Source: Candidatus Parcubacteria bacterium (GTDB lineage Bacteria; Patescibacteriota; Minisyncoccia; Sungbacterales; SURF-37). Taken from it: 64,000 nucleotides of DNA. Where the stretch lies: the NCBI GenBank assembly GCA_003599755.1, contig QZJO01000009.1, positions 86,140 through 150,139 of the forward strand, in the 5' to 3' direction. Below, piece after piece: positions 1 through 64,000 of this stretch. The translations under genes and the position numbers were made by a program. Numbering within the stretch: position 1 is the stretch's first letter; each line of letters begins with the position of its first letter. The notes beneath the pieces are model-generated. The model made no database searches and was not told the origin of the DNA. It was given only the letters and a program-made list of their open reading frames with translations.

Positions 1-564
1 TTCGATCACAAATTCTTTTCTTCCTAATGCATCATATAACGTACGGACGCTCCAGCCCTGAGGGTACATAATCTCAAACCCGTACTCCTCGTTGTGATAG
101 GTCTCCCAAGTAGAAATATCCTCTCGGCGCTGAATTGTCGGCACCAAGAGATCGAAAACCTTTAAAATTTCAGGGTCAGTACTTAACGACCAGATTTGGA
201 AACGTGAATCGCATCTGGTGTATTGAACAGTTCGCGCAGAACAATCACCCGTCTGATTGCCTCCGATTTCAATAAACTCGAAGTTTTCTATGTTCAGGTG
301 TGGGCTAATGATAAGACCTGCCTCAACAGGTTCCTCCCCACGAATCTGCATCCCCGCTGACTGATACATAGCTGGCTGAACAATCCAAGTGGGAGGATAC
401 TTGAAAGCCAATTTCCATTTCTCGGACTCGTAGGTTTTCCAAGTGAAAACATCCAGCGCTGCTCGTTCGGAATCCTGTACCTCAGGATGAACATTGAAAC
501 CACTGAGCAGATATACCGTGCTTGCCAAGATAACCAGCGCTGACACGAGCAATGTCTCGCTCAT
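1..564 (-). CDS. Secreted/membrane-anchored hypothetical protein; C-terminus beyond the window edge. Has an internal repeat (W-[KE]-T-Y-x-x-E-[KE]-[WY]-x-[LF]-x-[FI]-x-Y-P-x-x-W) and an N-terminal signal/TM (LLVSALVILASTVYLLSGF).
   Basis: Manual translation of the minus strand from the ATG at 564..562 found no stop codon down to position 1. The ORF track omits it because it runs off the edge. GC ~43% versus >60% for the rest of the window. Confidence 0.5.
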   Translation of the reverse strand, partial: MSETLLVSALVILASTVYLLSGFNVHPEVQDSERAALDVFTWKTYESEKWKLAFKYPPTWIVQPAMYQSAGMQIRGEEPVEAGLIISPHLNIENFEFIEIGGNQTGDCSARTVQYTRCDSRFQIWSLSTDPEILKVFDLLVPTIQRREDISTWETYHNEEYGFEIMYPQGWSVRTLYDALGRKEFVIE

Positions 565-614
565 GCCGTTGCTGCGGATCTTGCTCCCCCTTGATCCCGA
601 ACGGGCAGACATAG

Positions 615-800
615 CTAGGGCTCGAGGCCTCCGGAAAACGCCTCTCGTTCGGCGAGCGCATTGATCTCACGGATCGCTTCGGATGCTTTATAAAGAAGAA
701 ACACCGTGACCGAGATCGCGATCACCGCCAATACAAGCATATGGAGTGATGACCGGATATCGATCCGGATGAGGACGAGATTAGGATTTTGGGTACCCAT
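615..800 (-). CDS. Small hypothetical membrane protein (61 aa, one TM helix LHMLVLAVIAISVTVFLLY).
   Basis: ORF track; hydrophobic core; directly upstream of the low-GC edge gene on the same strand. Could be spurious. Confidence 0.25.
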   Translation of the reverse strand: MGTQNPNLVLIRIDIRSSLHMLVLAVIAISVTVFLLYKASEAIREINALAEREAFSGGLEP

Positions 801-1149
801 GAACCTATCCTAACACAGCCAAAAATCGAGATATCCTCAGGAGAGTCGCGGAAACCTAATTGCAGCACGATACGACAAACCCGCACTCTACGCAGAATTG
901 TTTCCGCCCGCTGGACCAATGCAAGCGCGCAGCACACGCCGGGCATGCGTTTAGACACGATTCGTCGTAGCAAATAGAATGCGGATGCCCCGGGTCCGGT
1001 CGGTCTTCATGCCGAACGGCGTATGCCGCCGCCTCGGTCATTGATGCTCGCTTTTGATCTTGCTGCCGAGCGTGCACAGCTGGTTAAGCGCGGACTTCGC
1101 TTCTTTGGCCACAGCACCGAGCTCTGCTCTGGTGCTGGACTGCGCTTCG

Positions 1150-2031
1150 CTATTCATGCTCACCCGTTATCTTTCCTCCCAAGGTACGGAGCTGGTGCAA
1201 CGCTTCTTTCGCCTCGCCCGGCTTAAACACCTTCGAATGCCACGGATACGAGAATTCCATGAAATCAACGCCCTTGCCCGGAATATTGTGCGCGATGATG
1301 AGAACGGGCTTTTCGTAGACCGCGTCGGCGGTATCGAATGCGTTTACGATCTCCGGAAAACTATGGCCGTTGATCTCAATCACGTGCCAATTGAACGCCT
1401 CGTATTTTTCGCGCAGCGGCTCGAGCGGCATGATGTCCTCGGTCATGCCATCGATCTGGATATTATTGCGATCCATGACCGCGGTGAGATTATCGAGCTT
1501 GAGCTTTCCGGCAAGCATTGCCGCTTCCCAGATATTGCCCGCATCCTGCTCGCCATCGGACATCAAACAATACACATTGATCCGCGGGCCGGATTCTTTT
1601 TTCTTTTTCGCCTCCATTTTCGCCGCGATCGCCATGCCGACCGCCTGCGAGAGTCCGGAGCCGAGCGGCCCGGAAGTCGTTTCAAGGCCCGGCAACGCGG
1701 TGCGATGCGGGTGGCCCTGCAGGCGCGTGCCGAATTTGCGAAGCGTCTTCAGTTCTTCGACCTGGAAATACCCGGAGCGCGCGAGCGCCGCGTAGAGCAC
1801 CGGGCAAATATGTCCGTTGGAAAGCACCACGCGATCGCGATCCGGCCAGTCGGGATTCTTCGGGTCGTGCCGGAGTACGTGAAAATAGAGCGCGGTAAAA
1901 ATGTCGGCCATGCCCAGCGGCCCGCCGACATGGCCCGATCCGGCGCCTACTACCATTTCGATCACATCCTGCCGGATGCGATTGGCCAGCGCTTCGAGCT
2001 CTTTGATTTTCGCGTCAGTGAGATGCGGCAT
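1150..2031 (-). CDS. tkt: Transketolase, N-terminal (TPP-binding) subunit of a split transketolase.
   Basis: 293 aa. Motifs GSGHVGGPLGMADIFTALYF and DRDRVVLSNGH match the TktA N-terminal domain. The ORF stops where the pyrimidine-binding and C-terminal domains would begin. Confidence 0.9.
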   Translation of the reverse strand: MPHLTDAKIKELEALANRIRQDVIEMVVGAGSGHVGGPLGMADIFTALYFHVLRHDPKNPDWPDRDRVVLSNGHICPVLYAALARSGYFQVEELKTLRKFGTRLQGHPHRTALPGLETTSGPLGSGLSQAVGMAIAAKMEAKKKKESGPRINVYCLMSDGEQDAGNIWEAAMLAGKLKLDNLTAVMDRNNIQIDGMTEDIMPLEPLREKYEAFNWHVIEINGHSFPEIVNAFDTADAVYEKPVLIIAHNIPGKGVDFMEFSYPWHSKVFKPGEAKEALHQLRTLGGKITGEHE

Positions 2032-2053
2032 CGCTCTCGCGATGATGGATTTC

Positions 2054-3649
2054 TTACAGTTTCAATATATTTTCGATCCAGCTGAAGAATCCGGAGAAAA
2101 ACGACGCCGTGGCGCGAGTCGCCGGCACGTTTGCCTCGGCAAGCGTTACGGATGATGCGCCGCCGGCAGGCAATCCCGGAACGCCGTAGCCATTCGCCCA
2201 GTCATCCGCATCAAGGCCGCTCGTTCCCGCGGAATTTCCCGACCATAGAAAATCATTTTCCGCGGAGGCATCAACGGATGATATCGGCCCGAGCGCAGTC
2301 CAGCCGGCATCGCCCTCCAACGCGACGCCGATGCGGTCGCCCGCGTCCGCTCCCGCCACGTTGGCGCGCAGCTCGAAATACCGCGTCGTGCCGGCCGGAA
2401 TCACGATCGCCTCCGCGTCGTCCAGGATGTTCGGATTGAAATATAATTCCACCTGCTGGCCGACCGGCCCATTCGATACCAGTGGTCCGAAATTCAACCG
2501 TCCGCCGCCTACGAACGCGGGATTGGAATACGAGCTATCGGCGTACGCGTATATTCGGGGCTCGGTGACCATAATATCGTCGGCAGTGCCTTCATCGCCG
2601 AAGATATCGAAGTCGAACGTGAACTTATAGAGTGAAATGCCGCCCTGCGGCCCCGCGGTAATCGAGAAACGATACAGATGCCGATCGCCATTCTGCAGCG
2701 TATTCGTGGGTACGGGCAGAACAGTAATAACCGGTACGGATTTGAAAATCCGCGCGCCGGGGGCATCGGTCGCCATACCCGCGGCGTGCGCGCGCCGAGA
2801 TGACGATTGCCCCACCGCATAATTGAGCGCCGGCGTGTTGTCCCAATTGACCGCTACCAAATTTCCCGCTTTGAATGCAGCCGACCCCGCCGCTGTAATA
2901 TCCCCCTTTATCGTAACGATTTTCGAGCCATTTTGGGGTATCGCAAGCCCGCTGATCCGAACCAGCATGGCGCGATCATCGGATGTCGGCACCACCTCGC
3001 CTACTTTGATCGCACCGTCCCATACATGCATCCGATCGAATGAGCGCGAACCGGTCACCCAAAACGCGAGCTGCTCAACCTGAAGAGGTTCGCTTCCCGC
3101 AGAAAGCGTCAGCGCGAGAAATTCGGCATTGGCAGTACCCGCGGCAAGCGCGCGATACGCCGGGCTGGATGGAGCGATGCTGACATTGAATTGCCCCGCC
3201 GCGGGCGGCGTCGGCGACGGGAGCGGCGGTACCGTTGGCGAAATAGCGCCATCGACGATAATGCGTACGACATCAGCATCAACGACCACGCGCGCATCGG
3301 GCTTCGCCGGCATGCCCCGGTATACGACTCCCGAAAAATTCACCATCGCCCCATTCCGGACGCTTGCGAATGCGGTAGGCTTCCCTTCCGTATTGATAAA
3401 CTCGGTCTCATCATTGACGCGGACTTCCCAATGCACGCTCGAAATCCCCCAACTCGAATGCGCTTTGAAAATAAAACCAGCGGGAAAAACCTCCGAGACG
3501 ATCGCGCCTCGCGCAAGCACCTTCTCATTCCGCTCGATATGCACTTCCTGCCGGATGCCGATGCCGCCAACCTGGGCATTTGCGATGCCGAGTGCCGTCA
3601 CCGTACCGAGAATCGCGATCGCCATCGCCCGAAGTGCATTCTTTCGCAT
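2054..3649 (-). CDS. Large secreted hypothetical protein (531 aa). Signal peptide MRKNALRAMAIAILGTVTALGIANAQ.
   Basis: ORF track; N-terminal signal peptide; Ala/Gly/Thr-rich, no recognised catalytic motif. Confidence 0.6.
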   Translation of the reverse strand: MRKNALRAMAIAILGTVTALGIANAQVGGIGIRQEVHIERNEKVLARGAIVSEVFPAGFIFKAHSSWGISSVHWEVRVNDETEFINTEGKPTAFASVRNGAMVNFSGVVYRGMPAKPDARVVVDADVVRIIVDGAISPTVPPLPSPTPPAAGQFNVSIAPSSPAYRALAAGTANAEFLALTLSAGSEPLQVEQLAFWVTGSRSFDRMHVWDGAIKVGEVVPTSDDRAMLVRISGLAIPQNGSKIVTIKGDITAAGSAAFKAGNLVAVNWDNTPALNYAVGQSSSRRAHAAGMATDAPGARIFKSVPVITVLPVPTNTLQNGDRHLYRFSITAGPQGGISLYKFTFDFDIFGDEGTADDIMVTEPRIYAYADSSYSNPAFVGGGRLNFGPLVSNGPVGQQVELYFNPNILDDAEAIVIPAGTTRYFELRANVAGADAGDRIGVALEGDAGWTALGPISSVDASAENDFLWSGNSAGTSGLDADDWANGYGVPGLPAGGASSVTLAEANVPATRATASFFSGFFSWIENILKL

Positions 3650-3727
3650 ACTATTCCTCGCTATTTGATAGGTTTTATATCTTCCAGAATAGCCGGAAAC
3701 ACCGACGGCCGATAGAACAGTTATCCC

Positions 3728-4387
3728 CTATGCGTGGGCTAGTTCTCTAATCGCCATCTTGGGACTCGGATGGCTGAAAATATAATTGCCGGCCACGAGC
3801 ATATTCGCACCGGCTCTGACGCACTCGCGGGCGATGGCCGGCGTGATACCGCCGTCCACTTCGATATTCGCTTTGGGAAACGCTTGGCGCAGATGTTTGA
3901 TTTTCGAAAGATTGTGCCGGTCGAATTCCTGCCCACCCTTGCCCGGCGGCACGGCGAGAATCTGCAACAGCGCGAGCCGGTCCGCGAACGGCTTGAGCGC
4001 AGTCCACGACGTTTGCGGCGCGACCGAAAACCCGAGCTCAATTCCGCTTTGCCGGCATTCTCGCGCGATAAGATCGAAATCATGCGTCACTTCGTAATGC
4101 ACGATTACCCGATGCACCGGTTTGATGAGCCAGGCCTCTATCCGCTCTTCGGGCCGGTCCTCCATGAGATGAATCTCGATATGGCATTTGGTCTGGAAAC
4201 CAACGAGATCCAAGGGTTGATGCCAGAGCGTATTGGGCGTGAACGTGCCATCAGCGACATCGAGATGCACCCAATCTACATATGGCTCCACGAGCCGGAT
4301 TTTTTTCACGGCCTCGTCCCAGGTTTCGGCATTGATGGCGGGGAGGATCTGAGCCATATCAACAATAGCCGTCTGCAAAATAATCAC
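3728..4387 (-). CDS. rpe: Ribulose-phosphate 3-epimerase.
   Basis: 219 aa. VHLDVADGTFTPN matches the RPE metal-binding signature; C-terminal GG.T...AG.N..VAG pattern present. Confidence 0.9.
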   Translation of the reverse strand: MIILQTAIVDMAQILPAINAETWDEAVKKIRLVEPYVDWVHLDVADGTFTPNTLWHQPLDLVGFQTKCHIEIHLMEDRPEERIEAWLIKPVHRVIVHYEVTHDFDLIARECRQSGIELGFSVAPQTSWTALKPFADRLALLQILAVPPGKGGQEFDRHNLSKIKHLRQAFPKANIEVDGGITPAIARECVRAGANMLVAGNYIFSHPSPKMAIRELAHA

Positions 4388-4523
4388 AAGCGATAATACC
4401 GAGGTAGATTAGAACCATCGCCATGATAATCGCGCCGATGAGATGTAATTTCGATCGCACCGCAAGATTGTTGAGCCATCTTCGAATGGCCGGATGGAAA
4501 AATTCTGAAAAGGGTTCTCGCAT
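4359..4523 (-). CDS. Possible small single-TM membrane protein (54 aa from an internal Met) between rpiB and rpe.
   Basis: Track ORF 4359..4616 overlaps rpiB. The internal Met at 4523 would start just after the rpiB stop. TM segment LIGAIIMAMVLIYLGIIA. No clear SD. Confidence 0.2.
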   Translation of the reverse strand: MREPFSEFFHPAIRRWLNNLAVRSKLHLIGAIIMAMVLIYLGIIACDYFADGYC

Positions 4524-4527
4524 AGAT

Positions 4528-4980
4528 TTAGCCGGAGCGCGTTTCGACTTCTCGAATTTTTTTAAGCCGCCGTTCGTGGCGTTCCGCGCCGCTGAAAGAC
4601 GATGCGAGCCATGCATCCGCGATCACTTCGGCATCGTGCTTGGAAAGCCAATCCGCGGGAAGAACGAGTACGTTCGCGTCGTCATGCTCACGAGATTGGC
4701 GCGCGACCGATTCATTCCAACAGAGTGCCGCCCGGATGCCCTTATGACGGTTCGCCACAATATCCATGCCGTGCCCCGAACCGCACAAGAATATGCCGAC
4801 GCGATCCTCTCCTATGAGTACCTCTTTGGCCCCCTCCGCGGCGAAATCTACGTAATCGTCCGTGGCCTCATAGGTTTCAGCGCCGACATCGATGAGATCG
4901 TGCCCGGCCGCCGCAAGATGGCCCTTCAATTCCTCTTTGAGTTTGAATCCGCGATGGTCCGCGGCAAGAATGATCTCCAT
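4528..4980 (-). CDS. rpiB: Ribose-5-phosphate isomerase B.
   Basis: 150 aa. MEIILAADHRGFKLKEEL...CGSGHGM matches the RpiB/LacAB family. Confidence 0.9.
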   Translation of the reverse strand: MEIILAADHRGFKLKEELKGHLAAAGHDLIDVGAETYEATDDYVDFAAEGAKEVLIGEDRVGIFLCGSGHGMDIVANRHKGIRAALCWNESVARQSREHDDANVLVLPADWLSKHDAEVIADAWLASSFSGAERHERRLKKIREVETRSG

Positions 4981-5019
4981 GCACTAATGACGCAATGACG
5001 AACGACTTAATGACCCGCC

Positions 5020-6144
5020 CTATCCTCCGATTTCATTATACGATACCGCGGCGCGCGAATTCATGCGGATGCTTTGCAAAATGCCCACGCCGGCCAGAAT
5101 CGTGACCAAGCTCGATCCGCCATAGGAAATGAACGGCAAGACGATCCCGGTGACCGGCAGCATGCCGAGGTTGATCGCCAGATGCACGAGCGTCTCGGCG
5201 AACAAGAACGATCCGAATCCAAGCACGAACAAGCGCGCGAAATTATCCTCGGCCTCCCGGCCGATGCGCACGAGACGCCAGAAAAACAGGCCGAAGAGGC
5301 CAAGCAGCAAGAGCGCGCCGATAAACCCCGTTTCCTCGGCGAACGCCGCGAAAATAAAATCGGTCTCGGCCTCGGGCAAAAAATTCAGATGCGACTGGGT
5401 TCCGTATCCGATCCCCTTGCCCATAAGCTCGCCCGAGCCGGCCGCGATCATGGCCTGGATCGTATTGTAGCCCGCGCCTTGGGGATCGACCCAAGGATCT
5501 AAAAAGGAAGTCACGCGAAGCTTCTGATACGGCTCCATGAACCAAAACCATGCCAAGAGCGCAACTACGATGCCGGTCGCGCCAAACAGGAGGACATGCT
5601 TCAACTGGATTCCGGAAAACGCGATGACCGCAAACCATACCGCCAACAATATCAGTGCCGAGCCCATGTCCGGCTGCAGGAGTACGAGCACGACTGCCGC
5701 GCCCACGTAGATGCCCGAGACGATCAGATGCCGCATCTGCCCGATCTCGATATGCCGCCGCGAAAAATATTTTGCGAGTAGGAGCACGATCACGAGCTTC
5801 GCAAGCTCGACCGGCTGAATGGAGGCGCCGCCGAACTGAAACCAGCCCCGAACCCCGCGGGTCTCGGGCGCGAACAAGAGCAGCCCGACGAGCAGTACCA
5901 GCGTTCCTAAATACAATACGGCTAAGAAGCCCCCGTGATTCCGGAATATGCGGTAGTCGAGCGACGCGCATACGGCAAACGCGGCAACGCCAACAAGTGC
6001 CCAGATGAGCTGGCGCCAAAACAAATTCGAGCCGGCCGGCGAATAGCTCCAGACCGCAAGCAGGCCTACGGCGACCAAGAGGCCGGTAATGCCAACCAGC
6101 GGCCAGTCGGCATAGCGGATCAACCGTTGCATTGCATGCGTCAT
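5020..6144 (-). CDS. SEDS-family peptidoglycan glycosyltransferase (FtsW/RodA/SpoVE).
   Basis: 374 aa, ~10 TM segments. Conserved C-terminal LPVTGIVLPFISYGGSSL motif of the FtsW/RodA family. Confidence 0.9.
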   Translation of the reverse strand: MTHAMQRLIRYADWPLVGITGLLVAVGLLAVWSYSPAGSNLFWRQLIWALVGVAAFAVCASLDYRIFRNHGGFLAVLYLGTLVLLVGLLLFAPETRGVRGWFQFGGASIQPVELAKLVIVLLLAKYFSRRHIEIGQMRHLIVSGIYVGAAVVLVLLQPDMGSALILLAVWFAVIAFSGIQLKHVLLFGATGIVVALLAWFWFMEPYQKLRVTSFLDPWVDPQGAGYNTIQAMIAAGSGELMGKGIGYGTQSHLNFLPEAETDFIFAAFAEETGFIGALLLLGLFGLFFWRLVRIGREAEDNFARLFVLGFGSFLFAETLVHLAINLGMLPVTGIVLPFISYGGSSLVTILAGVGILQSIRMNSRAAVSYNEIGG

Positions 6145-6148
6145 AAAA

Positions 6149-6916
6149 TCAGCGCGGTAATAGCGACGGTGAACGGGCCTCGATCAGCATCGCGCCGACC
6201 GATTGAGCAATAACGCTCGGCCATCGGAACGTGATGGACGCAGAATCGCCGGAGCGCAACTCTTCGAGTTCGCGCGCGTTGGCGGCGATGAGATTCCCCT
6301 GGGCGTCGAGGATCAGGACGTATACCGTCAAATCGCGCACCGCATCGAGCGATCGATTTTGCGCGATGGTCGTCACCTCGCTTTGCGGGAATCCGCGCAC
6401 GTCGGTAATGCCGTATGCGCGATTTCCCGCAACCACGTCCGGCCGCACGGCATCAACGACCATCCAATCGGCTTCGCCGATAACCAGATCAATCTGCCGG
6501 ACCGTATCATCCACCGGAATACCGAATTCCAAAAAATGCGCGGTTTCGCCGGGGTATAAATACGACTGGCCTTTGCGCGTGGCGAGCACCGCGCCCGCGG
6601 CATCAAAGAACCGGAATTCATAATTAACGCGTCGCGCTCCGACGCGGACATTCGGATTGCGGACTTCGGCCGCGGCATCCACGACGCCGGAGCGGCTCGG
6701 CACCGCGCGGGCCCAAAGCACCTCCACGGGTTTGCGGTTTTTCAGTTCACAGGGCGCGCATGATCCGCCGCAGTCCACTCCTTCTTCGTTCTGATTCCGC
6801 CGGCCGTCGGTGCAGGTCGCTTCCGAAATGCCCTGGAAAAATAAAAATCCGACGCCTGCCAGGATCACGGCCAGGATTGAAAACGCGATAAATTGCCGTT
6901 TTGTCCGATAATCCAT
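6149..6916 (-). CDS. Membrane-anchored hypothetical protein (single N-terminal TM, extracytoplasmic domain with a CGGSCAPC motif).
   Basis: Track ORF 6149..7000. The internal start MDYRTKRQF at 6916 is preceded by a strong SD (GAGGGGGATATGG), so it is preferred. Forms an operon-like pair with RodA. Confidence 0.5.
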   Translation of the reverse strand: MDYRTKRQFIAFSILAVILAGVGFLFFQGISEATCTDGRRNQNEEGVDCGGSCAPCELKNRKPVEVLWARAVPSRSGVVDAAAEVRNPNVRVGARRVNYEFRFFDAAGAVLATRKGQSYLYPGETAHFLEFGIPVDDTVRQIDLVIGEADWMVVDAVRPDVVAGNRAYGITDVRGFPQSEVTTIAQNRSLDAVRDLTVYVLILDAQGNLIAANARELEELRSGDSASITFRWPSVIAQSVGAMLIEARSPSLLPR

Positions 6917-6977
6917 ATCCCCCTCATCCGTATGCCTGGCTCCAGTATACCGGTTCTCGGCTCCGACCGGAACTTGC

Positions 6978-7011
6978 CGAAAACGAAAAATCCCCTCCAT
7001 CGAGGGGCTTC
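6978..7011 (-). terminator. Rho-independent terminator downstream of the 5S rRNA (end of the rRNA unit).
   Basis: Minus strand reads GCCCCTCGATGGAGGGG + ATTTTTCGTTTT. The perfect 6-bp GC stem CCCCTC/GAGGGG lies at 6993..7008, followed by a T-run. Confidence 0.7.
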
Positions 7012-7060
7012 GCGATTACCCAGCACCTCCCGCTTCTATTTAAAACACCGGAAATTTTGT

Positions 7061-7178
7061 ATGCTGGCCTACTCTACTTTCCCAGGGACGCAAGGTCCCA
7101 AGTATCATCGAGCCCCTGCGCTTTCACGGCTCTGTTCGGAATGGGAAGAGGTGGGACACGCAGGGATAAAAGACCAGC
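7061..7178 (-). rRNA. rrf: 5S ribosomal RNA.
   Basis: Reverse complement aligns to the bacterial 5S consensus (CCGAACAGAGCCGUGAAAGCGC...GGGAAAGUAGAGUAGGCCAGCAU) with terminal helix GCUGGUC/GGCCAGC. Confidence 0.85.
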
Positions 7179-7537
7179 AAACAAAATTTCCGGTGTTGGG
7201 GTTCGGAACCTACCCGCCTGTATTTTGCAAAGCAAAATTCTGGCGGGATCTGACAACATGCGCGGGCAAAACCAATTCGTGTCCCGCTTCGCGAGCCACC
7301 GCGGATGGTCGCGGATGAAACGCTGATCAGCGCAGATACGAGACCGTATCCGCGAAATCCGCGTAGGAATCCGCGTTAATCTGCGGCGTCTCACTATGTG
7401 AGACGCGTCGCCCCTTCGGGCGGGAGTACATCGGCCGATTAGTACCGCTCGGCTCAAGCGCTCACGCGCCATACACCTGCGGCCTATCAACGTGATCATC
7501 TCTCACGGGCCTGATAACGATACCTAATCTTGGGGTG

Positions 7538-7570
<33 letters not shown>

Positions 7571-7689
7571 CGTCCGAACATAGCTACCCAGCGATGCTCC
7601 TGGCGGAACAGCTGGTACACCAGAGGTTCGTTCATCCTGATCCTCTCGTACAAAGGACGACGCCCCGCAAGTATCAACGCCTGCAGTAG

Positions 7690-7983
7690 ATAGGAGACCA
7701 ACCTGTCTCACGCATCTACACGCGTATTCCTACGCGGATTGGACTATATCTTCATCCTTCCGCTCGCGCGGGATGGGATGGCTGACGTGTAGTCTCTACG
7801 GGCTCCGCAACAGTAAGCGGATTCCCTCGGTATTGTCCGGTCTGGATTCTACCGAAATCAGTCAGCTGGCCTCGCGATATTCCTACCGCGAGCCGCCGTG
7901 AATAATGTCTTAACCTCGGGCTCAAACCGTTCATGCGCCAATCATCCGTTTGATTGACATCGCGATGCGCGATTAGCGCATCA
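7690..7983 (-). mobile_element. ORF-less group I-type intron in 23S rRNA at the position equivalent to E. coli U2593 (peptidyl-transferase region).
   Basis: The conserved run GGGUU(U/C)A(G/A)A(A/C)CGU | CGUGAGACAG is interrupted by 294 nt. Exon 1 ends in U and the insert ends in G, as expected for group I splicing. Contains a hairpin CAAACCGTT...AACGGTTTG. Track ORFs inside it (e.g. 7752..7934) are non-coding. Confidence 0.6.
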
Positions 7984-8116
7984 ACGGTTTGAACCCAGCT
8001 CGCGTACCTTTTTAATGGGCGAACAGCCCAACGCTTGGGAGCTTCTCCACCCCCGCGCTAAGGTGAGCCGACATCGAGGTGCCGAACTGCGCCGTCGCTA
8101 TGGACGCTCGGGCGCA

Positions 8117-8156
<40 letters not shown>

Positions 8157-9551
8157 TTTGGCCTTGTTCTAGTAAGTAGCACATACCCACATCTCGACCC
8201 CGAAGGGTCGAAAAGTGAATACACACCATAGCCATCGGATCACTACGTTCTGCTTTCGCACCTGCTCGGAATGTCCTCCTCGCAGTCAAGCCGGCTTTTC
8301 CCGTTACAGGTCCAGCGCGATTTCCATCCGCGCTAAGCCGACCTTTAAACCCCTCCATTACGCTTTAGGAGGGTTCTGCCCCAGACAAACTGCCTGCCAA
8401 GCACTGTCTCGCCGGAGTTTTTTCTCCGACGGTTAGGACCTAAAGGTTTCCAGAGTGGTATTTCACTGACGGCTCCATCCCGGCCGAAACCGAAACTTCA
8501 ACGCCTCCCACCTATGCTACGCAAGAAACTTCTAGACCCAATACCAAGCTGCAGTAAAGCTCCCGGGGTCTTTTCGTCTAACTGCAGGTAACCGGCATCT
8601 TCACCGGTACTGTATTTTCACCGAGCTCCACGTGGAGACAGTCCTCCGATCGTTACGCCTTTCATGCGCTTCGGAACTTACCCGAAAAGGAATTGCGCTA
8701 CTTTAACACGGTTATAGTTACCGCGGACATTGACGAGGGCTTGGCACCTCATGCCGAACAACGTTGATATAATCTCGATCACTCGACAGAAATGATTAAC
8801 CTTCTCGCATTGGTCAGGCGTCACCCCCTATACATCCTCTTACGAGTTCGCAGGGAGCTGTGTTTTTGGTAAACAGTCGCCAGAGGTACTTTCGCTGCGG
8901 CCTCGATTCATCACCGAGGCAGGCCTTATCGCGAACTTACGGCCGCTTGTTTGCCTAGTTCCTTCACGTGGACTCACTCGTTCGCCTTGGTGCATTCACA
9001 CCAACCCACCAGTGTCGGTTTCCGGTACGGTTTCTTATTGGTTAACCCTAGAGGGTTTTCTGGGAAGCGTGCTCAGCGAGCTTATCCGAGAGTCGCCCCT
9101 CGGCGTTGCCCCGGCACTCGGGACCGAGCATTACCTCTGCCGGCGGATTTGCCTACCGGCGTCCCCTATGCCGCGGACGGAAATCCCTAATCCGCCTCGC
9201 GTACTACGCTCCGTCACCCCATCAGAACCAATCAGAAGTCACGGAATATTAACCGTGTGTCCATCGGCTGCGGCTTTCGCCATTGCCTTAGGCCCGACTA
9301 ACCCTTGGATGATTGCCATTGCCAAGGAAACCTTGGGTTTGCGGCGATTCCGACTTTCACGGAATTTGCGGTTACTTGTGCCAACATTCTCTCTTCCGTA
9401 CGCTCCAGAGCTCCTCACGGATGCTCCTTCATCGCAGAACGAAATGCTCCCCTACCACGCGCGTTCGACGAATCGAACGCGCATCCGTAGCTTCGGTACT
9501 ATGCTTAGCCCCGTTGAATCTTTGGCGCCGGATCTCTTGACGAGTGAGCTG

Positions 9552-9594
<43 letters not shown>

Positions 9595-10167
9595 CGCTGT
9601 CTCTGAAATCCGACCACCTTAACCACTGAGCATAGATTTAGGGACCTTAGCTGACGATCAACGGCTGTTTCCGTTGCGCACGACGGAGCTTAGCCCCCGC
9701 CTGCTGACTCCCGGAATAACGCCCCGCGCATTCGGAGTTTGATTGGTCGCCGCGGGTTTCCCCGCTAGCGACCATCCAGTAGCTCTACCTCGCGTGACGC
9801 GTGATCCGAGGCTAGTCCAAAAACTATTTCGGGGAGAACCAGCTATTTCCAGGTTCGATTAGCTTTTCACTCCGTACCACAGCTCATCCGAGAATTTTGC
9901 ACCATTCACCGGTTCGGACCTCCCCCCGATTTTCATCGGGGCTCATCCTGGCCATGGTAAGCTCACCTGGTTTCGGGTCTCATGAGTACTACTTATTGGA
10001 ATGTAGATTGTGGAGTGTCGTTTGTGGTTTCCCACATTCTATGTTCCACATTCTACAGTCCAATGACGCGCTATTCGCACTCGGTTTCCCTGTGACTCGG
10101 TGCCGTACGGCACTTAATCAGCAGTACTCAAGAACTCGTTGGCTCATTCTTCAATAGGCACGCCGTG

Positions 10168-10468
10168 GTCCGGCACCTTCTTAAGCATTATCGAGGTCAA
10201 TTCGCTTTTTTAGTTCAGCCCAACGTTTGCCGAACTGTTTCAGTTTCTGTTCTCTTCGTCTTGCAGCTCGTTCATCCCGGAAAGCCTCATAATATATAAG
10301 CTCCCAAGGAACGCCGGCTTTCGTAGCTCGGTTCAAACCTTCATTATGACCGGCTACGCGTTTTCGAAGATCAGCTGAAAATCCAATATAGTATCGCGAA
10401 TTGACAACACTTCTGAGAACGTACACGTAGTACATTTTCTCAATATAACGCACAAGAAGGTGCCGGAC
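10168..10468 (-). other. 23S rRNA intervening sequence (IVS) in the helix-25 region (E. coli ~545). A 15-bp perfect stem (GTCCGGCACCTTCTT / AAGAAGGTGCCGGAC) encloses a 270-nt low-GC loop carrying an ORF.
   Basis: 23S sequence is continuous outside the two arms (...GGAGUCGGAGUC | stem ... stem | CACGGCGUGCCUAUUGAAGAAUGAGCC...). Arms are 10168..10182 and 10454..10468. Loop GC ~45% versus rRNA ~55%. Confidence 0.65.
10181..10453 (-). CDS. GIY-YIG nuclease-family protein (YhbQ/UPF0213-like, 90 aa) encoded inside the 23S helix-25 IVS.
   Basis: YYVYVLRS...RYYIGFSADLRKRVAGHNEG...PWELIYYEAFRDERAARRREQKLK is the canonical GIY-YIG domain (GIY..YIG..R..H/E..N). GTG start at 10453 or ATG at 10435. Stop overlaps the stem arm. 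Confidence 0.7.
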   Translation of the reverse strand: MRYIEKMYYVYVLRSVVNSRYYIGFSADLRKRVAGHNEGLNRATKAGVPWELIYYEAFRDERAARRREQKLKQFGKRWAELKKRIDLDNA

Positions 10469-11646
10469 TCCGACTCCTTGTAGACATATGGTTTCAGGTA
10501 CTATTTCATCGCCCTCACCGGGCTGCTTTTCACCGTTCCCTCACGGTACTGGTTCACTATCGGTGACGAAGAGTATTTAGCGTTGGGTCTCTAGTCGACC
10601 CGGCTTCACGCGCAGTCGCCGAACGGCGCGTTACTCAAGAATAGATTCAGAAGGCATACGACCATTTTCGAATACGGGGCTATTACCGTCTTTGGCCCGC
10701 CGTTCCAGGCGAGTTCTTCTAATAGCCGCATGTACCTTCTCGGACCGAAGTCCGACGAATCCATCTTACAACCCCCAGCAATCCGGCTTGCGCCGAATCG
10801 ATAGGTTTGCGCTGCTCCCGTTTCGCTCGCCGCTACTCAGGGAATGGGAGTCACACAAATTGGTGAACTCATGTATGCCCACCAATTTGGGTAACTCTTT
10901 GTTTTCTCTTCCTCCGCTTACTGAGATGTTTCACTTCAGCGGGTTCGCTCTCACACGGTTTTACCCGTGGAGTCTCCGACTATTAAGTCAGAGGGGTTAC
11001 CCCATTCGGAAATCCCCGGATCAAAGGTTGCTCACCACCTCCCCGAGGCTTATCGCAGGCACGCCGCGTCCTTCATCGCCTCTTCATCCCGAGGCATCCA
11101 CCATACGCCCTTGTTTGCACTCCCACCCGATTGGGTGAAAGGTTCTGCCCGCACATGTTGTCAGATATTACTTCGTATTTTGTTTTCAACGTTCGGTCAG
11201 TCCGCGTTGCCACCGTACCGGATGTCCGTATCGAACCGCGGTTCGGTCCGGGCATCTGCCACGATCGCACGAAAAAAGGCCGCTCGAGCGGCCCCAGGGG
11301 TCGACGCACGCTGGAAAGCAGCCGCCTATTCCCGAAGGGCCATTGAAATGCCGTATGTGAGAGCTTCACGCATGTTGTTCCTATTATAGGGATATCGCCG
11401 CACGCGTCAAGAGGCCGAAAAGTGGGCTTCATCCACTGTTCACCCCCACACTCATTACGGCAACATTTCCATCCCTATGTATGAAGGCGGGGGGGGTGCG
11501 TCCGCGTTGATTCTGCCCTGCAGTCATGCGCGATGCAGCGCTTCGCGTTCTTGCGCAATGAGGGCGAGGGTTAATTCGACTTCCTCCCAAATACAAACTC
11601 CCTCGGCATTGCCGGGGGAGTTTGTTCTCTGGTTCGCAAGCGGATC

Positions 11647-12441
11647 TTATCGGCCGGTCAGCTCCCGCCGCATCCGATCGATGGCCGAAGACGCCGCATC
11701 CTTGCCGCCCAGGCCGAACGAAAGCCCGAACGCGAGCGCGAGCATCGCGACAAGGCCCGTGATCAAGGTCTGGATAAGGATTGTGGCAACGCCGAGCTGC
11801 AGGAGCGCGGCAACGACCGCGAAGACCCAGATCGCCCAGCGCGACATCACGCCCACGAACGCGCCGCGCAGGCCGGCGGCTTCCAACGAAGCGCGGACCG
11901 AGCGCTCCACCACCTCCGCGATTTTTGCGGCAATGATGATGATGAGCGCGGCGACGACGACATTCGGAAGGTACGCAAGCACCTGGCTGAGGAATACGCT
12001 CACCTGAGTCAGGCCGAGAATGTTCGCGGCTGCAAGCAAGAATACGATGATGATGAACCAACGAACGAGGGCACCGACGAACGCGCCCGTATTGAGGCGT
12101 ACGCCGCCCCGCTCCAAGGCCTTTTCCACCTCCAATTTCTGGAGCGCGGCATCAACTCGGAGCGCACGGATCACTTGCTCGACGAGCGTGCCGAGCGCGA
12201 CCGCGACGATCCAACCGATGAGAAAGACCACCACGGCGCCGATGAGCAGTGGAATGAAATTCCCCACTGCCATCCACGACTGTCTGAATGATTCGGTAAT
12301 GATTTGGCCCCACGTCTGAAATGCCATAGACAATTCTGTTGTTGCCGGCGCCAATGCCGAGCCGTGCACCCGTTCGGCACTCGTCCGCCGACGATGATTT
12401 TCTGTTATGACTGATAATTTCACCGAAGCCCGCCGCGGCAA
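11647..12441 (-). CDS. Membrane protein with repeated conserved-TM-helix motifs (CmpX/PF05552-like, mechanosensitive-channel-related).
   Basis: Repeated ~25-aa units of pattern (L/F)..(I/L)P(L/N)...A..(V/I)...G(W/L)..A. Start ambiguous: TTG at 12441 or ATG at 12327. Followed by a bulged terminator hairpin at ~11590..11620. Confidence 0.5.
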   Translation of the reverse strand: MPRRASVKLSVITENHRRRTSAERVHGSALAPATTELSMAFQTWGQIITESFRQSWMAVGNFIPLLIGAVVVFLIGWIVAVALGTLVEQVIRALRVDAALQKLEVEKALERGGVRLNTGAFVGALVRWFIIIVFLLAAANILGLTQVSVFLSQVLAYLPNVVVAALIIIIAAKIAEVVERSVRASLEAAGLRGAFVGVMSRWAIWVFAVVAALLQLGVATILIQTLITGLVAMLALAFGLSFGLGGKDAASSAIDRMRRELTGR

Positions 12442-12535
12442 CGGAATATCGCCATGGGCTCGACCCGGGCTCTCGGACTAGTTCCTTACCTATATCCATT
12501 ATAGCGGACCTGCAGGAATACGGATTCCCGTTATG

Positions 12536-12568
12536 CACAAGGCCTCTTCGCGCGAAGAGGCCTTGTGC
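12536..12568 (-). terminator. Palindromic GC-rich hairpin (CACAAGGCCTCTTCGCGCGAAGAGGCCTTGTG) after the MerR-like gene. T-rich flank on the plus-strand side only.
   Basis: Perfect 13-bp stem seen in sequence. Terminator function is inferred. Confidence 0.45.
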
Positions 12569-12594
12569 CCGTTCTTTATTATTAAAGAAGATAA

Positions 12595-14226
12595 TTAGCG
12601 GCGCATCACCGCGTCATGTACGCGCAAAAGCCCATCACCCGTTACTCCGGATACGGCATGGAGTACAGCAGCTGTTTGTTTGAATTCCATTTCCATGCTC
12701 TCGACATCGGCGAAATTCGCATGGAGCTTAGGCACGACGACCAGACGCAGTATGCCGCGAGCAGCACCCGCGAAGACGCGATCAGCCACGCGATCAAACG
12801 CCATCGGCACCGCAGCGACGATTGACACCGCTTCGGCCCCCGCCCGGGTAAACATATCGCCGATATCCACCACTGCGATCTTGGCAGCGAATCCCACCGC
12901 CCCGCGCACGCGCCCGATGCCATCCATTGCGCGTTCCATGCCGGGCAGCCGGCCCTCGATACCCAGTTCCCCCAACATCCGAAATGGCTCGCGCCCGGCC
13001 GCGTGCAAACCGTGTGCTACCGCGCCGATCGCTCGCGCCAGTCCCCGCTGCCCGCGATCAATGGCTTGGCCGAGCGCCGCTCCGTCCAGTGGGACGGCAG
13101 ACAGGCGCGCCGCGTCCGTCATTTCCGAATTCGCTGACGGCAGAGCATCGACCAATTGATGATTGGTACCCAATGCCGCTACGGCGCTGCCTAACGTCCG
13201 CTGGATTTCATGCGCGCCGGCGGGAATCAACGCCGGGCGCACCGGCGGCGAGGATGGCACCCGAACGGGACGCCGGACCGCGATCGCGGTCCCGCCGTCG
13301 GAAAGAAACCGAAGTTCGACAATCGCTTGAGAGACCGCAATGACTCGCCACGCGGCCGAACGCCACGCGTCGAATACGATGCGATCGGAAATCGGCTGCT
13401 GACCCATAGGCGGTACGGCATGGAACGGCTCTCGCAGCATCGCATCCAGTTCCTCACGCGCCTGGACCGTCGCGCCGATCGCTGCCTTGGCAAGTGGCGC
13501 GGGCGCAGCAACTTCATTTGCAAAACGCGAAGGCGATATTGGTGAAAATGCGATATGCGACGAAGTACCGAATCGCTGAAGCGCCATGCCGATACGGTCC
13601 GTCGCGCGCACTACTGCCGCATCGCTTACCGCAATCGTACGCTCCGGCAGCGAACGCACTCCTGCGCTTGTCTGGAGAACCGCCGCTTCGCTCATGCCGC
13701 CGAACGCATATCCGAGTTCCGCCGTCGCAAAAACGAGCGCGCCGACTTCTTCGAACGCAGTAGTTGTAAACCGGGCAAATGCATCCGGCGCAGCAAAGAA
13801 CGCATGCGCAATCGGAAATTCCGGACGCGGCGCCGAAAACCGAATCGCTGGAATATTACTCACGAATGAAACCACCAGCAGCATCGCAAGCATGGCAAGC
13901 GCCGAGCCGACAAGCGATTCTGGTACGCGCAACGGTGCATGCGGCACCCGAATCGCCGCTTCCGCTTCGGACGGCATGATCGGTTCGGGTACGCGTTCGG
14001 ATTCAGAAGACGATACCCCTGAATCTTTCTCGCCGTGAAAAAATATATGCTCCTCCGCTAAGCGGACGATCGAGTCAAAGTCCGCCTGCGTATAGTAGCG
14101 CCAGCCGCGATTGTCCCGCGCTGCACGGGGAATTTTCCCCTCTTGCTCCCAACGCAGGAGAGTGCTTTTGTCGCGATCGAGCCGCTTTGTAAGGTCGATC
14201 AGGCGGTAGATGCGTTCTTCAGCCAT
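12595..14226 (-). CDS. MerR/excisionase-type HTH domain fused to a TM segment and a long Ala-rich C-terminal domain (543 aa). Hypothetical membrane-bound regulator.
   Basis: N-terminus IYRLIDLTKRLDRDKSTLLRWEQEGKIPRAARDNRGWRYYTQADFDSIVRL fits the MerR/HTH_17 pattern. Hydrophobic segment LVGSALAMLAMLLVVSFV follows. Remainder is low-complexity Ala/Arg/Val-rich with no catalytic motif. Confidence 0.55.
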   Translation of the reverse strand: MAEERIYRLIDLTKRLDRDKSTLLRWEQEGKIPRAARDNRGWRYYTQADFDSIVRLAEEHIFFHGEKDSGVSSSESERVPEPIMPSEAEAAIRVPHAPLRVPESLVGSALAMLAMLLVVSFVSNIPAIRFSAPRPEFPIAHAFFAAPDAFARFTTTAFEEVGALVFATAELGYAFGGMSEAAVLQTSAGVRSLPERTIAVSDAAVVRATDRIGMALQRFGTSSHIAFSPISPSRFANEVAAPAPLAKAAIGATVQAREELDAMLREPFHAVPPMGQQPISDRIVFDAWRSAAWRVIAVSQAIVELRFLSDGGTAIAVRRPVRVPSSPPVRPALIPAGAHEIQRTLGSAVAALGTNHQLVDALPSANSEMTDAARLSAVPLDGAALGQAIDRGQRGLARAIGAVAHGLHAAGREPFRMLGELGIEGRLPGMERAMDGIGRVRGAVGFAAKIAVVDIGDMFTRAGAEAVSIVAAVPMAFDRVADRVFAGAARGILRLVVVPKLHANFADVESMEMEFKQTAAVLHAVSGVTGDGLLRVHDAVMRR

Positions 14227-14470
14227 CGGCGCAGAAATGAAAAATAATTGATCTGGAAATTTGTCGCGAATTAACGAAAGACGCCCGGCTGATCGCCGAG
14301 CGTCTTTGATGTTCTATCGCAGGTTTGGACCGGAAGCTTGAGAAAAAGACGGACTCGGCAAAATTGCCGGATTTTCATCTCTTTCTCGAGATTTCGGGAG
14401 GCCATGCAGATACTGCATATACTCCCTATACTCCTAGAATACGGCACACCCGGAGCACGGCAAAGCCCCA

Positions 14471-14480
14471 TGTGGATAAC
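14471..14480 (+). promoter_or_regulatory. DnaA-box-like site TGTGGATAAC (reverse complement of TTATCCACA) in the non-coding region upstream of efp.
   Basis: Exact 10-mer, one of four identical copies in the window, all intergenic. Confidence 0.4.
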
Positions 14481-14896
14481 CCGGGGGCAACAACTGGGTA
14501 TACTGAGTATGTTCAGTTCCCGCAGCGTGGGATATCGGCCGGCAGCGTCCGCGCGCGACCCATCAGAAGTTCTTTCCCGCGGCATTGCGCCGCTTTTCCG
14601 AATCGAGTTCTTTACTCGACTATCTCCCGCCACGGCAAGCTCCTTCAACTACTATTCTCTTTCTCACAGGGTTTTTACTCTGCGGGAATTGCACCGCAAC
14701 GGTGCACACCTTCACTGGTTCCCTTTTCCATCTCCGGGCGCCGAGTGGAGATCCACCGTGCGCACGGAGACCGCCAGACACGCGGTCTCTTTTCTTTCAT
14801 GCGTATACGCAATGCGCTGCGGCACGCGTATTGCGCACGGTCTCTCGTTCGTAGTACGCTCGTTGGGGTTATCCTCTCACTCGCCAACCGAACATC

Positions 14897-15466
14897 ATGC
14901 TCAGCATCAACGACCTCAAGGCCAAGACCATCGTCCTCATCGATGACGCGCCCTATCAGATCACCGAAATAAAACATTTGCACATGGGGCGGGGCGGTTC
15001 ATCGGTGCAGACGAAAATAAAAAATCTCGTCACCGGCCAATTGTTCTCAAGAAATTTTAAGCCAGGTGATACCTTCGAAGAAGCGGATATCGAGAAACGC
15101 GAACTCGTACATCTGTACGCGCATCGCGGCGAATATGTATTCGCGCCGAAAGAAAAACCGAGCGAGCGCTACACGCTCACGAAAGACCAGCTTGGCGACA
15201 CGGTGCAGTGGCTCATCCCGAACACGCCGGTCACGGCGGTCTTTCTCGACGACAAACTACTCGGCATCACCGTGCCGATTAAGATAGATTTCAAAGTTAC
15301 CGAAGCGCCGCCTGGGCTCAAAGGCGATACGGCGAGTGGCGGCACGAAGCCCGTGACTATCGAGACCGGCGCGATTATCAACACGCCTCTCTTCATCAAC
15401 GCCGGCGATACGATTCGGGTGAATACCGAGACCGGCGAATACGCGGAACGCGTCAGCAAGGGCTGA
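14897..15466 (+). CDS. efp: Elongation factor P.
   Basis: 189 aa with the three-domain EF-P pattern (KAKTIVLIDDAPYQITEIKH...GRGGSSVQTKIKNLVTG). Confidence 0.9.
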   Translation: MLSINDLKAKTIVLIDDAPYQITEIKHLHMGRGGSSVQTKIKNLVTGQLFSRNFKPGDTFEEADIEKRELVHLYAHRGEYVFAPKEKPSERYTLTKDQLGDTVQWLIPNTPVTAVFLDDKLLGITVPIKIDFKVTEAPPGLKGDTASGGTKPVTIETGAIINTPLFINAGDTIRVNTETGEYAERVSKG

Positions 15467-15476
15467 CGCGTTTTTT
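15449..15476 (+). terminator. Rho-independent terminator of efp.
   Basis: CGCGTCAGC-AAGG-GCTGACGCG followed by TTTTTT. The stem overlaps the efp stop codon. Also lies at the 3' end of the convergent ATPase gene. Confidence 0.8.
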
Positions 15477-17430
15477 AATCCAATCGGATTACCTCGCCCG
15501 GCGCCATCGCACTTCCACGCGGTGCGGCCGGTTCTTTTTTTCTCGGCCGCGATTCGATTGCGGGCGGCGGCGCAGCGATATCTTTCTCGTTCGATCGCGG
15601 CGGCATTTGCGCTGCCGGAACGCTCGCGGCGGCAGGGATTTTTTTCTCGCGCGGCTGATCGCCATTCATCGCCTCCGCAAGCGCCTTGCGCAGCTCCCCG
15701 AGATGATGCGCGGAGCGGCTTGCGTCGGCCTGCTTTGACTGATCGGAGCGCCGTTCGGACTCGCGCGCCGGCGCGGCCGGGCGAAGTTCTTTCAGCGACA
15801 ATGGTTTGGCGTCGCGCCGCGCGTTTCGATCGCGGCCGCCCTGCGGCCGCTCCCCTTGTTTTGCGGCAGAAGCGGACGCGGAAGATGTCGGAGCAGCACC
15901 GGTCGGCGCTGCCGCATCGGTTGGCGCGGTAGCGCCGTCGGCCATCTGGGAACGAAATTGGATCAAGTGCATATGTTCCTCGCAAAATACCGGCCGCTTG
16001 CCGTCGGGTTTGAACGGCACCAGGATCGACTTCTGGTCCACGGCGCATTTGGCCTCGTACATCGGCCGATCGGGTTTAGCCGCGGCAGCGCCGGCTGAGC
16101 GCAAGCCCGCGCCCGGAACCGCTTCAAAGCCGCCCAACGTGAATTCGCGAATCTTTTCCTCGACCTGGGCGCGCGGCGCGCTGTAGTGCTCCCGCGAGTA
16201 TTGAACAATCTCTTTGACGAAGGACTGCGCCGGCGTCGGCATCGGCGGCAGGGTCTCGGCCGAAAACGGCCGAGACGTCAGCCCGTCGATCATGAGTTTG
16301 AGATACACTTGCTTGAACCCGAGGTTAACGAGGTCCTGGACCATGAATTCGGGCATGAATTCTTTTTCCAAGAGTTCCGCATCTTCGGCGCCGATACGGA
16401 ACGTAATCATCGTACCGACGTTGCCGAAGATGGCATGCTGCACCTCCTCTTCCATTTGCGCAATGTATTGATGCGCAACGGTCAGGTTGAGACGGTACTT
16501 GCGCGCCTCGGACAAGATGTTTGCGAAGGACTCGGTGGCGAAGTTCTGGAACTCGTCGACGTAGAGGTAGAAATCTTTACGCTCGGGTTCGGGGATATCC
16601 ACGCGGCTCATGGCGGTAAGATACAATTTCGCCACCATCATGGCGCCCAAGAGCCGCGAATTCTCCTCGCCGATGTTCCCTTTCGAAAGATTTACGATGA
16701 AAATCTTCTGCTCATCCATGATGGCCCGCATATCCAGGGACGTCTCGACTTGGCCGATGACGTTGCGGATCAGCGGATTGCCGGAAAACTGGCCGATCTT
16801 GTTCTGAATCGCGGCCACGGCCTCGCGCATGTATTGCTCCGGATACTTGGCGAATTCGTTTTCCCAAAAACCCCGGATGACCGGATCGGTCAGCTGCGCC
16901 ACGATCTGGCGCCGGAATTCCTTTTCGCCGAACATGCGATTCACGGATAACAGCGTCGAGCCCTTTACTTGCAGCAGTGCGAGAATGGCATTGGCCAGAA
17001 GGTACTCCATGCGCGCGGACCAAACCTCCGGCCCGAAAATCTTTTTGAACACGCTCAAAAGGCCCGAGGTAATCAGATGTCGTTGGTCCTCGGCCACGGC
17101 TTCCATGACATTGAACGCCATCGGATATTCGATATCCACCGGATTGAAATACACAACGTCCTTGATGCGGTGCTCGGGCACAAATTGGAGCACCCGCTCG
17201 GCGTATTCGCCGTGCGGGTCCACGACCGCGACGCCATGACCGGCTTGGATATCCTGGATGGTCATGTTTTCCAGAAGCGTGGACTTGCCCATGCCGGTCT
17301 TTCCGATGATATAGACGTGCTTGCGTCGATCGCCGCGTTGGATGCCAAATCGCCGCCGCTGGCCGCGGAAGTTCGTCTCGCCAAAAAAGGTGATGTCTTT
17401 GTCGGATGCTCTGCCGTCCATGGATGGCAT
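15475..17430 (-). CDS. HerA/FtsK/VirD4-superfamily P-loop ATPase (DUF87/AAA_10 N-terminal domain plus TraG-D_C-like C-terminal module), with a low-complexity Ala/Pro/Arg-rich tail.
   Basis: Walker A YIIGKTGMGKSTLL; DUF87 hallmark VVDPHGEY; Walker B LYVDEFQNF; LTVAHQYIAQMEEEVQHAIFGNVGTMITFRIGAEDAELLEKEF resembles the TraD/TraG C-terminal motif. No TM segments. Confidence 0.7.
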   Translation of the reverse strand: MPSMDGRASDKDITFFGETNFRGQRRRFGIQRGDRRKHVYIIGKTGMGKSTLLENMTIQDIQAGHGVAVVDPHGEYAERVLQFVPEHRIKDVVYFNPVDIEYPMAFNVMEAVAEDQRHLITSGLLSVFKKIFGPEVWSARMEYLLANAILALLQVKGSTLLSVNRMFGEKEFRRQIVAQLTDPVIRGFWENEFAKYPEQYMREAVAAIQNKIGQFSGNPLIRNVIGQVETSLDMRAIMDEQKIFIVNLSKGNIGEENSRLLGAMMVAKLYLTAMSRVDIPEPERKDFYLYVDEFQNFATESFANILSEARKYRLNLTVAHQYIAQMEEEVQHAIFGNVGTMITFRIGAEDAELLEKEFMPEFMVQDLVNLGFKQVYLKLMIDGLTSRPFSAETLPPMPTPAQSFVKEIVQYSREHYSAPRAQVEEKIREFTLGGFEAVPGAGLRSAGAAAAKPDRPMYEAKCAVDQKSILVPFKPDGKRPVFCEEHMHLIQFRSQMADGATAPTDAAAPTGAAPTSSASASAAKQGERPQGGRDRNARRDAKPLSLKELRPAAPARESERRSDQSKQADASRSAHHLGELRKALAEAMNGDQPREKKIPAAASVPAAQMPPRSNEKDIAAPPPAIESRPRKKEPAAPRGSAMAPGEVIRLD

Positions 17431-17433
17431 AAA

Positions 17434-18717
17434 CTAAATCGGCAATGTCGGCGGAGGCTCCGCGCGCCGCGCCGGAATGCGCGGCAACAGCGGGGCCTTG
17501 GTTGCCAAGCCTGGAAAATGGAAAATCGTCGCAAGCTCTTCGCTATTCAATACGATCCGCTTTGATTTCATCAGAATGGTATCGGTGAAGCGCTTGCGCA
17601 GCCGGAAATATTTATAGAAGAGCTGCTTCTTTTCGAGCTTCACCTTGCGCTTGAGGAATCCGGGCCACCACCAGGTAGTTGCCGTGGCCATGGCATTGCC
17701 ATTGAGTTTAAAGCTATTGAGCGTAAGCGTATTATATTGCTTCAGGCCGCCGATGAATGAGGACAGATGGGATAGGCCGAAACGGTCACGCCGCGCGATA
17801 TAGGTGAAACGGATCACCGTCGAGAAGCCCGGCTTTGTGATGTTGCGGGAGATCGCCTTAATCTGCTCTTCGATATTCGCCGGAATCATCTTGAATTCGA
17901 ATGCCGGCTTTTTCTCCGGAGCCGGTTGCGCGGTTCCGAGTAACGCGCCGGATAATTCCTGCGCTATCATTCCGATCATGCTTTTTTTCTCCGGTACTTT
18001 TTCCCCCGCGAGTTTTTTGATCAGCGCCTCACCCTCGACTTTCCAATCGTCATCCTCCGCCGGTTGGAACAATAGCTGGTAGGCCATGTATTCGCCCGGC
18101 CCGATTTTACCGAACGCTTCGGCCATGGACGAAAACGGATCGACTTTCTCATATTCCTCCTGGCCCGGCTGCATGGAGACGAAATCCCGGTAGGTACGGA
18201 TCGGATAGGCATCTTCTTTCGCCAGGGAAAATTCGATGCCGAACAAATCCCATTCGGGCGTCGGCATGGTCGGCGGCAGTCGCCGGACGTAGTCCTCCAC
18301 TTCCACGACCTCGGCTTCGGGATACTGGGCGTAGAGATGGTTTTCGACGACGTTGCGGAAAAAAACCGGCGTGCGGATGTAAAAATGCACCTCGCCCTCG
18401 AGCGAGACCATTTCGAATATGATGTAATCGCGCTGCAGCCCCTGCCACCAGACCTCAAGCGGATCCAACGACCAAATCATGGTCTGCAATCCGCCGTAGA
18501 GCTGCTCCATCGCCTCAGGTGTTTTGGGGATGTCGCGCGGAATGCGTATCTCCAAAAGTACCCATTCGAGATTGGCGAAGTACCGTACCTTCAAATAGTA
18601 CTTCCAGAGCGCCCTGCCCGTGACAAAGAGCATGGGCGGCATCCACATCCACCACGTGTGGCTAAACAGCGCCACAACGATCGCGAGGTTATCAAGAAAA
18701 TCGAAGATGAATCCCAT
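17434..18717 (-). CDS. Hypothetical membrane-anchored protein (427 aa, one N-terminal TM, Trp-rich). Probable partner of the downstream ATPase.
   Basis: 4-nt gap to the ATPase gene on the same strand. TM segment FLDNLAIVVALFSHTWWMWMPPMLFV. No recognised domain. Confidence 0.5.
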   Translation of the reverse strand: MGFIFDFLDNLAIVVALFSHTWWMWMPPMLFVTGRALWKYYLKVRYFANLEWVLLEIRIPRDIPKTPEAMEQLYGGLQTMIWSLDPLEVWWQGLQRDYIIFEMVSLEGEVHFYIRTPVFFRNVVENHLYAQYPEAEVVEVEDYVRRLPPTMPTPEWDLFGIEFSLAKEDAYPIRTYRDFVSMQPGQEEYEKVDPFSSMAEAFGKIGPGEYMAYQLLFQPAEDDDWKVEGEALIKKLAGEKVPEKKSMIGMIAQELSGALLGTAQPAPEKKPAFEFKMIPANIEEQIKAISRNITKPGFSTVIRFTYIARRDRFGLSHLSSFIGGLKQYNTLTLNSFKLNGNAMATATTWWWPGFLKRKVKLEKKQLFYKYFRLRKRFTDTILMKSKRIVLNSEELATIFHFPGLATKAPLLPRIPARRAEPPPTLPI

Positions 18718-18831
18718 AGAACTAGTATACGAAAGGCGGCGTTGCGGCCCAACCTATCGCGCTGGACAAGTTCCGGCCTACCATACGCCGACGGCTGCGG
18801 TTTTCAAGCGACCGGAACCCGAATGCCCGAC

Positions 18832-19872
18832 TTAGACCAGCTGGTACCCCTCGGTTGACCGGCGAAAGAGATCCTTGTTTTGCAGATTCAAAAACACGGT
18901 ATTCGGCTTCACGAAGCGCTGCGCCAGCACCCGCTTGGCGATCTCTTCTTTGGGCAGCGGCCGCTTCGCATTGCGCAAAATTTCGGCAATGATATCGCTG
19001 ACCGTGCCCGGCTGGTAGCCCCATTCGGACAACGCATACAGCCCCCGCCCCACGAGCACGAATCGGGAATCCTTGATCAGTTCATTGTGCACGGTCTGCG
19101 GATGCGCCCGGTGGTTGGACCAGCCCGACTTCGAAATGGCGCCCGCCACTTCCCGGAAATGCATGGGCTTTTGGGCCCGCGCGAGTACCGCGTAGGCCTT
19201 GTCCTTCACGCCGCGCGGTCGGATCGTCGGCCACGAGACCAAGCCGAACTCGCCATACGGATTCTGCTTGATGAGTTTCGAGATACTCAAATACGATTCG
19301 AGCGTATCGGGATTCGGCACGGAGCCAAGCACGTCGCGCGCGTGCGTCTTCAAAATCTGGAACATATCGGCCGCGGGAATGGGCTTTTTCTTTTCGGCCA
19401 ATTCTTCGGCCGCGCGGGCCATGATCGACTGCGCGGCTTTCAGCGATTCTTCTTTCGTATACCAGCGGTCGTGCCACGTATCTTCCTCGCGCTTAGCCGA
19501 AAACGGTTGGCCGACGGTCAACAGGAAATACACGTGATTGTGGAATTTCGGTTCAATGACCGAATGGAGCAGCTTTGATTCCTCGCACACGTGTCCGTGA
19601 TGGGCAAAATGATTTTCGAGTGCGGCAAACGTCGGCGCGAATGCGGCGACGGCCTCGGATTTGGCAAGCTGGCGCAATCCCTCGGCTTCGATCTGGCGCA
19701 CCCGTTCCCGAGTGACCTTGAACGAGCGACCAATGGATTCGAGCGTCTCGGGTTCCTTACCGCGGAGCCCAAACCGGCGCTCTAACACCTCGCGCACCCG
19801 CGCCGAAGGAAGCGACTTGAGGGCAGTCGCGATCACTTCGCGGGGATGGACGGGAAGAGTAAGTTTTTGCAT
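18832..19872 (-). CDS. Sigma-70 region-4-like HTH protein with a C-terminal HARE-HTH (RNAP-delta-like) domain.
   Basis: N-terminal [28 protein letters not shown] matches sigma-70 r4. C-terminal [24 protein letters not shown]...[18 protein letters not shown] matches the HARE-HTH pattern. Confidence 0.6.
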
Positions 19873-19881
19873 GGCTCGGAT

Positions 19882-20793
19882 CTACGCGGCTCGCATGCGT
19901 CCGGCACGGCGTTCGTCCCAGCGGCGCCAGGTAACCAGAAGCGGGCTTGCAATACAGATAGAAGAATACGTTCCGGCAATAATGCCGATAATCAAGGTAA
20001 TACTGAACATTTTGGTGCTCTGGCCGCCAAAGAGCCACACGGCCCCTAACGCCAGAACCACAGTCAGCGAGGTATTGATCGATCGGACGAGCGTCTCGCG
20101 CACGCTTCTGGCCACCAGAAGCGAAAACTCGTCCCCCGGGCGGCGGGAAAGATTCTCGCGGACCCGGTCAAACACTACAATCGTATCATGGACCGAAAAG
20201 CCCAAAATTGTCAAGATAGCGGTCACAGCAAGCATATCGACCTCGTATCCCCAAAACATTCCGGCTAGCGCGAAGAATCCGACGGGTATGGCGACATCGT
20301 GCAAGAGGGCGATGACGGTTACGATGCCGTATTTCCAAGACGCAACAGGCAATGAAACCTTTCGGAAGGCAAATGCGATGTAGGAAACGATCAGGAGGAT
20401 CACAAGGCCGATCGCGACCAGCGATCGGCGGGCCATTTCGCGGCCGATCGTCGGGCCGATGGTATCGTAGCGGCGTTCGGCGAACTCCCCGCCCGTATGG
20501 CGTACCGCGGCGCCCAGGGCCTGATGCTCTTCTTCGGTGACATGGCGAAACCGCAGGATCATTCCCTGCTCACCCGTCGGTTGGATGCTTACGCTGCCCA
20601 GATCCAACGGCGCGATAGCCGCTCGCATGGCCTCTACCTCCGGCCGCGCGTTCATGAATTCTATTTCCCAAAGCGTGCCGCCGGTAAAATCAATGCCGAG
20701 GCGCAATCCGGCAAATACCAATAGCACCACGCTTGCCGCGATCACGAGCGCCGAAAGGCCATACCAGAGCGAACGAAGTTTGATGACGGACAT
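19882..20793 (-). CDS. secF: Protein-export membrane protein SecF.
   Basis: 303 aa with the SecF pattern (GIDFTGGT...VHDTIVVFDRVREN). Confidence 0.9.
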   Translation of the reverse strand: MSVIKLRSLWYGLSALVIAASVVLLVFAGLRLGIDFTGGTLWEIEFMNARPEVEAMRAAIAPLDLGSVSIQPTGEQGMILRFRHVTEEEHQALGAAVRHTGGEFAERRYDTIGPTIGREMARRSLVAIGLVILLIVSYIAFAFRKVSLPVASWKYGIVTVIALLHDVAIPVGFFALAGMFWGYEVDMLAVTAILTILGFSVHDTIVVFDRVRENLSRRPGDEFSLLVARSVRETLVRSINTSLTVVLALGAVWLFGGQSTKMFSITLIIGIIAGTYSSICIASPLLVTWRRWDERRAGRMRAA

Positions 20794-20799
20794 AACCGA

Positions 20800-22161
20800 T
20801 CAAGAAGCGATACCGCGCGCGAATCCCGACGTGAACAGCCACCGCGCCCGTCCCAGGCGGGGCGCGAGCGCCGCGAATAGGAACGTCCGCGATACGGTGA
20901 TGGCCGACAGCATGGAAATGAGCACCCCGATGCCGAGCGTCAGCGCGAATCCACGCACCGCGCTCTGGCCGAGCCAGTACAAGATGAGCGCCGTGATCAA
21001 GCTCGACACGTTCGAATCGCGGATCGAAGTCCAGGCGCGAGCGAATCCTTCCCGGATCGCCGCCGGCAAATCGCGGCCGCGCTCCAGCTCTTCACGCATG
21101 CGTTCGAATATCAGAATATTCGCGTCCACCGCCATGCCGATCGAAAGAATGAAGCCGGCGATGCCCGCGGCGGTGAGCGTTACCGGAATCGCCTTGAACA
21201 ACAAGAGCATAATCGCGGCATAGATGACCAACGCGAGGACCGCGATGAGGCCGGGCAGCCGGTACCAGAAAAGCATGAAAACCGCGACCGCAAGAAACCC
21301 GACCACGACCGCGGCCAAGCTCTTCTGGAGCGAATCTTTGCCGAGCGACGCTTCCACCGTCTGCTGGTTGACGAGCGTGATCGGAACGGGCAGCGCGCCG
21401 GCGTTCAGCCGCCGTACCAGTTCCCGCGCTTCGGCGACCGTAAATTGACCCGTGATCTGCGCGCGGCCGCCGGTGATCGTCTCGCTCACCACCGGGGTCG
21501 AAAGCGGCGCGCCGTCCAAATAAATCCCGATAGGCCGGCCGACGTTGCGTGCGGTGATGACCTCGAACAATGCCGCGCCTTCATCGGTAAACTGCACGCT
21601 GATGAGCGGAGCGTTGGTCGTAGGATCGAACTGCAAATCCGCGCGCTCAAGATACCGGCCAGTCAGTTCCGTGGGCTGGAAAAACGGATCTTCAATCACT
21701 TCTTCGCCGTTTTGCGCGCGTTCGAGCAGCGCCTGGGTTTCGGCTTCGGGCCGCGGCTCTTTGAATTCAAGAAACGGCGTCTCGCCGATCTGACGGATCG
21801 CCTCGTTGATGTCGCGCACGCCGGCGAGTTCCACCGCCAGCCGGTATTCGTCGCCCGAGCGCTCTACTTGCACGACGGGTTCCGTGACGCCGAAAAGGTT
21901 TACCCGCCGTTCGATCACGTCGCGCAGGCCATCCATGGCCTCGGCCGGCGAGGCGCCGGCAAACGACGAAAAATCGGCGCGATAGAGCAGATGCGTCCCG
22001 CCTTGGAGATCAAGACCAAGACGGTACGGCCGCGTGACCGCGCCGATGCCGGGAATCGCGGCAAGCTGCGGCACGAAATCAGCGACCGCAACGGCGCCGG
22101 CGATCATGCCGACGACCAAAATCAGGATTGCCGCGATGCGCAGGCGAAACGTTCCGTTCAT
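20800..22161 (-). CDS. secD: Protein-export membrane protein SecD.
   Basis: 453 aa (LGLDLQGGTHLLY...MAVDANILIFERMREE). Adjacent to secF. Confidence 0.9.
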   Translation of the reverse strand: MNGTFRLRIAAILILVVGMIAGAVAVADFVPQLAAIPGIGAVTRPYRLGLDLQGGTHLLYRADFSSFAGASPAEAMDGLRDVIERRVNLFGVTEPVVQVERSGDEYRLAVELAGVRDINEAIRQIGETPFLEFKEPRPEAETQALLERAQNGEEVIEDPFFQPTELTGRYLERADLQFDPTTNAPLISVQFTDEGAALFEVITARNVGRPIGIYLDGAPLSTPVVSETITGGRAQITGQFTVAEARELVRRLNAGALPVPITLVNQQTVEASLGKDSLQKSLAAVVVGFLAVAVFMLFWYRLPGLIAVLALVIYAAIMLLLFKAIPVTLTAAGIAGFILSIGMAVDANILIFERMREELERGRDLPAAIREGFARAWTSIRDSNVSSLITALILYWLGQSAVRGFALTLGIGVLISMLSAITVSRTFLFAALAPRLGRARWLFTSGFARGIAS

Positions 22162-22230
22162 GCGAACGAAGAGTCAATGGATTTCTACTCTACGGAAAAC
22201 GGCCCGATAAGGCAAATCAGCCGAACCGAT

Positions 22231-23028
22231 TCAGAGCTTGGCCGGGATAAAATTGCCTACGCGTTCCCGCCAGATGCAAAACACGCATTCCGGGCTCGGG
22301 TCGGGAATCGGCTGTTCGAGGACGGTGATCCCCCGCTTGATGCGCGGCAGGACTGAGAGTGGATCGGTCTTCAATGTTTTGACCACCACGGCCATTTGCA
22401 CGCCATTGTGCAGATCCTCCGTGGAATCCGGATAGTAATAGATCAGGTGGCCGATGCCCGAAGTCGGCTTGCCGTTGGATTCGAGCAAAAACGCATACGC
22501 ATCGAGCTGCTCTTGATAGGAAGCGTACATTGCCCGCTCGATGCGCGGATCGGAACTCGAGGTCTTGTGGTCTACGGGCGTATACGTGCCGTCGGCGCGA
22601 ACCAGGCATTCGTCGAGTTTTCCCTTAAATCCGTATTGATCGTCCACGCGATAGAAATACTCCTCTTGGAACGGCGATTCGAGCCGGCCCTCGACGTGGC
22701 CGGCCACGATCGGCGGCAACTCGTCTGTGCCGCGAAAGCGGTCGAAATAATGCTTTACCAGTACGTCAAAGCGGTTCGCAAGCCGCGAGACAATGCCTTC
22801 GGGCTGGTAAATCCCTTGCCGATACTGCAGCCAAAAACAGCGCGGGCAGCGGTCCAGGCCGCCGAGACCCGTATGCGAGAGCCAGATCTTTCGGCCGTTG
22901 CGTCCGTTAGCCGCAGGCTTGGCGGCCGGCACGGATTTCGCGTTTTCGTTCAGCGGCATACTCATTTGCATATTCCGTTGGAGATCGCCTTTACCGGCAT
23001 ATCGCACAGCGCACCATGGGCTCTGCAA
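22231..23028 (-). CDS. Stand-alone Cas4/RecB-like PD-(D/E)xK nuclease with a 4-Cys Fe-S cluster.
   Basis: N-terminal CPRC and C-terminal ECVFC cysteines; VDHKTS (D..K) and QEQLDAYAFLL (QxxxY) motifs typical of the Cas4/AddB nuclease domain. No CRISPR array or other cas genes in the window. Confidence 0.65.
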   Translation of the reverse strand: MQSPWCAVRYAGKGDLQRNMQMSMPLNENAKSVPAAKPAANGRNGRKIWLSHTGLGGLDRCPRCFWLQYRQGIYQPEGIVSRLANRFDVLVKHYFDRFRGTDELPPIVAGHVEGRLESPFQEEYFYRVDDQYGFKGKLDECLVRADGTYTPVDHKTSSSDPRIERAMYASYQEQLDAYAFLLESNGKPTSGIGHLIYYYPDSTEDLHNGVQMAVVVKTLKTDPLSVLPRIKRGITVLEQPIPDPSPECVFCIWRERVGNFIPAKL

Positions 23029-23160
23029 ACCATCAGCCCGCTTCCGCCATCATTGGCGATTTCTAACGGGGCACACCATCTCAGTATAGTGATCGATCGG
23101 AAAAAAGAAACCCGTCACGCGCTTGCTGGCGCGCGACGGGTCCTCGAGGTTATGGAGGCG

Positions 23161-23541
23161 TCAATCGTCGCAGCCGGGCCGGTCGCGCGGCGGCACGAAA
23201 CTCGCCAACATGCGCCGACTTTCCGCGGTCACACGCTCGAGCTCGGCATGCGCCGCAGTGTCAGGAATAATCTCGGGATTCCCAACGAGCTGCCACCGAC
23301 GCTGGCGCCCCGAAAGGAGCACCTCGATTTGATGGAGCAAGCGCGTCCGGACGATGGCATCCCCTTCCGCATAGTGGCAGGTACATGCAGGCAGGTCTTC
23401 CAGATTGAACTCGATGATGAAGACCCGCGCCGGCATCGCCACCATACGAATCGGGAATGCGCCGCGCATTGCGCGATCGATGTTGTGAGCTGCCGGTGCG
23501 TCGGGGTGCCCTCGATACACCAACGTGAACTTCGCGTACAT
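23161..23541 (-). CDS. Hypothetical protein (126 aa).
   Basis: ORF track only; no recognised motif. Sits between dinB and the Cas4-like gene on the same strand. Confidence 0.35.
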   Translation of the reverse strand: MYAKFTLVYRGHPDAPAAHNIDRAMRGAFPIRMVAMPARVFIIEFNLEDLPACTCHYAEGDAIVRTRLLHQIEVLLSGRQRRWQLVGNPEIIPDTAAHAELERVTAESRRMLASFVPPRDRPGCDD

Positions 23542-23579
23542 GCGCCCCTCCTGGCGATCGGAATCAAGTGTGCTGCCGA

Positions 23580-24683
23580 TTAGTATACTCTGTCCGCCCG
23601 TGATTGGGCACGCGCAAGTTTTTCAACACGCACGCCGATGAGCCGAATCGCTTTCCTTCGAGGGTTTTCCCGCGCATCCAAAAACGGCAACAACATCCGG
23701 AGCGATTCGGCGTACAGATCGTCGGCCGATGTCAGCGGCGTTCGGCTCGTATGCGACCGGGTAGCGGTTGCGAAATCCGCGAATCGGACGGTAATCACCA
23801 CAGTGCGAAACGTGGCGAACCCTTCGTTGTGGAGTCGCCGCACAACCGCCGCGCCCAGATCCCGCATGCGCTCGAGTATGAACGACGCGGCAAGCGTGTC
23901 GCGCTCGAACGTTTCTTGCTCCCCTACGGATTTGGGCTCCCCGTCGTTCGAAACAGGATCTTCGGACTGGCCGCGGGCATGGCGCCAAAGGCCGTCGCCC
24001 CATTTCCCGAATGCCTCGACAAGTACGGTCCGCGAAATATTGTGCAGATCGCCGATCGTACGGACGCCGCGCTTGGCAAGCTCTGTCTCGGTCTTCGGGC
24101 CGATGCCGGGCAGCGCACGGATCGCGAGCGGTGCAAGAAATTCGAGAACGCCGTCCGGCTCCACCACGGTGAGGCCGTCGGGTTTTTTGAAGTCCGACGC
24201 GATTTTTGCGACAAGCTTGTTTGGTCCGACGCCGATCGATGCGGTCAACCGCTCATTCTCGCGGATCGCGCGCTTGATCCGTTCAGCGAGCACGCGCGCC
24301 TTCGCGAATGAACCGGCTGACGAAACATCCACATACGCCTCGTCGATGCTCGCTTGTTCGAACCGATCCCCGAGCGGCGCGATGATGGCCATAATGCGCT
24401 CCGACGCGTCCTCGTATGCGTGAAAATTGGGCGTAACGAAAATCGTCGCTAATTCGCCCCGGCGCCGTGCGTCCTCGGCAAGCCGCCAGGCCCGGGAAAT
24501 CGGCATGGCTGAACGAATGCCATAACGCCGCGCCGCGTAGTTCGCAGTCGAGACCACGCCGCGCCCGCTGCCGCCCTGCGGATCAGCGCCGACCACAACG
24601 GGCTTATGGGAAAACTGCGGATTCTCCCGCTCCTCCACGGCGGCGAAAAACGCATCCATGTCTATATGTAAAATAATGCGCAT
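23580..24683 (-). CDS. dinB: DNA polymerase IV (Y-family).
   Basis: ILHIDMDAFFAAVEERENP...ASIDEAYVDVS: canonical DinB N-terminus with catalytic D..D/E. Confidence 0.9.
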   Translation of the reverse strand: MRIILHIDMDAFFAAVEERENPQFSHKPVVVGADPQGGSGRGVVSTANYAARRYGIRSAMPISRAWRLAEDARRRGELATIFVTPNFHAYEDASERIMAIIAPLGDRFEQASIDEAYVDVSSAGSFAKARVLAERIKRAIRENERLTASIGVGPNKLVAKIASDFKKPDGLTVVEPDGVLEFLAPLAIRALPGIGPKTETELAKRGVRTIGDLHNISRTVLVEAFGKWGDGLWRHARGQSEDPVSNDGEPKSVGEQETFERDTLAASFILERMRDLGAAVVRRLHNEGFATFRTVVITVRFADFATATRSHTSRTPLTSADDLYAESLRMLLPFLDARENPRRKAIRLIGVRVEKLARAQSRADRVY

Positions 24684-24758
24684 GGCACACGCAGTATAGC
24701 CAAAAATGGATCGAGCTGCCCGCGGCTTGCGGGCAGCTCGATATAAGCTCGGGCGGCA

Positions 24759-25031
24759 TCAGCGCGACGGGCCAGCGGCCCAGCTCATCTCGATGACGAG
24801 GTTGTCGCGCGGAATGAACTTGTCCAAGGGCAGCGGCTGCGGCGCCCGGAGAAGAACCCGGTGCCGCGCATCCTCGAACGGCAGCGACGCGCACCACAAG
24901 GGATCCTGGCGTACCGCGATCAGCCCTTGGTTCAGCAACCGAATCAGGCAATCGCGCGGTCGCACGCCCCAGTGATACGCCATTGTGTCCCGGATCTCCC
25001 TGCCGTCCACGCGCGCGACGATGGTAAGCAT
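24759..25031 (-). CDS. Small hypothetical protein (90 aa) immediately upstream of dinB.
   Basis: ORF track. Overlapping alternative ORFs exist in the same region. No motif. Confidence 0.25.
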   Translation of the reverse strand: MLTIVARVDGREIRDTMAYHWGVRPRDCLIRLLNQGLIAVRQDPLWCASLPFEDARHRVLLRAPQPLPLDKFIPRDNLVIEMSWAAGPSR

Positions 25032-25079
25032 GCGCCCTCCTTTCCGCTATCGCGTGTCTAGCACAACTAAAATCACGGA

Positions 25080-26630
25080 TCAATCCGCCGGCTGCTCCTC
25101 GATGATGTTCTCTCCATTACCGATCGACTGGTAGATCGCCGCGCCCGTCCTCACTGGTGCGGCCGCTGGTTCATCGCCGGCGAACACGGTTCCGTAGACG
25201 TAATTCTCTTCCAAGTAGTCGATCACATGCTCGACATCGCGCGTCCGATCCTGCGAACCGAGTACGATGATCGCTACCGATCGCGTTCCGCCTTCGGAAA
25301 GACGCACGCGAAATACGCCGGCCAGGGTCTGGCCCGCGGCCGATGATTGGCCAGCTTTGCCGCCGAGGAATCGTTCGTCGTCGCGCCAATTCCCGTTGAT
25401 CCAGGTGTAACGCTCGCCGTTGACCGAAGTAATCGATTTTTCGCGGAGCGCCGCGATATCGAAAATAGGTTTTTTATGCTGGCTCAAAAACCGGAGTAGT
25501 TTGAAGATATCCTCGGCCGTAGAAACGTTTTGGGCGCCAATGCCGCTGGCATCCGCGAACGTCGTACGATGCATGCCGATGGCAGCGGCCTTTTGGTTCA
25601 TGGTATCTACGAACCGCCAGCCGTGGCGCGGATACAGCTCCGCAACGTCATTGGAGGACTCGAGCAGCAATGGATACAAAAGATCCTGCGAGCGGAATAT
25701 CTCACCCGCTTCGATGCCCTGGACGTGGCCCGGATAATCCAAAGCATTGGCTGGAATGCGGATCTCCTTGAAGCGATTGATGGACTCTATCGCCACGAGC
25801 GCAGTCATGAGCTTGGTAACGCTTGCGATCGGCCGCACGGCCTCGCGCTCGCGCTCAAACAGCACTCTGCCGGTCTCGAAATCCACGGCCAGGACGGATG
25901 GCGCGCTGATCGCGGGCGCAGGAGCCGGCCGGCCGTCGGTTCCGACGCGCCGGAAATATGCCCCTGCATCAGCCGGCGTCGCGTGGCCGGCATAGACCAG
26001 GACCGGCATGCCGTTTTTCGTTTCGCGGAAAAGTTCTTCCGAATCGGCCGTAGAAAGGCGAATGCAGCCGCCCGAATACGTATCCGCGACCGGCGCGCCG
26101 CTCGGGTAATACGGCCAGCCGTGGATGAAATAATTGCCGTAAAAATGCATGCTCCAGGGCATCCATACCTCACCAATGGAAGAAAAATGGTTCTCTTCCC
26201 GGGAGCGGATCTTATAGACACCGTTGGGCGTCTCGAAAAAACTGCCTTCTTCGCCGCGCGCCTTGATGGGAAATGCTTTTGCCGGAGCGCCTTCCCGCCA
26301 TACGACAATCTCCATCGCGGCAAGATCGGCGAATACAAAATCTTCACCCGCGGCAGCGAGTTTTTCCCGCTCGACAAGTACCGCTTCGCCGTTGGCAAAA
26401 ATCACCGCCCCGTCTTCGAGCGTCTGGTACTGCGGCTCGTTTGTTGTCGCCGGCGGTTCTCCGAAATCCGGCCGCGCGTCCACGACCGACCACTGGCCGA
26501 GGCGCCATGCGCCGAACCAAAGCCCGCTGAGCGCGGCAAACGCCAAGATGGTCACGATGACCCGCGGATGATACGCCGTTGGCATGGAAGTAGTCGATTG
26601 TACGCTACCGAGTTCTGAGTGCTTCATCAA
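25080..26630 (-). CDS. Fusion protein: N-terminal L,D-transpeptidase (YkuD) domain plus C-terminal serine-type D-Ala-D-Ala carboxypeptidase (PBP5/S11-like) domain, N-terminally membrane-anchored.
   Basis: L,D-TPase catalytic motif HGWPYYPSGAPVADTYSGGCIRL. D,D-CPase motifs SVTKLMTA (SxxK), LESSNDVA (SxN), GGKAG (KTG-like). N-terminal TM segment. Confidence 0.7.
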   Translation of the reverse strand: MMKHSELGSVQSTTSMPTAYHPRVIVTILAFAALSGLWFGAWRLGQWSVVDARPDFGEPPATTNEPQYQTLEDGAVIFANGEAVLVEREKLAAAGEDFVFADLAAMEIVVWREGAPAKAFPIKARGEEGSFFETPNGVYKIRSREENHFSSIGEVWMPWSMHFYGNYFIHGWPYYPSGAPVADTYSGGCIRLSTADSEELFRETKNGMPVLVYAGHATPADAGAYFRRVGTDGRPAPAPAISAPSVLAVDFETGRVLFEREREAVRPIASVTKLMTALVAIESINRFKEIRIPANALDYPGHVQGIEAGEIFRSQDLLYPLLLESSNDVAELYPRHGWRFVDTMNQKAAAIGMHRTTFADASGIGAQNVSTAEDIFKLLRFLSQHKKPIFDIAALREKSITSVNGERYTWINGNWRDDERFLGGKAGQSSAAGQTLAGVFRVRLSEGGTRSVAIIVLGSQDRTRDVEHVIDYLEENYVYGTVFAGDEPAAAPVRTGAAIYQSIGNGENIIEEQPAD

Positions 26631-26646
26631 CTGAGGATAACGAGAA

Positions 26647-26874
26647 TTATCCGGGCAATTCCCGCATCAACCATTGGACGCGCCCGACCTCGCCAGTTTT
26701 CAGGCGTACTTTGATACCGCGCGGATGAAATTCGCGCGGGGTGAGAATATCCTGCACGAACCCTTGCGTATAGTTGTTCGTGCCGTAGTGCTCCTTTTCT
26801 ATGATCCAGACCGCATCGCCCGGCCTGATTTTCGAGCGCGGCGGCGGATTCGGATTGTCATTGCCCGGCTCCAT
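26647..26874 (-). CDS. YwbE-family small protein (DUF2196).
   Basis: IRPGDAVWIIEKEHYGTNNYTQGFVQDILTPREFHPRGIKVRLKTGEVGRVQ matches the YwbE consensus (...G.V.DILT....HP.GIKVRL..G.VGRV). Confidence 0.65.
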   Translation of the reverse strand: MEPGNDNPNPPPRSKIRPGDAVWIIEKEHYGTNNYTQGFVQDILTPREFHPRGIKVRLKTGEVGRVQWLMRELPG

Positions 26875-26914
26875 GACATTTCTTAGGGCGCAATCCTAAC
26901 AGGAAATCACTGTC

Positions 26915-29659
26915 CTATTTCACCGCCATCAGCCGCTGATGCTCCTCGGTACTCAGATCTCCGCATTTTTTATATTTCTTCCCGCTGCCGCACGGACAAA
27001 GATCATTGCGGCCCACGGGCGCTTTTTTCGGCACCGACGCATGGGCAACCGCGCGCCTTGCCCGTCCGGCCCGCGTTTTCGGAACGGCAACGGCCGCGGG
27101 TGCTTGCTCTGCGTCTTTGGCCGAATGAAACTCCAAATGCGCCGGCTGATCGGCCGCCGCAAGACGAATCACGCCCGGCGCCTGGCGGGACTGCAGCGCC
27201 TTGAACAACGTTGCCGCGATCTGCGCGCGGATGCTTGCCTGCAGCTCGCGGAACAATCGCACGCCCTCGTGCTTGTATTCCACGAGCGGATCGCGCTGGC
27301 CATAGGCCCGCAGCCGCACCGAGTCGCGCAGATGCTCCATTTGGTCCAAGTGATCCATCCAAAGCATGTCGATGGACTGGAGCGTCACGATCTTCGCGAT
27401 CTGGCGCGCCTCGGCCTGGCCGAGGCGTTTTTCTTCGGTCTCGAACAGCAAACGAAACGTCTCGGCTAGAAAGCGGATCATCTCCGCGCGGCGGTCAGTG
27501 GCCGGCAAATTTTGTCCGGCAATACGGGTAAGCTCTTCGGCGATCGTGTCGGCGGTCGCACCCATAGCACGAACGCTTTCGACGATCTCGGTGATATTCC
27601 AGGATGCCGCATCGTCATCAGCCGCGTGAAAAGAAACCAGCCGCTCGATTTCTTCATGCACCATCTCAAAAAGATCCGCCACGAGCTTGCCGGACGAGTC
27701 CGCGGCGGCTTCGAGCACGCCGCGGCGCAAGCGATACGCGTACTCGCGCTGCTTCGTCATCACGTCGTCGAATTCGAGGATGTGCTTGCGCGCGTCGAAA
27801 TGGAATCCTTCGATCTTGGCTTGCGCGGATTCGATCGACTTGGAGACCAGACGATGTTCGATGGGCTGATCTTCAGGAATGCCGAGCGTCTCCATGAGCG
27901 ATTTGATGCGATCCGAACCGAAGATGCGCATAAGGTCGTCTTCCAAAGAAAGGAAGAACTGGGACGAACCCGGATCGCCCTGGCGCCCCGCGCGCCCCCG
28001 GAGCTGGTTGTCGATGCGCCGCGCCTCGTGCCGCTCGGTGCCGATAACATGCAATCCTCCCGCCGCGCGGACTTCGTCCGCTTCGCGGGACTCGGGCGGA
28101 TTGCCGCCGAGAATGATATCCACCCCGCGACCCGCCATGTTCGTCGCGATGGTAACCGCGCCCCTGCGGCCGGCCTGCGCGATGATCAACGCCTCTTGCT
28201 CGTGATTCTTGGCGTTGAGCACCTGGTGCGCAATTCCCTCGCGCCGCAAGTACTCGGCGAGCCGCTCGTTTTTTGCGATGGATACGGTGCCAATCAACAC
28301 GGGCTGGCCGCGCTCGTGACGCGCTTTGACTTCGCGGGCGATTGCCGAGAATTTGCCGTGCTCGGTCTTGAAAATGAGATCAGCCCGATCTTCGCGGACC
28401 ATCGGCCGATTCGTCGGAATCGGCATCACTTCCATTCTGTAGACCTTATGGAACTCCTCGGCCGAGGTCATGGCGGTGCCGGTCATGCCGCCGAGCTTCC
28501 GATAAAGCCGGAAATAGTTCTGGAACGTGATCGTCGCGAGCGTGCGCGATTCCTGCTGCACGCGCACGCCTTCCTTGGCTTCGATGGCCTGATGCAGGCC
28601 GTCGGACCAGCGCCGGCCGGGCATGAGACGGCCGGTGAATTCATCCACAATGATCACCTCGCCCTCTTTGACGACGTAATCGCGATCGCGCTTAAACAGG
28701 GCTTGGGCCCGTAGCGCCTGCTCGAGGTAGCGAACGTAGCGGAATCCTTTTTCTTCGTAAATGTTCGCGACACCAAGGAGCTTTTCGATCTTGTCGATAC
28801 CGGCCTCGGTGATGGTCACGGCCTTGAACTTCTCGTCCACGTTATAGTCCTCGCTCTCGACCAGCGCAGGGGTCAGGCGAGCGAACGTATGGTAGGAGTC
28901 GGCAGCTTCGATATCGGGCGCGGATATGATCAGCGGCGTGCGCGCCTCGTCGATGAGGATCGAGTCCACTTCGTCCACGATCGCGTAATAGTGCGCGCGC
29001 TGCACGACCCGATCCAAGTCCGGCGCCATATTGTCGCGTAAATAATCAAACCCGAATTCGTTGTTCGTGCCATAGGTGATGTCGGCGGCATACGCGTCGC
29101 GCCGGCTGACCGGCCGAAAATGGTCCAGGCGGTCATCGCCGTGTGACGGCGCCTCGGTGAACGACGCGTCATAGATGCCGGAAAAATCGTGCGCGATCAC
29201 GCCCGTCGTCATGCCCAGACGCGCGTACACCGGCCCCATCCACCCCGCGCCGACCCGGGAAAGATAGTCGTTGGGCGTCACCAGGTGCGCGCCGTTGCCG
29301 GCCAACGCGTTCAGATAGAGCGGTAACGTGGCGACCAAAGTCTTCCCTTCTCCGGTACGCATCTCTGCGATCGCGCCCCGGTGCAGCGCAATGCCGCCCA
29401 AAAGCTGCACGTCGAAATGCCGCTGGCCGATGGCGCGGCGCGCCGCTTCGCGCACCGCGGCAAATGCTTCGGGAAGTAATTGGTCGAGCGTCTCGCCGTT
29501 CGCGAGCCGGCTGCGAAATTCCTCGGTTTTTTTCGAAAGATCGCCGTCGGAAAGATTCTGGAACGCGGGTTCCAGGGCATTGATGCGGTCCACGATCGGC
29601 TGAAATGAGCCGATCGCTCGGCTATTGGGGTCGCCGAACAGTTTTGAGAAAAATCCCAT
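26915..29659 (-). CDS. secA: Preprotein translocase ATPase SecA.
   Basis: Start taken at MGFFSKLFGDPN (the track ORF extends 31 codons further upstream). DEAD-like motor motifs and C-terminal zinc finger CPCGSGKKYKKC. Confidence 0.9.
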   Translation of the reverse strand: MGFFSKLFGDPNSRAIGSFQPIVDRINALEPAFQNLSDGDLSKKTEEFRSRLANGETLDQLLPEAFAAVREAARRAIGQRHFDVQLLGGIALHRGAIAEMRTGEGKTLVATLPLYLNALAGNGAHLVTPNDYLSRVGAGWMGPVYARLGMTTGVIAHDFSGIYDASFTEAPSHGDDRLDHFRPVSRRDAYAADITYGTNNEFGFDYLRDNMAPDLDRVVQRAHYYAIVDEVDSILIDEARTPLIISAPDIEAADSYHTFARLTPALVESEDYNVDEKFKAVTITEAGIDKIEKLLGVANIYEEKGFRYVRYLEQALRAQALFKRDRDYVVKEGEVIIVDEFTGRLMPGRRWSDGLHQAIEAKEGVRVQQESRTLATITFQNYFRLYRKLGGMTGTAMTSAEEFHKVYRMEVMPIPTNRPMVREDRADLIFKTEHGKFSAIAREVKARHERGQPVLIGTVSIAKNERLAEYLRREGIAHQVLNAKNHEQEALIIAQAGRRGAVTIATNMAGRGVDIILGGNPPESREADEVRAAGGLHVIGTERHEARRIDNQLRGRAGRQGDPGSSQFFLSLEDDLMRIFGSDRIKSLMETLGIPEDQPIEHRLVSKSIESAQAKIEGFHFDARKHILEFDDVMTKQREYAYRLRRGVLEAAADSSGKLVADLFEMVHEEIERLVSFHAADDDAASWNITEIVESVRAMGATADTIAEELTRIAGQNLPATDRRAEMIRFLAETFRLLFETEEKRLGQAEARQIAKIVTLQSIDMLWMDHLDQMEHLRDSVRLRAYGQRDPLVEYKHEGVRLFRELQASIRAQIAATLFKALQSRQAPGVIRLAAADQPAHLEFHSAKDAEQAPAAVAVPKTRAGRARRAVAHASVPKKAPVGRNDLCPCGSGKKYKKCGDLSTEEHQRLMAVK

Positions 29660-29773
29660 TGATTCGCAAAAAGCCACGCCATTGTAGCGCAGCAAATCCG
29701 TATTGACAACGGCAAACGGGCGCGCGAGGGTAAGCACCAGCGAAGCGTTCATTCAACCCCGAAGGAGGATACG

Positions 29774-30733
29774 GTGGCGATCAACGACATCGGCCGGAAA
29801 CACAATGATATCGACTACAAGAAGGGAATCATCTGGGACCGCTGCGATGAGGGCCGCGAGACCGGCCACCGCTACATCGCCATCTACGCGCATGAGATGA
29901 GCCGGATGCAGGAGATCGTGCTCCTCCGGCTCGCCCGCTTCGGCGATTCCCTGTGGCTGCGCACGCTGGACGGCAAAGACCACCTCTGGCCCCAGTACGC
30001 CTGGGCCGACGAGCACCACTTCCACCAGCTCCAGGCGCTGCTGCCCTGCCTCCAGCACCGGCGGCCCAAGCGCGTCCTCATTCTCGGCGGTGGGGACTTT
30101 CTCGCCGCGTGGCGCGCGACCATGGTCAAGTCCGTCGAACACGCGAAGATCGCCGACTGGGATCCGCGCCTCAGTGAGCTTGTGCTCAAGCATCAGCCGT
30201 GGGTCGAAGCGACCGGCACGCACAAGCGCGTGGAATGGGGCGAGCCGGTCGACGTGCGGAAATTCCTGCCCCGCAACCAGGACGAGCAATGGGACGTGAT
30301 CATCGGCGACCTCACGGACCTGACGGCAATGAACACGCTCGTGCCTGACTTCGCCGAGCATGTCTTTCGCATCCTGAAGCCCGGCGGCGTATTCTCCACG
30401 CAGGCCGGATCCCTGTCGGTTGCGCCGGGATCCACCCACGGCCTCCGCGACGGCATCGCAGCGCTCAAGAAAGCGTTCCGCGTGGGTACGAAAAACGGTG
30501 GCCGCGTGGAGGTGCTCTGGTGGCCAATCGAGTCGTTCAGCTACCCCCAGGCCTTTGTGCAGGCCTGGAAGGAGCAGCGGATGCTGCCCGCATGTCCGAC
30601 TGCCCAGACGATCTGGCGCCGCTGCAGCGTCACCGAGCTCAAGAGCGACCGTCCGTTTCTGAACGCCGAGATCGCAGCCCGCGCCTTTGCCGTTCCGCTG
30701 GAGTTTCAGCGGTGGCTCGGCCTCGCCTCCTAA
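29774..30733 (+). CDS. speE: Spermidine synthase-like aminopropyltransferase.
   Basis: VLILGGGD ... VIIGDLTD match the SpeE AdoMet-decarboxylated binding motifs. Confidence 0.75.
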   Translation: MAINDIGRKHNDIDYKKGIIWDRCDEGRETGHRYIAIYAHEMSRMQEIVLLRLARFGDSLWLRTLDGKDHLWPQYAWADEHHFHQLQALLPCLQHRRPKRVLILGGGDFLAAWRATMVKSVEHAKIADWDPRLSELVLKHQPWVEATGTHKRVEWGEPVDVRKFLPRNQDEQWDVIIGDLTDLTAMNTLVPDFAEHVFRILKPGGVFSTQAGSLSVAPGSTHGLRDGIAALKKAFRVGTKNGGRVEVLWWPIESFSYPQAFVQAWKEQRMLPACPTAQTIWRRCSVTELKSDRPFLNAEIAARAFAVPLEFQRWLGLAS

Positions 30734-30745
30734 AATAGCCGATGC

Positions 30746-30783
30746 GCGCCGCTCCCGAGCCCGGGAGCGGCGCTGTTGTTTTT
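30746..30783 (+). terminator. Rho-independent terminator of speE.
   Basis: GCGCCGCTCCCG-AGC-CGGGAGCGGCGC followed by TGTTGTTTTT. Confidence 0.8.
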
Positions 30784-30788
30784 AATTA

Positions 30789-30824
30789 AGAAAACGCCGC
30801 GAGAGGAAACTCACTCTCGCGGCG
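30789..30824 (-). terminator. Rho-independent terminator of the convergent speH gene.
   Basis: Minus strand reads CGCCGCGAGAG-TGAGTTTCC-TCTCGCGGCG followed by TTTTCTTAATT. Confidence 0.75.
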
Positions 30825-30878
30825 CTGGATCGGCCTCGCCGATCTTGAGTCAACCACCGTGGCGACGATCCGTGCTCG

Positions 30879-31340
30879 CTACGACGGCGTGGCAGCGGTT
30901 TGACCCCGCTGAAGCGTGGGCGATGGGGCCACCGGATTCGCCGGCACCGGCGAAGGATCAGCCGGCGGCTGCTTGTGGGGCCGTGGAGGTCCCATGAACA
31001 TGCCGCGCCGCAGTTCGACGACAGACGTGCGTTCGGCGCCGAACTGCTCGATAAGGAAGTTTGCTGCGATCTCCGGCTGCAGCACGTCGCCGCAAGAGAA
31101 GACATCCACCGCGGCGTAGCAGTACTCGGGCCATGTATGGATCGCCAGATGCGACTCGGCGATTACCACTACCCCGCTGATGCCGAAGGGGTTGAACTCG
31201 TGGAACACGACATCCACGATGGTGGCCTGTGCGCGCTTGGCCGCTTCGACGAGGGCACCTTTCACGCCCTCGAGGTCCGTGATCGCCCCGCGATCGCAGT
31301 CGAACAGTTCCAGCAACAGGTGCCGTCCCAGTGCGTTCAC
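30879..31340 (-). CDS. speH: Pyruvoyl-dependent S-adenosylmethionine decarboxylase proenzyme (SpeH-type, class 1B).
   Basis: VVVIAESHLAIHTWPE: ES|H processing site (Ser to pyruvoyl) and HTWPE motif. Confidence 0.75.
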   Translation of the reverse strand: MNALGRHLLLELFDCDRGAITDLEGVKGALVEAAKRAQATIVDVVFHEFNPFGISGVVVIAESHLAIHTWPEYCYAAVDVFSCGDVLQPEIAANFLIEQFGAERTSVVELRRGMFMGPPRPHKQPPADPSPVPANPVAPSPTLQRGQTAATPS

Positions 31341-31409
31341 CCTTCACACCTCCCTTCGGCACCGCGTGGCGCCGTTACGAAAGAGCTTGCCGCGCCCCCG
31401 CGGCTCAGG

Positions 31410-31841
31410 TCACGCGATATTCGCGTGCGGGTATTCGGTCCCTCGGACCACGATATTGGTTTCAACCTTCCGGATGCCGAATACCTTCCGGAAGTAGCTG
31501 ATCACGGGTGTGGTGTTGAAATTCCGGCAGGAATAGACATCGATGCTGACGAACCGCCGGCGCGGAAACGTATGTACGCTGATGTGCGATTCTTGGATCA
31601 TCACGAATCCCGAGAATCCCCCGGGATCTTTCTTATCGTTCCCGGCCGCCTCGACGACGTAGGGCGGGCAGAGCGGATGCATGCGCATGCGCAACGGCAA
31701 TTCGGCCAGCGAACGCGCCACCAGCGCAAAGTCATTAAGTTTCTTGAAATCACAAAAATAGCCATCCAGGGTCAGATGGAGTCCGAAATTCTTCGTGGTT
31801 TTCCGATTGTCTGCCCGACGCTTCAGGCCGTTTCGTTTCAA
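31410..31841 (-). CDS. Second AdoMetDC-family pyruvoyl enzyme paralog. It could be a diverged AdoMetDC or an arginine decarboxylase derived from it.
   Basis: FVMIQESHISVHTFPRRRFVSIDVYSC keeps the ESH/HT.P motifs, but overall identity to the neighbouring copy is low. Confidence 0.65.
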   Translation of the reverse strand: MKRNGLKRRADNRKTTKNFGLHLTLDGYFCDFKKLNDFALVARSLAELPLRMRMHPLCPPYVVEAAGNDKKDPGGFSGFVMIQESHISVHTFPRRRFVSIDVYSCRNFNTTPVISYFRKVFGIRKVETNIVVRGTEYPHANIA

Positions 31842-31860
31842 CTGAGAATGAACGCGCTCG

Positions 31861-32277
31861 TCAGATACTCTCGTCCCGTATCCGTCCTTCTCGGTAGAGG
31901 CGCGCCGCGCGAGAAAGATGGAGATCCTTCTTCGCGCGCCGCGCTCCGCGGAGCAACCGCGATCGTGAGCGCTCTTTCACCTTGGTAATATCCCGCTTCA
32001 AGATATCCGCGAGCCCATCGATCGCCGCATGGATATCTTCGGCGTCAGCCCGCTGCCAAAGTTGTTTCTGCGGCAACTTGCAGTTCGCGGCCGCGGACCA
32101 CACGATTCCCTTGCGATGATGGCGCGTGTCGCGTATCAACTCGAGTTCGAGTACGGCAGCGGCATACGCCGGATCGCGGCCGAGAAGTTTGGCCACCGGT
32201 TCGACGATCTTTTCGCCGACGTAGCGGCGAATACTCGGCGTCACGGTAAGGCCTACACCCTTTACCACGAGCTTCAT
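31861..32277 (-). CDS. hpf: Ribosome hibernation-promoting factor / RaiA family (S30AE).
   Basis: MKLVVKGVGLTVTPSIRRYVGEKIVEPVAKLL matches the HPF N-terminus (MKL.I.G.N.E.T.AI..YVE.K). Start taken at the internal Met (track ORF begins 9 codons earlier). Confidence 0.75.
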   Translation of the reverse strand: MKLVVKGVGLTVTPSIRRYVGEKIVEPVAKLLGRDPAYAAAVLELELIRDTRHHRKGIVWSAAANCKLPQKQLWQRADAEDIHAAIDGLADILKRDITKVKERSRSRLLRGARRAKKDLHLSRAARLYREGRIRDESI

Positions 32278-32313
32278 CGCCTGATTATAGGAATTTTTGT
32301 GCAACCCACAAGT

Positions 32314-32323
32314 GTGGATAACT
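32314..32323 (+). promoter_or_regulatory. DnaA-box-like site TGTGGATAAC, 10-37 nt upstream of the hpf start.
   Basis: Exact copy of the recurring 10-mer. Confidence 0.4.
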
Positions 32324-32414
32324 CAATTTGACCGTATAGAGCCGGATCGGCGGCCGTCCAAATATCCGTACGTCGCACGCGTCCGTACTCGACGAGGCGG
32401 CGCGCGGCAAACAT

Positions 32415-32439
32415 AAACGCCCCTCATCGAGGGGCGTTT
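32415..32439 (-). terminator. Palindromic hairpin AAACGCCCCTCATCGAGGGGCGTTT with a weak T-rich flank on the minus strand. Probable terminator between the tiny basic ORF and hpf.
   Basis: Perfect 11-bp stem (AAACGCCCCTC / GAGGGGCGTTT). Core motif CCCCTC-ATCGA-GGGG resembles the rRNA terminator at 6993. Confidence 0.5.
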
Positions 32440-32460
32440 ATGCGTAATGGCGAATCGCGG

Positions 32461-32523
32461 TTAGCGGCGGCGCTTCTTCCCGCCTTTCTTCGCCTTCTTC
32501 GCTGCTTTGCGGCGTCGTGCCAT
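32461..32523 (-). CDS. Speculative 20-aa highly basic peptide MARRRKAAKKAKKGGKKRRR.
   Basis: ATG...TAA ORF followed by a terminator hairpin. No obvious SD. Below the ORF-track length cutoff. Confidence 0.15.
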   Translation of the reverse strand: MARRRKAAKKAKKGGKKRRR

Positions 32524-32685
32524 AGGTCAAAACGAGTTAACCGAACGATCGCGAATCCGCGAACCGTTCATTGATGCGGGTACCGACCGTGTACTCGCGT
32601 GATGCGCGCCCGCACTGCGGACGGCGCGAGCGAACCAATGTTCACTCACTCCATAAATTGTAGTACATGACAAGTCGTTGACAAC

Positions 32686-32695
32686 TGTGGATAAC
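32686..32695 (+). promoter_or_regulatory. DnaA-box-like site TGTGGATAAC, preceded by TTGACA (32678..32683).
   Basis: Exact copy of the recurring 10-mer in a locally AT-rich intergenic stretch. Confidence 0.4.
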
Positions 32696-32784
32696 TTTTA
32701 TTTCATCTGCAGGCCGTGCAGGCGGCCGAGCGAATGAAACCCGCCTAAATTTTTGAAAAACGTTAGGCGGGTGGAAATCCTATA

Positions 32785-33774
32785 TCACCCCCGTTTCGCC
32801 AGCGGCTCGCGCTCGGTGGCAGAATCTTCAAATCCGATATATCGAATTTCTTCTTCCAAGAAAATGCCGAACATGCGATGCACGCGCTCCTTTGCAAGCG
32901 CGATGAGCATGACGACGTCTTCGGCGCGCGCATTCCCGACATTGATAATAAAGTTGCCGTGGCGCTCTGAAATTTTTGCGCCGCCAATTTGGTATCCTTT
33001 GAGCCCCGCGCGATCGATCAAGAGCCCTGCTGCAATGCCGGGAACGGTTCCGGAGCGTCCTACATCCGGAAATTGCCGCAGCACGGCATCCTTGTCGATA
33101 TCGCGGCGCGTCCATGGAATATTTTTGAATGCACAGCCGGCCGTCTGCGCGCCGATATCTTGGCCCGCATGGCGCTTGAACGTGTAGGCGCGCACAAGCT
33201 CTTGGCCCCGAGCGGCATCACCCGGCTGCAACGCCAGGCGCGCCGCAAGCACGACCAGCTGCGGCGCGCGCTTGAACATACTGTCCCGGTATCCGAATGC
33301 GCATGCCGCGGCCGGCACATCGCGCGCCGCGCGGGCTTCGGTGTCGTATGCGAGAATCGATACCACGACATCTTTCATCTCGGAGCCGAAGCAGCCGGCA
33401 TTCCCCACGACCGATCCGCCGATGGTTCCGGGCACGCCGATCGCCCATTCAAACCCGCGGAGGCCATGCACCAACGTATCGGCGACGACGCGCGCCATCG
33501 AAACACCGGCATCGGCCTCGACAACGCCATTCTCGTGGCGAACGCCGCCGCCGACCGGATGGATGACCAGACCCGGAAATCCGGCATCGGAGACCAAAAC
33601 ATTCGATCCCGCGCCGAGAACCATCCACGGCACGCCGTGATCCTCAGCAAAGGAAAAAGCCGCGATCCATTGGTCGCGGGAATCAACGTCGGCGTAGAAC
33701 CGGGCCGGACCGCCGATGCGAAACACCGTATGCTTCGCCAGCGGCTCGTGCTCCTTGATATGCAAATCAGACAT
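32785..33774 (-). CDS. murB: UDP-N-acetylenolpyruvoylglucosamine reductase.
   Basis: TVFRIGGPARFYADV...FAD-binding N-terminus and C-terminal MurB domain (GGAKISERHGNFIINVGNARAEDV). Start taken at MSDLHIKEHEP. Confidence 0.9.
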   Translation of the reverse strand: MSDLHIKEHEPLAKHTVFRIGGPARFYADVDSRDQWIAAFSFAEDHGVPWMVLGAGSNVLVSDAGFPGLVIHPVGGGVRHENGVVEADAGVSMARVVADTLVHGLRGFEWAIGVPGTIGGSVVGNAGCFGSEMKDVVVSILAYDTEARAARDVPAAACAFGYRDSMFKRAPQLVVLAARLALQPGDAARGQELVRAYTFKRHAGQDIGAQTAGCAFKNIPWTRRDIDKDAVLRQFPDVGRSGTVPGIAAGLLIDRAGLKGYQIGGAKISERHGNFIINVGNARAEDVVMLIALAKERVHRMFGIFLEEEIRYIGFEDSATEREPLAKRG

Positions 33775-34239
33775 GTGCATGCAAAAACGGAGGCCTTGCA
33801 CGTTTCCTCACAAGGGCTATGCAGGGGTAGACTCTCCGCCTGCTCCGCGCGGCGTATTCGGCGGATTGCTGTTTGCCTGCCCAGCACTTAGGCGAAGCCC
33901 ATAGTGCTGGGCATTTGCTTGCCCTCCCACCATTCCGCGTTCACGAGGGCTGCAGAGGGTGAACTCCAATTCTATTTGTCATTTGTGAGTGCCAGCTCTG
34001 CAACCCACCTCAAGGCGGAATGGCGGGAGGTTGAAAGTGCCTGTCCCTATGACCCATGCGGCAAGCGTGTCCATCATACGACGCAAGATCCGTCCTCGTC
34101 TTCCTACCCTATACCCGGCAGTACAACCCTTTATAAACCCTCTGTAAACTATTTTCCAATGTTTCCATACGAATAACCTTTACAGCGCGCCGCATTGTAC
34201 TGCCGGGTATACTCCCGAAAGGGGCCAGGGAACGCCCGA

Positions 34240-34283
34240 GCCGAAATACAAACGTATAAAGCCCCGGAGAACCGGGGCTTTAT
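34240..34283 (-). terminator. Rho-independent terminator of the peptidoglycan-binding protein gene.
   Basis: Minus strand reads AAAGCCCCGG-TTCT-CCGGGGCTTT followed by ATACGTTTGTATTTC. Confidence 0.7.
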
Positions 34284-34389
34284 ACCGACAAATAGATGGA
34301 TCTTCCGGCGAACCGGAAGGTACACTCACATACTTATCCGTAGCAGACCGCTATGCCGCTGTCAAGGCCTCTCCTTCCACAAGCACCGG

Positions 34390-35571
34390 TCATTGGCCCT
34401 GGAGAAGCTTAATCTGATCCTGCAGTGCCTGGATTTGCGCTTGCAATTGTTGAACCATCGCAGGATCCGGCGTGCTGGACGGCGTCTCAGAGCTTGCTGC
34501 CGGAGTCGGCGTCGGCGCCGCGGATCCCATGAGCTCGTTCAGCTTGGCGCGGGTCTTCGGACCCACGATGCCGTAGCCGGGATCATCCGGTCCGGCGATG
34601 CCATGCCGTTCTTGGAAACGCTGAATCGCGCGCGTCGTTAGCGAACCGAAGTAACCGGTGACTAACCCCTCCGGATAGAGTTCCGTGTCTTGAGCGAGAA
34701 ACTGCTGTAATGCGGTTACCGCATCGCTTTGGCTGCCCTGAGCGAGCATTGCCGTGAACACGAATCCTGTGGATGCCGCCGCAGGCGGTGTCGCCGGAGT
34801 CGGGGTCGGCGCAGGAGCCGGAACGGTGGCGCCGCCAAATACCTCGATCAGTTTGGCGCGGGTCTGCGGACCAACACGACCGACTTGCGGCAGGCCTTGG
34901 CTGGCTTGGAACCGCCGCACTGCCGCCGCGGTCGCGGGACCGAAGTAACCGGTCACGAGGCCCTCGGGATAAAGCGCGGAATCCGTCGCGAGTAAGGCCT
35001 GGAGTTGCGCGACATCGTTGCCGTCATCGCCCGGATCCAAATCACGGGAGAAGATATCGAGAAGATTCGGGACCGACGCAGGCGCAGGTGCCGGGGTCGG
35101 CGCCGGAGTAGGCGTTGGCGCAGGTGCCGGAACCGGTGCGGGCGAGCCGCCTCCGCCGCCGCCCCCTCCTCCACCACCACCGCCACCACTGATGATGCCT
35201 CCGCCTCCGCCGCCACCCGAACTTGATGAGGTGCACTCAGTAGCCGTAGGCGTCAGCGTGAACGTTACTGAAGGCGAAATATTGCGCTCGAAGCGGACAG
35301 ACCAGGTTTCCCCGCAGGTTTCCGTCGCGGTCGGGGCATCCGAGTATGTAAGTTTGGTCGTATCCGGCGACGTGACCGTCAAGGTCTCGCCCTCACCCAT
35401 GGTTACCTGGATATTCTGGTCGGACACCGTAATAGAATTCACGTTCCCGCCGACCGTATAATTCTTGCCGCCGACCGGCGCGGTAATACCGATGTCCACC
35501 ACCGCAGCGGCGGCAATCGCTGGTGCCAAAACCAGTCCTGCGGCAATGCCGATAAGAAGATATCGCTTCAT
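34390..35571 (-). CDS. Secreted protein with two peptidoglycan-binding (PG_binding_1-like) repeats and a poly-Gly/Pro-Ala linker.
   Basis: Signal peptide MKRYLLIGIAAGLVLAPAIAAAA. Repeats ...DVAQLQALLATDSALYPEGLVTGYFGPATAAAVRRFQASQGL... and ...AVTALQQFLAQDTELYPEGLVTGYFGSLTTRAIQRFQERHGI... Gly run of >20 residues. Confidence 0.7.
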   Translation of the reverse strand: MKRYLLIGIAAGLVLAPAIAAAAVVDIGITAPVGGKNYTVGGNVNSITVSDQNIQVTMGEGETLTVTSPDTTKLTYSDAPTATETCGETWSVRFERNISPSVTFTLTPTATECTSSSSGGGGGGGIISGGGGGGGGGGGGGGSPAPVPAPAPTPTPAPTPAPAPASVPNLLDIFSRDLDPGDDGNDVAQLQALLATDSALYPEGLVTGYFGPATAAAVRRFQASQGLPQVGRVGPQTRAKLIEVFGGATVPAPAPTPTPATPPAAASTGFVFTAMLAQGSQSDAVTALQQFLAQDTELYPEGLVTGYFGSLTTRAIQRFQERHGIAGPDDPGYGIVGPKTRAKLNELMGSAAPTPTPAASSETPSSTPDPAMVQQLQAQIQALQDQIKLLQGQ

Positions 35572-35634
35572 ACTATGCGCGGATGCCGGACACGAGAGAT
35601 GCCGGCCGGCAACCGCAAAAGGAATTACCGCAGA

Positions 35635-36306
35635 TTACTGGCAGCGACCTTGTTCAACGACGAGCAGTGCGGTGCCGCCGTTTGTCAGGTTGGAAGTAGA
35701 CATCTGGAATGCGGTTGTCGACGTTCCGCCGCCGTTTCCCACGTAGACGCGCACCCAACTGTTGTTCTCTCCTCTCAATTCAATGCATCCGCCCTGGCTC
35801 GCCGACGTTGACTCGACCGAGAGCGTAGTCGTTGCGGCAGATCCCAATGCCGCGTCTCCTGTTACGCCCAGTTCCTGATATGGACTGGTGGTGCCGGACA
35901 CGCCCAGGCGTGAATTAAAGACGCCAAGTTCATCAACGACCAGGTTGCCTTGCCCGGTCGTCGCTTGGCCCACGCCGAGTGCAACGCTGAAGTATCCCGA
36001 GCCGCTCACGTTGAACGTCGTTACCGGCGAGTTCGTCGAAGCGCCGGCGGATAGCGTGCTATAAAACAGGCCGACGCCCGTTGCCTGCAGCGTTGAGGAG
36101 GCATATACCGCGCCCGTAAGGGTAGACGCGCCCGTTACGGTCAGCGTGCCGTCCGTGTTGATATTCGTGCTGATCGTCGTGGCCGATAAGACGCTATAAG
36201 AAACCGCGAGTACGAATATGGCAGCCAAAAGACCGACCATAATGATATCCCGCTTCGACACCAGTGAACTGAACGTGGTCCGCATATGTTCTCCCGTTCT
36301 ATACAA
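35635..36306 (-). CDS. Membrane-anchored Thr/Ser/Gly-rich hypothetical surface protein (223 aa).
   Basis: N-terminal TM segment IIMVGLLAAIFVLAVSYSVL followed by a T/S/G-rich repetitive sequence. No pilin-type prepeptidase site seen. Confidence 0.45.
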   Translation of the reverse strand: MYRTGEHMRTTFSSLVSKRDIIMVGLLAAIFVLAVSYSVLSATTISTNINTDGTLTVTGASTLTGAVYASSTLQATGVGLFYSTLSAGASTNSPVTTFNVSGSGYFSVALGVGQATTGQGNLVVDELGVFNSRLGVSGTTSPYQELGVTGDAALGSAATTTLSVESTSASQGGCIELRGENNSWVRVYVGNGGGTSTTAFQMSTSNLTNGGTALLVVEQGRCQ

Positions 36307-36423
36307 ATAAACACCGTATGCGACCGGAACGAAACCGCTTCCGGCTGAGTATTAGGGATAGGCGACTACCTATCGCCCTGCTTGCATTACTATACCAGGA
36401 AAAAAAACGTTCAATACCGCGGT

Positions 36424-36433
36424 TGTGGATAAC
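36424..36433 (+). promoter_or_regulatory. DnaA-box-like site TGTGGATAAC inside a short palindrome GCGGTT-GTGGAT-AACCGC, in the divergent intergenic region before the glycan locus.
   Basis: Exact copy of the recurring 10-mer. Confidence 0.4.
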
Positions 36434-36526
36434 CGCTGATTATGTAACTGCTTCTTTACAACGGGTCACGATCGCCGTTTTGATCTGCCATACTGGGCCT
36501 ATCCGGCAGCGAATCCATATGACGCC

Positions 36527-37693
36527 ATGCAGCGGAAGCAAAAAATCCTATTCGTGATAACAAAATCGGTCTGGGGCGGCGCGGGCCGCTATGTCTATGA
36601 CCTCGCCACCCGATTGGATGACGCGGGGCCATTTGATATTGCCGTTGCCTGCGGCGGAAACGGTCCGCTTCTCGAAAAGCTCCGAGAGCGCGGCATCCGC
36701 ACCATTCCCTTGCCCTGGCTCGAACGAGATATCGGCATCGTGCGGGAGCTTGCCGCACTCGGAGCGCTCGTGGCGCTGTTTTTCCGCGAGCGACCGGACG
36801 TCGTCCATCTCAATAGTTCAAAAGTCGGAGGGCTCGGTGCGGTTGCTGCCGCCATCGCCCGGCTCGGCCGGCTTTCCACCCGCCCGCGCGCGATCTTTAC
36901 CGTGCACGGCTGGGCGTTTTATGAACCCCGTCCCCGTTGGCAGCGCTGGATCATCATGACCGCTTCATGGGCAACGGGGCTGCTCTGCGATCGCGTCATT
37001 CTCATCAATACGGCGGATCACCGTTCAGCCGCGCGTTTTATCTCGCACAAAAAACTCGCGCTCGTATTCCACGGCATTAAACCGCTTGCCGCGCTGCCGC
37101 GCGACGAAGCCCGCCGAGCGCTGGCCGTGCGCACCGGCTGGCCGTTCGCCATTGATACCGTGCTCATCGGCGCGATCGCGGAACTGACGCGCACCAAAGG
37201 CCTGGATATCCTGCTCGAGGCCGCCGAGGCGCTCAAAAACCGCGCGGGACGGGAGTCATGGCGCATCGTTATCATCGGTGAGGGCGAGGATCGCGCCAAA
37301 CTTGCCGCGCGTATTGCCGAGCGCGGCCTGACGAATGCCGTGGCGCTGGCCGGATTTATTCCCGATGCCGCAACCCTGCTTTCCGCATTCGACATATTCG
37401 TTCTGCCCTCGCGCAAGGAAGGCCTGCCCTATGCGCTTATGGAAGCCATGAGCGTTGGCGTGGCCGCGGTCGGCAGCCGCGTGGGCGGCGTGCCGGATCT
37501 TATTGAAGACAACGTGAGCGGCAAGCTCGTGCCGGCCGGCGATACGACAGCTCTTGCCGAAGCCATCGGCGAACTGATCGAACATCCCGGTCGGCGGCGT
37601 ATGATAGGTGAAAGCGCCCGTCAGCGCATTCGGTCCGCATTTCCCATCGACACCATGGTTCACCAGACCGCGGCTCTGTATTTGAACGCATAA
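36527..37693 (+). CDS. Glycosyltransferase family 4.
   Basis: GT4 E-x7-E motif region FVLPSRKEGLPYALMEAMSVGVAAV. Confidence 0.85.
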   Translation: MQRKQKILFVITKSVWGGAGRYVYDLATRLDDAGPFDIAVACGGNGPLLEKLRERGIRTIPLPWLERDIGIVRELAALGALVALFFRERPDVVHLNSSKVGGLGAVAAAIARLGRLSTRPRAIFTVHGWAFYEPRPRWQRWIIMTASWATGLLCDRVILINTADHRSAARFISHKKLALVFHGIKPLAALPRDEARRALAVRTGWPFAIDTVLIGAIAELTRTKGLDILLEAAEALKNRAGRESWRIVIIGEGEDRAKLAARIAERGLTNAVALAGFIPDAATLLSAFDIFVLPSRKEGLPYALMEAMSVGVAAVGSRVGGVPDLIEDNVSGKLVPAGDTTALAEAIGELIEHPGRRRMIGESARQRIRSAFPIDTMVHQTAALYLNA

Positions 37694-37697
37694 CTCC

Positions 37698-39149
37698 ATG
37701 CGCCGCTCACTCTCGCCCGCGACGCTCTTGATCCTGGTCGGCGATATCGCCGTATTCCTGGCAGCCATCACGATCACGCTCGTCATCCGTCACGGTGGCG
37801 CTCCCGATGCGTCGATCGTCGAACTTTATCGATTCGCCGCTCCGTTTCTCATCGCGCTCTGGGCGGCCGGTTTTACGATCTTCGGCCTGTACGATATCCG
37901 GTTCGTCAAAAACGATCCGCAATTTTTCGATCGCCTGCTGCGCGCGGTACTCTTCAACGGCGCGGTCACCGCGTTTTTCTTTTATGCGATTCCACGCTTC
38001 GGCTTGCGACCGCTCGGTTCTCTGGTTATTCTCACCGGCGTTCTTGCCGTTCTTACGCTCGGCTGGCGAGGGCTCGCGAATATCATCCTCGCCCAACAGC
38101 GCAAGGATCGGATCCTTTGGATCGGCATCACGCCCGACGTGCTGGCCATCGTCCGGTTCCTGCGGGCAAACCCCCAGCTTGGCTTCGCACCGGCGGCATT
38201 TTTACGCATGCATGGCGAAGACGACCTACGCCTGCACGCGACAAGTTTCAGCGAGCCGGTCTTTCCGGCCGAACATCCCCTCACCGATATTGTCGCGCGC
38301 GAGCGAATAACCCATATCGTTCTCTCCCCCGCCGTTCAGCAGTCGGCGACACTGGCCAAAGCGCTCTTTCGCGTCGTGCCGCTCGGCGTGACCGTCATGG
38401 AATTCGACAAATTCTACGAACTGGTCGAAGGTAAAATTCCCGTGGCGCATATCAACGAGGCGTGGTTTTTTGAAAATCTCATCGGCCAGCGGCGGCCGCG
38501 CTATGAATTCGGCAAGCGGATACTTGATCTTGGATTCGCCGTCCCGTGGGGTATCGCGATGCTCATACTCTTCGCGCCGATTGCGCTCGGCATCGTGCTC
38601 TCGACGCCGCGCGACATCCGCTCCTGGCGCGCGCGCCGCGCCCGGCCGGGCGATGGCATCATCTTTTTCCGCCAGCGGCGCGTCGGGCGCGATGGCCGCG
38701 TATTCCAGTTCGTGAAATTCCGCAGCCAGCGCCTCGGCGCGGAGCGCTACGGCAGCGAAAAATTCGCGGGCAGTCCGCCTGCCGGACGGGCAGGTCATGA
38801 TCCACGCACGTATCCGTTCGGTACGTTCCTCCGCAAAACGTATCTTGATGAATTGCCGCAGGTTTGGAATGTGCTCAAGGGCGACATGTCGTTCGTCGGC
38901 CCGCGGCCCGAGCGGCCGGAATTCGTGCGCGAGCTGGAACGAACCATCCCCTTCTACCGGACCCGGGAACTCGTGCTGCCCGGCATCACGGGCTGGGCGC
39001 AGATCAACATGGAAAACGACGCCTCGGTGTCCGACGCGCCCGAAAAACTCCAGTACGATCTGTATTACATCAAGAACCGTTCGCTCGCACTTGATCTCAA
39101 TATCCTCTTGAAGACCGCGTTGGCGCTTTTACGCCGGAGCGGACGCTGA
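37698..39149 (+). CDS. Polyprenyl-phosphate glycosyl-1-phosphate transferase (WbaP/CpsE-type bacterial sugar transferase).
   Basis: N-terminal TM helices. C-terminal LDELPQVWNVLKGDMSFVGPRPERPEF and PGITGWAQIN are hallmark motifs of bacterial sugar transferases (PF02397). Confidence 0.85.
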   Translation: MRRSLSPATLLILVGDIAVFLAAITITLVIRHGGAPDASIVELYRFAAPFLIALWAAGFTIFGLYDIRFVKNDPQFFDRLLRAVLFNGAVTAFFFYAIPRFGLRPLGSLVILTGVLAVLTLGWRGLANIILAQQRKDRILWIGITPDVLAIVRFLRANPQLGFAPAAFLRMHGEDDLRLHATSFSEPVFPAEHPLTDIVARERITHIVLSPAVQQSATLAKALFRVVPLGVTVMEFDKFYELVEGKIPVAHINEAWFFENLIGQRRPRYEFGKRILDLGFAVPWGIAMLILFAPIALGIVLSTPRDIRSWRARRARPGDGIIFFRQRRVGRDGRVFQFVKFRSQRLGAERYGSEKFAGSPPAGRAGHDPRTYPFGTFLRKTYLDELPQVWNVLKGDMSFVGPRPERPEFVRELERTIPFYRTRELVLPGITGWAQINMENDASVSDAPEKLQYDLYYIKNRSLALDLNILLKTALALLRRSGR

Positions 39150-39209
39150 TCATTCCTGCTGCCGCGGCAGGAGCGTAAAGAAACGGGCGTCTCAATGACG
39201 CCCGTTTCT

Positions 39210-40127
39210 TTACTTCGCGTTTCGCATTTCCAGTTTTTTCTTTACCCGTTCGAGATGTTCCTTGTCGTGGCCGATCACGTCCTCAAGCGCCAGGCCTTGT
39301 TCGGCCAAGAGCGCATCGTTGAACGCGCGATCGGCGCGCAAGAGATCGGCCACCGCGCTAAGGCCGATATCCGCGGCATGCGTGATAAACGCGTCCATAT
39401 CTTTGGGAAAACAAAAACCCCCAACGCCGCGATACCCGCCGTAGAGCACGTCGATATGCGAATCGCCGATGCGGTGATCGGCGGCCATGCCGATGCGCAC
39501 GTTTTCATAATCCGCGCCCATGCGCTCGGCGAGTTTGGCAAGAGCATTCGCGAACATCACCTTGCGGTAAAAATGAACGTTGCGCGCGTACTTGATGATC
39601 TCGGCTTCGGTCGCCGTGATCGCCGTTCGCCGATAGGTGTTGATCCCCCAGGGCGACATGAACGGAGCCTTGGGCAGAAGCGATAACACGGCGTGTGCGG
39701 CATCCTGGCTTTGGCTCGTGAAGCCCACAATCTGGGCATCGGGCCGGACAAAATCCTCCCAGGCGAATTTTTCAGTCAGATTCTCGGGATTGAAAAGAAC
39801 TTTGTGCTCGGGAAATTTTTCCTGAAACGCTTCGGTCGTCCCGGGCGGTACCGTGGATTTGATCACCATGATTTTTGGCGAATGCACGAGCCGGAACGCG
39901 GATTCTACCGCGGCAAGATTCGCCCGGCCGTCCGGCATCCGCGGCGTCGGCACGCAAATGAACACCACCGCGGCCTTGTCCGGGTCGTCGGACATGGCTT
40001 TGGCCGGATCGGTATCGTACAAAAAGAGATCCTTGCCGCGCTCATAGCCGCGCATTTCTTGGAAATAGCGGGCAAGCGGCGTGCCCACCATCCCTACCCC
40101 GATCACCGCAACGGGAATTCGGCTCAT
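39210..40127 (-). CDS. Nucleotide-sugar dehydrogenase family protein (UDP-glucose/GDP-mannose dehydrogenase-like, short form).
   Basis: Rossmann AVIGVGMVGTPLA and catalytic-Cys motif GGFCFPKD. Start taken at MSRIPVAVIG. Confidence 0.7.
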   Translation of the reverse strand: MSRIPVAVIGVGMVGTPLARYFQEMRGYERGKDLFLYDTDPAKAMSDDPDKAAVVFICVPTPRMPDGRANLAAVESAFRLVHSPKIMVIKSTVPPGTTEAFQEKFPEHKVLFNPENLTEKFAWEDFVRPDAQIVGFTSQSQDAAHAVLSLLPKAPFMSPWGINTYRRTAITATEAEIIKYARNVHFYRKVMFANALAKLAERMGADYENVRIGMAADHRIGDSHIDVLYGGYRGVGGFCFPKDMDAFITHAADIGLSAVADLLRADRAFNDALLAEQGLALEDVIGHDKEHLERVKKKLEMRNAK

Positions 40128-40215
40128 GGCAAAAATATTCAGAATTATTGCACTATGAGTGATACCGCCAGTCGCGCGCTTCCGTTTTACCTCGCGCCAG
40201 AACGCTTGCAAAGCT

Positions 40216-42462
40216 TCATAATCCCTGCCGGATCTGGTCGATCAGCTGCTCGCCGCGCTCTTTGAACAGCGGCTCAAGGCGGATCGCTTCTTCGAGCGCG
40301 GCGATCGCCTCTTGATTGCGGCCAGCCCGATAATACATGGCGCCGAGATTCGCATGCGCTTCGGCGCTCTGGGGCGAAGCCGCGACCGCGGCCTCTGAGA
40401 GAGCGACCGCCTTGGCAAAGTCCCCCGCGCGCGCATATGCCTCGGCAAGGCGGGGCTCGGCAGGCGTTCGCGTGCCGTAGAAATCCTCCATGATCTGCTC
40501 GGCGTCGGCCGCGCGGCCGGCAAGAATGAGAATCATCGCGTAGTTCCGCGCCGCCTCGGGATAATCGGGCGCAAGCTCGTAGGCGCGCTGCAATGAACGG
40601 ACCGCGCCTTCGGCGTCATTCGCGTTCAGATACGCTTCGGCGGCGATAAAGTAAAACTGCGGCCGCTGATCGGAAAGCTGGAATAATTCATCGAGCACGG
40701 CAAGGGCTTGAGCCGTTTGCCCCACCGCGAGGTACAGGGACGCGGAAAACACCTTGGATCGCACGTCCGTCGGGAATTCCTCGCGCTGCGCTTCATGCTC
40801 GGCGATCGCGAATTGGAGGAATTTAAGGCGGTCTTGCTCCGCGAGCGATTGATCCGCCGCGAGCGCAGTGGCGATCTGCGCGGCCTGCTCGCGAATTTCG
40901 GTCGCGCCGAACGTATTGCGATCGAGTCCGCCTTGGAACGTCGCGATGAGCGAATCTACCTTGCCTGCTGCGGGCGCGATGCCGTTGATTCTCAAGCCGT
41001 CCAAAATCGATTTGGCGGCAAGCATCGGCTGGATATTCGCAAACCATAGCGCGGCAACGACTACGATCGCGGCAGCGCCGGCCGCGCCCGCAGCGGGTAT
41101 GAGCCCGAATGCGCGAACCGATGACCGCGCCTCGCCGCGCGCGGCCGTCGCGAAGCTATGGATGTACGCAAGCACGGCGAAGAATAGAAGATAACTCGTG
41201 AGGTTATCGAAAACGAATACATTCTGGAACATATGCGCCGCAATAAGCGCTCCGAACACGGCAAATGTCGCCGCGTTCATGCTGCCGCCGCGATGCAGTG
41301 TCCAAAGCAGCCAGGCCGCGGCGGCGTACATGCTCAGATACGCGACCAGGCCGAATATGCCGCCGGCGATCAGCCAATCCAGGAATACGTTATGTGCGCG
41401 ATCGAACCACGGCTCCTGGCGCCAGAGCGCCGGGTCGTAATATTTCGAAAACACGTAGACGAACGAATCCTGTCCCCAGCCGATGATCGGCCGCTCCTGC
41501 CAGCCCTCGAAGGCCATCCGCCAGATGATGAAGCGGGATTGCGTCGTGGTTTCGGAAAGCGATATGGCGGCGAAGCGCGATAGGACGTCGCTTTGGCGCA
41601 CGAATGCCGTATCTCTCACGAGGAAAAACAACACCGGCAGCGCGATTGCCGCGCCGATCGCGCCGAATGCCAATCGCCGGGCCGCGCCGCGGGCAGACCA
41701 GGCAAAGAGGAGGCCGAACACGAACAATCCGCCCAAAAACCCGAGCATCGCGCCGCGGGTCGCGGTGAAGTAGAGCATCACGAGCTCCAGCGCAAACGCC
41801 GCTGTGAGCGCGGCGCGCAAATACCAATTCTTGGTATCGAGTACGAACCAAAGAATGAAGAACAGATTGAATACCAAATACGCCGCATAATACGTGGCGT
41901 TGCCGAACGTCGCGTCCACGCGCGTGCCGCCTTGATGAATTTCAAATACGCCCGCAAGCTGCAGGAGGCCATAGATCGCTGTGGCTATGCTTACGACGAC
42001 GCTCGTGCCGAAAAACAGTCGCCAATCCCATTCAGTGCGAAACGCCGCGGCCAACAGGAAAAAGAAAAGACCGAGATGCAAGATACCAAGGTACCCTTCC
42101 ATTCGCTCGAAGTTGGACCAAAAGCTGTGATATGGCGAGATACCGAATGCCGTAGCCGCGCCCATGACAATAAGAAATGCGAGCACGGCCCAGGCGATTG
42201 TCGACGAACGCGGTCGGAATCGCGGAAACCGGAATGCCGCGTATACCCACACGACCGCGAGCAGTTCGATCAGGACCCGAAACAAAAAGTTCTTTCCCGT
42301 GATGAACGGAAAATAAAGCGAACGCGTAACGACGAAAACTAAAAACGGCGTCACCAAGAGGCCGATCTTCAGGGTCCACGAAAGCGTTTTTTCAGTATCT
42401 GACATGGCAAAATCCAGTGTAGCACCGCCCGCCAAAAAAGAAAGCGCCACCCCGATGCGCAT
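40216..42462 (-). CDS. O-antigen ligase/polymerase-like (Wzy_C) polytopic membrane domain fused to C-terminal TPR repeats.
   Basis: ~12 TM helices with a large periplasmic loop. C-terminal ~250 aa contain TPR-like repeats (AEAYLNANDAEGAVRSLQRAYELAPDYPEA...). Confidence 0.7.
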   Translation of the reverse strand: MRIGVALSFLAGGATLDFAMSDTEKTLSWTLKIGLLVTPFLVFVVTRSLYFPFITGKNFLFRVLIELLAVVWVYAAFRFPRFRPRSSTIAWAVLAFLIVMGAATAFGISPYHSFWSNFERMEGYLGILHLGLFFFLLAAAFRTEWDWRLFFGTSVVVSIATAIYGLLQLAGVFEIHQGGTRVDATFGNATYYAAYLVFNLFFILWFVLDTKNWYLRAALTAAFALELVMLYFTATRGAMLGFLGGLFVFGLLFAWSARGAARRLAFGAIGAAIALPVLFFLVRDTAFVRQSDVLSRFAAISLSETTTQSRFIIWRMAFEGWQERPIIGWGQDSFVYVFSKYYDPALWRQEPWFDRAHNVFLDWLIAGGIFGLVAYLSMYAAAAWLLWTLHRGGSMNAATFAVFGALIAAHMFQNVFVFDNLTSYLLFFAVLAYIHSFATAARGEARSSVRAFGLIPAAGAAGAAAIVVVAALWFANIQPMLAAKSILDGLRINGIAPAAGKVDSLIATFQGGLDRNTFGATEIREQAAQIATALAADQSLAEQDRLKFLQFAIAEHEAQREEFPTDVRSKVFSASLYLAVGQTAQALAVLDELFQLSDQRPQFYFIAAEAYLNANDAEGAVRSLQRAYELAPDYPEAARNYAMILILAGRAADAEQIMEDFYGTRTPAEPRLAEAYARAGDFAKAVALSEAAVAASPQSAEAHANLGAMYYRAGRNQEAIAALEEAIRLEPLFKERGEQLIDQIRQGL

Positions 42463-42493
42463 CGGGGCGGCGCGAAGCCGGAAAGAACGAGAA

Positions 42494-43417
42494 TCAGCCG
42501 ACGCCCGGCAGGAAAACCTGCTCGTGCAGCCGCGGGATGTCGGTGAGGTCGGCGTATGGATGCTCCGGCATCGTCTTCAGCTCCGAGAGAAAGTTCCAGG
42601 AACCCATGTAGGTGTTGCCCGCAATCATGCGCGCTCTGGGCCGGAACTTGCCGCCGAACGTCCAGGCGAACGAACTGGCTCGGATGTCGAGCTGGTACAA
42701 CATGCGCCGAGAGCGAGAGAGCTCCTGTTCGATCTCATCGAGTCCAGTGACATCGAGCGCCGGATGCGTCACGGTGTGCGAGGCGATCTCCATGCCGCTG
42801 TCAGCCATGGCCTGGAGTTGATCGGCGCTCATGAAATACTCGCAGGCGAAGCGCTCCTGCGAGCCGCTGCCGAGCCACCCATCGAACATCTCGTCAAGCT
42901 TCTCCACCTTGAACGACTGCGATGGCCAGTGGTTGAACATCCACTTTATGCGCCGCATCTCCGGCGCCTCACCCATCTTGCGGCCGCTGGTGTCGTAGCG
43001 CTTCGGGTCCAGGAGATCGAGGTACGGCGTGCCGGCGAAGACCTTGGGCAAGATCTCACGCTCCAGACGTTCGGCGCCGAGCTCGGCGATGAGGATCTGG
43101 AAACCGATGACTGGCGGCAGCTTACGCTCGAAGGCGCACGTAATGACGAAGAACGTGGCCGGAACGCCGCACTCCTGGAGGATCGGGAAGGCCGTAGTGA
43201 ACTGATCACGAAGACCATCGTCGAACGAGAGCGTGACGTGCTTGTCGGGGAGGGGCTCCTTGGCATCCAGCCGCCCGGCTACCTCCCCGCACGTCAAGAA
43301 CTGGTAGCCGTCGCCCTTCAGCGCTTCGATCTGCTTCCGAAGGCGGCTCGGCGCGCAGTTGGGGCCGGGGGCTGCGCTATCACGAATATAGTGGTAGCCC
43401 AGATGCAACGCCTGCAT
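42494..43417 (-). CDS. Polysaccharide deacetylase (NodB-homology domain).
   Basis: VTLSFDDGLRDQ (motif 1, D-D) and EIASHTVTHP (His motif). Confidence 0.8.
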   Translation of the reverse strand: MQALHLGYHYIRDSAAPGPNCAPSRLRKQIEALKGDGYQFLTCGEVAGRLDAKEPLPDKHVTLSFDDGLRDQFTTAFPILQECGVPATFFVITCAFERKLPPVIGFQILIAELGAERLEREILPKVFAGTPYLDLLDPKRYDTSGRKMGEAPEMRRIKWMFNHWPSQSFKVEKLDEMFDGWLGSGSQERFACEYFMSADQLQAMADSGMEIASHTVTHPALDVTGLDEIEQELSRSRRMLYQLDIRASSFAWTFGGKFRPRARMIAGNTYMGSWNFLSELKTMPEHPYADLTDIPRLHEQVFLPGVG

Positions 43418-43524
43418 CGCTTACCTCTTTCTGGCGCGCGTGCGCCGATCGACGTGATGGTGCTGCTTCAAAAACAGTGATAACCGTAGCATAACTACGG
43501 CTTCTGTCAATACTCTGACAGTGC

Positions 43525-43998
43525 TTATTTCCACCCCGGCACTGCTTCCAACGCCACCAGATCCTTCGCCGGAATTTTGATAATGACGAGGCGCGCGGTC
43601 CCCTCGGCGCGATGCGCATGCGGCTGGCCAGCGGGAATCCAGAGCCAATCCCCCGGCCGCAGCGCCACTTCGGTTCCATTTCTGATTTCACTCGCTTTGA
43701 TCTCGCGGTCATCCACGCCGCCGTCCAGCAATTTCTTTGCCCACGGTTCGACGAGCTCGCCACCATATACAAACGTCACCTCACCCTCGAGGCATTGCCA
43801 CAAATCACTCTCGTGCCGATGCACTTCGGCTTCATTGACGACCGCGTAATCTTCGAGAATGTTGATCGGCAAGCCGTGCCGCAGCGCGAGCGATTTCAAC
43901 GGCTCAAGCAAACGCTTGCCTGCGCTCGGCTCCGTGCCGAGCGTTTCGTCGATGGCTGATTTGCGAATCACGGCGCACTGCGCCAGCACGGATGCCAT
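43525..43998 (-). CDS. Cupin-domain protein.
   Basis: LWIPAGQPHAHRAEGTARLVIIKIP: cupin motif 2-like beta-barrel signature. Confidence 0.55.
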   Translation of the reverse strand: MASVLAQCAVIRKSAIDETLGTEPSAGKRLLEPLKSLALRHGLPINILEDYAVVNEAEVHRHESDLWQCLEGEVTFVYGGELVEPWAKKLLDGGVDDREIKASEIRNGTEVALRPGDWLWIPAGQPHAHRAEGTARLVIIKIPAKDLVALEAVPGWK

Positions 43999-43999
43999 G

Positions 44000-44863
44000 T
44001 TATCCCAATGCAATGAGCATGACGCCGGCAATCATGAGTAATGCGCCGGCAAATCGCTCCCGGATATGATCTTCGTGAAAGAATACGCGGCCGCCGATCA
44101 CGTTGAACAACATACTGACGCGCTTGATGGATATGAAATATGCTGCGGGCATGAGCGAGAGTCCGAAATAATGGAGGCCGAACGAAAACCCCGAGAGAAT
44201 CGAAAGACCGCCGAGCATGCCCCCGTGCCCGGCAATCGAAACGCCGGTGCCGCGCCGGAACGCTATCGGCGTCAACGCGAGCGCAATGGCTGCGGTCAAA
44301 TAAAATGCCGTCAGAAACGGCGAGGCGAGATTCGTGACGACATAGCGCGTCGTCACGATCGATATCGAAACCAGGAAAGAGCCGGTCAGAATCAGCACCG
44401 TTCCCGGTTCGGCGAACACATTGGCGATGCTTTGGCTGAGCGAATGCGTCTGGCCGATACGCCAGCCGAGTACGAATGCGCCCGCAACGATCGTGAAAAT
44501 ACCGACGAGACCGATCATGGTCGGCTGCTCGCCAAGAATGACGTACCCCACCGGAATTAAAAATATACTTGTCGACGCGTGCAGCGGCGCCATGAGCGAA
44601 AGCGGCGAGCGCTGGATGGCATGATATCCGACATAGAATTGAAAAATCTCCAGGGGCGTGTTGATCACGGCGATAATCAGCCAAAACGACAGTTCCGGCA
44701 CGTGCCATTCGGAAAAAATAGTTACCGCAAGCGCGAGAATCGGCAATGCGGAGGCCAGGCGCAGCCAAATCAAAAAGAACGTATCCTCGCCCTTCAGTTT
44801 CTTAATGAAAACGTCCGAGAACGAGACCGTCAGCGCGTTCGCGACAGCGACGAATGGTCCCAT
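44000..44863 (-). CDS. EamA/DMT-family transporter.
   Basis: 10 TM helices in two EamA-like halves. Start taken at MGPFVAVANAL. Confidence 0.65.
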   Translation of the reverse strand: MGPFVAVANALTVSFSDVFIKKLKGEDTFFLIWLRLASALPILALAVTIFSEWHVPELSFWLIIAVINTPLEIFQFYVGYHAIQRSPLSLMAPLHASTSIFLIPVGYVILGEQPTMIGLVGIFTIVAGAFVLGWRIGQTHSLSQSIANVFAEPGTVLILTGSFLVSISIVTTRYVVTNLASPFLTAFYLTAAIALALTPIAFRRGTGVSIAGHGGMLGGLSILSGFSFGLHYFGLSLMPAAYFISIKRVSMLFNVIGGRVFFHEDHIRERFAGALLMIAGVMLIALG

Positions 44864-44865
44864 GA

Positions 44866-45582
44866 TTAGGATTTGAAACTCTCGGCAGCGCGCTCGGCCA
44901 GATGCCAATCCTCGGGGCTGTCGATGTTCACGCTGTATCGTTCTTCAACCGGATACAACTTTACCCTGTTACCGTACAGCGACGGCTCGTTTGAATCGAA
45001 CAAAAGACCGGCCCTGAAGAGGTAGATTGCGCCGTTATGGGTATATGTTTTTTGCGGGAAGTCCTGGCGCCGCGGGATACGGCTCTTGATCGGTCCGCCG
45101 ATAAACAGCGACCCCCATCCCTCTTCATCGATGATCTCAGCCCAGTAAGGACTATAATGCCCGGGGATTTCCACGACCGAGACGAGCGAATCCGCGCCGC
45201 TTTCGGAAAAAACTTTCACCGCATCCCGAATATGCGCTGCCTGACGGAACGGCGCGGTTGGCTGCAGCAGCATAATGGCATCGGGCTCATAGCGCTCCTG
45301 GTCTTTGAGCCACTGCACCGCGTGTTGGAGCACGGGCAGCGTAGGCGTTTTATCTTCGGCAAATTCTTTTGGCCGCATGAATGGTACTTCGATCCCCCAT
45401 TGTTTCCCGACCGCGGCGATCTCGTCATCGTCAGTTGTCAAAATAATGCGATCAAAGACGCCGGCTTGTTTTGCCGCCTCGATAGTCCAGGCGATCAGTG
45501 GCTTGCCGCCGAGGTCCTTGATGTTTTTGCGCGGAATGGATTTTGACCCGCCGCGCGCGGGGATGATGCCGAGAATTTTCAT
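44866..45582 (-). CDS. neuA: Nonulosonic-acid cytidylyltransferase (CMP-NeuNAc synthetase / NeuA-PseF-LegF family).
   Basis: ILGIIPARGGSKSIPRKNIKDLGGKPLIAWTIEAA: canonical CMP-sugar cytidylyltransferase N-terminus. Confidence 0.8.
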   Translation of the reverse strand: MKILGIIPARGGSKSIPRKNIKDLGGKPLIAWTIEAAKQAGVFDRIILTTDDDEIAAVGKQWGIEVPFMRPKEFAEDKTPTLPVLQHAVQWLKDQERYEPDAIMLLQPTAPFRQAAHIRDAVKVFSESGADSLVSVVEIPGHYSPYWAEIIDEEGWGSLFIGGPIKSRIPRRQDFPQKTYTHNGAIYLFRAGLLFDSNEPSLYGNRVKLYPVEERYSVNIDSPEDWHLAERAAESFKS

Positions 45583-45684
45583 ACCATGCTCAGTGTAGCG
45601 GTTATTGACAAAACAGACAAGAAATGATATTTACGAATGGCTTATAAAACGTTCCTTCCACCACTACCCGTCTCAGGAGGCATC

Positions 45685-46746
45685 ATGAAGCTCGCGCTCT
45701 ACTCGCACGATGTCGGACCGCGGAGCAACCTCGCGATGATCGGTACCGCCGCCAGGGGCCGTGGCTGGGAAGTCATGTCCCATGACCCGCCGCTCGGCGA
45801 CCAGCTGGAAGCGCTGCTCGCATTCGGACCTGACGCCGTGATCACCGGCCTGTCATCGGGCATCTCCGGATCGCGCGTGGATGAGGAGATCGCGCTCGGC
45901 CAGCGCGCTTTGCGCCAAAGCGCGCTCTGGCTCATCGTCGCGGATACGCACTACGCGGGCTTGCGTCCGCCGGCGAGGGGGCACGTCAGCGGCGCTTACG
46001 TAGCGCCCGCGACCCGGGCCGAGATCCCCGAGTACGAAGTGTTCGGCTATCCGCGCGGCAGCATCCAGTACCTGGGCGGACCGCCGATGTGGCAGATCTT
46101 CTGGACCTACGCGCCCGTACGCCTGCCGGGCAATCCGCATCTGCCGTCGTTCTACATCGGCTGCGCCAAGGATCCGGCGCTGACCGACCGGTTCATCGAG
46201 ACGATCGTTTTCGGCGCCGAACGGGCCTTCGGCGCGGGCAACTTCGATATCATCCTCGGCATCCATCCAAGCGAGGACGGCAAGCCGCGCGAAGTCCCGA
46301 AGCAGGAATGGGCCAAGATCCGCGCGGCCAAGCTCGCCGAGCAGAGCGGGATCCTGGACGGCGTATCGCTCCTCTGGCCGGATCCGGCCGTTGAGTCGGC
46401 GCGCATCGCGATCAGCACGACGTATGCCTGCTCCACGGGCGGCGGTACGGACGGTATCGTCGCGGCCATGCACCGGCGCATTCCCCTGTTCTGGGAGACC
46501 GATGAGGTTCGACAGCGCAATCTCCGGCAGCTCGGCCGCGAGGAATGGCTGCCGGCCGAAGCCGGCGCACTCGTAAAGATCGCAACCGGCGATGACGTCG
46601 CGCGCGCGATCGCCCGCCTCCAGAACCGCCACGAGCTCATCCGGCTCGCCGCGCATCAGGGAGAACTCTACCCCCGCCCGAGCGAGGAAGAACTCGCCTG
46701 GCCGGTCGCGGAACAGATCCTCGACTTCCTCGAAGAGCGCCGATAA
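45685..46746 (+). CDS. Hypothetical protein in the glycan locus (353 aa).
   Basis: Start chosen at the ATG 4 nt after a perfect AGGAGG (45675..45680). No recognised motif. Confidence 0.5.
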   Translation: MKLALYSHDVGPRSNLAMIGTAARGRGWEVMSHDPPLGDQLEALLAFGPDAVITGLSSGISGSRVDEEIALGQRALRQSALWLIVADTHYAGLRPPARGHVSGAYVAPATRAEIPEYEVFGYPRGSIQYLGGPPMWQIFWTYAPVRLPGNPHLPSFYIGCAKDPALTDRFIETIVFGAERAFGAGNFDIILGIHPSEDGKPREVPKQEWAKIRAAKLAEQSGILDGVSLLWPDPAVESARIAISTTYACSTGGGTDGIVAAMHRRIPLFWETDEVRQRNLRQLGREEWLPAEAGALVKIATGDDVARAIARLQNRHELIRLAAHQGELYPRPSEEELAWPVAEQILDFLEERR

Positions 46747-46804
46747 GGCGCCGGCACAACACCGCGCGAATCAAGCGGCGCCCAGACGGGCGCCGCTGTT
46801 TTTG

Positions 46805-48037
46805 TTAACCGATCTGGATGTCGTTGAACTTCTTTTGGGTGTATAGCGGCACCTGCTTCAGCGCGCCGCGAATGCGCTTGGAGGTATCGGGTTTGTAATA
46901 CGCATGCGACGGGGCATATGGCCCGTGCGCCACTTGATACTGCACGGCTTGGCGGATCGCGTCGCGGTCATAGCCGACGTCCACCACGTTTTCGCCCCGC
47001 AGCCGGCCCTGCTGGCGCGTGCCGACGTTCACTACCGGCACGCCGAAGAATGAGGCCTCCTTGATGCCCGAAGATGAATTGCCGACGAGCGCCGCGGCAT
47101 TACGCAGCAGCGACACGAAATCACGCGGGTTGATATCGATCACGAACCGGATATGCGGCGTATCATGGTGTTCGCGAAAGCGCCGGATGCCGCCCGAAAT
47201 CTCGTCCGTGCCCGCATCGGGATTCGGCCAGAACCAGAGCGCCTGGATGCCAAGGTCATGAATGGCCTCGAGCGTAGCCATGACGTTTCGCAAATTATCC
47301 GCCTCGCTCGTGACCGGGTGCTGGATCACCATCGCGTAGGGCTTGGTAAAGTCGATCGCCCCGCCCACGCCGATGCGGTTGGTCATTGCCTCGTCCGGCT
47401 GGCGCTTCACGCCGGCGGCAAACTCAAGGTCCGGCGAACCGACGTTGAACACGTATTCGGGCCGCTCGCCCATTTGCAGTACCCGGCGGTACGCGTCGTC
47501 GTTGGTGACGAAATGAATGTGCGCGAGTTTGGTGATCGCGTGGCGCACGCTTTCATCAATGGTACCCGACACATCGCCCCCTTCGATGTGCGCCACGGTT
47601 TTGTTGAGATATGCCGCGGTCATAGCGGCTGCCAGCTGTTCAAACCGATCACCGCGGATCAAGACGATGTCGGGGTTCAGTTTTTGGAATGTATTCGTCA
47701 ATTCTAATACGGCAAGACCCGCGGTCTTGGCCATGGCCGCGTGATTGCCGCCCTCAATAAGATTCAGCATCTGCTCGTGCACGACAAATCCGCGCCGCTC
47801 GAGCGTCGGCATGACGTTCGAATATTTTGCGAGTAGCGCCGAGCTGCCGACGACAAGCTGAAGCTCAAAATCCGGATCGCCCTGGAGCTCGCGCAACAGC
47901 CCTTCTTGGCGCGCGTAATGGATGCGATTCGTAATAACAAAGCACACCTTGCGCTTGGCACGCGGTTCGCGGAATCCCACGGTTTCGGGGATGCCTTTTA
48001 CAAAGGTTTTTATTTTCTTTTTGGTTTCAGCGTTCAT
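46805..48037 (-). CDS. neuC: UDP-N-acetylglucosamine 2-epimerase (hydrolysing), NeuC type.
   Basis: FVITNRIHYARQEGLL, HIEGGD and GNSSSGIKEASFFGVPVVNVGTRQQGR match the NeuC/WecB epimerase fold. Confidence 0.8.
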   Translation of the reverse strand: MNAETKKKIKTFVKGIPETVGFREPRAKRKVCFVITNRIHYARQEGLLRELQGDPDFELQLVVGSSALLAKYSNVMPTLERRGFVVHEQMLNLIEGGNHAAMAKTAGLAVLELTNTFQKLNPDIVLIRGDRFEQLAAAMTAAYLNKTVAHIEGGDVSGTIDESVRHAITKLAHIHFVTNDDAYRRVLQMGERPEYVFNVGSPDLEFAAGVKRQPDEAMTNRIGVGGAIDFTKPYAMVIQHPVTSEADNLRNVMATLEAIHDLGIQALWFWPNPDAGTDEISGGIRRFREHHDTPHIRFVIDINPRDFVSLLRNAAALVGNSSSGIKEASFFGVPVVNVGTRQQGRLRGENVVDVGYDRDAIRQAVQYQVAHGPYAPSHAYYKPDTSKRIRGALKQVPLYTQKKFNDIQIG

Positions 48038-48040
48038 GCG

Positions 48041-49135
48041 TCAGATCATCGCATCGGGAGTAACAGGATCGTACTTCCGCAGTATGCGCGCGGCCGTCTT
48101 CCCCACCACATTCTCATATTCTTCCGACGGCATCCCGCCCGCGTGGGCCTGCGGCCGCATGGCATAGAGCATCCCGGCCGTGATAACCGTGCCGGCCGGA
48201 ATGTCGGCGCCCGCCATGAGCGACTTTCGGAAATACGGCCGGAATACGGCTTCGTCCTCCTGCAGCACTTTACCTTTCTCGCCCATGCCGCGGCGCACGA
48301 TGTCGTTGGAAAGATACTGCTCGCGAAGATTGGGATCGGCCTCGATCGCGCGAATGCCCGCGACCAGCGCGGTCATTTCATCAGGCGTCATTGAGACCTT
48401 GTGGTCCGCGCCCCAGAGGCCGCGATCGAACGAAAAATGCTTTTCTACTACGGTCGCACCCAGCGCAACGGCCGCGAGCGCCGAATCGATGCCGATGGAG
48501 TGGTCGGAAAAGCCGACCGGCACGCCATAACGCTCGCGCAGAAATTCGATTGAGGCCAAATGCAGATCTTCGGGCGGGCAGGGATAGCGCGACACGCAGT
48601 GCAGAAGCGTGAACGAAGCGTTACGGCGCTTCAAAAAGTCCACCGCGCGATCGAGCTCTTCGAGCGTAGACATGCCCGTGGATATAATGATCGGCTTTTT
48701 CGTCCCCGCAATGTAGTCGAGCGTCACGAAGTCCAGAATATCGCCCGAGCCAACTTTCCAAAGTTCCACGCCGAGCTTCTGGAGCTTTTCGGCGGCACCT
48801 CGGGACATCGGCGTCGAATGGAATACGATATTGATCTGGTCGCAGTACGCCTTCAGCGGCTTCCAAAATTCCTCGAACGGCGTGGCGTTCGTATTGCGCG
48901 TGACCCACGAGTAACGGTCTGCTCCTTTGAAATGCGGCGAGACGACCTCGGGCAGATTGAGTTGTTCGTCCTCGACGTTATGCGTCTGGAACTTTACCGC
49001 GTCCGCGCCGGCCTCTTTCGCGGCAAGCGCGAGGGCCTTCGCGTTGGCGAGATACTCGGCGACCGGCCGTTCGTCCTCGGTCTGGATAAAATTCTTGCCG
49101 ATCTCGGCAATGACAAACACCCCTTTGCCGAACAT
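48041..49135 (-). CDS. neuB: N-acetylneuraminate (nonulosonic acid) synthase, NeuB type, with a C-terminal SAF domain.
   Basis: FVIAEIGKNF...AVKFQTH, HCVSRYPCPPEDLHL and FSDHSIG. Start taken at MFGKGVFVIAEIG. Confidence 0.85.
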   Translation of the reverse strand: MFGKGVFVIAEIGKNFIQTEDERPVAEYLANAKALALAAKEAGADAVKFQTHNVEDEQLNLPEVVSPHFKGADRYSWVTRNTNATPFEEFWKPLKAYCDQINIVFHSTPMSRGAAEKLQKLGVELWKVGSGDILDFVTLDYIAGTKKPIIISTGMSTLEELDRAVDFLKRRNASFTLLHCVSRYPCPPEDLHLASIEFLRERYGVPVGFSDHSIGIDSALAAVALGATVVEKHFSFDRGLWGADHKVSMTPDEMTALVAGIRAIEADPNLREQYLSNDIVRRGMGEKGKVLQEDEAVFRPYFRKSLMAGADIPAGTVITAGMLYAMRPQAHAGGMPSEEYENVVGKTAARILRKYDPVTPDAMI

Positions 49136-49291
49136 GCTTTGTGACGGTGATTGGGAATCCATAGATTCGTCCATTATAGCCATGACCGTATCGCGAGAAA
49201 ACCGGCCTTGAGCCGGCTCAAAAGGAAACGCCGCAGGGTACATCAGTACTACCCCTGCGGCGGAATGCGCGTTTCGATGACTCTCCGTGCT

Positions 49292-50443
49292 TCAGAACCG
49301 GTAGCCGACCTCCCGCCATGCGCCGTTCGCCGCAGCTGAATCAAAGGCCTTGGCGCAAGCGTGCGCGACGTTGAGCGCTTGGCGAACCGAATGGCGCGGC
49401 ACCTTCTGACCGTCGATTGCGGCCAGAATGTCGAGCCACATCCGCCGGTAGATCGTGAGGTTGTACTCTGCCCAAGCAGCTGCCTCGGGTTCGGGCTCGA
49501 ATGGCACGGGCATGCCCTCCGCGATGAGCGTGTCCGCCGCGGGCTGAGGACCGTAGGTGAGCACGCCGTTTCGAAACTGGAAGGTATGCGCCACGGTCCG
49601 GTGCGCGTACGGACTGCTCGCGTCTTGCACCGCCAGACACACGGCCCAGTTCAGCAAGCGGCCGCTCATGAACCGAAGCGTACCGATCATGGTGTCGTAG
49701 CCGCCATGGCGATCGAGGTTCGTGTGATACGTCAGCACCTCGCCCTTCGCCTGAATGGCCGCGATAGCCGAGTCGGCGACGAGTAAAGCGGTCATGAAAT
49801 TGTGCGAGAGGCCGCCGGCGGCCGGATTGTAGCGCGTCTCGGTGCGCCACTTGCCGCCGCCCATGATCCGATCGCATTGCCACATCGTGTAGGCCGTATC
49901 GCCCCAGAGGAACTCGCCGAGATCCTTCCGGCATCGCAGCAGCGCTTCGATCGGTCGCGCGTGGCTGTACTTCTCGCCGACGAAGAGTTTTCCCGGATAC
50001 TCCTCATTGAGCATGGCGAACTCGGCCAGCTGATGAGCGACGCCGATCGGCTTCTCGACGAAAACGAGCTTGCCGGCAGCCAGAGCCATTCTGGCCGGCT
50101 CGAGATGCAGATGGTCAGGCGTTGCCACGACGACCAGCTGCACGGCAGGCAAGGAAACCAGCTCCTGGACGCTGGGAACATATAGCGTCCCGGGAAACGG
50201 GAATTCTTTGGACGCTTGATACCGCCGCCCTTCATCCGGATCGCAGAGCGCCGCGATACGCACGCCGGGGATACCGGCGAGCGCTCGCGCGTTCGGCAGA
50301 CCCTCATCCAGATTCAGATCAACAACCCCTACGCCGACCGGATGCTTTCGCATGACACCCTCCCTACACAGACCCGCGATCACGCGGGCATTGGTCATAC
50401 CACCATCTCCGAGGCCCACGATGCCAACGCCAATCTCATCCAT
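49292..50443 (-). CDS. Gfo/Idh/MocA-family NAD(P)-dependent oxidoreductase.
   Basis: IGVGIVGLG...RIAALCDP N-terminal Rossmann pattern; EKP motif (LVFVEKPIG). Confidence 0.75.
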   Translation of the reverse strand: MDEIGVGIVGLGDGGMTNARVIAGLCREGVMRKHPVGVGVVDLNLDEGLPNARALAGIPGVRIAALCDPDEGRRYQASKEFPFPGTLYVPSVQELVSLPAVQLVVVATPDHLHLEPARMALAAGKLVFVEKPIGVAHQLAEFAMLNEEYPGKLFVGEKYSHARPIEALLRCRKDLGEFLWGDTAYTMWQCDRIMGGGKWRTETRYNPAAGGLSHNFMTALLVADSAIAAIQAKGEVLTYHTNLDRHGGYDTMIGTLRFMSGRLLNWAVCLAVQDASSPYAHRTVAHTFQFRNGVLTYGPQPAADTLIAEGMPVPFEPEPEAAAWAEYNLTIYRRMWLDILAAIDGQKVPRHSVRQALNVAHACAKAFDSAAANGAWREVGYRF

Positions 50444-50529
50444 CCGACTGCCTCCTTACTCTCGACGAACCTAAAACCCGTGGCATTCGTACCACGCAGG
50501 ATTAAAAAGTCAACTGGCCACTCCTCTCT

Positions 50530-51492
50530 TCAAAAACGCTTGAGCGTTCGCACGATTTTTTGGGCGATGAAATCTTCGGTCTTGGCCATAGATTCAAACG
50601 TCGCACCTCCCAGGTGCGGCACGATAATCAAATTCCGATGATTCCGGGCGTAGCGGACGAGCGGATGGTTCTTCACATGGCCACCTTTGGGATCTTCGTT
50701 GGCAAGCACGTCCAGGGCCGCGCCGGCAATCCATTTTTTCTGCAGCGCTTCCAACAACGCCCGCTCGTCGTTCAGCTCGCCCCGCGCCGTGTTGATATAG
50801 ATCGCCTGGGGCCGCATGAGGCGGAAATGTTTTCGGCCAATAAGATTTTTCACGGCATCCGTATACAACACATGCACGCTTACGACATCAGATTCCTTGA
50901 GCAGCCGCTCCAGCGACACCTTTACTCCTCCGCCGCGACGAACAGTAGCTGCAGAAACATATGGGTCGTTAGCCAACACGCGCATGCCCAATGCCCGCGC
51001 AAAGCGCGCCACCATGGACCCGAGACGACCGAAGCCGATGACGCCGATCGTTTTGCCCGCCAGCTCATGGCCGTACAGCTCCTCCTTGTCCCAGCGGCCG
51101 CGGCGCACCGCATCGTAGCCGGCCGCGAGGTTGCGCATGAGCATGATCACAAGACCGATGGTTTCCTCCGCGGTCGGAAAAATAGAGCGCAAAAACTTCG
51201 TCTCCCCGCGGAGCGATGCGACCGTAATCCTCCGCCGCGCCGCAGCGGCCATATCAATGTGGTTGAGGCCCGTGGTCGAGGTGCCGATGACGCCTAAATT
51301 CGGCAGCGAATCGATCATGCCGCTTGAGACACGCACGCCAAGCTTTACCGCGAGCGCGACCGTACGCCGGCGTCGCTCGGGATCGCGGCGCACCGCATCC
51401 CACGCAAGCACTTCGCCGACGCGTGAAAGCGTCCGGATGGCATCCGGCGAATATCCTTTCGGTTCGGTAAGCGCGATGATCGGGCGCGGCAT
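50530..51492 (-). CDS. D-isomer-specific 2-hydroxyacid dehydrogenase family protein.
   Basis: GKTIGVIGFGRLGSMVARFARALGMRVLANDP NAD-binding signature. Confidence 0.8.
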   Translation of the reverse strand: MPRPIIALTEPKGYSPDAIRTLSRVGEVLAWDAVRRDPERRRRTVALAVKLGVRVSSGMIDSLPNLGVIGTSTTGLNHIDMAAAARRRITVASLRGETKFLRSIFPTAEETIGLVIMLMRNLAAGYDAVRRGRWDKEELYGHELAGKTIGVIGFGRLGSMVARFARALGMRVLANDPYVSAATVRRGGGVKVSLERLLKESDVVSVHVLYTDAVKNLIGRKHFRLMRPQAIYINTARGELNDERALLEALQKKWIAGAALDVLANEDPKGGHVKNHPLVRYARNHRNLIIVPHLGGATFESMAKTEDFIAQKIVRTLKRF

Positions 51493-51501
51493 AGCGGATA
51501 G

Positions 51502-52530
51502 TTATACGGCAAAACCGATTCGCTGCTTCATGTTCGTGACGATGCGCGCATAGCGCGTCAGGTAGTGAAGGTACAGCGGAAAGCGCGACAAGTCGCGCGC
51601 GAGCGCGCGTACCGAGCCTTCGGGCGGCAGCACGAGCACGGCGAACGGCGCGCGATCGGCTTTAATCGCCGCAACCCGCATATGCCCGATCGGGAGGCCG
51701 GTCTGGCGCTGCAGCCGGCGCTCGGCAATGGATTTTTCTTCATCCACTTCGGAATGGAGAACGTCGAAGCCGGCCGAGCGCACGAACGCGCCAAGATTCT
51801 CGGGTGTAAACATGAACGGATGATCCAATTGGATCGCGAAATGGGCTCTGCCCGACATGCGCGCCTGCTGGCGGAAGTTTTTTACTTCCAAGATCAGCTT
51901 GCCGCCGGGACGAAGCGTGTCGTACGCCCAGCGGAAGAAAAATTGCGGGTCGAGCAAATGGTTCAAGGATTTCGTGCACACGATATTGGCGGCGGCCGGC
52001 AGATCCGGCGCGATCGTCGCTACGTCCTCGATGAGCCCGGCGTAGGTTTTAATGCCGCGACTCGTTGCGTATTCGGCTCGCGCCACCGTCGGCTCGATGC
52101 CGATCGGCTCGATGGGCGCGATCTCCTGCATCCCGGCAAGCAGGCCGCCTTCGGCCGAACCCACATCAATCGTAAGGCCGGGCTCGATAAACGCGCTCAA
52201 ACGCGCGGCAAGCGCGCGGCCGTGGCGCCGCGCAGCATCGAACCCCGCACCTTGCGCTTCTTTGGGATTCGCTTCGCCGTGCTTATACACGCGCCTGCGG
52301 CCGTCCATGTAGCGGTAGTATTCGGCGTACCAGTCCTTGGCCGGCCGCGGATTGATCGCGACCAGGCCGCACCGCCGGCAGAGCACTGTTTTCACCGGCA
52401 GCCCGTGGCCGTCGATTTGGGCAAGTACGGCAAAATCGCTCCCTTGGCAGAGATTGCATGCAGCCGATTCGAGCGGCGCGTTCCGAATCAATTCGGCAAG
52501 TTGAGCGTCTGCCTGTTTACGGACTTCCAT
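51502..52530 (-). CDS. Class I SAM-dependent methyltransferase with an N-terminal Cys4 zinc ribbon.
   Basis: CNLCQ...CRRCG ribbon; IDVGSAEGGLL (motif I). Confidence 0.65.
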   Translation of the reverse strand: MEVRKQADAQLAELIRNAPLESAACNLCQGSDFAVLAQIDGHGLPVKTVLCRRCGLVAINPRPAKDWYAEYYRYMDGRRRVYKHGEANPKEAQGAGFDAARRHGRALAARLSAFIEPGLTIDVGSAEGGLLAGMQEIAPIEPIGIEPTVARAEYATSRGIKTYAGLIEDVATIAPDLPAAANIVCTKSLNHLLDPQFFFRWAYDTLRPGGKLILEVKNFRQQARMSGRAHFAIQLDHPFMFTPENLGAFVRSAGFDVLHSEVDEEKSIAERRLQRQTGLPIGHMRVAAIKADRAPFAVLVLPPEGSVRALARDLSRFPLYLHYLTRYARIVTNMKQRIGFAV

Positions 52531-52593
52531 ACCCGGTAGTAGAATTCGATAATTTTAGATATCTTCTTTACGGCCTATGCATACTAAAGGATA

Positions 52594-53952
52594 CTACCGC
52601 GGATCCAACGCCGTTGCGATGCGCTCGGCCAGGCGCTCTCCCGCACGCCCATCGAGTCGGTAGCAGTGCTCGCGAATGATCACCTGGCGCGCCGCTTCAT
52701 CCTCGCGCGGATCAGTGAGATAGCGGCGCACCCATGCGCGCAATTCTTCGGGCTTTTGCACAAGGCGTACGCCACCGGTATCGATGATATGGCGCTGATG
52801 TTCGTAATCGTAATATTGCCGGATGCTTCGGCCGTACGGCCGGGGCGATGCATCGAAGCCGACGAGGATTATTGGTTTGTTAAATACGGCAGCGTCAATA
52901 ATCATGGTCGAGGCCCACGTGATAACCAGATCGCTCGCGGCAAGCGAGTCAGCCAAGTGCCGGTCGGCGGCGCGGTCCAGATGCACGTCCACGAAGTCCG
53001 CAGAGTTGGCCGGCGCGTCGAACACGGCATTGGCCGGCGGCGCTTTCCCGGCAAAATCCGATTTACCCACGACCGGCATGCGCACGAGTACTTGCGCCGG
53101 AAGATCGGCCAATGCATCCAGAATAATCGGCGCGACCGGGTCGCCCTGCAGATACCGGTCTGCCGGCGGCGTGAACAAAATCGTTTTCTTGGTTGGATCC
53201 AGGCCAAGACGCCGCAAAAATTCTTCGCGCGGCGTCCGCTCGACGGTATTCGTATAGTGGTCGTAATGCGGAATGCCGACGATCGCGATCCGCTCGGCCG
53301 GCATGTCACCGTAACGAATGATCTCATCCCGCACGCGCTCGGCATTCACCACGAGGTCCTCCGGAATATATTGCAGGAGGGTTTTTGACGTGACGTTGTC
53401 CCACGAGCGCACCATGCCAAGCACGCGCACGCCGCGCCGACGCGCAAATCGCATTAAGCTCACATCCTCCGGCGCGTATACATCCGTGGCGAATAAAAGA
53501 TCGGGTTTCCATCGATCAAATAATGCGCCGTACGATCCGGCGGTTGCCAGCCGCATGGATGCAGCGCGGAAAAGCGTGCGCACCGGACGGAATCTTCCGA
53601 GAAACGCGGTGAATCCGGAAAGCCAATAGTCAAACCGATTGCAGTCGCGTTCGAACTTCGCGAGCCGTTGGACGCGGCGGGTTTTTGTCGGCAAGAGATT
53701 GGTCGCCAAGACCCAGAGTATCCGGTCTTTGCCGGATTCTGGAGGTGCCGGGACGGGCTCGATAAACACCCGTTCCCCGCCGTATTCCTGACGCAACGCA
53801 TCAGCACGGCCTTCGGGCGCGAGAATCACCACCCGGACGTCCCGCTCCAAGAGCTTCGCGAGCGCATCGGTCGCGAGAATATTGCGCGCGATGATGCCCC
53901 GTGCGCAGGTAATAAATACCGTTTTGAAATTCGGGACATTCGGACGGCTCAT
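52594..53952 (-). CDS. CDP-glycerol/alditol-phosphate transferase-like protein (TagB/TagF family).
   Basis: C-terminal SDLVITWASTMIIDAAVFNKPIILVGFDASPRPYGRSIRQYYDYE resembles the TagF motif block (L.TDYSS...KPII...D...Y...R.Y.DY). Confidence 0.55.
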   Translation of the reverse strand: MSRPNVPNFKTVFITCARGIIARNILATDALAKLLERDVRVVILAPEGRADALRQEYGGERVFIEPVPAPPESGKDRILWVLATNLLPTKTRRVQRLAKFERDCNRFDYWLSGFTAFLGRFRPVRTLFRAASMRLATAGSYGALFDRWKPDLLFATDVYAPEDVSLMRFARRRGVRVLGMVRSWDNVTSKTLLQYIPEDLVVNAERVRDEIIRYGDMPAERIAIVGIPHYDHYTNTVERTPREEFLRRLGLDPTKKTILFTPPADRYLQGDPVAPIILDALADLPAQVLVRMPVVGKSDFAGKAPPANAVFDAPANSADFVDVHLDRAADRHLADSLAASDLVITWASTMIIDAAVFNKPIILVGFDASPRPYGRSIRQYYDYEHQRHIIDTGGVRLVQKPEELRAWVRRYLTDPREDEAARQVIIREHCYRLDGRAGERLAERIATALDPR

Positions 53953-55061
53953 GCGAATACCCGCTCCATTTCGTTAAGAATGTAACGCGACCGAGCAAGA
54001 ATCGTGTGGCCCGCGCGCACGTCGCGCGCCCATGCGCGCGCAAGCGACTCGATGGCTTGGGGCCGCGCGAGATATGAGCGGATTTTCTCCACGAGTTCGG
54101 CGCCGTTTTTCAAATGGAATCTGCCGCCGCGAAACTCTATATCATAGAGGATCGCGTTTCTGCCGTCTTCCAGCGCGGGGCCCGTGGTCTCGATGTATGG
54201 CTTGGGCGCGATGAGCGCGGTTAGGGGCGCGAGGCCGACTTCCGCGTGTCGAAACGAATCCCATGACTTTCCGGACGGCGAAAGCGCCATGCGCGCTTCG
54301 GCCAGATACGTCCAGTAATCCTGGATAAGCGTAAAACTCTGGCGCTTCACGTCATGCTCGATGATGCGCGCTTTTTTGAATGCGCCGCGGATCAGATCCA
54401 CGACTTCGGGACGGTCGTCCTGACACTCCGTGCGCGTGCGACCGCTGAAAAAAATATCGCTCGATTTTAACGCGGTGGGCAGTACGTACGACGACGGCCG
54501 GACGGGGCTCGGTGCGAGCGGTAATACGGCATCGGTCTGCTCCCCGCGCGGCAGATCCTTCATGAACAAAAGATCGAAATCGCGTCCCGCTTGAAATGAC
54601 CCCGCCAGTCGCGCGCGGGCATCCGGTGCGCCATATAATTCCCAGTGGTCCGGAAAGTCGAGCAATACCACGGGAATATCACGCTTCCGCGCGGCACGGA
54701 TCGCCCGCTCGCCCGCCCCGCCGGCGCGCGTTGACACCAGCACTGCGTCCACGGCTGAGAGTACGGTCTCAAGTGCTGCCGCACGCACGGCAGTGATCGG
54801 CGGCACGCCGTGGCAGGACGGATACGGCGCATGCGCGGGAACGCGAGCGGCATGCAAGTGCGGAAGAAAACCGCCGAGCACGAACGTGCGCTCCGCCCCG
54901 AGAATCGCCGGGATATCGCCGTAGAATTGAATCTCGGCGTCATACCCGCTAGCCGGCGAAAGATAGCGCCGCGCGGCAGTAAGGCGGCTGATGATCGGCC
55001 GCTCTAACGCATCGTTGCGGATCCCCGCCGCCGGCACAATAAGTATGGTCTTGATCGCCAT
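53949..55061 (-). CDS. Hypothetical protein in the glycan locus (370 aa).
   Basis: ORF track. 4-nt overlap with the TagF-like gene suggests co-translation. No motif recognised. Confidence 0.45.
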   Translation of the reverse strand: MAIKTILIVPAAGIRNDALERPIISRLTAARRYLSPASGYDAEIQFYGDIPAILGAERTFVLGGFLPHLHAARVPAHAPYPSCHGVPPITAVRAAALETVLSAVDAVLVSTRAGGAGERAIRAARKRDIPVVLLDFPDHWELYGAPDARARLAGSFQAGRDFDLLFMKDLPRGEQTDAVLPLAPSPVRPSSYVLPTALKSSDIFFSGRTRTECQDDRPEVVDLIRGAFKKARIIEHDVKRQSFTLIQDYWTYLAEARMALSPSGKSWDSFRHAEVGLAPLTALIAPKPYIETTGPALEDGRNAILYDIEFRGGRFHLKNGAELVEKIRSYLARPQAIESLARAWARDVRAGHTILARSRYILNEMERVFA

Positions 55062-55134
55062 GGTTTAGTAATCGAATATGGCATGCAAGAGCGAGCCAGC
55101 GCAATGCCTCGCATGCGCGTGATGGAAATTGTTT

Positions 55135-55821
55135 TCACCGTCCCGGGCGCGTAATCACCGCATAGAGCGCACCCAACGGCACCCTTTCAAGATACGGTTC
55201 GAGCGGACGGAGAAACTTGAGGATGCGCGGAAAATACGCGTAGTACCGAATATCCACGGTCCCGTAAGAGCGGAGACGGTTTGCAGCCCGGCGCGAGGAA
55301 AACATCGTAGCATGTTTATCAACCGCGCTTCGCGCGAATACCAAGCGCGTCACGGGATTCCACGGATTCATTTCGAACAGGACAAATGCGCCGCCGGGCT
55401 TGAGCGTCCGAATAATTTCGCGGTACGCCACATCGTGCGCATCGAACGGGATATGATGAAACACGCCCACCGCATACGCGAGATCGAAAGTCGCGTCATT
55501 GAACGGCAGTTGCGCCCCATCCGTAACGAAAAATTCAATCTCCGGGTGATGGCGCTTCGCGTACTCGATCGAACGCGCCGAAGGATCAACGCCCACCACG
55601 CGCGCACGGCCAAAACGCGCGTGCGCGATCCCGGCCATATGGCCGTCGCTCGCGCCGAAATCAAGAATCGCCGCATCACCGCTCCCGAGGTTGGGAAACC
55701 AGCGCGCCAGGAGCTCCATGCGAAGCCGAGCGAAATAATCCTCGCCTTCCCCAGAAATGGCGATCGCATGCGCCTGTGCCTGGCGATAAAACTCTATGTA
55801 ATCGTCGAACTCGGATTTCAT
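55135..55821 (-). CDS. Class I SAM-dependent methyltransferase.
   Basis: ILDFGASDGHMAG (motif I) and PGGAFVLFE (post-II). Confidence 0.75.
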   Translation of the reverse strand: MKSEFDDYIEFYRQAQAHAIAISGEGEDYFARLRMELLARWFPNLGSGDAAILDFGASDGHMAGIAHARFGRARVVGVDPSARSIEYAKRHHPEIEFFVTDGAQLPFNDATFDLAYAVGVFHHIPFDAHDVAYREIIRTLKPGGAFVLFEMNPWNPVTRLVFARSAVDKHATMFSSRRAANRLRSYGTVDIRYYAYFPRILKFLRPLEPYLERVPLGALYAVITRPGR

Positions 55822-57314
55822 GGAAGCGATGCAGCGCGTTCCCGCGGAGCTGGGGCGACAATTTGATAAATCTTCACTATCGGATTCTCGTATACGCGTC
55901 GAAGCGCGGGATCGCGATCAAAATCCGGATTACCAAACTGCAATTCCCAAGGCCCGTAATATACGTACTCCGCCGCGACATCGCTCCACTGCACTTGGAG
56001 CGTCTCATAGCGACGGATGAGCTCTTCGCGGCGATCGTCCGGTACCCGCCCGCATCCTTGCCGGAAATACTCATTCACCGCGCCGCGGCTGAAGTAGCAA
56101 GCATACAAATCGTCCGTAAGTTTGCGGAAATTCTCATCGCGATAGTAACAGAGCGGTCCCACGCACGCGATGGCCGGAGGTTCCGATGCGAGCTGAGCCG
56201 CAAGGGTTTCGGGCGCGACGGCGAAGAGCTTGCTCGCCGTAAGATACCGCGCCTCGAGCTCATCCTGCGGGAGCGGTGAAATGATACTCTGCGGCAGATA
56301 CGGGCGCGCAGACGTATACACGGCGAGATATTGCGAGGTCAAGAACGACGAAGAGATGATCCGCGGCTCCCCCGGGATGTGTTCGTTAATCCATTCCCAT
56401 GATGCGGCAATGTCTTTCGGGAAAAAATGTTTGTTGATGATCCATTGCTGGGGCTCTCGCGCAAGCATTGCGACGTTCACCGCCTTTTTGGCAACCACTG
56501 CCAGAGATCCGAGCGCGATGAGCGCGGTAATGAGGATTGCCGCGCGCCGAGAGCGCTCGGAGATTCTCCGCGCGAGTTCAAAAACCATGAGGGATACGAT
56601 AATGAAGATCGTAACGCTCGTCGCCTTCGGCCAGTGGTCGGGCGCGGGCACAAAACCGGTGACGAGCTGGACGTTCCATATGACGGGCATTGCCGCGATA
56701 AGAATTATGAGAAATATCGCGCGCATGCGGTCCCGCTTGCCATAGATAAGCCAGGCGAACGCCCCAAGGACTATATATGCGAGATAATCAAAGCCAAGCC
56801 CGACCCAGAAAAATTCGCGCCCTTCGGCAAGCGACAAGCGAAGAAGAAAATCCTCTTGCCCTTCCGCGCGCGTGAAGCGCACAAAGTTCATCGCGTAGGG
56901 GGCAAGCGTTACCGCAGCACTCCCCAGCATGATCGCCGCGCCCCGAAGACGCGCACGATCGCCCTCGCGAATATAGGAGAAGGCAGCGGCAACGGCTGTC
57001 ATTCCCAACACCGCCATCCAGTAGATCCACGTATGAAAGTAGACGTAACCAAGAAGGCCGCCCGCGACTCCGGCGAAGATGGCGTTGCGCGGACGGGGTC
57101 GCTCCCAAAATGCCAGAAGCGCCAAGAATGCGATGAGGAAAAACGGCAAGGTCAACAGAGGAAAATCGAGGCGCGTCAGCGGAAGCTTGTCGATCTGCGT
57201 ATTGACGCCGGGCCAAAATTGCTTGACGAAATAGCCTAAAAATTCCCGCCAAATCGTCGCGAGGTCGCTTGAACGCGGCGTGAAAAAGAATTGCTCGAGA
57301 TTAGGCAGTGCCAT
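55818..57314 (-). CDS. Polytopic membrane protein of unknown function (possible glycan polymerase or lipid-linked glycosyltransferase).
   Basis: ~11 TM helices and a soluble C-terminal domain. 4-nt overlap with the downstream methyltransferase. Confidence 0.45.
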   Translation of the reverse strand: MALPNLEQFFFTPRSSDLATIWREFLGYFVKQFWPGVNTQIDKLPLTRLDFPLLTLPFFLIAFLALLAFWERPRPRNAIFAGVAGGLLGYVYFHTWIYWMAVLGMTAVAAAFSYIREGDRARLRGAAIMLGSAAVTLAPYAMNFVRFTRAEGQEDFLLRLSLAEGREFFWVGLGFDYLAYIVLGAFAWLIYGKRDRMRAIFLIILIAAMPVIWNVQLVTGFVPAPDHWPKATSVTIFIIVSLMVFELARRISERSRRAAILITALIALGSLAVVAKKAVNVAMLAREPQQWIINKHFFPKDIAASWEWINEHIPGEPRIISSSFLTSQYLAVYTSARPYLPQSIISPLPQDELEARYLTASKLFAVAPETLAAQLASEPPAIACVGPLCYYRDENFRKLTDDLYACYFSRGAVNEYFRQGCGRVPDDRREELIRRYETLQVQWSDVAAEYVYYGPWELQFGNPDFDRDPALRRVYENPIVKIYQIVAPAPRERAASLP

Positions 57315-58293
57315 AAAAGTTGAGCATCCGGAGGGGAATCGGCGTAAGCGCCGCGACCAGGGCGAAGGCGAGCGCCCAGAGGTTTCTATGAAAGAGTTTC
57401 TTGCCCACGAGGAAGAACAACAGAAAATTCACCTGGGAAAACACGAAGAGCGCGGCAAGGTATGCGGGATATATCTTTCCTTCGGCGGGAACGAGGAATG
57501 CGGCGAACACGAGCGAAGGAATCGGATTGCGCAACGTCGTCGGCGAGTCGTCGGCGAAGGGATCAGAGGAGGGTGAATGGCCGTCGTATACTTCCCGCGC
57601 GCGAGCAAGATAGGTAAGATCGTTCCGGTAATTTTCATAAGAGAATACGAACGGCTGGCCGTCGTTCGTCTCTAAATATTCCGCGATCGCCCACAACGGC
57701 CCAACATGGAGCAGGCCGACGATAAGCGAACACGCGGCAACCAGCATCGGGAATACCGGCCGTACCGGCGTCTGGGAAACGCCCGGGAGCGCCGCTCCGA
57801 TACCATCGCGCATAGCCGCGGATCTGTCACGGAAGACGAAAAATCTAAACCCGCAGTAGTTCCACGCGATAATGGCCACAATCGAAAGCGCCTCGGCGAA
57901 GTTCGCCCAAACGACTTCGGCAAGATCCTCGAATGCCGCAAGCTGTGGCGCGGGTGGAATGAGCGTGGTTACCACATAGACGACGCCGGCGTTGAGCGCG
58001 ACCGCGCCTCCGTTGACGAGCACGAATTTGAAAAACTGCCAGGCCCCTCCGCGCGCGCGAAACACCCAGCGACTGTTCCACGCGTAGCTATGTACGATCA
58101 CCACCGCCGTCGAAAACGCACTGATAACCATGAACGCGATACCGGCGTAGACGTCAAAAAACGCGCCCAGCAAATTCACGAGCGCGAAAAAAAGGAGCGT
58201 GTTGAGGACGCCGACAACCACGTAGCGGATGAATCGCGGGGATACGAGTCCGAAGATTCCGCCCCCTTCCCTGCCGAGTCCGAACAATCGCAT
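57301..58293 (-). CDS. GtrA-like membrane protein with an extra C-terminal TM region.
   Basis: FIRYVVVGVLNTLLFFALVNLL...HSYAWNSRWVFR matches the GtrA family (PF04138). Confidence 0.6.
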   Translation of the reverse strand: MRLFGLGREGGGIFGLVSPRFIRYVVVGVLNTLLFFALVNLLGAFFDVYAGIAFMVISAFSTAVVIVHSYAWNSRWVFRARGGAWQFFKFVLVNGGAVALNAGVVYVVTTLIPPAPQLAAFEDLAEVVWANFAEALSIVAIIAWNYCGFRFFVFRDRSAAMRDGIGAALPGVSQTPVRPVFPMLVAACSLIVGLLHVGPLWAIAEYLETNDGQPFVFSYENYRNDLTYLARAREVYDGHSPSSDPFADDSPTTLRNPIPSLVFAAFLVPAEGKIYPAYLAALFVFSQVNFLLFFLVGKKLFHRNLWALAFALVAALTPIPLRMLNFYGTA

Positions 58294-58343
58294 GGATTCG
58301 ATAATACTAGCAGACGGGGCCGAAAAATTGAACTACATACGGG

Positions 58344-59314
58344 TCATCCGCTACGGGCGCGATACCAATCAATGGTCTTTTGGAGTCCCTCGTCGAGATC
58401 CGTCTTCGCCCGAAACCCGAGCAAGCGCTCGGCTTTCGAAACGTCGACCAACCGCACCGGGATCATGGATGGTTTTGAAGCATTGAATTGAATCCGGGCG
58501 CCAGTAAACCCGTCGAGCTCGAGAATTTTGTCGAGCATGTCTTTAACCCGATATCCTTTGCCGAGCCCGATATTGAATACATCGTATCGATCGATTTTCT
58601 CTGCAGCCAGCAGCATCGCATCCACTACGTCGTCTACGAAAATCGGGTCCCGTACATCCTCCCCCGTCCCCCATACTTCAAGCGGGTCTTGGCGTTCGAC
58701 GACTTTGCGGATGAGCGCGGGGATGACGTGCGAGACCGCGGGATCGAAATTATCGCCGGGGCCGTAAACATAGGAAAGCCGGAGAACAATCGTGGTCATC
58801 GGCTTGGCAAGCTTTTCTCCGTACATCCGCGCGAGCACTTCGGTGATGCGCTTGGACCATCCGACGAAAAAGTATTTCTCGAACGGATCGCCTGAAAACA
58901 TCTCCTCTTCGCGCACCGGCCGCTGGCCGGTCGGCGGATAGGCGGTGGTACTTCCGAGCCACACGAGTTTTCGGACGCCTGCGCGGTACGCCGCATCGAA
59001 AACGTTCGCGTCAATGGCGATGTTCGATGTGACGCTCTGCAGCGGATCGCGCGCAGTGGCGCCCGCGCCCGGGGTGTAGGCCGCGCAGTGAAATACGTAG
59101 ATAACGCCTTCAAGCGCCTTTTTGCACTCCTCCGGCCTGGCAAGATCGGCTTGTACGTACGATGCGCCCGCTGCGCGATCCTTCGGCTCCGTCCGGTTGA
59201 ACGTCGCGCGCACTACCGCGCCCGCTTCGACCAGGCGCTTGGCAAGATTCGAGCCGATCAGGCCGGATGCGCCGGTGACGAGCACGGTTTGATTTTTGAG
59301 CAATGAGTCGGCCA
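58344..59314 (-). CDS. NAD-dependent epimerase/dehydratase (SDR family).
   Basis: Start at MADSLLKNQTVLVTGASGLIGSNL (SD AAGGA 8 nt upstream). The track ORF runs 109 codons further upstream in the same frame through an Arg-rich low-complexity stretch. Confidence 0.8.
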
Positions 59315-59407
59315 TGGGACAATCCTTAATCCTTACTACCATTGCACATACCGTGCTGTAACAAAAGAAAAGCCCCCGGCGCATGCGTCGCGCCGAGGGT
59401 GCAACTG

Positions 59408-60202
59408 TCAACGATCCTCTACTCCCGGGGGGCGAAGCTGTCGAAGCCCGAGATACGTCGTGCCGACGGTGACCATGTCCGGCCCTGCAGCTTGCGTATC
59501 GCCGATCTGGATGTGCTCCTGATCTCCGCCGTCGAGGAGCGCAAGCCACTCGTACACCGGGAACAGGACCGTACCGATAAACTCGCCCGCATCGAGGTTG
59601 CGGCTCGACTTCTCGACCGGGTTCCTGGGAATCCCGAGGCACGGGAAGATCAGATCCCCGGTCGCGCCGACGTGCACGGGAATGGCCGAGCGGCGCAGGA
59701 ACTCGACCCGGTCAAGCGCGATCCGCGTCTCCTCTTCGAACTCCCGGGCAGCACCTTCGGCCAGATCCTCGCCCTTCTTGAAGCCGCCGGAGGGGAGCTG
59801 CAGGATGACGCGCTTGACCGCGGGTCGGTAGGACGCCGTCACCGGCACGAGACGGCCGATCGGCGAGGGCACGACCGCGAAGGTGATTGAGTAGGCGCGG
59901 CCGGGGCTGATGTGGAAGTACGTGGTCGGCTTCCCATCGGGTCCCTGGTAGATCGCGGCGGCCATCGGCGGGACGAAGCGGAGCTCCTTTCGTTGCGCCT
60001 CGGCAAGGTCCCGCGCCTGGTAGTCGGCGACCGGGACTTCCTCGACGAGCGACCAGTTGTCGATGCCCATCTCGCGAAGCACGTCGTAGACGCTCTTCGC
60101 GTTCACCACACGGAGGTCATAGATTGTCTCCACGCTGATTCTCCTCCCAGTTTGGAATGAACAGTCGAAACAAGCTGTAAATGAAATCCAATAAAAAGTC
60201 AA
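59408..60202 (-). CDS. NUDIX hydrolase.
   Basis: Nudix box GGFKKGEDLAEGAAREFEEETRI. True start may be an internal Met (e.g. MGIDNW at 60070). Confidence 0.6.
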   Translation of the reverse strand: MTFYWISFTACFDCSFQTGRRISVETIYDLRVVNAKSVYDVLREMGIDNWSLVEEVPVADYQARDLAEAQRKELRFVPPMAAAIYQGPDGKPTTYFHISPGRAYSITFAVVPSPIGRLVPVTASYRPAVKRVILQLPSGGFKKGEDLAEGAAREFEEETRIALDRVEFLRRSAIPVHVGATGDLIFPCLGIPRNPVEKSSRNLDAGEFIGTVLFPVYEWLALLDGGDQEHIQIGDTQAAGPDMVTVGTTYLGLRQLRPPGVEDR

Positions 60203-60248
60203 GGAAACCCGCGGGCGAGCAAATTTGCTATTTCAAAGAGTCTGGATG

Positions 60249-61316
60249 CTAAAACGGCCCGCGGAATTCGGCGATCTCTTTTGAAATCTCGCCTTTGGCC
60301 GTCCAGGGACGGCGGCCGTGAAGCAGCCGATGCGCGGCTTCGGCGATCGTGCGCGGATTTGGATAGAAACGGTCCTCGAGCGGACGCGAAGGCGGGCAGG
60401 TAGTCGCGGCGAATCCGAGGCGTTCGAGTTTCGGCAGCGCGAGTTTTTCTTTCTGAAAATACTCGACGATTCGCGCGATAATCTCCGCACCCGCGCCGCA
60501 GGTAGGCCATGCGTTGTCCGCGATAAGAAGGTGTTTCGTCTTTTTGACCGAACGGAGAATGGTATCCATGTCGAGCGGGGCCAGCGTCACCGGGTCGATC
60601 ACCTCCACCCGGATGCCGGCATCCTCGAGCAGATGGGCTGCCCGGAGCGATTCGGGCACCATGTAGGATATCCCGACGATGGTTACGTCGCTCCCTTGTT
60701 TCAGCACGCGCGCCCTGCCGAACGGCACGGTGTAGGGTTTGGCCGGCACATGTCCCTTCATCGTGTGCAGCATGCGGTGTTCGATGAATACCACGGGGTT
60801 GTTGTCGCGAATGCTTTGGATAAGCGTCCCTTTCGCGTCATACGGCGTAGAGGGGATTACTACCTTCAGTCCCGGTACGTGCATGAAGAACGAATAAAGG
60901 GCTTGCGAGTGCTGCGCGCCCTGCCCCCAAGAGCGGCCGATCACCGAGCGAAATACGGCGGGAATGTTCACCGAACCGCCGTACATGTAGCGGGCCTTTG
61001 CCGCGATATTTACGATCTGGTTCATCGCGAGCAGCAAAAAATCCATGCGGATATGGGCGTGGATCGGACGCAGGCCCGCGAGCGCGGCTCCGATCGCGAC
61101 GCCCGTCATCGCATCTTCGGAAAGCGGCGTATCGAATATGCGCGACGCGCCGAATCTTTTTTGAAGGCCGGCAGTAGTTCCCCACATGGCGATATGATCG
61201 TCCACTCCCATCCCAAACATGAACACCGAGGAGTCGCGGGCCATTTCTTGTTCCTGCGCCTCCCGAATTGCCTCAGCATAGGTGAGAATGCGCTCCTTCA
61301 TACTAGGCAAAGACAT
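60249..61316 (-). CDS. TPP-dependent 2-oxoacid dehydrogenase E1 component, beta subunit (transketolase-like).
   Basis: E1-beta fold: N-terminal pyrimidine-binding half and C-terminal transketolase_C-like half (DAGIRVEVIDPVTLAPLD). Confidence 0.85.
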   Translation of the reverse strand: MSLPSMKERILTYAEAIREAQEQEMARDSSVFMFGMGVDDHIAMWGTTAGLQKRFGASRIFDTPLSEDAMTGVAIGAALAGLRPIHAHIRMDFLLLAMNQIVNIAAKARYMYGGSVNIPAVFRSVIGRSWGQGAQHSQALYSFFMHVPGLKVVIPSTPYDAKGTLIQSIRDNNPVVFIEHRMLHTMKGHVPAKPYTVPFGRARVLKQGSDVTIVGISYMVPESLRAAHLLEDAGIRVEVIDPVTLAPLDMDTILRSVKKTKHLLIADNAWPTCGAGAEIIARIVEYFQKEKLALPKLERLGFAATTCPPSRPLEDRFYPNPRTIAEAAHRLLHGRRPWTAKGEISKEIAEFRGPF

Positions 61317-62301
61317 CGGTGAAAAGCTCCTCTACCTTCGGAAAAGGACTTTTCTCGGCGTATGCGAATGCTGCTTTGATTTCACGCTCAACCGCGCGCT
61401 CGATTGCGGCGCGTTTTTTCGGAGCGAGAAGGTTCCCGATGCGCGGGAGCTGATCATTCTTCACCCATGGCTCGAGTTCCTTCTTCGTGCGATATCCCTG
61501 GTCGTAGTCATCACCGGGACCCACGTGCTGGCGCCAGCGATACGTCATACACTCGAAAAATATTGGTCCGGATTTCCCTGCCGTGATGGCTTGGCGCGCG
61601 CGCCGCGCGCGCTCGTAGATCTTCAGCACGTCATTGCCCTCGATGCGCTCCGCCGGCATCCCATAGGCCCGCGCCCGTTCTACGATATTCGCGCGGGCGT
61701 GGCGCGCGCGCTCATGGGAATGGATCGCGTAAAAATTGTTTTCGCAAATAAAGATAACCGGGAGTTTTCTTAGCGCGGCGAAATTCATACTCTCGTGCCA
61801 TACCCCCTCGTCAACGCCGCCGTCTCCGAAAAAGCTCACCGCGATCCGATCCCGGTCGCCGCGGTAGCGGATCGCGAGCGCAAAACCCACAGCTTGCGGA
61901 ATCGTGGTTCCGACGATTGCTGACGCACCCATGACGCCGACGCGAACGTCAATCAAATGCATGGAACCGCCCTTGCCTTTGTTCGAGCCAGTATGCTTGC
62001 CGTAAAGCTCGGCGATCATTTTTTTCAGATCACCCCCCTTGGCGAGATAAAGCGCGTGCGACCGATATGTACCGAAAACAGCGTCCTGTGGCTTTAGGGC
62101 CTCGGCAACCCCGACCGACACGGCCTCCTGGCCAATAGAAAGATGCACGGGACTTTGAATTTTGTCCGTGGGATACACCCGCGCAATTTCCTCTTCTACG
62201 CGCCGTATTCGATAGAGCGAGCGGTAGAGCGTCTCATGAGATATGGATTTCATCGGATGCGGATCGATCAAGCCGGCAGGCCGGCGAAGTGCTTGTGCCA
62301 C
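61303..62301 (-). CDS. TPP-dependent 2-oxoacid dehydrogenase E1 component, alpha subunit.
   Basis: TPP-binding GDG-X24-27-NN region: SFFGDGGVDEGVWHESMNFAALRKLPVIFICENNFYAI. Confidence 0.85.
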   Translation of the reverse strand: MAQALRRPAGLIDPHPMKSISHETLYRSLYRIRRVEEEIARVYPTDKIQSPVHLSIGQEAVSVGVAEALKPQDAVFGTYRSHALYLAKGGDLKKMIAELYGKHTGSNKGKGGSMHLIDVRVGVMGASAIVGTTIPQAVGFALAIRYRGDRDRIAVSFFGDGGVDEGVWHESMNFAALRKLPVIFICENNFYAIHSHERARHARANIVERARAYGMPAERIEGNDVLKIYERARRARQAITAGKSGPIFFECMTYRWRQHVGPGDDYDQGYRTKKELEPWVKNDQLPRIGNLLAPKKRAAIERAVEREIKAAFAYAEKSPFPKVEELFTDVFA

Positions 62302-63374
62302 ACGAGGTATTCGCGGAAAAACCCTTCCATCATCTCCTTTTCCGCCTGCGGAAGATTCGTGAGTGCTTTGGCGCGCTCAAGACCTTGGGCGGCGAGCTCG
62401 GCCGTTGCCGCGCGATACGACTTCTCGGCAAGCGGTATTGACCGAAGGAGTTTTACGAATCGGTCCGCTCCCCGGTCGTTTACCAGTTCGTCCTCTAAAT
62501 CCTTCCAGAAATCATGAGGATTCCGAAACTGCTTCACCAGCGGATAGCCGTACGAGATGATACCGCCGAGGTGCTCCGCCAGTTTGCAGACGAAAAAACT
62601 CGTCCAGATGTCGGCATTCCGACCGGTGGAAACAGGCGTGTAATATGCCGGTATGATTTCGCGCGCAAAGGCCGTGTTTTGGTTGTTGAACGCGCACCAC
62701 GTGCCGGGCGCGAGCCCGAAATTCGGCTGGAACGCCTCGTCCATCCCGACAATGCGCACCGGCCAAAAGAGGCGCGAAATCGCGTCTTGATCGGGATCTT
62801 CCAGCACGAGCCCGTTGTTGACGATAACGGTGCCCGCCTGCTTCGCCACTGATTTCTGCTGGAGTTTGTACTGGCGCTGGCCCCACGGGAATCCCCGCGG
62901 AAAAATCGGAATTCCTTTCTCCTCGCGAAGCGTCTCGTAGACATTCCACCAGCCGGTTTCGGTCGAAACGAGCGGAAGCGTCGGAGACGTACCGGCGATC
63001 TTATGCGCGCCGACGAAATCAATATCAGTGACGAAATTATCATCGTCGACCGAAATTAGCGTTTCGCATCCTTCCTGGTACGCGACAAGATGCCAGAGAA
63101 GCCGCCGCACGGGCGTGTTTTCCGGCACCATCGCCCAAAGCTCGGGGAACTCGGCAAGGCGCTTGCGCTGATCATCGAGATCCACATAAGTAATCGGGAT
63201 GTTGTACTTCACCGATACCGTCTCGCAATGCGCTTTCGTTTCCGGCGGCGTCTTGCGGTCGCCGATGATGTACCACGCCAAATCAGTATGCCGATGCGCC
63301 GCAATATTCGCGCACACTTCATCAATGAAGGTCGGTACGCGGATCGTGGTGGTGAGGAGGACGGTTTTAGCCAT
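62268..63374 (-). CDS. Putative GT-A-like glycosyltransferase (DxD-containing) of unknown specificity.
   Basis: LISVDDDNFVTD acidic motif. No close family recognised. Confidence 0.4.
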   Translation of the reverse strand: MAKTVLLTTTIRVPTFIDEVCANIAAHRHTDLAWYIIGDRKTPPETKAHCETVSVKYNIPITYVDLDDQRKRLAEFPELWAMVPENTPVRRLLWHLVAYQEGCETLISVDDDNFVTDIDFVGAHKIAGTSPTLPLVSTETGWWNVYETLREEKGIPIFPRGFPWGQRQYKLQQKSVAKQAGTVIVNNGLVLEDPDQDAISRLFWPVRIVGMDEAFQPNFGLAPGTWCAFNNQNTAFAREIIPAYYTPVSTGRNADIWTSFFVCKLAEHLGGIISYGYPLVKQFRNPHDFWKDLEDELVNDRGADRFVKLLRSIPLAEKSYRAATAELAAQGLERAKALTNLPQAEKEMMEGFFREYLVWHKHFAGLPA

Positions 63375-63383
63375 ACACGAGCA

Positions 63384-63821
63384 TTACATGATGCGCTGCG
63401 CACCAAGGAAGCTTCGTACTTCAGACATTGTGCCGCGCGGGAACGATTTAAAAAATGCGATCTTCTGGGCTTGGGCGCTTCCACGAAGGCGACCGCCGAT
63501 CGGCCGCGCGAGATACACAACGCTCACACTATGCTGCCATCGCCCGAGATAACGGTACTCAATGACGCCGACGATCCGTTGCACGGCAAGCTTCAAACCA
63601 GTCTCTTCGCGGGCGATCCTCCGGATTGCAGCCGGTAATTGTTCCTGCATCCGGACTCGCCCGCCGGGAAGATGCCACATGCCTTTATCCGGCTGAATAT
63701 CACGCCGCGAGAGTATGATGCCCCGCGCGTCCCGGATCACCAGATCCACGCACAAACGCGGCACCTTCCGATAGATCGAACGATACTTCCTATCTGAAAG
63801 CCACGCGCTCGTGTTGGCCAT
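63384..63821 (-). CDS. NUDIX hydrolase, GDP-mannose mannosyl hydrolase-like.
   Basis: Nudix box GGRVRMQEQLPAAIRRIAREETGL. Confidence 0.7.
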   Translation of the reverse strand: MANTSAWLSDRKYRSIYRKVPRLCVDLVIRDARGIILSRRDIQPDKGMWHLPGGRVRMQEQLPAAIRRIAREETGLKLAVQRIVGVIEYRYLGRWQHSVSVVYLARPIGGRLRGSAQAQKIAFFKSFPRGTMSEVRSFLGAQRIM

Positions 63822-63822
63822 G

Positions 63823-64000
63823 ATCAGCGCCAGAAAAAAAATTCGTACGCGAACTGGATGAGATGCGCAAACCCGATACGGAAGAGTTTGAGGCGCCGCT
63901 CCGGGTCGAGGCGCTTCGGCTCGTCTCCGGGAATCTCGACGACGTCGAGTTTGCGCTTCGCCGCGCGCACGGACATCAGCGCTTCCCAGGGAATATTCAT
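63823..64000 (-). CDS. Partial small ORF at the window edge (>=59 aa, N-terminus possibly beyond the window).
   Basis: No stop codon between 64000 and the TGA at 63823..63825, which overlaps the ATG of the downstream Nudix gene (ATGA coupling). Confidence 0.2.

Follow-up and report, generated by a model that had tools for sequence, protein, structure and literature searches.

A group I intron of 271 nt interrupts the 23S rRNA gene in the analysed stretch of Parcubacteria DNA (64 kb in full, referred to as the window), directly after the residue equivalent to U2593 of Escherichia coli. The insert is identified as a group I intron by its site, a covarying secondary structure, the absence of an open reading frame (ORF) and homology with other introns at this position. 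The overall reading that we prefer, with a probability of approximately 0.88, is that of an intact, endonuclease-less, probably self-splicing and vertically inherited intron of the lineage that occupies the I-CreI site, located in a 23S rRNA gene of Parcubacteria. From the sequence we infer that this intron would be spliced, would no longer move by itself and may use an additional exon-binding helix. The window intron is a new sequence, real but ordinary, of a type that has been catalogued before.

Host gene and insertion site

The host 23S rRNA gene was 3709 nt long including the intron and other insertions, compared with 2925 positions of the model, and constituted, together with the 5S rRNA gene, the single rRNA unit of the window (Table 1); searches of the 64 kb for 16S rRNA and tRNA found none. 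The identity of the 23S exons was 67% to E. coli and 72-79% to loci of the Candidate Phyla Radiation (CPR). A MAFFT alignment with E. coli rrlH revealed eight insertions in the gene; several of the others had no intron signature, for example one of 278 nt near E. coli position 540.

The insertion of interest falls within helix 93, part of the peptidyl-transferase centre, exactly after the equivalent of U2593. Read as RNA, the 5' exon ends with GGGUUCAAACCGU and the insert starts with UGAUGCGC; the insert ends with GUAGAUG, and the 3' exon starts with CGUGAGACAG. The host site reads CAAACCGT before and CGTGAGACAGGTTGG after the insertion point, and its intron-less form is CAAACCGTCGTGAGACAGGTTGG. 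The last nucleotide of the 5' exon is U and that of the insert is G, and moving the boundaries never gives back the conserved exon sequence. In annotation, the 23S rRNA gene has to be split into two exons (11126..7984 and 7712..7418).

The preliminary description had placed an insert of approximately 294 nt at 7690-7983, without a strand, and had quoted the E. coli sequence as the interrupted exon run. Its upper end (7983) is retained, while the lower end is corrected to 7713 and the length to 271 nt because positions 7690-7712 are 3' exon (CGUGAGACAGGUUGGUCUCCUAU); the intron is on the minus strand, and the actual 5' exon is GGGUUCAAACCGU. On the other hand, three of its statements agreed with our data: the interruption after U at L2593 (alignment to rrlH), the terminal G (junction read directly, with G7713 before CGUGAG) and the lack of an ORF (none of more than 60 amino acids inside the insert, the longest being 60 amino acids).

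Group I identity and secondary structure

The Rfam group I model (RF00028) matched the insert over its whole length (model positions 1-253; window 7914..7720) with a score of 48.5 bits and E values of 2e-10 in a 4.4-kb search and 1.4e-11 in a search of 321 nt, the first 69-83 nt of the intron being outside the alignment. Since this score falls short of the gathering score of 50 by 1.5 bits, only the 23S and 5S rRNAs are listed in the window at Rfam gathering thresholds, and standard pipelines will leave the intron unlabelled. An intron from Candidatus Wildermuthbacteria (L097), the only homologue scored against RF00028, reached 63.5 bits, over the gathering score.

A complete set of helices from P1 to P10 could be drawn (Table 1), and all 83 proposed pairs were standard in the window copy, with no mismatch. 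In a MAFFT alignment of 27 ORF-less homologues (group B; see below), 91.9% of the cells were paired, compared with 32-41% when the partners were slid by 1-3 columns, and double-sided (compensatory) changes were found in 52 of the 83 pairs; none of 500 shuffles reached the observed values. Covariation was found in P2, P3, P5 (3/3 pairs), P6, P8 and P9, while P4 was mostly invariant and P7 fully invariant: G-(bulged A)-GACUA and UAGUCC in 27/27, in agreement with the Rfam consensus. The G-C pair of P7 beside the bulge is the expected guanosine-binding site, in line with established group I structures. The group I intron suspected in the preliminary description, which had called for a search for P1-P10 and the G-binding site, is supported: the P3-P7-P8 core was found by both Rfam and covariation, compensatory changes extended from P2 to P9, and the intron has the U.G wobble at the splice site, P10, a guanosine site in P7 and omega-G.

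Table 1. Coordinates in the window of the rRNA genes, the intron and its structural elements (intron position = 7984 minus window coordinate).
Feature	Window coordinates	Strand	Intron positions	Remarks
23S rRNA gene	7418..11126	-		RF02541 match, 2296 bits, model positions 1-2925
5S rRNA gene	7178..7062			Rfam
Intron	7713..7983	-		271 nt; 5' end U7983, 3' end G7713 (omega-G); from MAFFT alignment with rrlH and reading of junctions
5' exon -13..-5	7988..7996	-		GGGUUCAAA; target of the extra exon-binding segment
P1, 5' strand (exon -4..-1)	7984..7987	-		CCGU; pairs with GCGG (7896..7893, intron 88-91); U7984 is the splice-site U
P1a hairpin in enlarged P1 loop	7933..7981	-	3-51	AUGCGCUAAUC / GAUUGGCGCAU and variable tip; in minimum free energy fold
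Extra exon-binding segment	7918..7926	-	58-66	UUUGAGCCC; complementary to 5' exon -13..-5
Internal guide sequence	7893..7902	-	82-87 (P10 strand)	UUCACG (7902..7897, P10 strand), then GCGG (7896..7893, P1 3' strand)
P2 hairpin	7871..7892	-	92-113	GGAA (GNRA) loop; 7/7 inner pairs compensatory, 95% paired
P3, 5' strand	7861..7866	-	118-123	GCUGAC; pairs with 7786..7781; 6/6 pairs compensatory, 92% paired
P4 and P5	7827..7855	-	P4, 129-134 / 152-157; P5, 138-140 / 146-148	P4 UCGGUA/UACCGA around short P5 UCC/GGA; 99% and 96% paired
P6/P6a	7800..7826	-	158-184	minimal hairpin, 8-nt loop; place of the endonuclease gene in relatives
P7, 5' strand	7790..7796	-	188, 190-194	GAGACUA, A189 bulged; pairs with 7746..7741 (238-243)
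P3, 3' strand	7781..7786	-	198-203	GUCAGC; partner of GCUGAC
P8 hairpin	7753..7780	-	204-231	GCGA loop
J8/7 and P7, 3' strand	7741..7752	-		AAGAUA and UAGUCC; AAGAUAUAGUCC invariant, partly by construction (part of the search pattern)
P9 hairpin	7721..7736	-	248-263	GGAA loop; 5/6 pairs compensatory, 94% paired
Omega-G	7713	-	271	precedes CGUGAG
P10 partner (3' exon)	7707..7712	-		CGUGAG; pairs with UUCACG, 6 pairs; in minimum free energy fold

The four pairs of P1 (C-G, C-G, G-C and U.G) were present in 26-27 of the 27 homologues, and the U.G wobble, formed between G7896 and U7984 in the window copy, in all 27. The guide sequence is located directly 5' of P2, as is the GCGUUC guide of L2593 introns outside CPR, and its ACGGCG run was invariant in 27/27. 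The cells of P10 were paired in 84%, and the P1a hairpin showed compensatory changes in 11/11 pairs (85% of cells paired). P8 is the sole hairpin between P3' and J8/7, and P7.1/P7.2 are absent from the interval between P3' and P8. For two conserved motifs of the P1 loop, GAGG and GACAUCA, a search by eye found no pairing partner.

The minimum free energy fold gave a z value of -7.3 against dinucleotide shuffles and contained P2-P6, P8-P10 and the 5' hairpin, without P1 and P7. In this fold the 5' splice site was locked in a long hairpin, in which U-1 is opposite A and not in P1; this was caused by an exon complementarity of the window copy that runs on to the splice site, as described below. 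With a P1 of 4 bp and a P5 of just 3 bp, efficient splicing may need the extra helix described below or help from protein.

The proposed steps follow the standard group I splicing pathway. The GCGG guide would pair with exon CCGU to give P1 with the U.G wobble at the splice site, and an external guanosine docked on the P7 G-C pair would attack after U7984. Pairing of UUCACG with CGUGAG of the 3' exon would then give P10, the terminal G7713 would replace the external guanosine, and exon ligation would restore helix 93.

Relatives at L2593 and probable loss of the endonuclease gene

One genome per species was scanned for the pattern AGATATAGTC-N(15-45)-CGTGAGACAG, and at least 119 loci were obtained; the sample is biased in that the pattern requires AGATATAGTC and CGTGAGACAG, both being invariant by construction. 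Both exon junctions could be located in 105 loci among the matches listed, and all 105 were inserted at the same site. The lengths were bimodal with a few intermediates: at least about 65 introns of 233-470 nt were ORF-less, and at least 34 introns of 640-830 nt carried an ORF of 120 amino acids or more. Among the closest relatives in the matches listed were L097 (73% identity over the full length) and a metagenome intron (L124; 75% identity).

To judge from motif spacing, the extra 450-530 nt of the longer introns among the matches listed were always accommodated by the P6 loop (the interval from P4' to P7). All three intact ORFs of relatives that were tested matched LAGLIDADG_1 (Pfam), and one ORF-carrying CPR copy matched the solved structures of I-CreI and I-MsoI, with E values of 6e-17 and 2e-24, respectively. 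The ribozyme core of the window intron could be aligned with ORF-carrying CPR copies at L2593, with motif spacing common to both, while the single-motif LAGLIDADG gene present in P6 of these relatives is lacking in the window copy: 32 nt separate P4' from P7, including a loop of 8 nt, and no trace of a gene is left. Since the longer relatives hold an I-CreI/I-MsoI-type gene in P6, the window copy probably lost its endonuclease. About eleven introns among the matches listed had P6 intervals of 118-303 nt, which look like decaying genes; one ORF remnant from an intron with such an intermediate P6 gave no Pfam match. The window intron agrees with the usual course, from invasion through decay of the endonuclease to loss. 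The gene would have been wholly lost from P6, inheritance would now most likely be vertical, and movement would be possible only with a related endonuclease supplied in trans. A statement of the preliminary description, that the ORF-less element could not home independently, is reasonable in light of the missing ORF here and the I-CreI-family gene in P6 of the relatives.

The L2593 introns fell into two groups. In group A, the 5' exon ends with GAACGU and the 3' exon starts with CGUGAGACAGUUCGG, P1 is 6 bp (GAACGU/GCGUUC) with a loop of 7-9 nt, and approximately 100 nt separate the two strands of P7; the hosts were cyanobacteria, Omnitrophota, Eremiobacterota, Planctomycetia, proteobacteria and some CPR groups. 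In group B, to which the window intron belongs, the exons are ACCGU and CGUGAGACAGGUUGG, the guide sequence is preceded by 55-240 nt, and the strands of P7 are 35-50 nt apart without P7.1/P7.2; among the matches listed, the hosts were nearly all CPR/Parcubacteria-type genomes.

I-CreI (Chlamydomonas reinhardtii) and I-MsoI (Monomastix) are encoded at the equivalent position of the chloroplast 23S rRNA gene, and the endonucleases of the ORF-carrying relatives of the window intron are their sequence homologues. The introns of I-CreI and I-MsoI are organellar and demonstrably mobile, and encode an active endonuclease. In contrast, the window copy is bacterial and ORF-less, and the target in helix 93 is AACC...GGUU instead of GAAC...GUUC.

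Comparison with known introns

L2593 had been named a known group I site in the preliminary description, and this is confirmed by the literature: introns with LAGLIDADG genes are documented there in thermophilic cyanobacteria (PMC1995217), and CPR 23S rRNA genes often carry an intron at position 2593 according to Tsurumaki et al. (2024, J Bacteriol, PMC11270868). The same paper reports insertions in 82% of CPR 23S rRNA genes, 222 ORF-less group I introns in these genes, a concentration of LAGLIDADG_1 genes at positions including 2593, and the removal of the rRNA insertions from transcripts. The window intron resembles the CPR introns at 2593 in that paper in host group, site, group I assignment by Rfam and the link between this site and single-domain LAGLIDADG_1 endonucleases: its host belongs to CPR, it exceeds the 100 bp taken there as the lower limit for an insertion at 2593, and it is group I-like by Rfam. 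It thus adds one more endonuclease-less copy to a documented population of CPR rRNA introns; its exact sequence did not appear among the matches listed from the collections covered. The portion of the paper considered contains neither a secondary structure of the 2593 introns nor an extra exon-binding segment.

The cyanobacterial L2593 introns (Synechococcus C9, S. lividus C1 and Thermosynechococcus elongatus; Haugen et al. 2007, PMC1995217) and non-CPR introns of group A occupy the same site. They share with the window intron the order in which the guide, P2, P3-P9 and a short P5 are arranged, as well as P6 as the place for the I-CreI-type gene, and the core sequences of J8/7-P7 and P4/P6 are near-identical. 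On the other hand, these introns are 744-748 nt long with a full endonuclease gene, P7.1/P7.2 (approximately 65 nt), a 6-bp P1 and a P1 loop of 7-9 nt, whereas the window intron lacks both an ORF and P7.1/P7.2 and has a 4-bp P1, 83 nt before the UCACGGCGG guide block and an extra exon-binding segment. The interval between the strands of P7 was 48 nt in the window intron, from which the classical IA-type P7.1/P7.2 are absent, and approximately 100 nt in non-CPR L2593 introns; the latter corresponds to the P7.1/P7.2 extension of the cyanobacterial introns (PMC1995217).

Group I introns in the 23S rRNA of Thermotoga (L1931) and Coxiella (L1917 and L1951), for which self-splicing has been shown according to references in PMC11270868 and PMC11809585, are likewise bacterial and located in domains IV/V, but at other sites and in other lineages; those compared by Haugen et al. 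were IC1-like at L1917/L1931 (PMC1995217).

A candidate second exon-binding segment

Upstream of the guide sequence, the segment at 7926..7918 is complementary to exon positions -13..-5, and this helix was 100% paired in the 27 aligned sequences. Two of its pairs changed on both sides together with the exon: C-G was replaced by U-A in 6 sequences, and A-U by G-C in 12. Among 71 distinct introns of group B, 15 of them from metagenomes, the complement was 9/9 in 64 and 8/9 in 7, while approximately 5% of shuffles reached 9/9; in ORF-less group A introns, a 9/9 complement was found in 0 of 15. The segment follows four different exon haplotypes, and the G.U pairs that occur in the helix argue for pairing at the RNA level.

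Since the extra helix crosses P1 in linear order, it would either coexist with P1 (as a pseudoknot, at a junction with P2) or alternate with it, acting as a switch in folding. In the window copy, the complementarity runs on to the splice site, where U-1 is opposite A. The long 5' hairpin that results (exon -13..-1 with intron 54-66, continuing into 1-53) was considered as P1 and rejected: it would oppose A to the splice-site U, the base facing U-1 is not constant (A, C, U and G in 49, 12, 4 and 4, respectively, by hand tally of the 70 scorable among 71 introns), and exon positions -4..-1 are mostly unpaired in 14 introns. The invariant GCGG 5' of P2, on the other hand, gives the U.G pair in 27/27 and is the counterpart of the guide sequence outside CPR.

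As a working inference from these complementarities, the extra segment would keep the 5' exon close to P1, which is very short (4 bp). If functional, it would provide a natural example of a group I intron with extended 5'-exon recognition, and the segment could tether the 5' exon, stop misfolding of the peptidyl-transferase strand or guide reverse splicing. Within the small part of the literature covered, such a covarying second exon-binding segment may be undescribed; if shown to act in splicing, it would add to the knowledge of exon recognition by group I introns, and it is the sole part of this study that could have wider import. That the CPR-type L2593 introns represent a structurally distinct variant at the I-CreI site, having lost P7.1/P7.2, shortened P1 to 4 bp and gained a second exon-binding sequence, is a tentative idea with a modest chance of being correct.

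Alternative explanations

An RNase III-excised intervening sequence is a simple extended stem-loop at a helix tip, typically of helix 25 or 45, and has no ribozyme core. The present insert, in contrast, combines a location in helix 93 with a group I core, the detection of which by Rfam and covariation effectively refutes the view that it is such a sequence (or an expansion segment) removed without ligation, or an artefact of assembly. This view, which could appeal to the insertions without intron signature in the same gene, such as that of 278 nt near position 540, and to the intervening sequences known in CPR and other bacteria (PMC11270868), also has to account for the precise location of the insert at a classical homing site and for homologous introns at this site in more than 100 independent assemblies; we consider it hardly tenable. 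Retention of the intron in mature 23S rRNA, inactivity of the gene, or splicing with a protein cofactor only, is a more serious alternative in view of the very short P1 and P5 and of a predicted lowest-energy fold in which another hairpin masks the 5' splice site; there is also a precedent in the L1931 intron of Simkania 23S rRNA, reported to be unspliced (Everett 1999, cited among the references in PMC11270868). However, all helices are intact in the window copy and maintained by compensatory change across the family, and conservation or covariation is seen in each element that pairs with an exon (P1, P10 and the additional helix), which is sensible only when exon recognition is under selection. 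In addition, a retained stretch of 271 nt beside A2602 would lie within the peptidyl-transferase centre, and CPR genomes typically contain just one rRNA copy (PMC11270868). This alternative appears very improbable.

A spliced intron that is still mobile, either by an I-CreI-type endonuclease supplied from elsewhere (the same genome or co-resident CPR cells) or by reverse splicing into 23S rRNA, appears unlikely, albeit with several observations on its side. Copies with and without the endonuclease of one lineage coexist across CPR genomes, the extra segment tracks the exon haplotypes, and the long exon complementarity (4-bp P1 and 9-bp extra helix) would guide reverse splicing. Reverse splicing and trans-acting ("collaborative") homing have been discussed for bacterial group I introns, and endonuclease-gene loss from introns has been reviewed with them (PMC3984707). 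The exon covariation, however, is equally expected from long vertical co-evolution, and the identity of the nearest relatives found among the matches listed, only 73-75%, is unlike a recent spread. There was no I-CreI-like ORF within the 64-kb window: an HMM built from 34 intron-encoded endonucleases and run against its six-frame ORFs for a trans-acting enzyme gave a best E value of 5. Vertical inheritance of a splicing-competent, endonuclease-less intron remains the reading that we prefer.

Genomic context

The neighbouring genes were ordinary chromosomal ones, encoding FtsW/RodA, ribulose-phosphate 3-epimerase and SecA, and a type IV coupling-protein-like ORF was also found among them. SecA was 100% identical to an NCBI protein from a Candidatus Parcubacteria bacterium, on which the assignment of the host rests. 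The nearest other matches of SecA were from Sungbacteria, with an identity of about 60-73%.

Additional exon pairing and structural forms of L2593 introns

The enlarged P1 loop of the window intron contained a 9-nt segment complementary to positions -13 to -5 of the 5' exon. This pairing was complete (9/9) in 64 of the 71 distinct CPR-type L2593 introns among the matches listed, versus approximately 5% of shuffles, and the segment covaried with four exon haplotypes at loci L002-L135 (L2593 introns retrieved from other genomes and metagenomes). The non-CPR L2593 introns among the matches listed were without this exon-pairing segment. The helix formed by the segment and the exon crosses P1 and must therefore represent a pseudoknot or else a conformer alternative to it.

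Two structural forms of L2593 introns were found among the matches listed (loci L002-L120): one, distributed across many phyla, had a short P1 loop and approximately 100 nt separating the P7 strands (P7.1/P7.2), and the other, the CPR-type, had a long P1 loop and was missing P7.1/P7.2. At least about eleven of the L2593 introns among the matches listed had a P6 interval of 118-303 nt, and these look like decaying endonuclease genes. The score of the window intron against the Rfam group I intron model (RF00028) was 48.5 bits, and it is therefore missed by annotation at the gathering score of 50; the closest relative among the matches listed (L097, Candidatus Wildermuthbacteria; 5096-5276) scored 63.5 bits.

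In a gammaproteobacterial MAG (L021, 45-502), a second copy of the start of the 3' exon (CGTGAGACAGTA) preceded an L2593-type intron; a short duplication of the target or rearrangement of the intron could account for this. A bacterial-type L2593 intron carrying an I-CreI-like gene (L032, 132-865) was located on a contig of 4.7 kb that had been assigned to a Promethearchaeota (Asgard archaea) bin, probably by mis-binning.

Arrangement of the 23S rRNA gene

The 278-nt insertion in the 23S gene (see Table) gave no match in Rfam, and its predicted fold was a closed domain (z = -3.8). Most likely, this insertion represents an expansion segment or intervening sequence like those reported at known RNase III sites of CPR 23S genes. 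A stable CGACCCUUCGGGGUCG hairpin was found inside the 55-nt insertion. Three deletions of 9-19 nt each, relative to E. coli, ended at approximately E. coli positions 139, 1727, and 2809.

Table. Features of the 23S rRNA gene, its intron, and two ORFs (window positions).
Feature	Position	Strand	Remark
9-nt intron segment	7918-7926	-	P1 loop
Paired 5' exon	7988-7996	-	-13 to -5
RF00028 match	7720-7914		window intron
55-nt insertion	8171-8225	-	relative to E. coli
70-nt insertion	9996-10065	-	relative to E. coli
278-nt insertion	10189-10466	-	around E. coli position 540, in the region of helix 25
60-nt insertion	10746-10805	-	relative to E. coli
48-nt insertion	10852-10899	-	relative to E. coli
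184-aa ORF	9012-9566	+	antisense inside 23S gene
651-aa ORF	15475-17430	-	4 kb upstream of 23S gene

The 23S-5S pair was isolated, with no other rRNA genes alongside, and neither a 16S rRNA gene nor tRNA genes were found in the whole 64-kb window (1-64000); the rRNA genes are therefore unlinked, or the 16S gene is more than 50 kb distant. The antisense 184-aa ORF is almost certainly spurious. The 651-aa ORF contained type IV secretion coupling-protein (TrwB/TraG-like), HerA-like ATPase, and zinc finger domains.

Follow-up and report, generated by a model that had tools for sequence, protein, structure and literature searches.

A GIY-YIG gene enclosed by a hairpin-forming inverted repeat in helix 25 of a Parcubacteria 23S rRNA gene: a probable copy of a small transposon-like element

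The 23S rRNA gene of a Parcubacteria (CPR) bacterium, identified as such through SecA, carries in helix 25 an insert in which a small GIY-YIG ORF is enclosed by a long inverted repeat. With a probability of roughly 60%, this insert is a copy of a family of minimal, transposon-like, hairpin-bounded elements close in kind to the Ssn/NTS system, whose repeats probably also serve as a processing stem for RNase III. Judged by sequence comparison, the stem is formed by conserved inverted repeats at the two ends of the element, which travel with the ORF to unrelated sites, and is not a helix of the host rRNA. Because this conserved end is also found at other RNA-gene sites and at intergenic sites, the intervening sequence (IVS) looks like a miniature mobile element. 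The window (the whole stretch of DNA that was analysed, 64,000 nt) holds one copy of the element. The relevant features are listed below, with the basis for each in brackets.

7418..11126, minus strand: 23S rRNA gene (full-length match to covariance model RF02541, 2296 bits)
7062..7178: 5S rRNA, after the 23S gene
10471..10474, minus strand: host helix 25 base, 5' strand GUCG, then a 2-nt internal loop (fold; matches the base of E. coli helix 25)
10169..10467, minus strand: the element (IVS), TCCGGCACCTTCTT ... AAGAAGGTGCCGGA, 299 nt, at the helix 25 apex (sharp homology ends and E. coli positions 540-555)
10453..10468, minus strand: 5' arm of the closing stem, GUCCGGCACCUUCUUG in the RNA sense; the left inverted repeat is 10454..10467 (fold, repeat consensus and sharp boundary)
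10445..10451, minus strand: inner stem extension, 5' strand GCGUUAU, with partner 10185..10191 (fold; conserved in related inserts L088, L095 and L002)
10181..10435, minus strand: ORF for an 84-aa single-domain GIY-YIG protein, plus stop, MYYVYVLRS...YYIGFSADLRKRVAGHNEG...YYEAF...RREQKLK... (PF01541 match and conserved start of relatives)
10185..10191, minus strand: inner stem extension, 3' strand AUAAUGC, within the last ORF codons (fold)
10168..10183, minus strand: 3' arm of the closing stem, UAAGAAGGUGCCGGAC; the right inverted repeat is 10169..10182 (fold)
10162..10165, minus strand: host helix 25 base, 3' strand CGGC (fold)

The 23S gene is 3709 nt long, compared with a model length of 2925, and has several insertions when mapped against E. 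coli rrlH. A group I intron lies elsewhere in the gene (7720..7984). In the covariance-model alignment, the long insert falls at a hairpin apex after RF02541 model position 583, and MAFFT alignment with rrlH places 278+7 added bases in the E. coli interval 540-555. Both results agree with the helix 25 position proposed in the first-pass annotation. The GC contrast reported there (~45% against ~55%) was also confirmed by measurement: the loop has 43.5% GC and the remaining 23S has 54.4%, with 44.8% for the element as a whole. Besides the stem, the loop consists of a 17-nt leader followed by the ORF throughout. One promoter-like site is found upstream of the 23S gene and none inside the insert.

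A collinear helix 25 insert with ~80% identity is present in eight independent metagenome contigs from other samples (L088-L095), of which L088-L094 come from groundwater of the Hainich wells. The insert is sporadic among related 23S genes, being found in these eight contigs and not in helix 25 of L003 or of E. coli. L003 and the window form a pair of reciprocal empty sites: the 23S gene of L003 has a short, intact, empty helix 25 and carries an element after E. coli position ~1535, and the window gene shows the reverse. Such a comparison with IVS-free relatives had been proposed at first reading. In Porticoccus sp. W117 (L076), a distant host, helix 25 is likewise occupied.

The ORF encodes a protein with one domain only. 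Its match to PF01541 (Pfam GIY-YIG) has an E-value of 2.6e-16 and a score of 60.1 bits (cut-off: 22.6), which upholds the original domain assignment, and the matches to 1zg2 and to Slx1 structures are of the UPF0213/YhbQ/Slx1 type. By sequence, the top match among solved structures is BH0048 (1zg2; E-value: 2.4e-4), with EF2693 at an E-value of 0.17. No NCBIfam family-level model is matched by the 84-aa protein. The AlphaFold2 model (pLDDT 91.9) has a beta-beta-alpha-beta-alpha-alpha fold, with a three-stranded sheet and flanking helices. Foldseek matches are to UPF0213, Slx1 and I-TevI, GIY-YIG proteins only down to an E-value of 0.17; for Slx1, the TM-score is 0.64-0.68 and the rmsd 2.2-3 Å. 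The complete 90-aa ORF described earlier stands in part. The frame is open from a GTG at 10453 (10181..10453), but this start was rejected because L088 either lacks it or has it in another frame; relatives share the ATG at 10435, from which the protein has 84 aa, and all homologues open with M-[YF]-Y-V-Y. The catalytic Tyr, Tyr, Arg, His and Glu are all in place: across 44 sequences, Y5, G18, R26, H30 and E62 do not vary, and Y16 is kept in at least 90%. Values of dN/dS for the ORF are 0.05-0.14; the comparison with the closest relative, with 30 synonymous and 13 non-synonymous differences, gives 0.08. By these sequence measures, the ORF is intact and under purifying selection.

On the plus strand, the arms of the closing stem read GTCCGGCACCTTCTT (10168..10182) and AAGAAGGTGCCGGAC (10454..10468), perfect over 15 bp exactly as first annotated. 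In the RNA fold, the stem extends to 16 bp (15 Watson-Crick pairs and one G·U), followed by a one-base bulge and then 7 pairs, for ~24 bp overall; it is a stem of the kind that RNase III can cleave, as had been suggested. The fold energy is -129.9 kcal/mol (z = -7.1 against shuffles). The TAA stop of the ORF (10181..10183) lies within the 3' arm, and a 3'-arm stop is also found in most family members.

The terminal inverted repeat has the consensus (C/T)CCCGCACCTTTT, with the variant TCCGGCACCTTCTT in the window. In an alignment of the helix 25 insert, the copy at a second 23S site (L002) and an intergenic copy (L004), homology starts and stops exactly at the repeats and the flanks are unrelated. 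Across the family, pairing is complete (100%) from the first base of the element to the end of the 13-bp core, stays at 88% or more deeper in the stem and drops to ~35-50% in the three columns beyond the element ends. Among related 23S inserts, the closing pair changes from U-A to C-G, a compensatory change. Over the 31 elements compared across the family, 12 of 17 element pairs have changed on both sides. The covariation score is 0.554; shuffles give 0.168, and sliding the partner columns gives no more than 0.114. The wobbles in the stem comprise 26 G·T and no A·C (p = 3e-8), and the hairpin therefore appears to be selected on the sense strand. This asymmetry is compatible with recognition of a single strand, be it RNA or ssDNA. 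In 46 of 86 non-duplicate loci, the ORF is enclosed by an uninterrupted helix of 14 bp or more, and about half of the relatives of the protein lack a long flanking stem. The core repeat is common to 34 of the 86 loci; these 34 were chosen by a regular expression, such that 5 of the 13 consensus positions are fixed by construction.

The repeat-ORF-repeat unit occurs at no fewer than 12 sites, spread over four kinds of host sequence and unrelated in their flanks. There are at least five sites in 23S, four in 16S and two in RNase P RNA, and others in an rRNA-operon spacer and in intergenic DNA between protein genes. All copies within 23S, 16S and RNase P RNA genes (26/26) are in the sense orientation relative to the host RNA. 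The copies L002/L003 (at the other 23S site) and L004 (intergenic) have ends nearly identical to those of the window element, and their proteins are 64-70% identical to its protein. The repeat consensus is common to 16S and RNase P RNA copies of other lineages. RNase P RNA copies lie in P3 and 16S copies in hairpins; a single RNase P RNA gene has four copies, one of them ORF-bearing. A 'free-standing' label for 72 of 80 loci, based on BLAST against 23S only, was rejected, as many of these lie in 16S or RNase P RNA according to their flanks and Rfam.

Flanking direct repeats of 4-6 bp are present at 7 of the 12 ORF-bearing copies outside RNA genes (null: 3.6%). ORF-less hairpins with the same ends are found in at least 120 metagenome stretches, and direct repeats of 4-6 nt flank 25 of the 77 unique ORF-less hairpins, counted outside stable RNA genes (null: 4.6%). 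No flanking duplication was found at any copy inside stable RNA genes, the window copy included, so the route of entry at these sites may differ from that of the intergenic copies. Candidate 'CCGG' direct repeats at window-type copies were discarded as an artefact of the palindromic CCGG within the repeat. The repeat variant of the window is not found there as an ORF-less hairpin. Searches of plasmid and phage collections gave no relatives of the protein, and so no transfer vehicle there; viral contigs gave no full-length element.

The insert could instead be an ordinary, static helix 25 IVS with a passenger ORF and no mobility of its own, the stem being a lineage-specific extension of helix 25 that is cut by RNase III. 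Helix 25 is a classical IVS site (PMC11270868), the insert is inherited with the 23S gene in a clade of relatives at ~80% identity, and the window site is a single copy without flanking duplication, all as this explanation would have it. It is nevertheless unlikely, being contradicted already by L002/L003 and L004, where the repeat-ORF-repeat unit stands amid unrelated flanks, and by the repeat consensus held in common with the 16S and RNase P RNA copies of other lineages.

A second alternative, improbable to a similar degree, is that the insert remains unexcised as an expansion segment on the surface of the mature ribosome, with the protein, if made, translated from the precursor. The large expansion segment ES7 is carried by helix 25 in eukaryotes, so long inserts are tolerated at this position. 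However, the strong purifying selection on the ORF requires that the protein is made, and this is difficult to combine with burial in a ribosome. A perfect duplex of ~24 bp is sufficient for RNase III, and the insert has such a duplex. For the copies in 16S hairpins and in RNase P RNA (at P3), a retained loop of 300 nt would also be less plausible.

The first-pass annotation proposed a mobile, homing-like origin; mobility is retained here and homing is not. A free-standing homing endonuclease gene would encode an enzyme that cuts IVS-less helix 25 rDNA, with the insert then copied by double-strand-break repair. GIY-YIG enzymes do include homing endonucleases, the catalytic domain of I-TevI is a structural match, and the occupied helix 25 of the distant Porticoccus sp. 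W117 would fit a common target. However, the 84-aa protein has no DNA-binding domain, the family occupies at least 12 sites with unrelated flanks, and the direct repeats and ORF-less derivatives do not fit; transposition-like movement is favoured over site-specific homing for these reasons, and the homing explanation is distinctly improbable. Unlike an endonuclease of the I-TevI type, the element protein has no DNA-binding domain, the element has no single conserved target, and no intron model is matched. A group I or II intron with an endonuclease ORF is scarcely tenable even with the group I intron at 7720..7984 in the same 23S gene, as no intron model matches the insert region, the loop besides the stem and the 17-nt leader is all ORF, and the GIY-YIG ORFs of PMC11270868 are all in non-intron insertions. 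Metagenome assembly of rRNA genes is poor, and an assembly chimera was considered from the start; a chimera is excluded by the eight independent contigs with the same arrangement, and a spurious ORF can be given hardly any weight against these contigs, the Pfam E-value of 2.6e-16 and a dN/dS of 0.08.

The proposed model for the transposon-like element in the window is as follows. In the 23S precursor, the two repeats would pair as a ~24-bp duplex atop the helix 25 base. Host RNase III would cleave this duplex and the loop would be removed, leaving the 23S as two pieces of ~0.66 kb and 2.5 kb (the latter without the intron) that would stay together, unligated, within the ribosome. RNase III excision and 23S fragmentation are inferred. 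The same cleavage would free a small, stem-closed mRNA of ~270 nt as the template for the nuclease, so that the element could do without its own promoter. On the example of the Ssn family, this protein may recognise the conserved hairpin in single-stranded DNA and may be the enzyme by which the element is moved or maintained. No RNase III gene was seen within the 64-kb window, which is too small a piece to be informative.

A more far-reaching version of this model is put forward tentatively. The GIY-YIG protein would be the sole protein of an autonomous mobile element of ~300 bp, among the smallest known, that moves via single-stranded DNA and has ORF-less derivatives of 25-55 bp. It would persist preferentially at helix tips of highly transcribed stable RNA genes (23S, 16S, RNase P RNA and group I introns), with repeats that double as an RNase III stem, both sparing the host RNA and releasing the mRNA. 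We know of no GIY-YIG enzyme that joins DNA and of no GIY-YIG transposase. If this version is true, transposon insertions of an Ssn-like hairpin-nuclease system would make up one or more classes of bacterial rRNA 'intervening sequences'.

Bacterial rRNA IVSs have been known since about 1990. The present insert resembles the classical 23S IVSs (located in helices 25 and 45 and removed from the precursor by RNase III, with no re-ligation and hence a fragmented 23S) in its helix 25 site, long closing stem, sporadic distribution and ORF in the sense orientation to the rRNA. It differs in its ORF, which in some classical IVSs encodes the four-helix-bundle protein 23S_rRNA_IVP (PF05635) and here a GIY-YIG protein, and in a stem sequence that is conserved across sites and host genes; excision is a prediction here. 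In a Pseudomonadales 23S gene (L066), a PF05635 ORF in helix 45 occurs together with a GIY-YIG element. A 2015 study by Brown et al., presumably reference 2 of the Tsurumaki paper of 2024, is said to have reported CPR rRNA insertions encoding GIY-YIG proteins.

The first-pass annotation held that known IVS ORFs belong to the four-helix-bundle family. This has to be given up, since Tsurumaki et al. 2024 (PMC11270868) describe GIY-YIG ORFs in CPR 16S and 23S genes, within insertions that are not introns; for the same reason, the bare finding of a GIY-YIG ORF in a CPR rRNA insertion is not new. The window insert is like those insertions in its CPR host and in its GIY-YIG ORF within a non-intron rRNA insertion. 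The same paper describes the CPR rRNA insertions as scattered over several poorly conserved sites and judges them not to have spread by homing, and it gives 23IS2 and 23IS4, which match known IVS positions, as sites with mostly short, ORF-less inserts. The terms 'inverted repeat' and 'hairpin' are absent from its text, and the passages retrieved make no mention of a common end sequence, RNase P RNA or intergenic copies, ORF-less derivatives, flanking duplications or strand-specific pairing. The stem as the terminal repeat of the element across sites, the ORF-less copies and the 4-6-bp flanking direct repeats thus appear to be undescribed.

The Ssn proteins are the closest parallel in kind. These single-domain GIY-YIG proteins of 94 aa bind a hairpin repeat as ssDNA only and cleave next to it, slightly upstream; repeats of this kind lie on both sides of their genes (Chenal et al. 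2025, PMC11893778), and the insertion-sequence-like layout of the genes was already remarked by these authors. The present protein likewise has a single GIY-YIG domain, with catalytic Y5/Y16/E62 spaced like Y6/Y17/E64 of SsnA (SsnA residues from PMC11893778). In both systems, repeats able to form hairpins stand on either side of the gene and are also found by themselves in many copies, and the element repeat has a core, CCCGC/GCGGG, in common with the NTS (ATTCCCGCG...CGCGGGAAT). The systems differ in layout, as the gene here lies inside one long hairpin with half on each side, whereas an Ssn gene lies between two complete short hairpins. None of the 86 ORFs has a match to the published degenerate pattern of the SRM (Ssn-related motif) at a distance of 300 nt or less. 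Hosts here are mostly CPR and copies lie inside stable RNA genes; the words 'rRNA' and '23S' are absent from the main text of PMC11893778.

The element also resembles the REP/RAYT and IS200/IS605 systems (single-strand 'peel and paste' elements, discussed in PMC11893778), with a small nuclease gene between hairpin repeats, abundant ORF-less hairpins and strand-specific hairpin recognition; it differs in having a GIY-YIG enzyme in place of an HUH/Y1 enzyme. Its conserved, sharp-ended terminal inverted repeats and its ORF-less copies with the same ends are like those of inverted-repeat DNA transposons with miniatures. The RAYT and IS200/IS605 enzymes are HUH/Y1 transposases without target duplications, and we know of no such system in rRNA. 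The UPF0213/COG2827 proteins (YhbQ, BH0048) and Slx1 are the best solved-structure matches, yet sequence similarity to them is weak (28-35% identity); to our knowledge, none of these proteins is hairpin-bracketed or located in rRNA.

One IVS class thereby receives a concrete, testable explanation: its stem marks where a self-contained element ends, and this element can be traced through 23S, 16S and RNase P RNA as well as intergenic DNA. The only gene of this element encodes a putative nuclease akin to the Ssn enzymes, hairpin-specific ssDNA nucleases that were characterised recently, and a cognate enzyme-hairpin pair is predicted. The CPR rRNA insertions are in this way connected with the Ssn/NTS repeats, two literatures without mutual citation on this point. 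The element family also helps to account for the frequent interruption of CPR rRNA and RNase P RNA genes. Such split genes are missed by covariance-model scans at curated thresholds: element-split RNase P RNA scores 55-85 bits, against a curated threshold of 100.

The 23S rRNA gene of the window is 3709 nt in length, versus 2925 for the model. This gene, its insertions relative to E. coli and the 5S rRNA gene are as follows.

7418..11126, minus strand: 23S rRNA gene (RF02541, 2296 bits, full length)
7062..7178, minus strand: 5S rRNA gene
10169..10467, minus strand: helix 25 element with terminal inverted repeats and a GIY-YIG ORF
7720..7984, minus strand: ORF-less group I intron (RF00028, 48.9 bits against a curated 50; E-value: 1.7e-11)
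10852..10899, minus strand: further insertion after E. coli 226
10746..10805, minus strand: further insertion after E. coli 272
9996..10065, minus strand: further insertion after E. coli 652
8171..8225, minus strand: further insertion after E. coli 2406

Two alignments place the long insert at helix 25, where the first-pass annotation had put it. Compared with E. coli rrlH, the interval E. coli 540-555 holds 278+7 extra bases, and in the covariance-model alignment the insert is at a hairpin apex after ...ACAAGGAGUCGGAGUCCG. The stem arms quoted in that annotation match exactly, the loop is indeed lower in GC than the remaining 23S (43.5% versus 54.4%), and by position and structure (helix 25 site and closing stem) the insert is an intervening sequence (IVS). 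In the predicted RNA fold (-129.9 kcal/mol, z = -7.1), the base of helix 25 remains as 4 bp plus a 2x2 internal loop. Above these lie 16 pairs, all Watson-Crick except one G·U, and beyond a single-base bulge another 7. The tip of helix 25 is thereby predicted to carry a duplex of ~24 bp in which the two ends of the element pair with each other.

The group I intron occupies the I-CreI site (E. coli 2593) and shows up in the LSU alignment as 274 inserted nt. The window's repeat sequence is absent from all four 48-70 nt insertions; that after E. coli 2406 is in the same region as the GIY-YIG element of another CPR 23S (locus L071). A near-consensus promoter-like site (TTGACG-16-TATAAT; 11383..11410, minus strand) is found ~260-285 nt upstream of the 23S gene, and no such site is found within the insert. 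Because the 64-kb window contains no 16S or tRNA genes besides the 23S-5S unit, the rRNA genes are unlinked.

The insert encodes a protein with a GIY-YIG domain (Pfam; E-value: 2.6e-16). This ORF had been described as 90 aa in length and YhbQ-like. The domain stands, but the start common to its relatives (ATG at 10435) gives 84 aa, and "YhbQ-like" holds as a fold class, while family membership is only putative; the best solved relative by sequence is UPF0213 protein BH0048 (E-value: 2.4e-4). The AlphaFold2 model is confident (pLDDT 91.9) and its structure matches are only to GIY-YIG proteins: BH0048, the Slx1 nuclease domain (TM 0.64-0.68) and the I-TevI catalytic domain. Thirty synonymous and 13 non-synonymous differences separate the ORF from an 87%-identical relative (dN/dS 0.08), dN/dS is 0.05-0.14 over all computable pairs, and residues Y5, G18, R26, H30 and E62 are invariant (n = 44 sequences). 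The stop codon lies inside the 3' arm of the stem. The nuclease gene in the insert is intact, constrained and sense to the rRNA.

The SecA protein encoded in the window is 100% identical to one recorded under Candidatus Parcubacteria bacterium, with Sungbacteria as its next relatives. Eight short contigs from the metagenomes of other samples carry the ORF's closest relatives (87% and 67% identity); these contigs are 78-84% identical to the window 23S and collinear through the insert. The insert is therefore real and clade-inherited, and an assembly chimera is ruled out. A helix 25 insert is also found in the cultured gammaproteobacterium Porticoccus sp. W117 (L076, 3461..3742), where a 79-aa GIY-YIG ORF (48% identity) is enclosed by a 22-bp stem (GCCCCGCTACTTAATCATTCTG / CAGAGTGATTAAGTAGCGGGGT) whose 3' arm contains the stop codon. 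As this strain is culturable, 23S fragmentation could be examined there.

The main new result is that the stem is part of the element and not of the rRNA. When the 90 nt 5' of each homologue's start codon were paired with the ORF 3' end and downstream sequence, 46 of 86 non-duplicate loci gave an uninterrupted helix of 14 bp or more, and 33 gave one of 18 bp or more. The core CCNNCAC(C/T) is present in both arms at 34 loci, the arms resemble each other across loci, and the repeat consensus is (C/T)CCCGCACCTTTT. Five copies were aligned: those of the window, two same-site relatives, L002 (another 23S site, 70% identity) and L004 (64% identity, with an HSP20 gene on one side and a prenyltransferase gene on the other). 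Homology begins precisely at TCCGGCACC and stops precisely at GGTGCCGGA, with unrelated flanks. Occupancy is reciprocal in L003, a 23S gene whose helix 25 is short and intact (GGAGTTGCGGCCCGCAAGGGTTGCAGCG) and which carries the element after E. coli ~1535, a site that is empty in the window.

Across 31 elements, the positions from the outermost base to the end of the 13-bp core are always paired (100%), those further in are paired in at least 88%, and those in the three columns outside the ends in only 32-52%. Both-sided changes occur in 12 of the 17 element pairs, and the covariation score is 0.554 versus 0.168 for shuffles and at most 0.114 when partner columns are slid. Among stem mismatches, G·T occurs 26 times and A·C never (p = 3e-8), so the hairpin is selected on the ORF-sense strand, whether in RNA or in ssDNA of that strand. 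Sequence is also conserved over the outer 12 bp, though the proteins are just 45-55% identical; RNase III alone does not explain this conservation.

Flank inspection and Rfam were used to assign ORF-bearing copies to host sequences, listed here by locus on other contigs or genomes.

23S, E. coli ~270-290: L036, L037, L077
23S, between E. coli 262 and 419: L072
23S, helix 25: window clade, L076
23S, E. coli ~1535: L002/L003
23S, E. coli ~1870: L066/L068
23S, E. coli ~2400-2418: L071
16S, V1: L011, L015, L055
16S, V2: L010, L019, L034
16S, hairpin between GGGAAGA and TGACGGTACC: L023, L039, L085
16S, 3' region: L032
RNase P RNA, replacing P3, immediately before GAGGAAAGUCCG: L009, L024, L142
RNase P RNA, immediately before ACAGAAUCCGGC: L013, L027, L096
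Spacer, after 16S gene: L012

All 26 copies within these genes, at no fewer than 12 distinct sites, are sense to the host RNA; 12 core-repeat copies lie elsewhere. The spread of locations is evidence, at the level of the family, for insertion at many sites. Host records are titled mostly Patescibacteria, and MAG labels as recorded also include Bdellovibrionales, Gammaproteobacteria, Omnitrophota and Nanoarchaeota. The split RNase P RNA genes (L009, L013, L027, L096 and L142) score 55-85 bits versus a curated threshold of 100, and would escape standard annotation. Both rRNA operons of the Pseudomonadales MAG OZ239982 (L066/L068, 1911..4571) have three 23S inserts each. The helix 25 insert measures ~200 nt, and the one at helix 45 (~470 nt) encodes a four-helix-bundle protein (PF05635; E-value: 1.6e-29). 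The third, of ~700 nt and close to E. coli 1870, has a GIY-YIG ORF enclosed by a different 24-bp perfect stem, with tandem repeats after it.

ORF-less copies with the same ends are also found. Scanning metagenomes for CCCGCACCTTTT and AAAAGGTGCGGG separated by 0-30 bases gave at least 120 ORF-less hairpin stretches versus ~0.1 expected by chance. Loops are 1-29 nt among the 80 matches listed, 78 of which are outside 16S and 23S by BLAST. Rfam, applied to 18 of the listed hairpins, placed several in or near RNA genes; these are given with the copies in one Hainich groundwater RNase P RNA gene (L142, 6373..7200, minus strand), which has four copies of the repeat family.

L097 528..559 and L127 1786..1813: inside group I introns, one within a 16S gene
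L141 96..143: inside RNase P RNA
L120 228..259 and L153 1112..1148: beside or between tRNA genes
L142 6875..7173, minus strand: ORF-bearing element replacing P3
L142 6404..6456, 6574..6615 and 6756..6800, minus strand: ORF-less hairpins in RNase P RNA

Being split, the L142 gene (RF00010; E-value: 6.8e-22) falls under the curated score.

Direct repeats of 4-6 nt (TTTA, TAAA, TCAA, TTGA, TTATA) abut the ends of 25 of the 77 unique listed hairpins (null 4.6%) and 7 of the 12 ORF-bearing copies outside RNA genes (null 3.6%); no flanking duplication is found at any copy examined inside stable RNA genes. At L026, L029, L045, L152 and L158, several direct repeats read TTGA and continue with C(A/T), giving a -35-box-like right flank (TTGACA/TTGACT); this could reflect target preference or a promoter rebuilt by insertion. 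One GIY-YIG element (L022, 3975..4343) is immediately upstream of a tRNA gene (4272..4343), and the direct repeat on its flanks, a 12-13-nt copy of the tRNA 5' end (CGCCCATAGTCC), is far longer than the 4-5-nt repeats elsewhere.

Excision by RNase III is established for bacterial IVSs. By the same route, RNase III would cleave the ~24-bp duplex in the 23S precursor, leaving the 23S as pieces of ~658 nt and, after loss of intron 7720..7984, ~2485 nt. An RNA of ~270 nt with paired ends would be freed and then translated. By analogy with the Ssn nucleases (Chenal 2025, PMC11893778), the GIY-YIG protein may recognise the conserved hairpin in ssDNA and cut beside it, which would drive or maintain the element. 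As a speculative extension, sense-strand ssDNA exposed in heavily transcribed RNA genes may fold like the RNA; such exposure would explain why the sites are at helix tips, why copies are in sense orientation and enriched in stable RNA genes, and why the wobble is asymmetric. Apart from that extension, we give the composite explanation a probability of about 60%. Its weakest links are the putative RNase III excision and the putative activity of the protein.

Bacterial IVS processing is also summarised by Tsurumaki 2024 (PMC11270868). That paper published GIY-YIG ORFs from CPR 16S and 23S genes, where they lie in insertions other than introns, and judged that homing does not spread them. The premise of the first-pass annotation that IVSs were not known to carry ORFs of this type is thus outdated; a helix 25 IVS with a GIY-YIG ORF is of a known kind, and a nuclease in an IVS is no novelty in itself. 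Of the mobile, homing-like origin proposed there, mobility is retained and the homing-like character is not. The terms "inverted repeat" and "hairpin" are absent from the text of PMC11270868. Ssn genes are likewise single-domain GIY-YIG genes flanked by hairpin repeats, with an insertion-sequence-like layout noted by their authors, but the Ssn search pattern has no match at these loci, and "rRNA" and "23S" are absent from the main text of PMC11893778. A full-text search of incomplete coverage found no literature on bacterial GIY-YIG miniature elements or GIY-YIG inserts in bacterial RNase P RNA. What is new is the element-level picture. It rests on ends that are conserved and pair strand-specifically, on the many RNAs that serve as hosts, and on miniature copies and flanking duplications.

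An ORF a few kb away from this unit of rRNA genes (15475..17430, minus strand) weakly matches type IV secretion coupling protein/HerA-like ATPase domains (TrwB_AAD_bind, T4SS-DNA_transf, DUF87); its neighbours are ORFs without a Pfam match.

Follow-up and report, generated by a model that had tools for sequence, protein, structure and literature searches.

Single DnaA-type boxes beside predicted promoters in a Parcubacteria genome and its relatives

What reads a 10-mer that recurs letter for letter in front of several genes of a Parcubacteria genome, and what does it do there? In the window, by which we mean the entire 64-kb stretch of DNA analyzed, TGTGGATAAC occurs in four exact copies, all on the plus strand, at 14471-14480, 32313-32322, 32686-32695, and 36424-36433 (sites 1 to 4). 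Dinucleotide-preserving shuffles (n=100) yielded a mean of 0.07 copies, and 0 of 100 reached four. The four exact intergenic copies listed in the preliminary description are thereby borne out, with the second site, placed there at 32314-32323, moved by one position. A search with the DnaA-box consensus 9-mer TTATCCACA returned the same four sites (0.19 expected), each matching at 9 of 9 positions. All four lie within intergenic DNA, which constitutes 9.7% of the window according to a gene map built from codon scores and verified against Pfam; the chance of this confinement is 9e-5. Among repeated 9- and 10-mers restricted to window intergenic DNA, the minus-strand form GTTATCCACA ranks first. 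Since the sequences around the four copies are unrelated to one another, the copies do not represent a repeat element, and comparison of the long intergenic regions of the window with Rfam gave no credible family. Read on the minus strand, every site presents GTTATCCACA, then -35- and -10-like hexamers, and then a minus-strand gene.

The stated identity of the 10-mer with the high-affinity DnaA box holds, as E. coli oriC carries the same word: R1 is TGTGGATAAC and R4 is GTTATCCACA. Hallmarks of an origin are absent from the window, where single boxes are spread over 22 kb and GC skew is monotonic, with no switch; locus L118, in contrast, contains a true AT-rich box cluster. Neither dnaA nor virB4 is encoded in the window, and dnaA was not found in 2.5 Mb of compared loci by regular-expression search or by tblastn with E. 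coli DnaA. A T4SS paper reports that dnaA often lies near virB4 in Paceibacteria.

Site 2 (minus strand, GTTATCCACA, 32313-32322) supports the proposal that the motif occupies promoter regions, including that of hpf, as it stands 1 nt upstream of the predicted hpf -35. The gene (31861-32277, minus strand) encodes the 138-aa ribosome hibernation-promoting factor (Pfam Ribosomal_S30AE; NCBIfam yfiA/HPF). Its predicted promoter (32284-32311, minus strand) consists of a -35 TTGTGG (32311-32306), a 16-nt spacer, and a -10 TATAAT (32289-32284). Alignment of orthologs fixes the start ATG at 32277, 6 nt past the -10, and the hpf mRNA is therefore predicted to be leaderless. Across the compared genomes, this distance is 6-8 nt, which anchors the promoter, and in an alignment of five genomes GTTATCCACA-n-TTG is invariant at this position.

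Site 3 (minus strand, GTTATCCACA, 32686-32695) does lie between murB and hpf, as described earlier, and we assign it to the predicted promoter of a tiny conserved Lys/Arg-rich open reading frame in that interval (32461-32523, minus strand; MARRRKAAKKAKKGGKKRRR*), beyond which lies a terminator hairpin (32415-32439). The box again stands 1 nt upstream of a -35; the predicted promoter (32657-32684, minus strand) comprises TTGTCA (32684-32679), a 16-nt spacer, and TACAAT (32662-32657). Downstream of murB, TTATCCACA-R-TTG is the sole invariant block in 10 genomes. The TTGACA that had been noted before this site is present on the plus strand but is the reverse complement of the minus-strand -35 TTGTCA. 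A plus-strand promoter (TTGACA, 17-nt spacer, TTTCAT) was considered and rejected: its -10 is poor, the plus strand enters the murB terminator, and the conserved open reading frame lies on the minus strand.

Site 1 (minus strand, GTTATCCACA, 14471-14480), initially described as an element upstream of efp, belongs instead to a divergent predicted promoter, 29 nt upstream of a -10-like TATTCT. This promoter (14436-14463, minus strand) has a -35 TTGCCG (14463-14458), a 16-nt spacer, and the -10 TATTCT (14441-14436); it was read by eye, and the promoter scorer returns the same arrangement. The downstream target (12595-14226, minus strand) encodes a 543-aa protein with an N-terminal MerR-type helix-turn-helix (HTH; Pfam MerR/MerR_1). 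Orthologous box-promoter modules precede MerR-HTH genes in related loci L165 and L169/L170, and the N-terminus of the window protein is 53-58% identical to the L165, L169, and L170 proteins carrying the same upstream module. In L169, the module stays with the MerR-HTH gene although efp is not adjacent, and the efp assignment was rejected on this basis.

Site 4 (minus strand, GTTATCCACA, 36424-36433) is located in the divergent region at the start of the glycan locus, as first reported, but it faces a 216-aa protein gene rather than the glycosyltransferase. It lies 29 nt upstream of that gene's predicted extended -10 TGgTATAGT (36389-36397, minus strand), found by sequence reading and with the promoter scorer. 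The gene (35635-36285, minus strand; start ATG 36285, GGGAGA upstream) is the likely target of site 4. Its product has a hydrophobic N-terminus and no assigned family, is predicted to be an envelope protein, and is 36% identical to a 210-aa protein of L003. A possible second target is the divergent GT4 glycosyltransferase gene (Pfam), the first of the glycan locus (36527-37693, plus strand). Its product is 44% identical to the L003 GT4, which has a box of its own: the orthologous divergent region of L003 contains two perfect boxes, the second facing GT4. In L171, the same region carries TTATACACA 30 nt before TATACT. The palindrome GCGGTT-GTGGAT-AACCGC remarked on at site 4 is real but missing from the orthologous sites, and we treat it as coincidental rather than as a functional feature.

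The boxes thus lie within or next to promoters, all of them predicted, which we infer to be genuine. Those of the window are 1-8 bp upstream of a predicted minus-strand -35, with predicted box positions of about -44 to -36 for hpf and the tiny basic open reading frame and about -50 to -42 for the MerR-HTH and 216-aa genes. Downstream of TTATCCACA, TTG begins at offset 1 in 10 of 34 boxes and at offsets 6-8 in 11 of 34, whereas TAnnnT falls at offsets 23-24 in 9 of 34 and at offsets 27-30 in 16 of 34. Spacing to the -35 is therefore not single-valued (offsets of 1, 6-8, and 17-18 nt). The motif 5'-TTATCCACA-3' is mostly directed toward the gene, with a minority of boxes inverted. Mixed spacing together with some inverted boxes is not what one usually sees with an activator bound strictly to one face of the helix.

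Two one-mismatch copies occur in the window (12530-12539 and 26632-26641), both non-coding. On the minus strand, GTTATCCTCA (26632-26641) is followed by g and then TTGATG (26630-26625) upstream of an S11 peptidase/YkuD gene, an arrangement that matches sites 2 and 3. On the plus strand, TTATGCACA (12531-12539) conforms to the relaxed consensus TTATNCACA; inverted, it stands 27 nt upstream of a TATAAT before an MscS-like gene, and overlaps the terminator stem of the upstream gene. A more degenerate box (7/9; 11429-11437, plus strand; minus strand AGTGGATGA) lies 18 nt upstream of the -35 of the predicted 23S rRNA promoter (11383-11410, minus strand; TTGACG, 16-nt spacer, TATAAT), and a perfect box occupies the matching position in L161 (inverted) and L167 (forward). 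Changes at position 5, which the accepted relaxed DnaA-box consensus TTATNCACA leaves open as N, account for 7 of 17 intergenic one-mismatch variants but 1 of 31 coding ones (Fisher p = 0.0017). Variation among the intergenic boxes follows DnaA specificity, which leaves position 5 free and keeps CACA fixed; the L171 site TTATACACA and the window copy TTATGCACA conform to this pattern.

The behavior of the motif in relatives reinforces its separation from coding sequence. Equal frequency in coding DNA had been named in advance as evidence against a binding site; in 17 related loci (310 kb), we counted 30 boxes in intergenic DNA, where 0.46 were expected, and 4 in coding DNA (1.55 expected), an approximately 65-fold enrichment for the former and no significant enrichment for the latter. 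Loci picked before any look at boxes gave 8 versus 0.47 expected and 19 versus 1.64 expected, and the other loci (2.16 Mb), with 20 versus 15 expected, were not enriched. Metagenome loci retrieved via SecA fell mostly outside the box-rich clade and served only as a negative control. The clade carries approximately one box every 9 kb, and the window has four in 64 kb. Each of the four sites has counterparts in relatives, at orthologous promoters and amid diverged flanks; in the hpf and murB-downstream alignments, conservation between genomes is confined to the box plus TTG, and boxes are retained at the same promoters over GC contents of 44-60%. With this conservation and the differing flanks, the view of the 10-mer as a conserved, non-repeat, intergenic motif of the protein-binding type is supported.

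On sequence evidence, the 10-mers are probably single DnaA boxes in promoters, 1-8 bp upstream of the -35, at which DnaA acts with RNA polymerase. These results suggest that the replication initiator DnaA, or a protein reading the same sequence, is also a widely used transcription regulator in this Sungbacteria-like member of the Candidate Phyla Radiation (CPR). The most likely binder would be the DNA-binding domain IV of DnaA, acting as a monomer beside RNA polymerase. An E. coli-type double box, in which a directly oriented partner stands 2-3 bp off, was not found: the best partner match averages 3.2/9 (background 2.9) and stays below 6/9 in every case. Because a second box is absent, we infer that stable occupancy would rest on cooperation with polymerase on the adjacent -35, via its sigma region 4 or alpha subunit. 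[quoted passage not shown] The box may thus serve as a class-II-like activator site tying promoters to the amount of free DnaA, with activation presumed over repression; genes affected would include those for the hibernation factor, the small basic protein, and envelope proteins, joined in relatives by rRNA and speD. A box that directly precedes a -35 can act as a repressor site too, E. coli mioC being an example. A broader version, which we advance tentatively and hold to be less probable than not, is that in Sungbacteria and neighboring Parcubacteria DnaA was recruited as a general promoter-proximal factor, with a single -35-abutting box at perhaps 10-20% of promoters. Mutual stabilization of DnaA and polymerase would then replace the second box that E. 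coli requires and couple hpf, rRNA, the small basic protein, and envelope genes to initiator availability.

The strongest competitor, which we regard as rather unlikely, is another lineage-specific monomeric binder beside RNA polymerase whose site coincides with the DnaA box, such as a paralog of DnaA domain IV or a polymerase accessory factor. Enrichment is limited to one Parcubacteria clade, whereas DnaA is universal, and the boxes are strictly single, unlike sites bound by DnaA in E. coli in vivo (PMC11317965). The window even offers a candidate at 18832-19872, an orphan sigma-region-4/delta-like protein combining sigma70 region 4 with a HARE-HTH domain and 58-77% conserved across the clade; its region 4, however, resembles that of RpoD, which reads TTGACA. 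No Bac_DnaA_C-type paralog was present among the window proteins scanned, and it is unlikely a priori that an unrelated factor would share both the exact E. coli R1/R4 10-mer and the same position-5 tolerance.

Less probable still is that the boxes are titration or reservoir sites that buffer the free DnaA of a very small cell, with proximity to promoters reflecting only accessible, unconstrained DNA and no regulation of the adjacent genes. Consensus boxes bind DnaA with high affinity, which would suit such a role, as would the lack of significant enrichment in coding DNA. Density is also high, at 4 consensus boxes per 64 kb versus 32 per E. coli genome (PMC11317965). Titration alone, however, predicts neither a fixed 1-nt spacing to TTG kept over 10 genomes, nor the strong tendency of boxes to point toward the gene, nor their persistence at the same promoters over GC 44-60%. 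Titration and regulation can coexist. Nothing but the identity of the word itself favors the remaining readings, namely chance or base composition, a dispersed repeat or mobile element, and an origin fragment; these are highly improbable, as conservation at orthologous promoters excludes chance (already disfavored by the shuffles), the unrelated flanks and the restriction of conservation to box plus TTG oppose a repeat, and an origin does not fit single boxes lacking a dnaA gene, a skew switch, and an AT-rich cluster like that of L118.

CPR bacteria (Patescibacteria) have tiny genomes, few recognizable regulators, and almost no experimentally characterized promoters. Many promoters sharing a conserved DnaA box at a set position would offer a concrete, testable part of the regulatory logic of these bacteria. 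If DnaA is indeed the binder, the initiator may double as a global regulator linking replication status to translation shutdown (hpf), envelope, and nucleoid genes; where transcription factors are so few, a small basic protein, possibly nucleoid or ribosomal, would be coupled directly to initiator availability. The clade would also supply a natural test case for DnaA working from a single box beside polymerase, in contrast to E. coli, for which a recent report describes a need for the dimer. In practical annotation, box plus TTG can serve as a helpful marker for promoters, leaderless genes, and tiny open reading frames in these genomes.

DnaA is an established promoter regulator, acting at E. 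coli dnaA, nrdAB, mioC, polA, and purH, at B. subtilis DnaA-box clusters, and at Caulobacter gcrA, ftsZ, and podJ. The clade shares with these systems the same 9-mer in promoter regions but differs in the genes concerned, as hpf, the small basic open reading frame, envelope genes, and rRNA lie outside nucleotide metabolism and replication; a search of the literature available to the analysis found no earlier account of such promoter boxes in CPR. For E. coli, the DnaA regulon mapped in PMC11317965 provides the reference: by ChIP-seq, DnaA binds almost only box pairs 2-3 bp apart and occupies just 13 of the 32 single boxes that match the consensus. Clade boxes, by comparison, are single, abut a predicted -35 at a fixed distance, and are roughly 9-16 times denser than E. 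coli consensus boxes. Unlike those of E. coli oriC, the window boxes are not clustered and have no unwinding element or replication-gene neighbors. Titration loci (datA and dispersed initiator-titration boxes) likewise place high-affinity boxes outside oriC, although datA groups its boxes in a cluster together with an IHF site, whereas the clade boxes occupy fixed promoter positions. In architecture, the boxes resemble the sites of monomeric, orientation-dependent activators (MarA/SoxS/Rob at class II promoters, lambda cI at PRM, and class II CRP) in being asymmetric, predominantly oriented one way, centered at about -40 to -46, and beside an often weak -35; with another protein family and sequence involved, the analogy would extend to mechanism alone.

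The window contains four copies of the 10-mer TGTGGATAAC, on the + strand only, starting at 14471 (site 1), 32313 (site 2), 32686 (site 3), and 36424 (site 4); a search with the 9-mer box TTATCCACA returned the same four sites. Chance is excluded as an explanation, as dinucleotide-preserving shuffles gave 0.07 expected copies and never reached four. Genes were mapped by codon-usage score and checked with Pfam, which left 9.7% of the window non-coding. All four sites fall within this fraction (chance about 9e-5), as do the only two one-mismatch copies (12530 and 26632). Among repeated 9- and 10-mers confined to intergenic DNA of the window, the minus-strand reading GTTATCCACA ranked first. Each of the four copies sits in unrelated flanking sequence, so a repeat element is likewise excluded. 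The preliminary description had reported four exact, always intergenic copies and argued against a repeat element; both points hold, with its coordinate for the second site corrected by one base.

Read on the minus strand, every site presents GTTATCCACA, then promoter-like hexamers, then a minus-strand gene. At site 2, the box is followed by c, TTGTGG, 16 nt, TATAAT, 6 nt, and the ATG of hpf (31861-32277). At site 3, it is followed by g, TTGTCA, 16 nt, and TACAAT, beyond which come a leader of ~125 nt, a Lys/Arg-rich ORF of 20 codons, and a terminator. At site 1, 7 nt separate the box from TTGCCG, with TATTCT 16 nt beyond, upstream of a gene whose 543-aa product carries a MerR-type HTH (12595-14226, minus). 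Site 4 places an extended -10 element, TGgTATAGT, 29 nt after the box, facing a gene for a 216-aa protein without known function (35635-36285, minus). The one-mismatch copy at 26632 (GTTATCCTCA, g, TTGATG) precedes an S11 peptidase/YkuD gene in the layout of sites 2 and 3. These predicted hexamers bear out the earlier proposal that the motif is tied to promoter regions. Of 34 instances of TTATCCACA, 10 have a downstream TTG at offset 1 and 11 have one at offsets 6-8; TAnnnT lies at offsets 23-24 in nine and 27-30 in 16. Most intergenic boxes have a co-directional gene start ahead, and forward promoter scores exceed reverse scores at the boxes. Inverted boxes are a minority, with the -35 element then 4-7 nt away.

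The EF-P, MurB, and Hpf proteins of the window have their nearest relatives in Candidatus Sungbacteria/Sungiibacteriota and neighboring Parcubacteria MAGs, and an NCBI protein labeled "Candidatus Parcubacteria bacterium" matches its Hpf at 100% identity. In the window and 16 related loci, 56 kb of intergenic DNA holds 30 boxes (0.46 expected), whereas 254 kb of coding DNA holds four (1.55 expected); the equal coding frequency that the preliminary description had linked to compositional bias is thus not seen. Because some of the 17 loci were selected after boxes had been seen, loci picked before boxes were inspected give a less biased test, with the same outcome: eight boxes in 84 kb of efp loci (0.47 expected) and 19 in 188 kb of the top 11 MurB loci (1.64 expected). 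A further 149 loci, including more distant CPR, contain 20 boxes in 2.16 Mb (15 expected). The enrichment is specific to the Sungbacteria-like clade.

Relatives carry a box at the orthologous promoter of each of the four sites. In five genomes (the window, at 32275-32289 on the minus strand, and loci L173, L171, L001, and L002 from other genomes), the hpf ATG stands 6-8 nt after the -10 element, and no Shine-Dalgarno sequence was found before it. This distance fixes the promoter position without relying on hexamer scoring, and the hpf mRNA is accordingly predicted to be leaderless. The only invariant blocks at these five loci are GTTATCCACA-n-TTG and the coding start. Downstream of murB (32785-33801, minus), the sole invariant block in ten genomes, with GC contents of about 46% to 60%, is TTATCCACA-R-TTG. 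Here, between murB and hpf, lies the tiny conserved basic ORF (MARRRKAAKKAKKGGKKRRR; 32461-32523, minus). It has a predicted promoter of its own, a leader at about 32528-32650 carrying a conserved hairpin with loop CGGTCGG, and a terminator at 32415-32439. Orthologs in L001, L002, and L040 encode 13-24 aa, and the forms in L062 and L073 are longer, AKKA-repeat, and histone-H1-like. The ORF could encode a small, so far unannotated protein of the ribosome or nucleoid.

Site 1 had been assigned to efp (14897-15466, plus), but the module travels with the MerR-HTH gene. In L165 and L169/L170, a box, about 29 nt, TATTCT, and three GTATAn repeats precede genes whose products are 53-58% identical at the N terminus to the window protein, and in L169 this gene does not adjoin efp. 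In the window, the three repeats (14405-14435, minus reading, 9-bp spacing) lie directly downstream of the predicted -10 element; they are kept with the MerR-HTH genes in L165 and L169 and may be the operator of the gene itself. Between site 1 and efp is a conserved + strand unit of ~300 nt (about 14500-14800) with an intrinsic terminator (14766-14799). It aligns in part with L161 and L165, had no Rfam match, and may be an sRNA or else a leader/attenuator of efp. Site 4 had been placed in a divergent promoter region at the start of the glycan locus, a large locus opened by a GT4 glycosyltransferase gene. It does occupy the divergent region between this gene and the 216-aa gene, but its box and -10 element face the latter, and assignment to the glycan locus is uncertain. 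The orthologous divergent pair in L003 (GT4 44% identical, 216-aa counterpart 36%) has a perfect box facing each of the two genes, and L171 has TTATACACA at this position with TATACT 30 nt further on. Boxes also occur 17-18 nt upstream of TTGACA at the 23S rRNA promoters of L161 and L167 (a 7/9 remnant persists in the window), in the mscS-efp spacer of L161, L163, and L167, and before the first speD of L172, within a predicted box-n-TTG promoter.

Several neighboring features merit description. The 23S rRNA gene (7062-11126, minus) extends over 3.7 kb, compared with 2.9 kb for the model, and so carries insertions; the copy in the relative L164 contains LAGLIDADG ORFs. It is followed by 5S rRNA, with neither 16S nor tRNA adjacent, which is typical for CPR. 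Downstream of hpf, two tandem S-adenosylmethionine decarboxylase paralogs (30879-31841, minus; 29774-30733, plus) adjoin spermidine synthase. Next to efp, every Sungbacteria locus encodes a VirD4/TraG-like coupling protein that has a treble-clef zinc finger, together with a DUF8128 protein (15475-18717, minus, in the window); virB4 is not in the vicinity. An orphan 346-aa protein (18832-19872, minus), combining an RpoD-like sigma-70 region 4 with a HARE-HTH resembling RNA polymerase delta, is 58-77% identical across Sungbacteria, always adjoins secDF, and may be an RNA polymerase accessory factor.

The match of the 10-mer to the high-affinity DnaA box holds: E. coli oriC R1 is TGTGGATAAC and R4 is GTTATCCACA, as checked with a 256-nt oriC segment, which lies at 100% identity beside mioC in E. 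coli chromosomes. Among one-mismatch variants, position 5 is altered in 7 of 17 clade intergenic instances versus 1 of 31 coding ones (Fisher p = 0.0017), and the accepted relaxed consensus TTATNCACA has its degenerate N at this position. An asymmetric, single, orientation-biased site of 9-10 bp is consistent with a monomeric HTH, for example DnaA domain IV. At promoter boxes, DnaA acts as activator or repressor, contacting RNA polymerase and stabilizing it at nrdAB (PMC8203912). Together, these observations make DnaA the leading candidate. No dnaA gene was found in the loci compared. A lineage-specific factor of the same specificity is a less likely alternative. The restriction of box enrichment to the clade and the strongly conserved orphan sigma-70 region 4/HARE-HTH protein encoded nearby speak for it, but region 4 of that protein resembles that of RpoD, and it is improbable that such a factor would by chance share the R1/R4 word exactly and its position-5 tolerance as well. 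Pure DnaA titration would leave the orientation bias and the invariant 1-nt spacing to TTG unexplained. An origin is excluded by the monotonic GC skew of the window and its lack of replication genes.

Against DnaA as the binder stands E. coli ChIP-seq: occupancy is almost only on box pairs 2-3 bp apart, and only 13 of 32 consensus boxes in the genome are bound (PMC11317965). No partner box was found beside the clade boxes, which suggests that polymerase, with its -35 element 1-8 bp from the box, would supply the cooperativity. DnaA and polymerase would then stabilize each other at the promoter, favoring activation. Repression is likewise possible from a box just upstream of -35.

Control of promoters through DnaA boxes is well established. 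The clade differs from known cases in its host lineage, CPR, for which we found no report of DnaA-box promoters in the literature searched; in its gene set of hpf, a tiny basic ORF, envelope genes, and rRNA; and in its boxes, which are single and abut -35 at fixed spacing. In contrast, the SecA relative L118 has at least five boxes in a classic cluster (3260-3350), including TTATACACA and two adjacent TTATCCACA, within a 690-bp AT-rich intergenic region with no adjacent dnaA; this is probably oriC. Density differs as well, at about one box per 9-16 kb in the clade versus one consensus box per about 145 kb in E. coli (32 per genome; PMC11317965).
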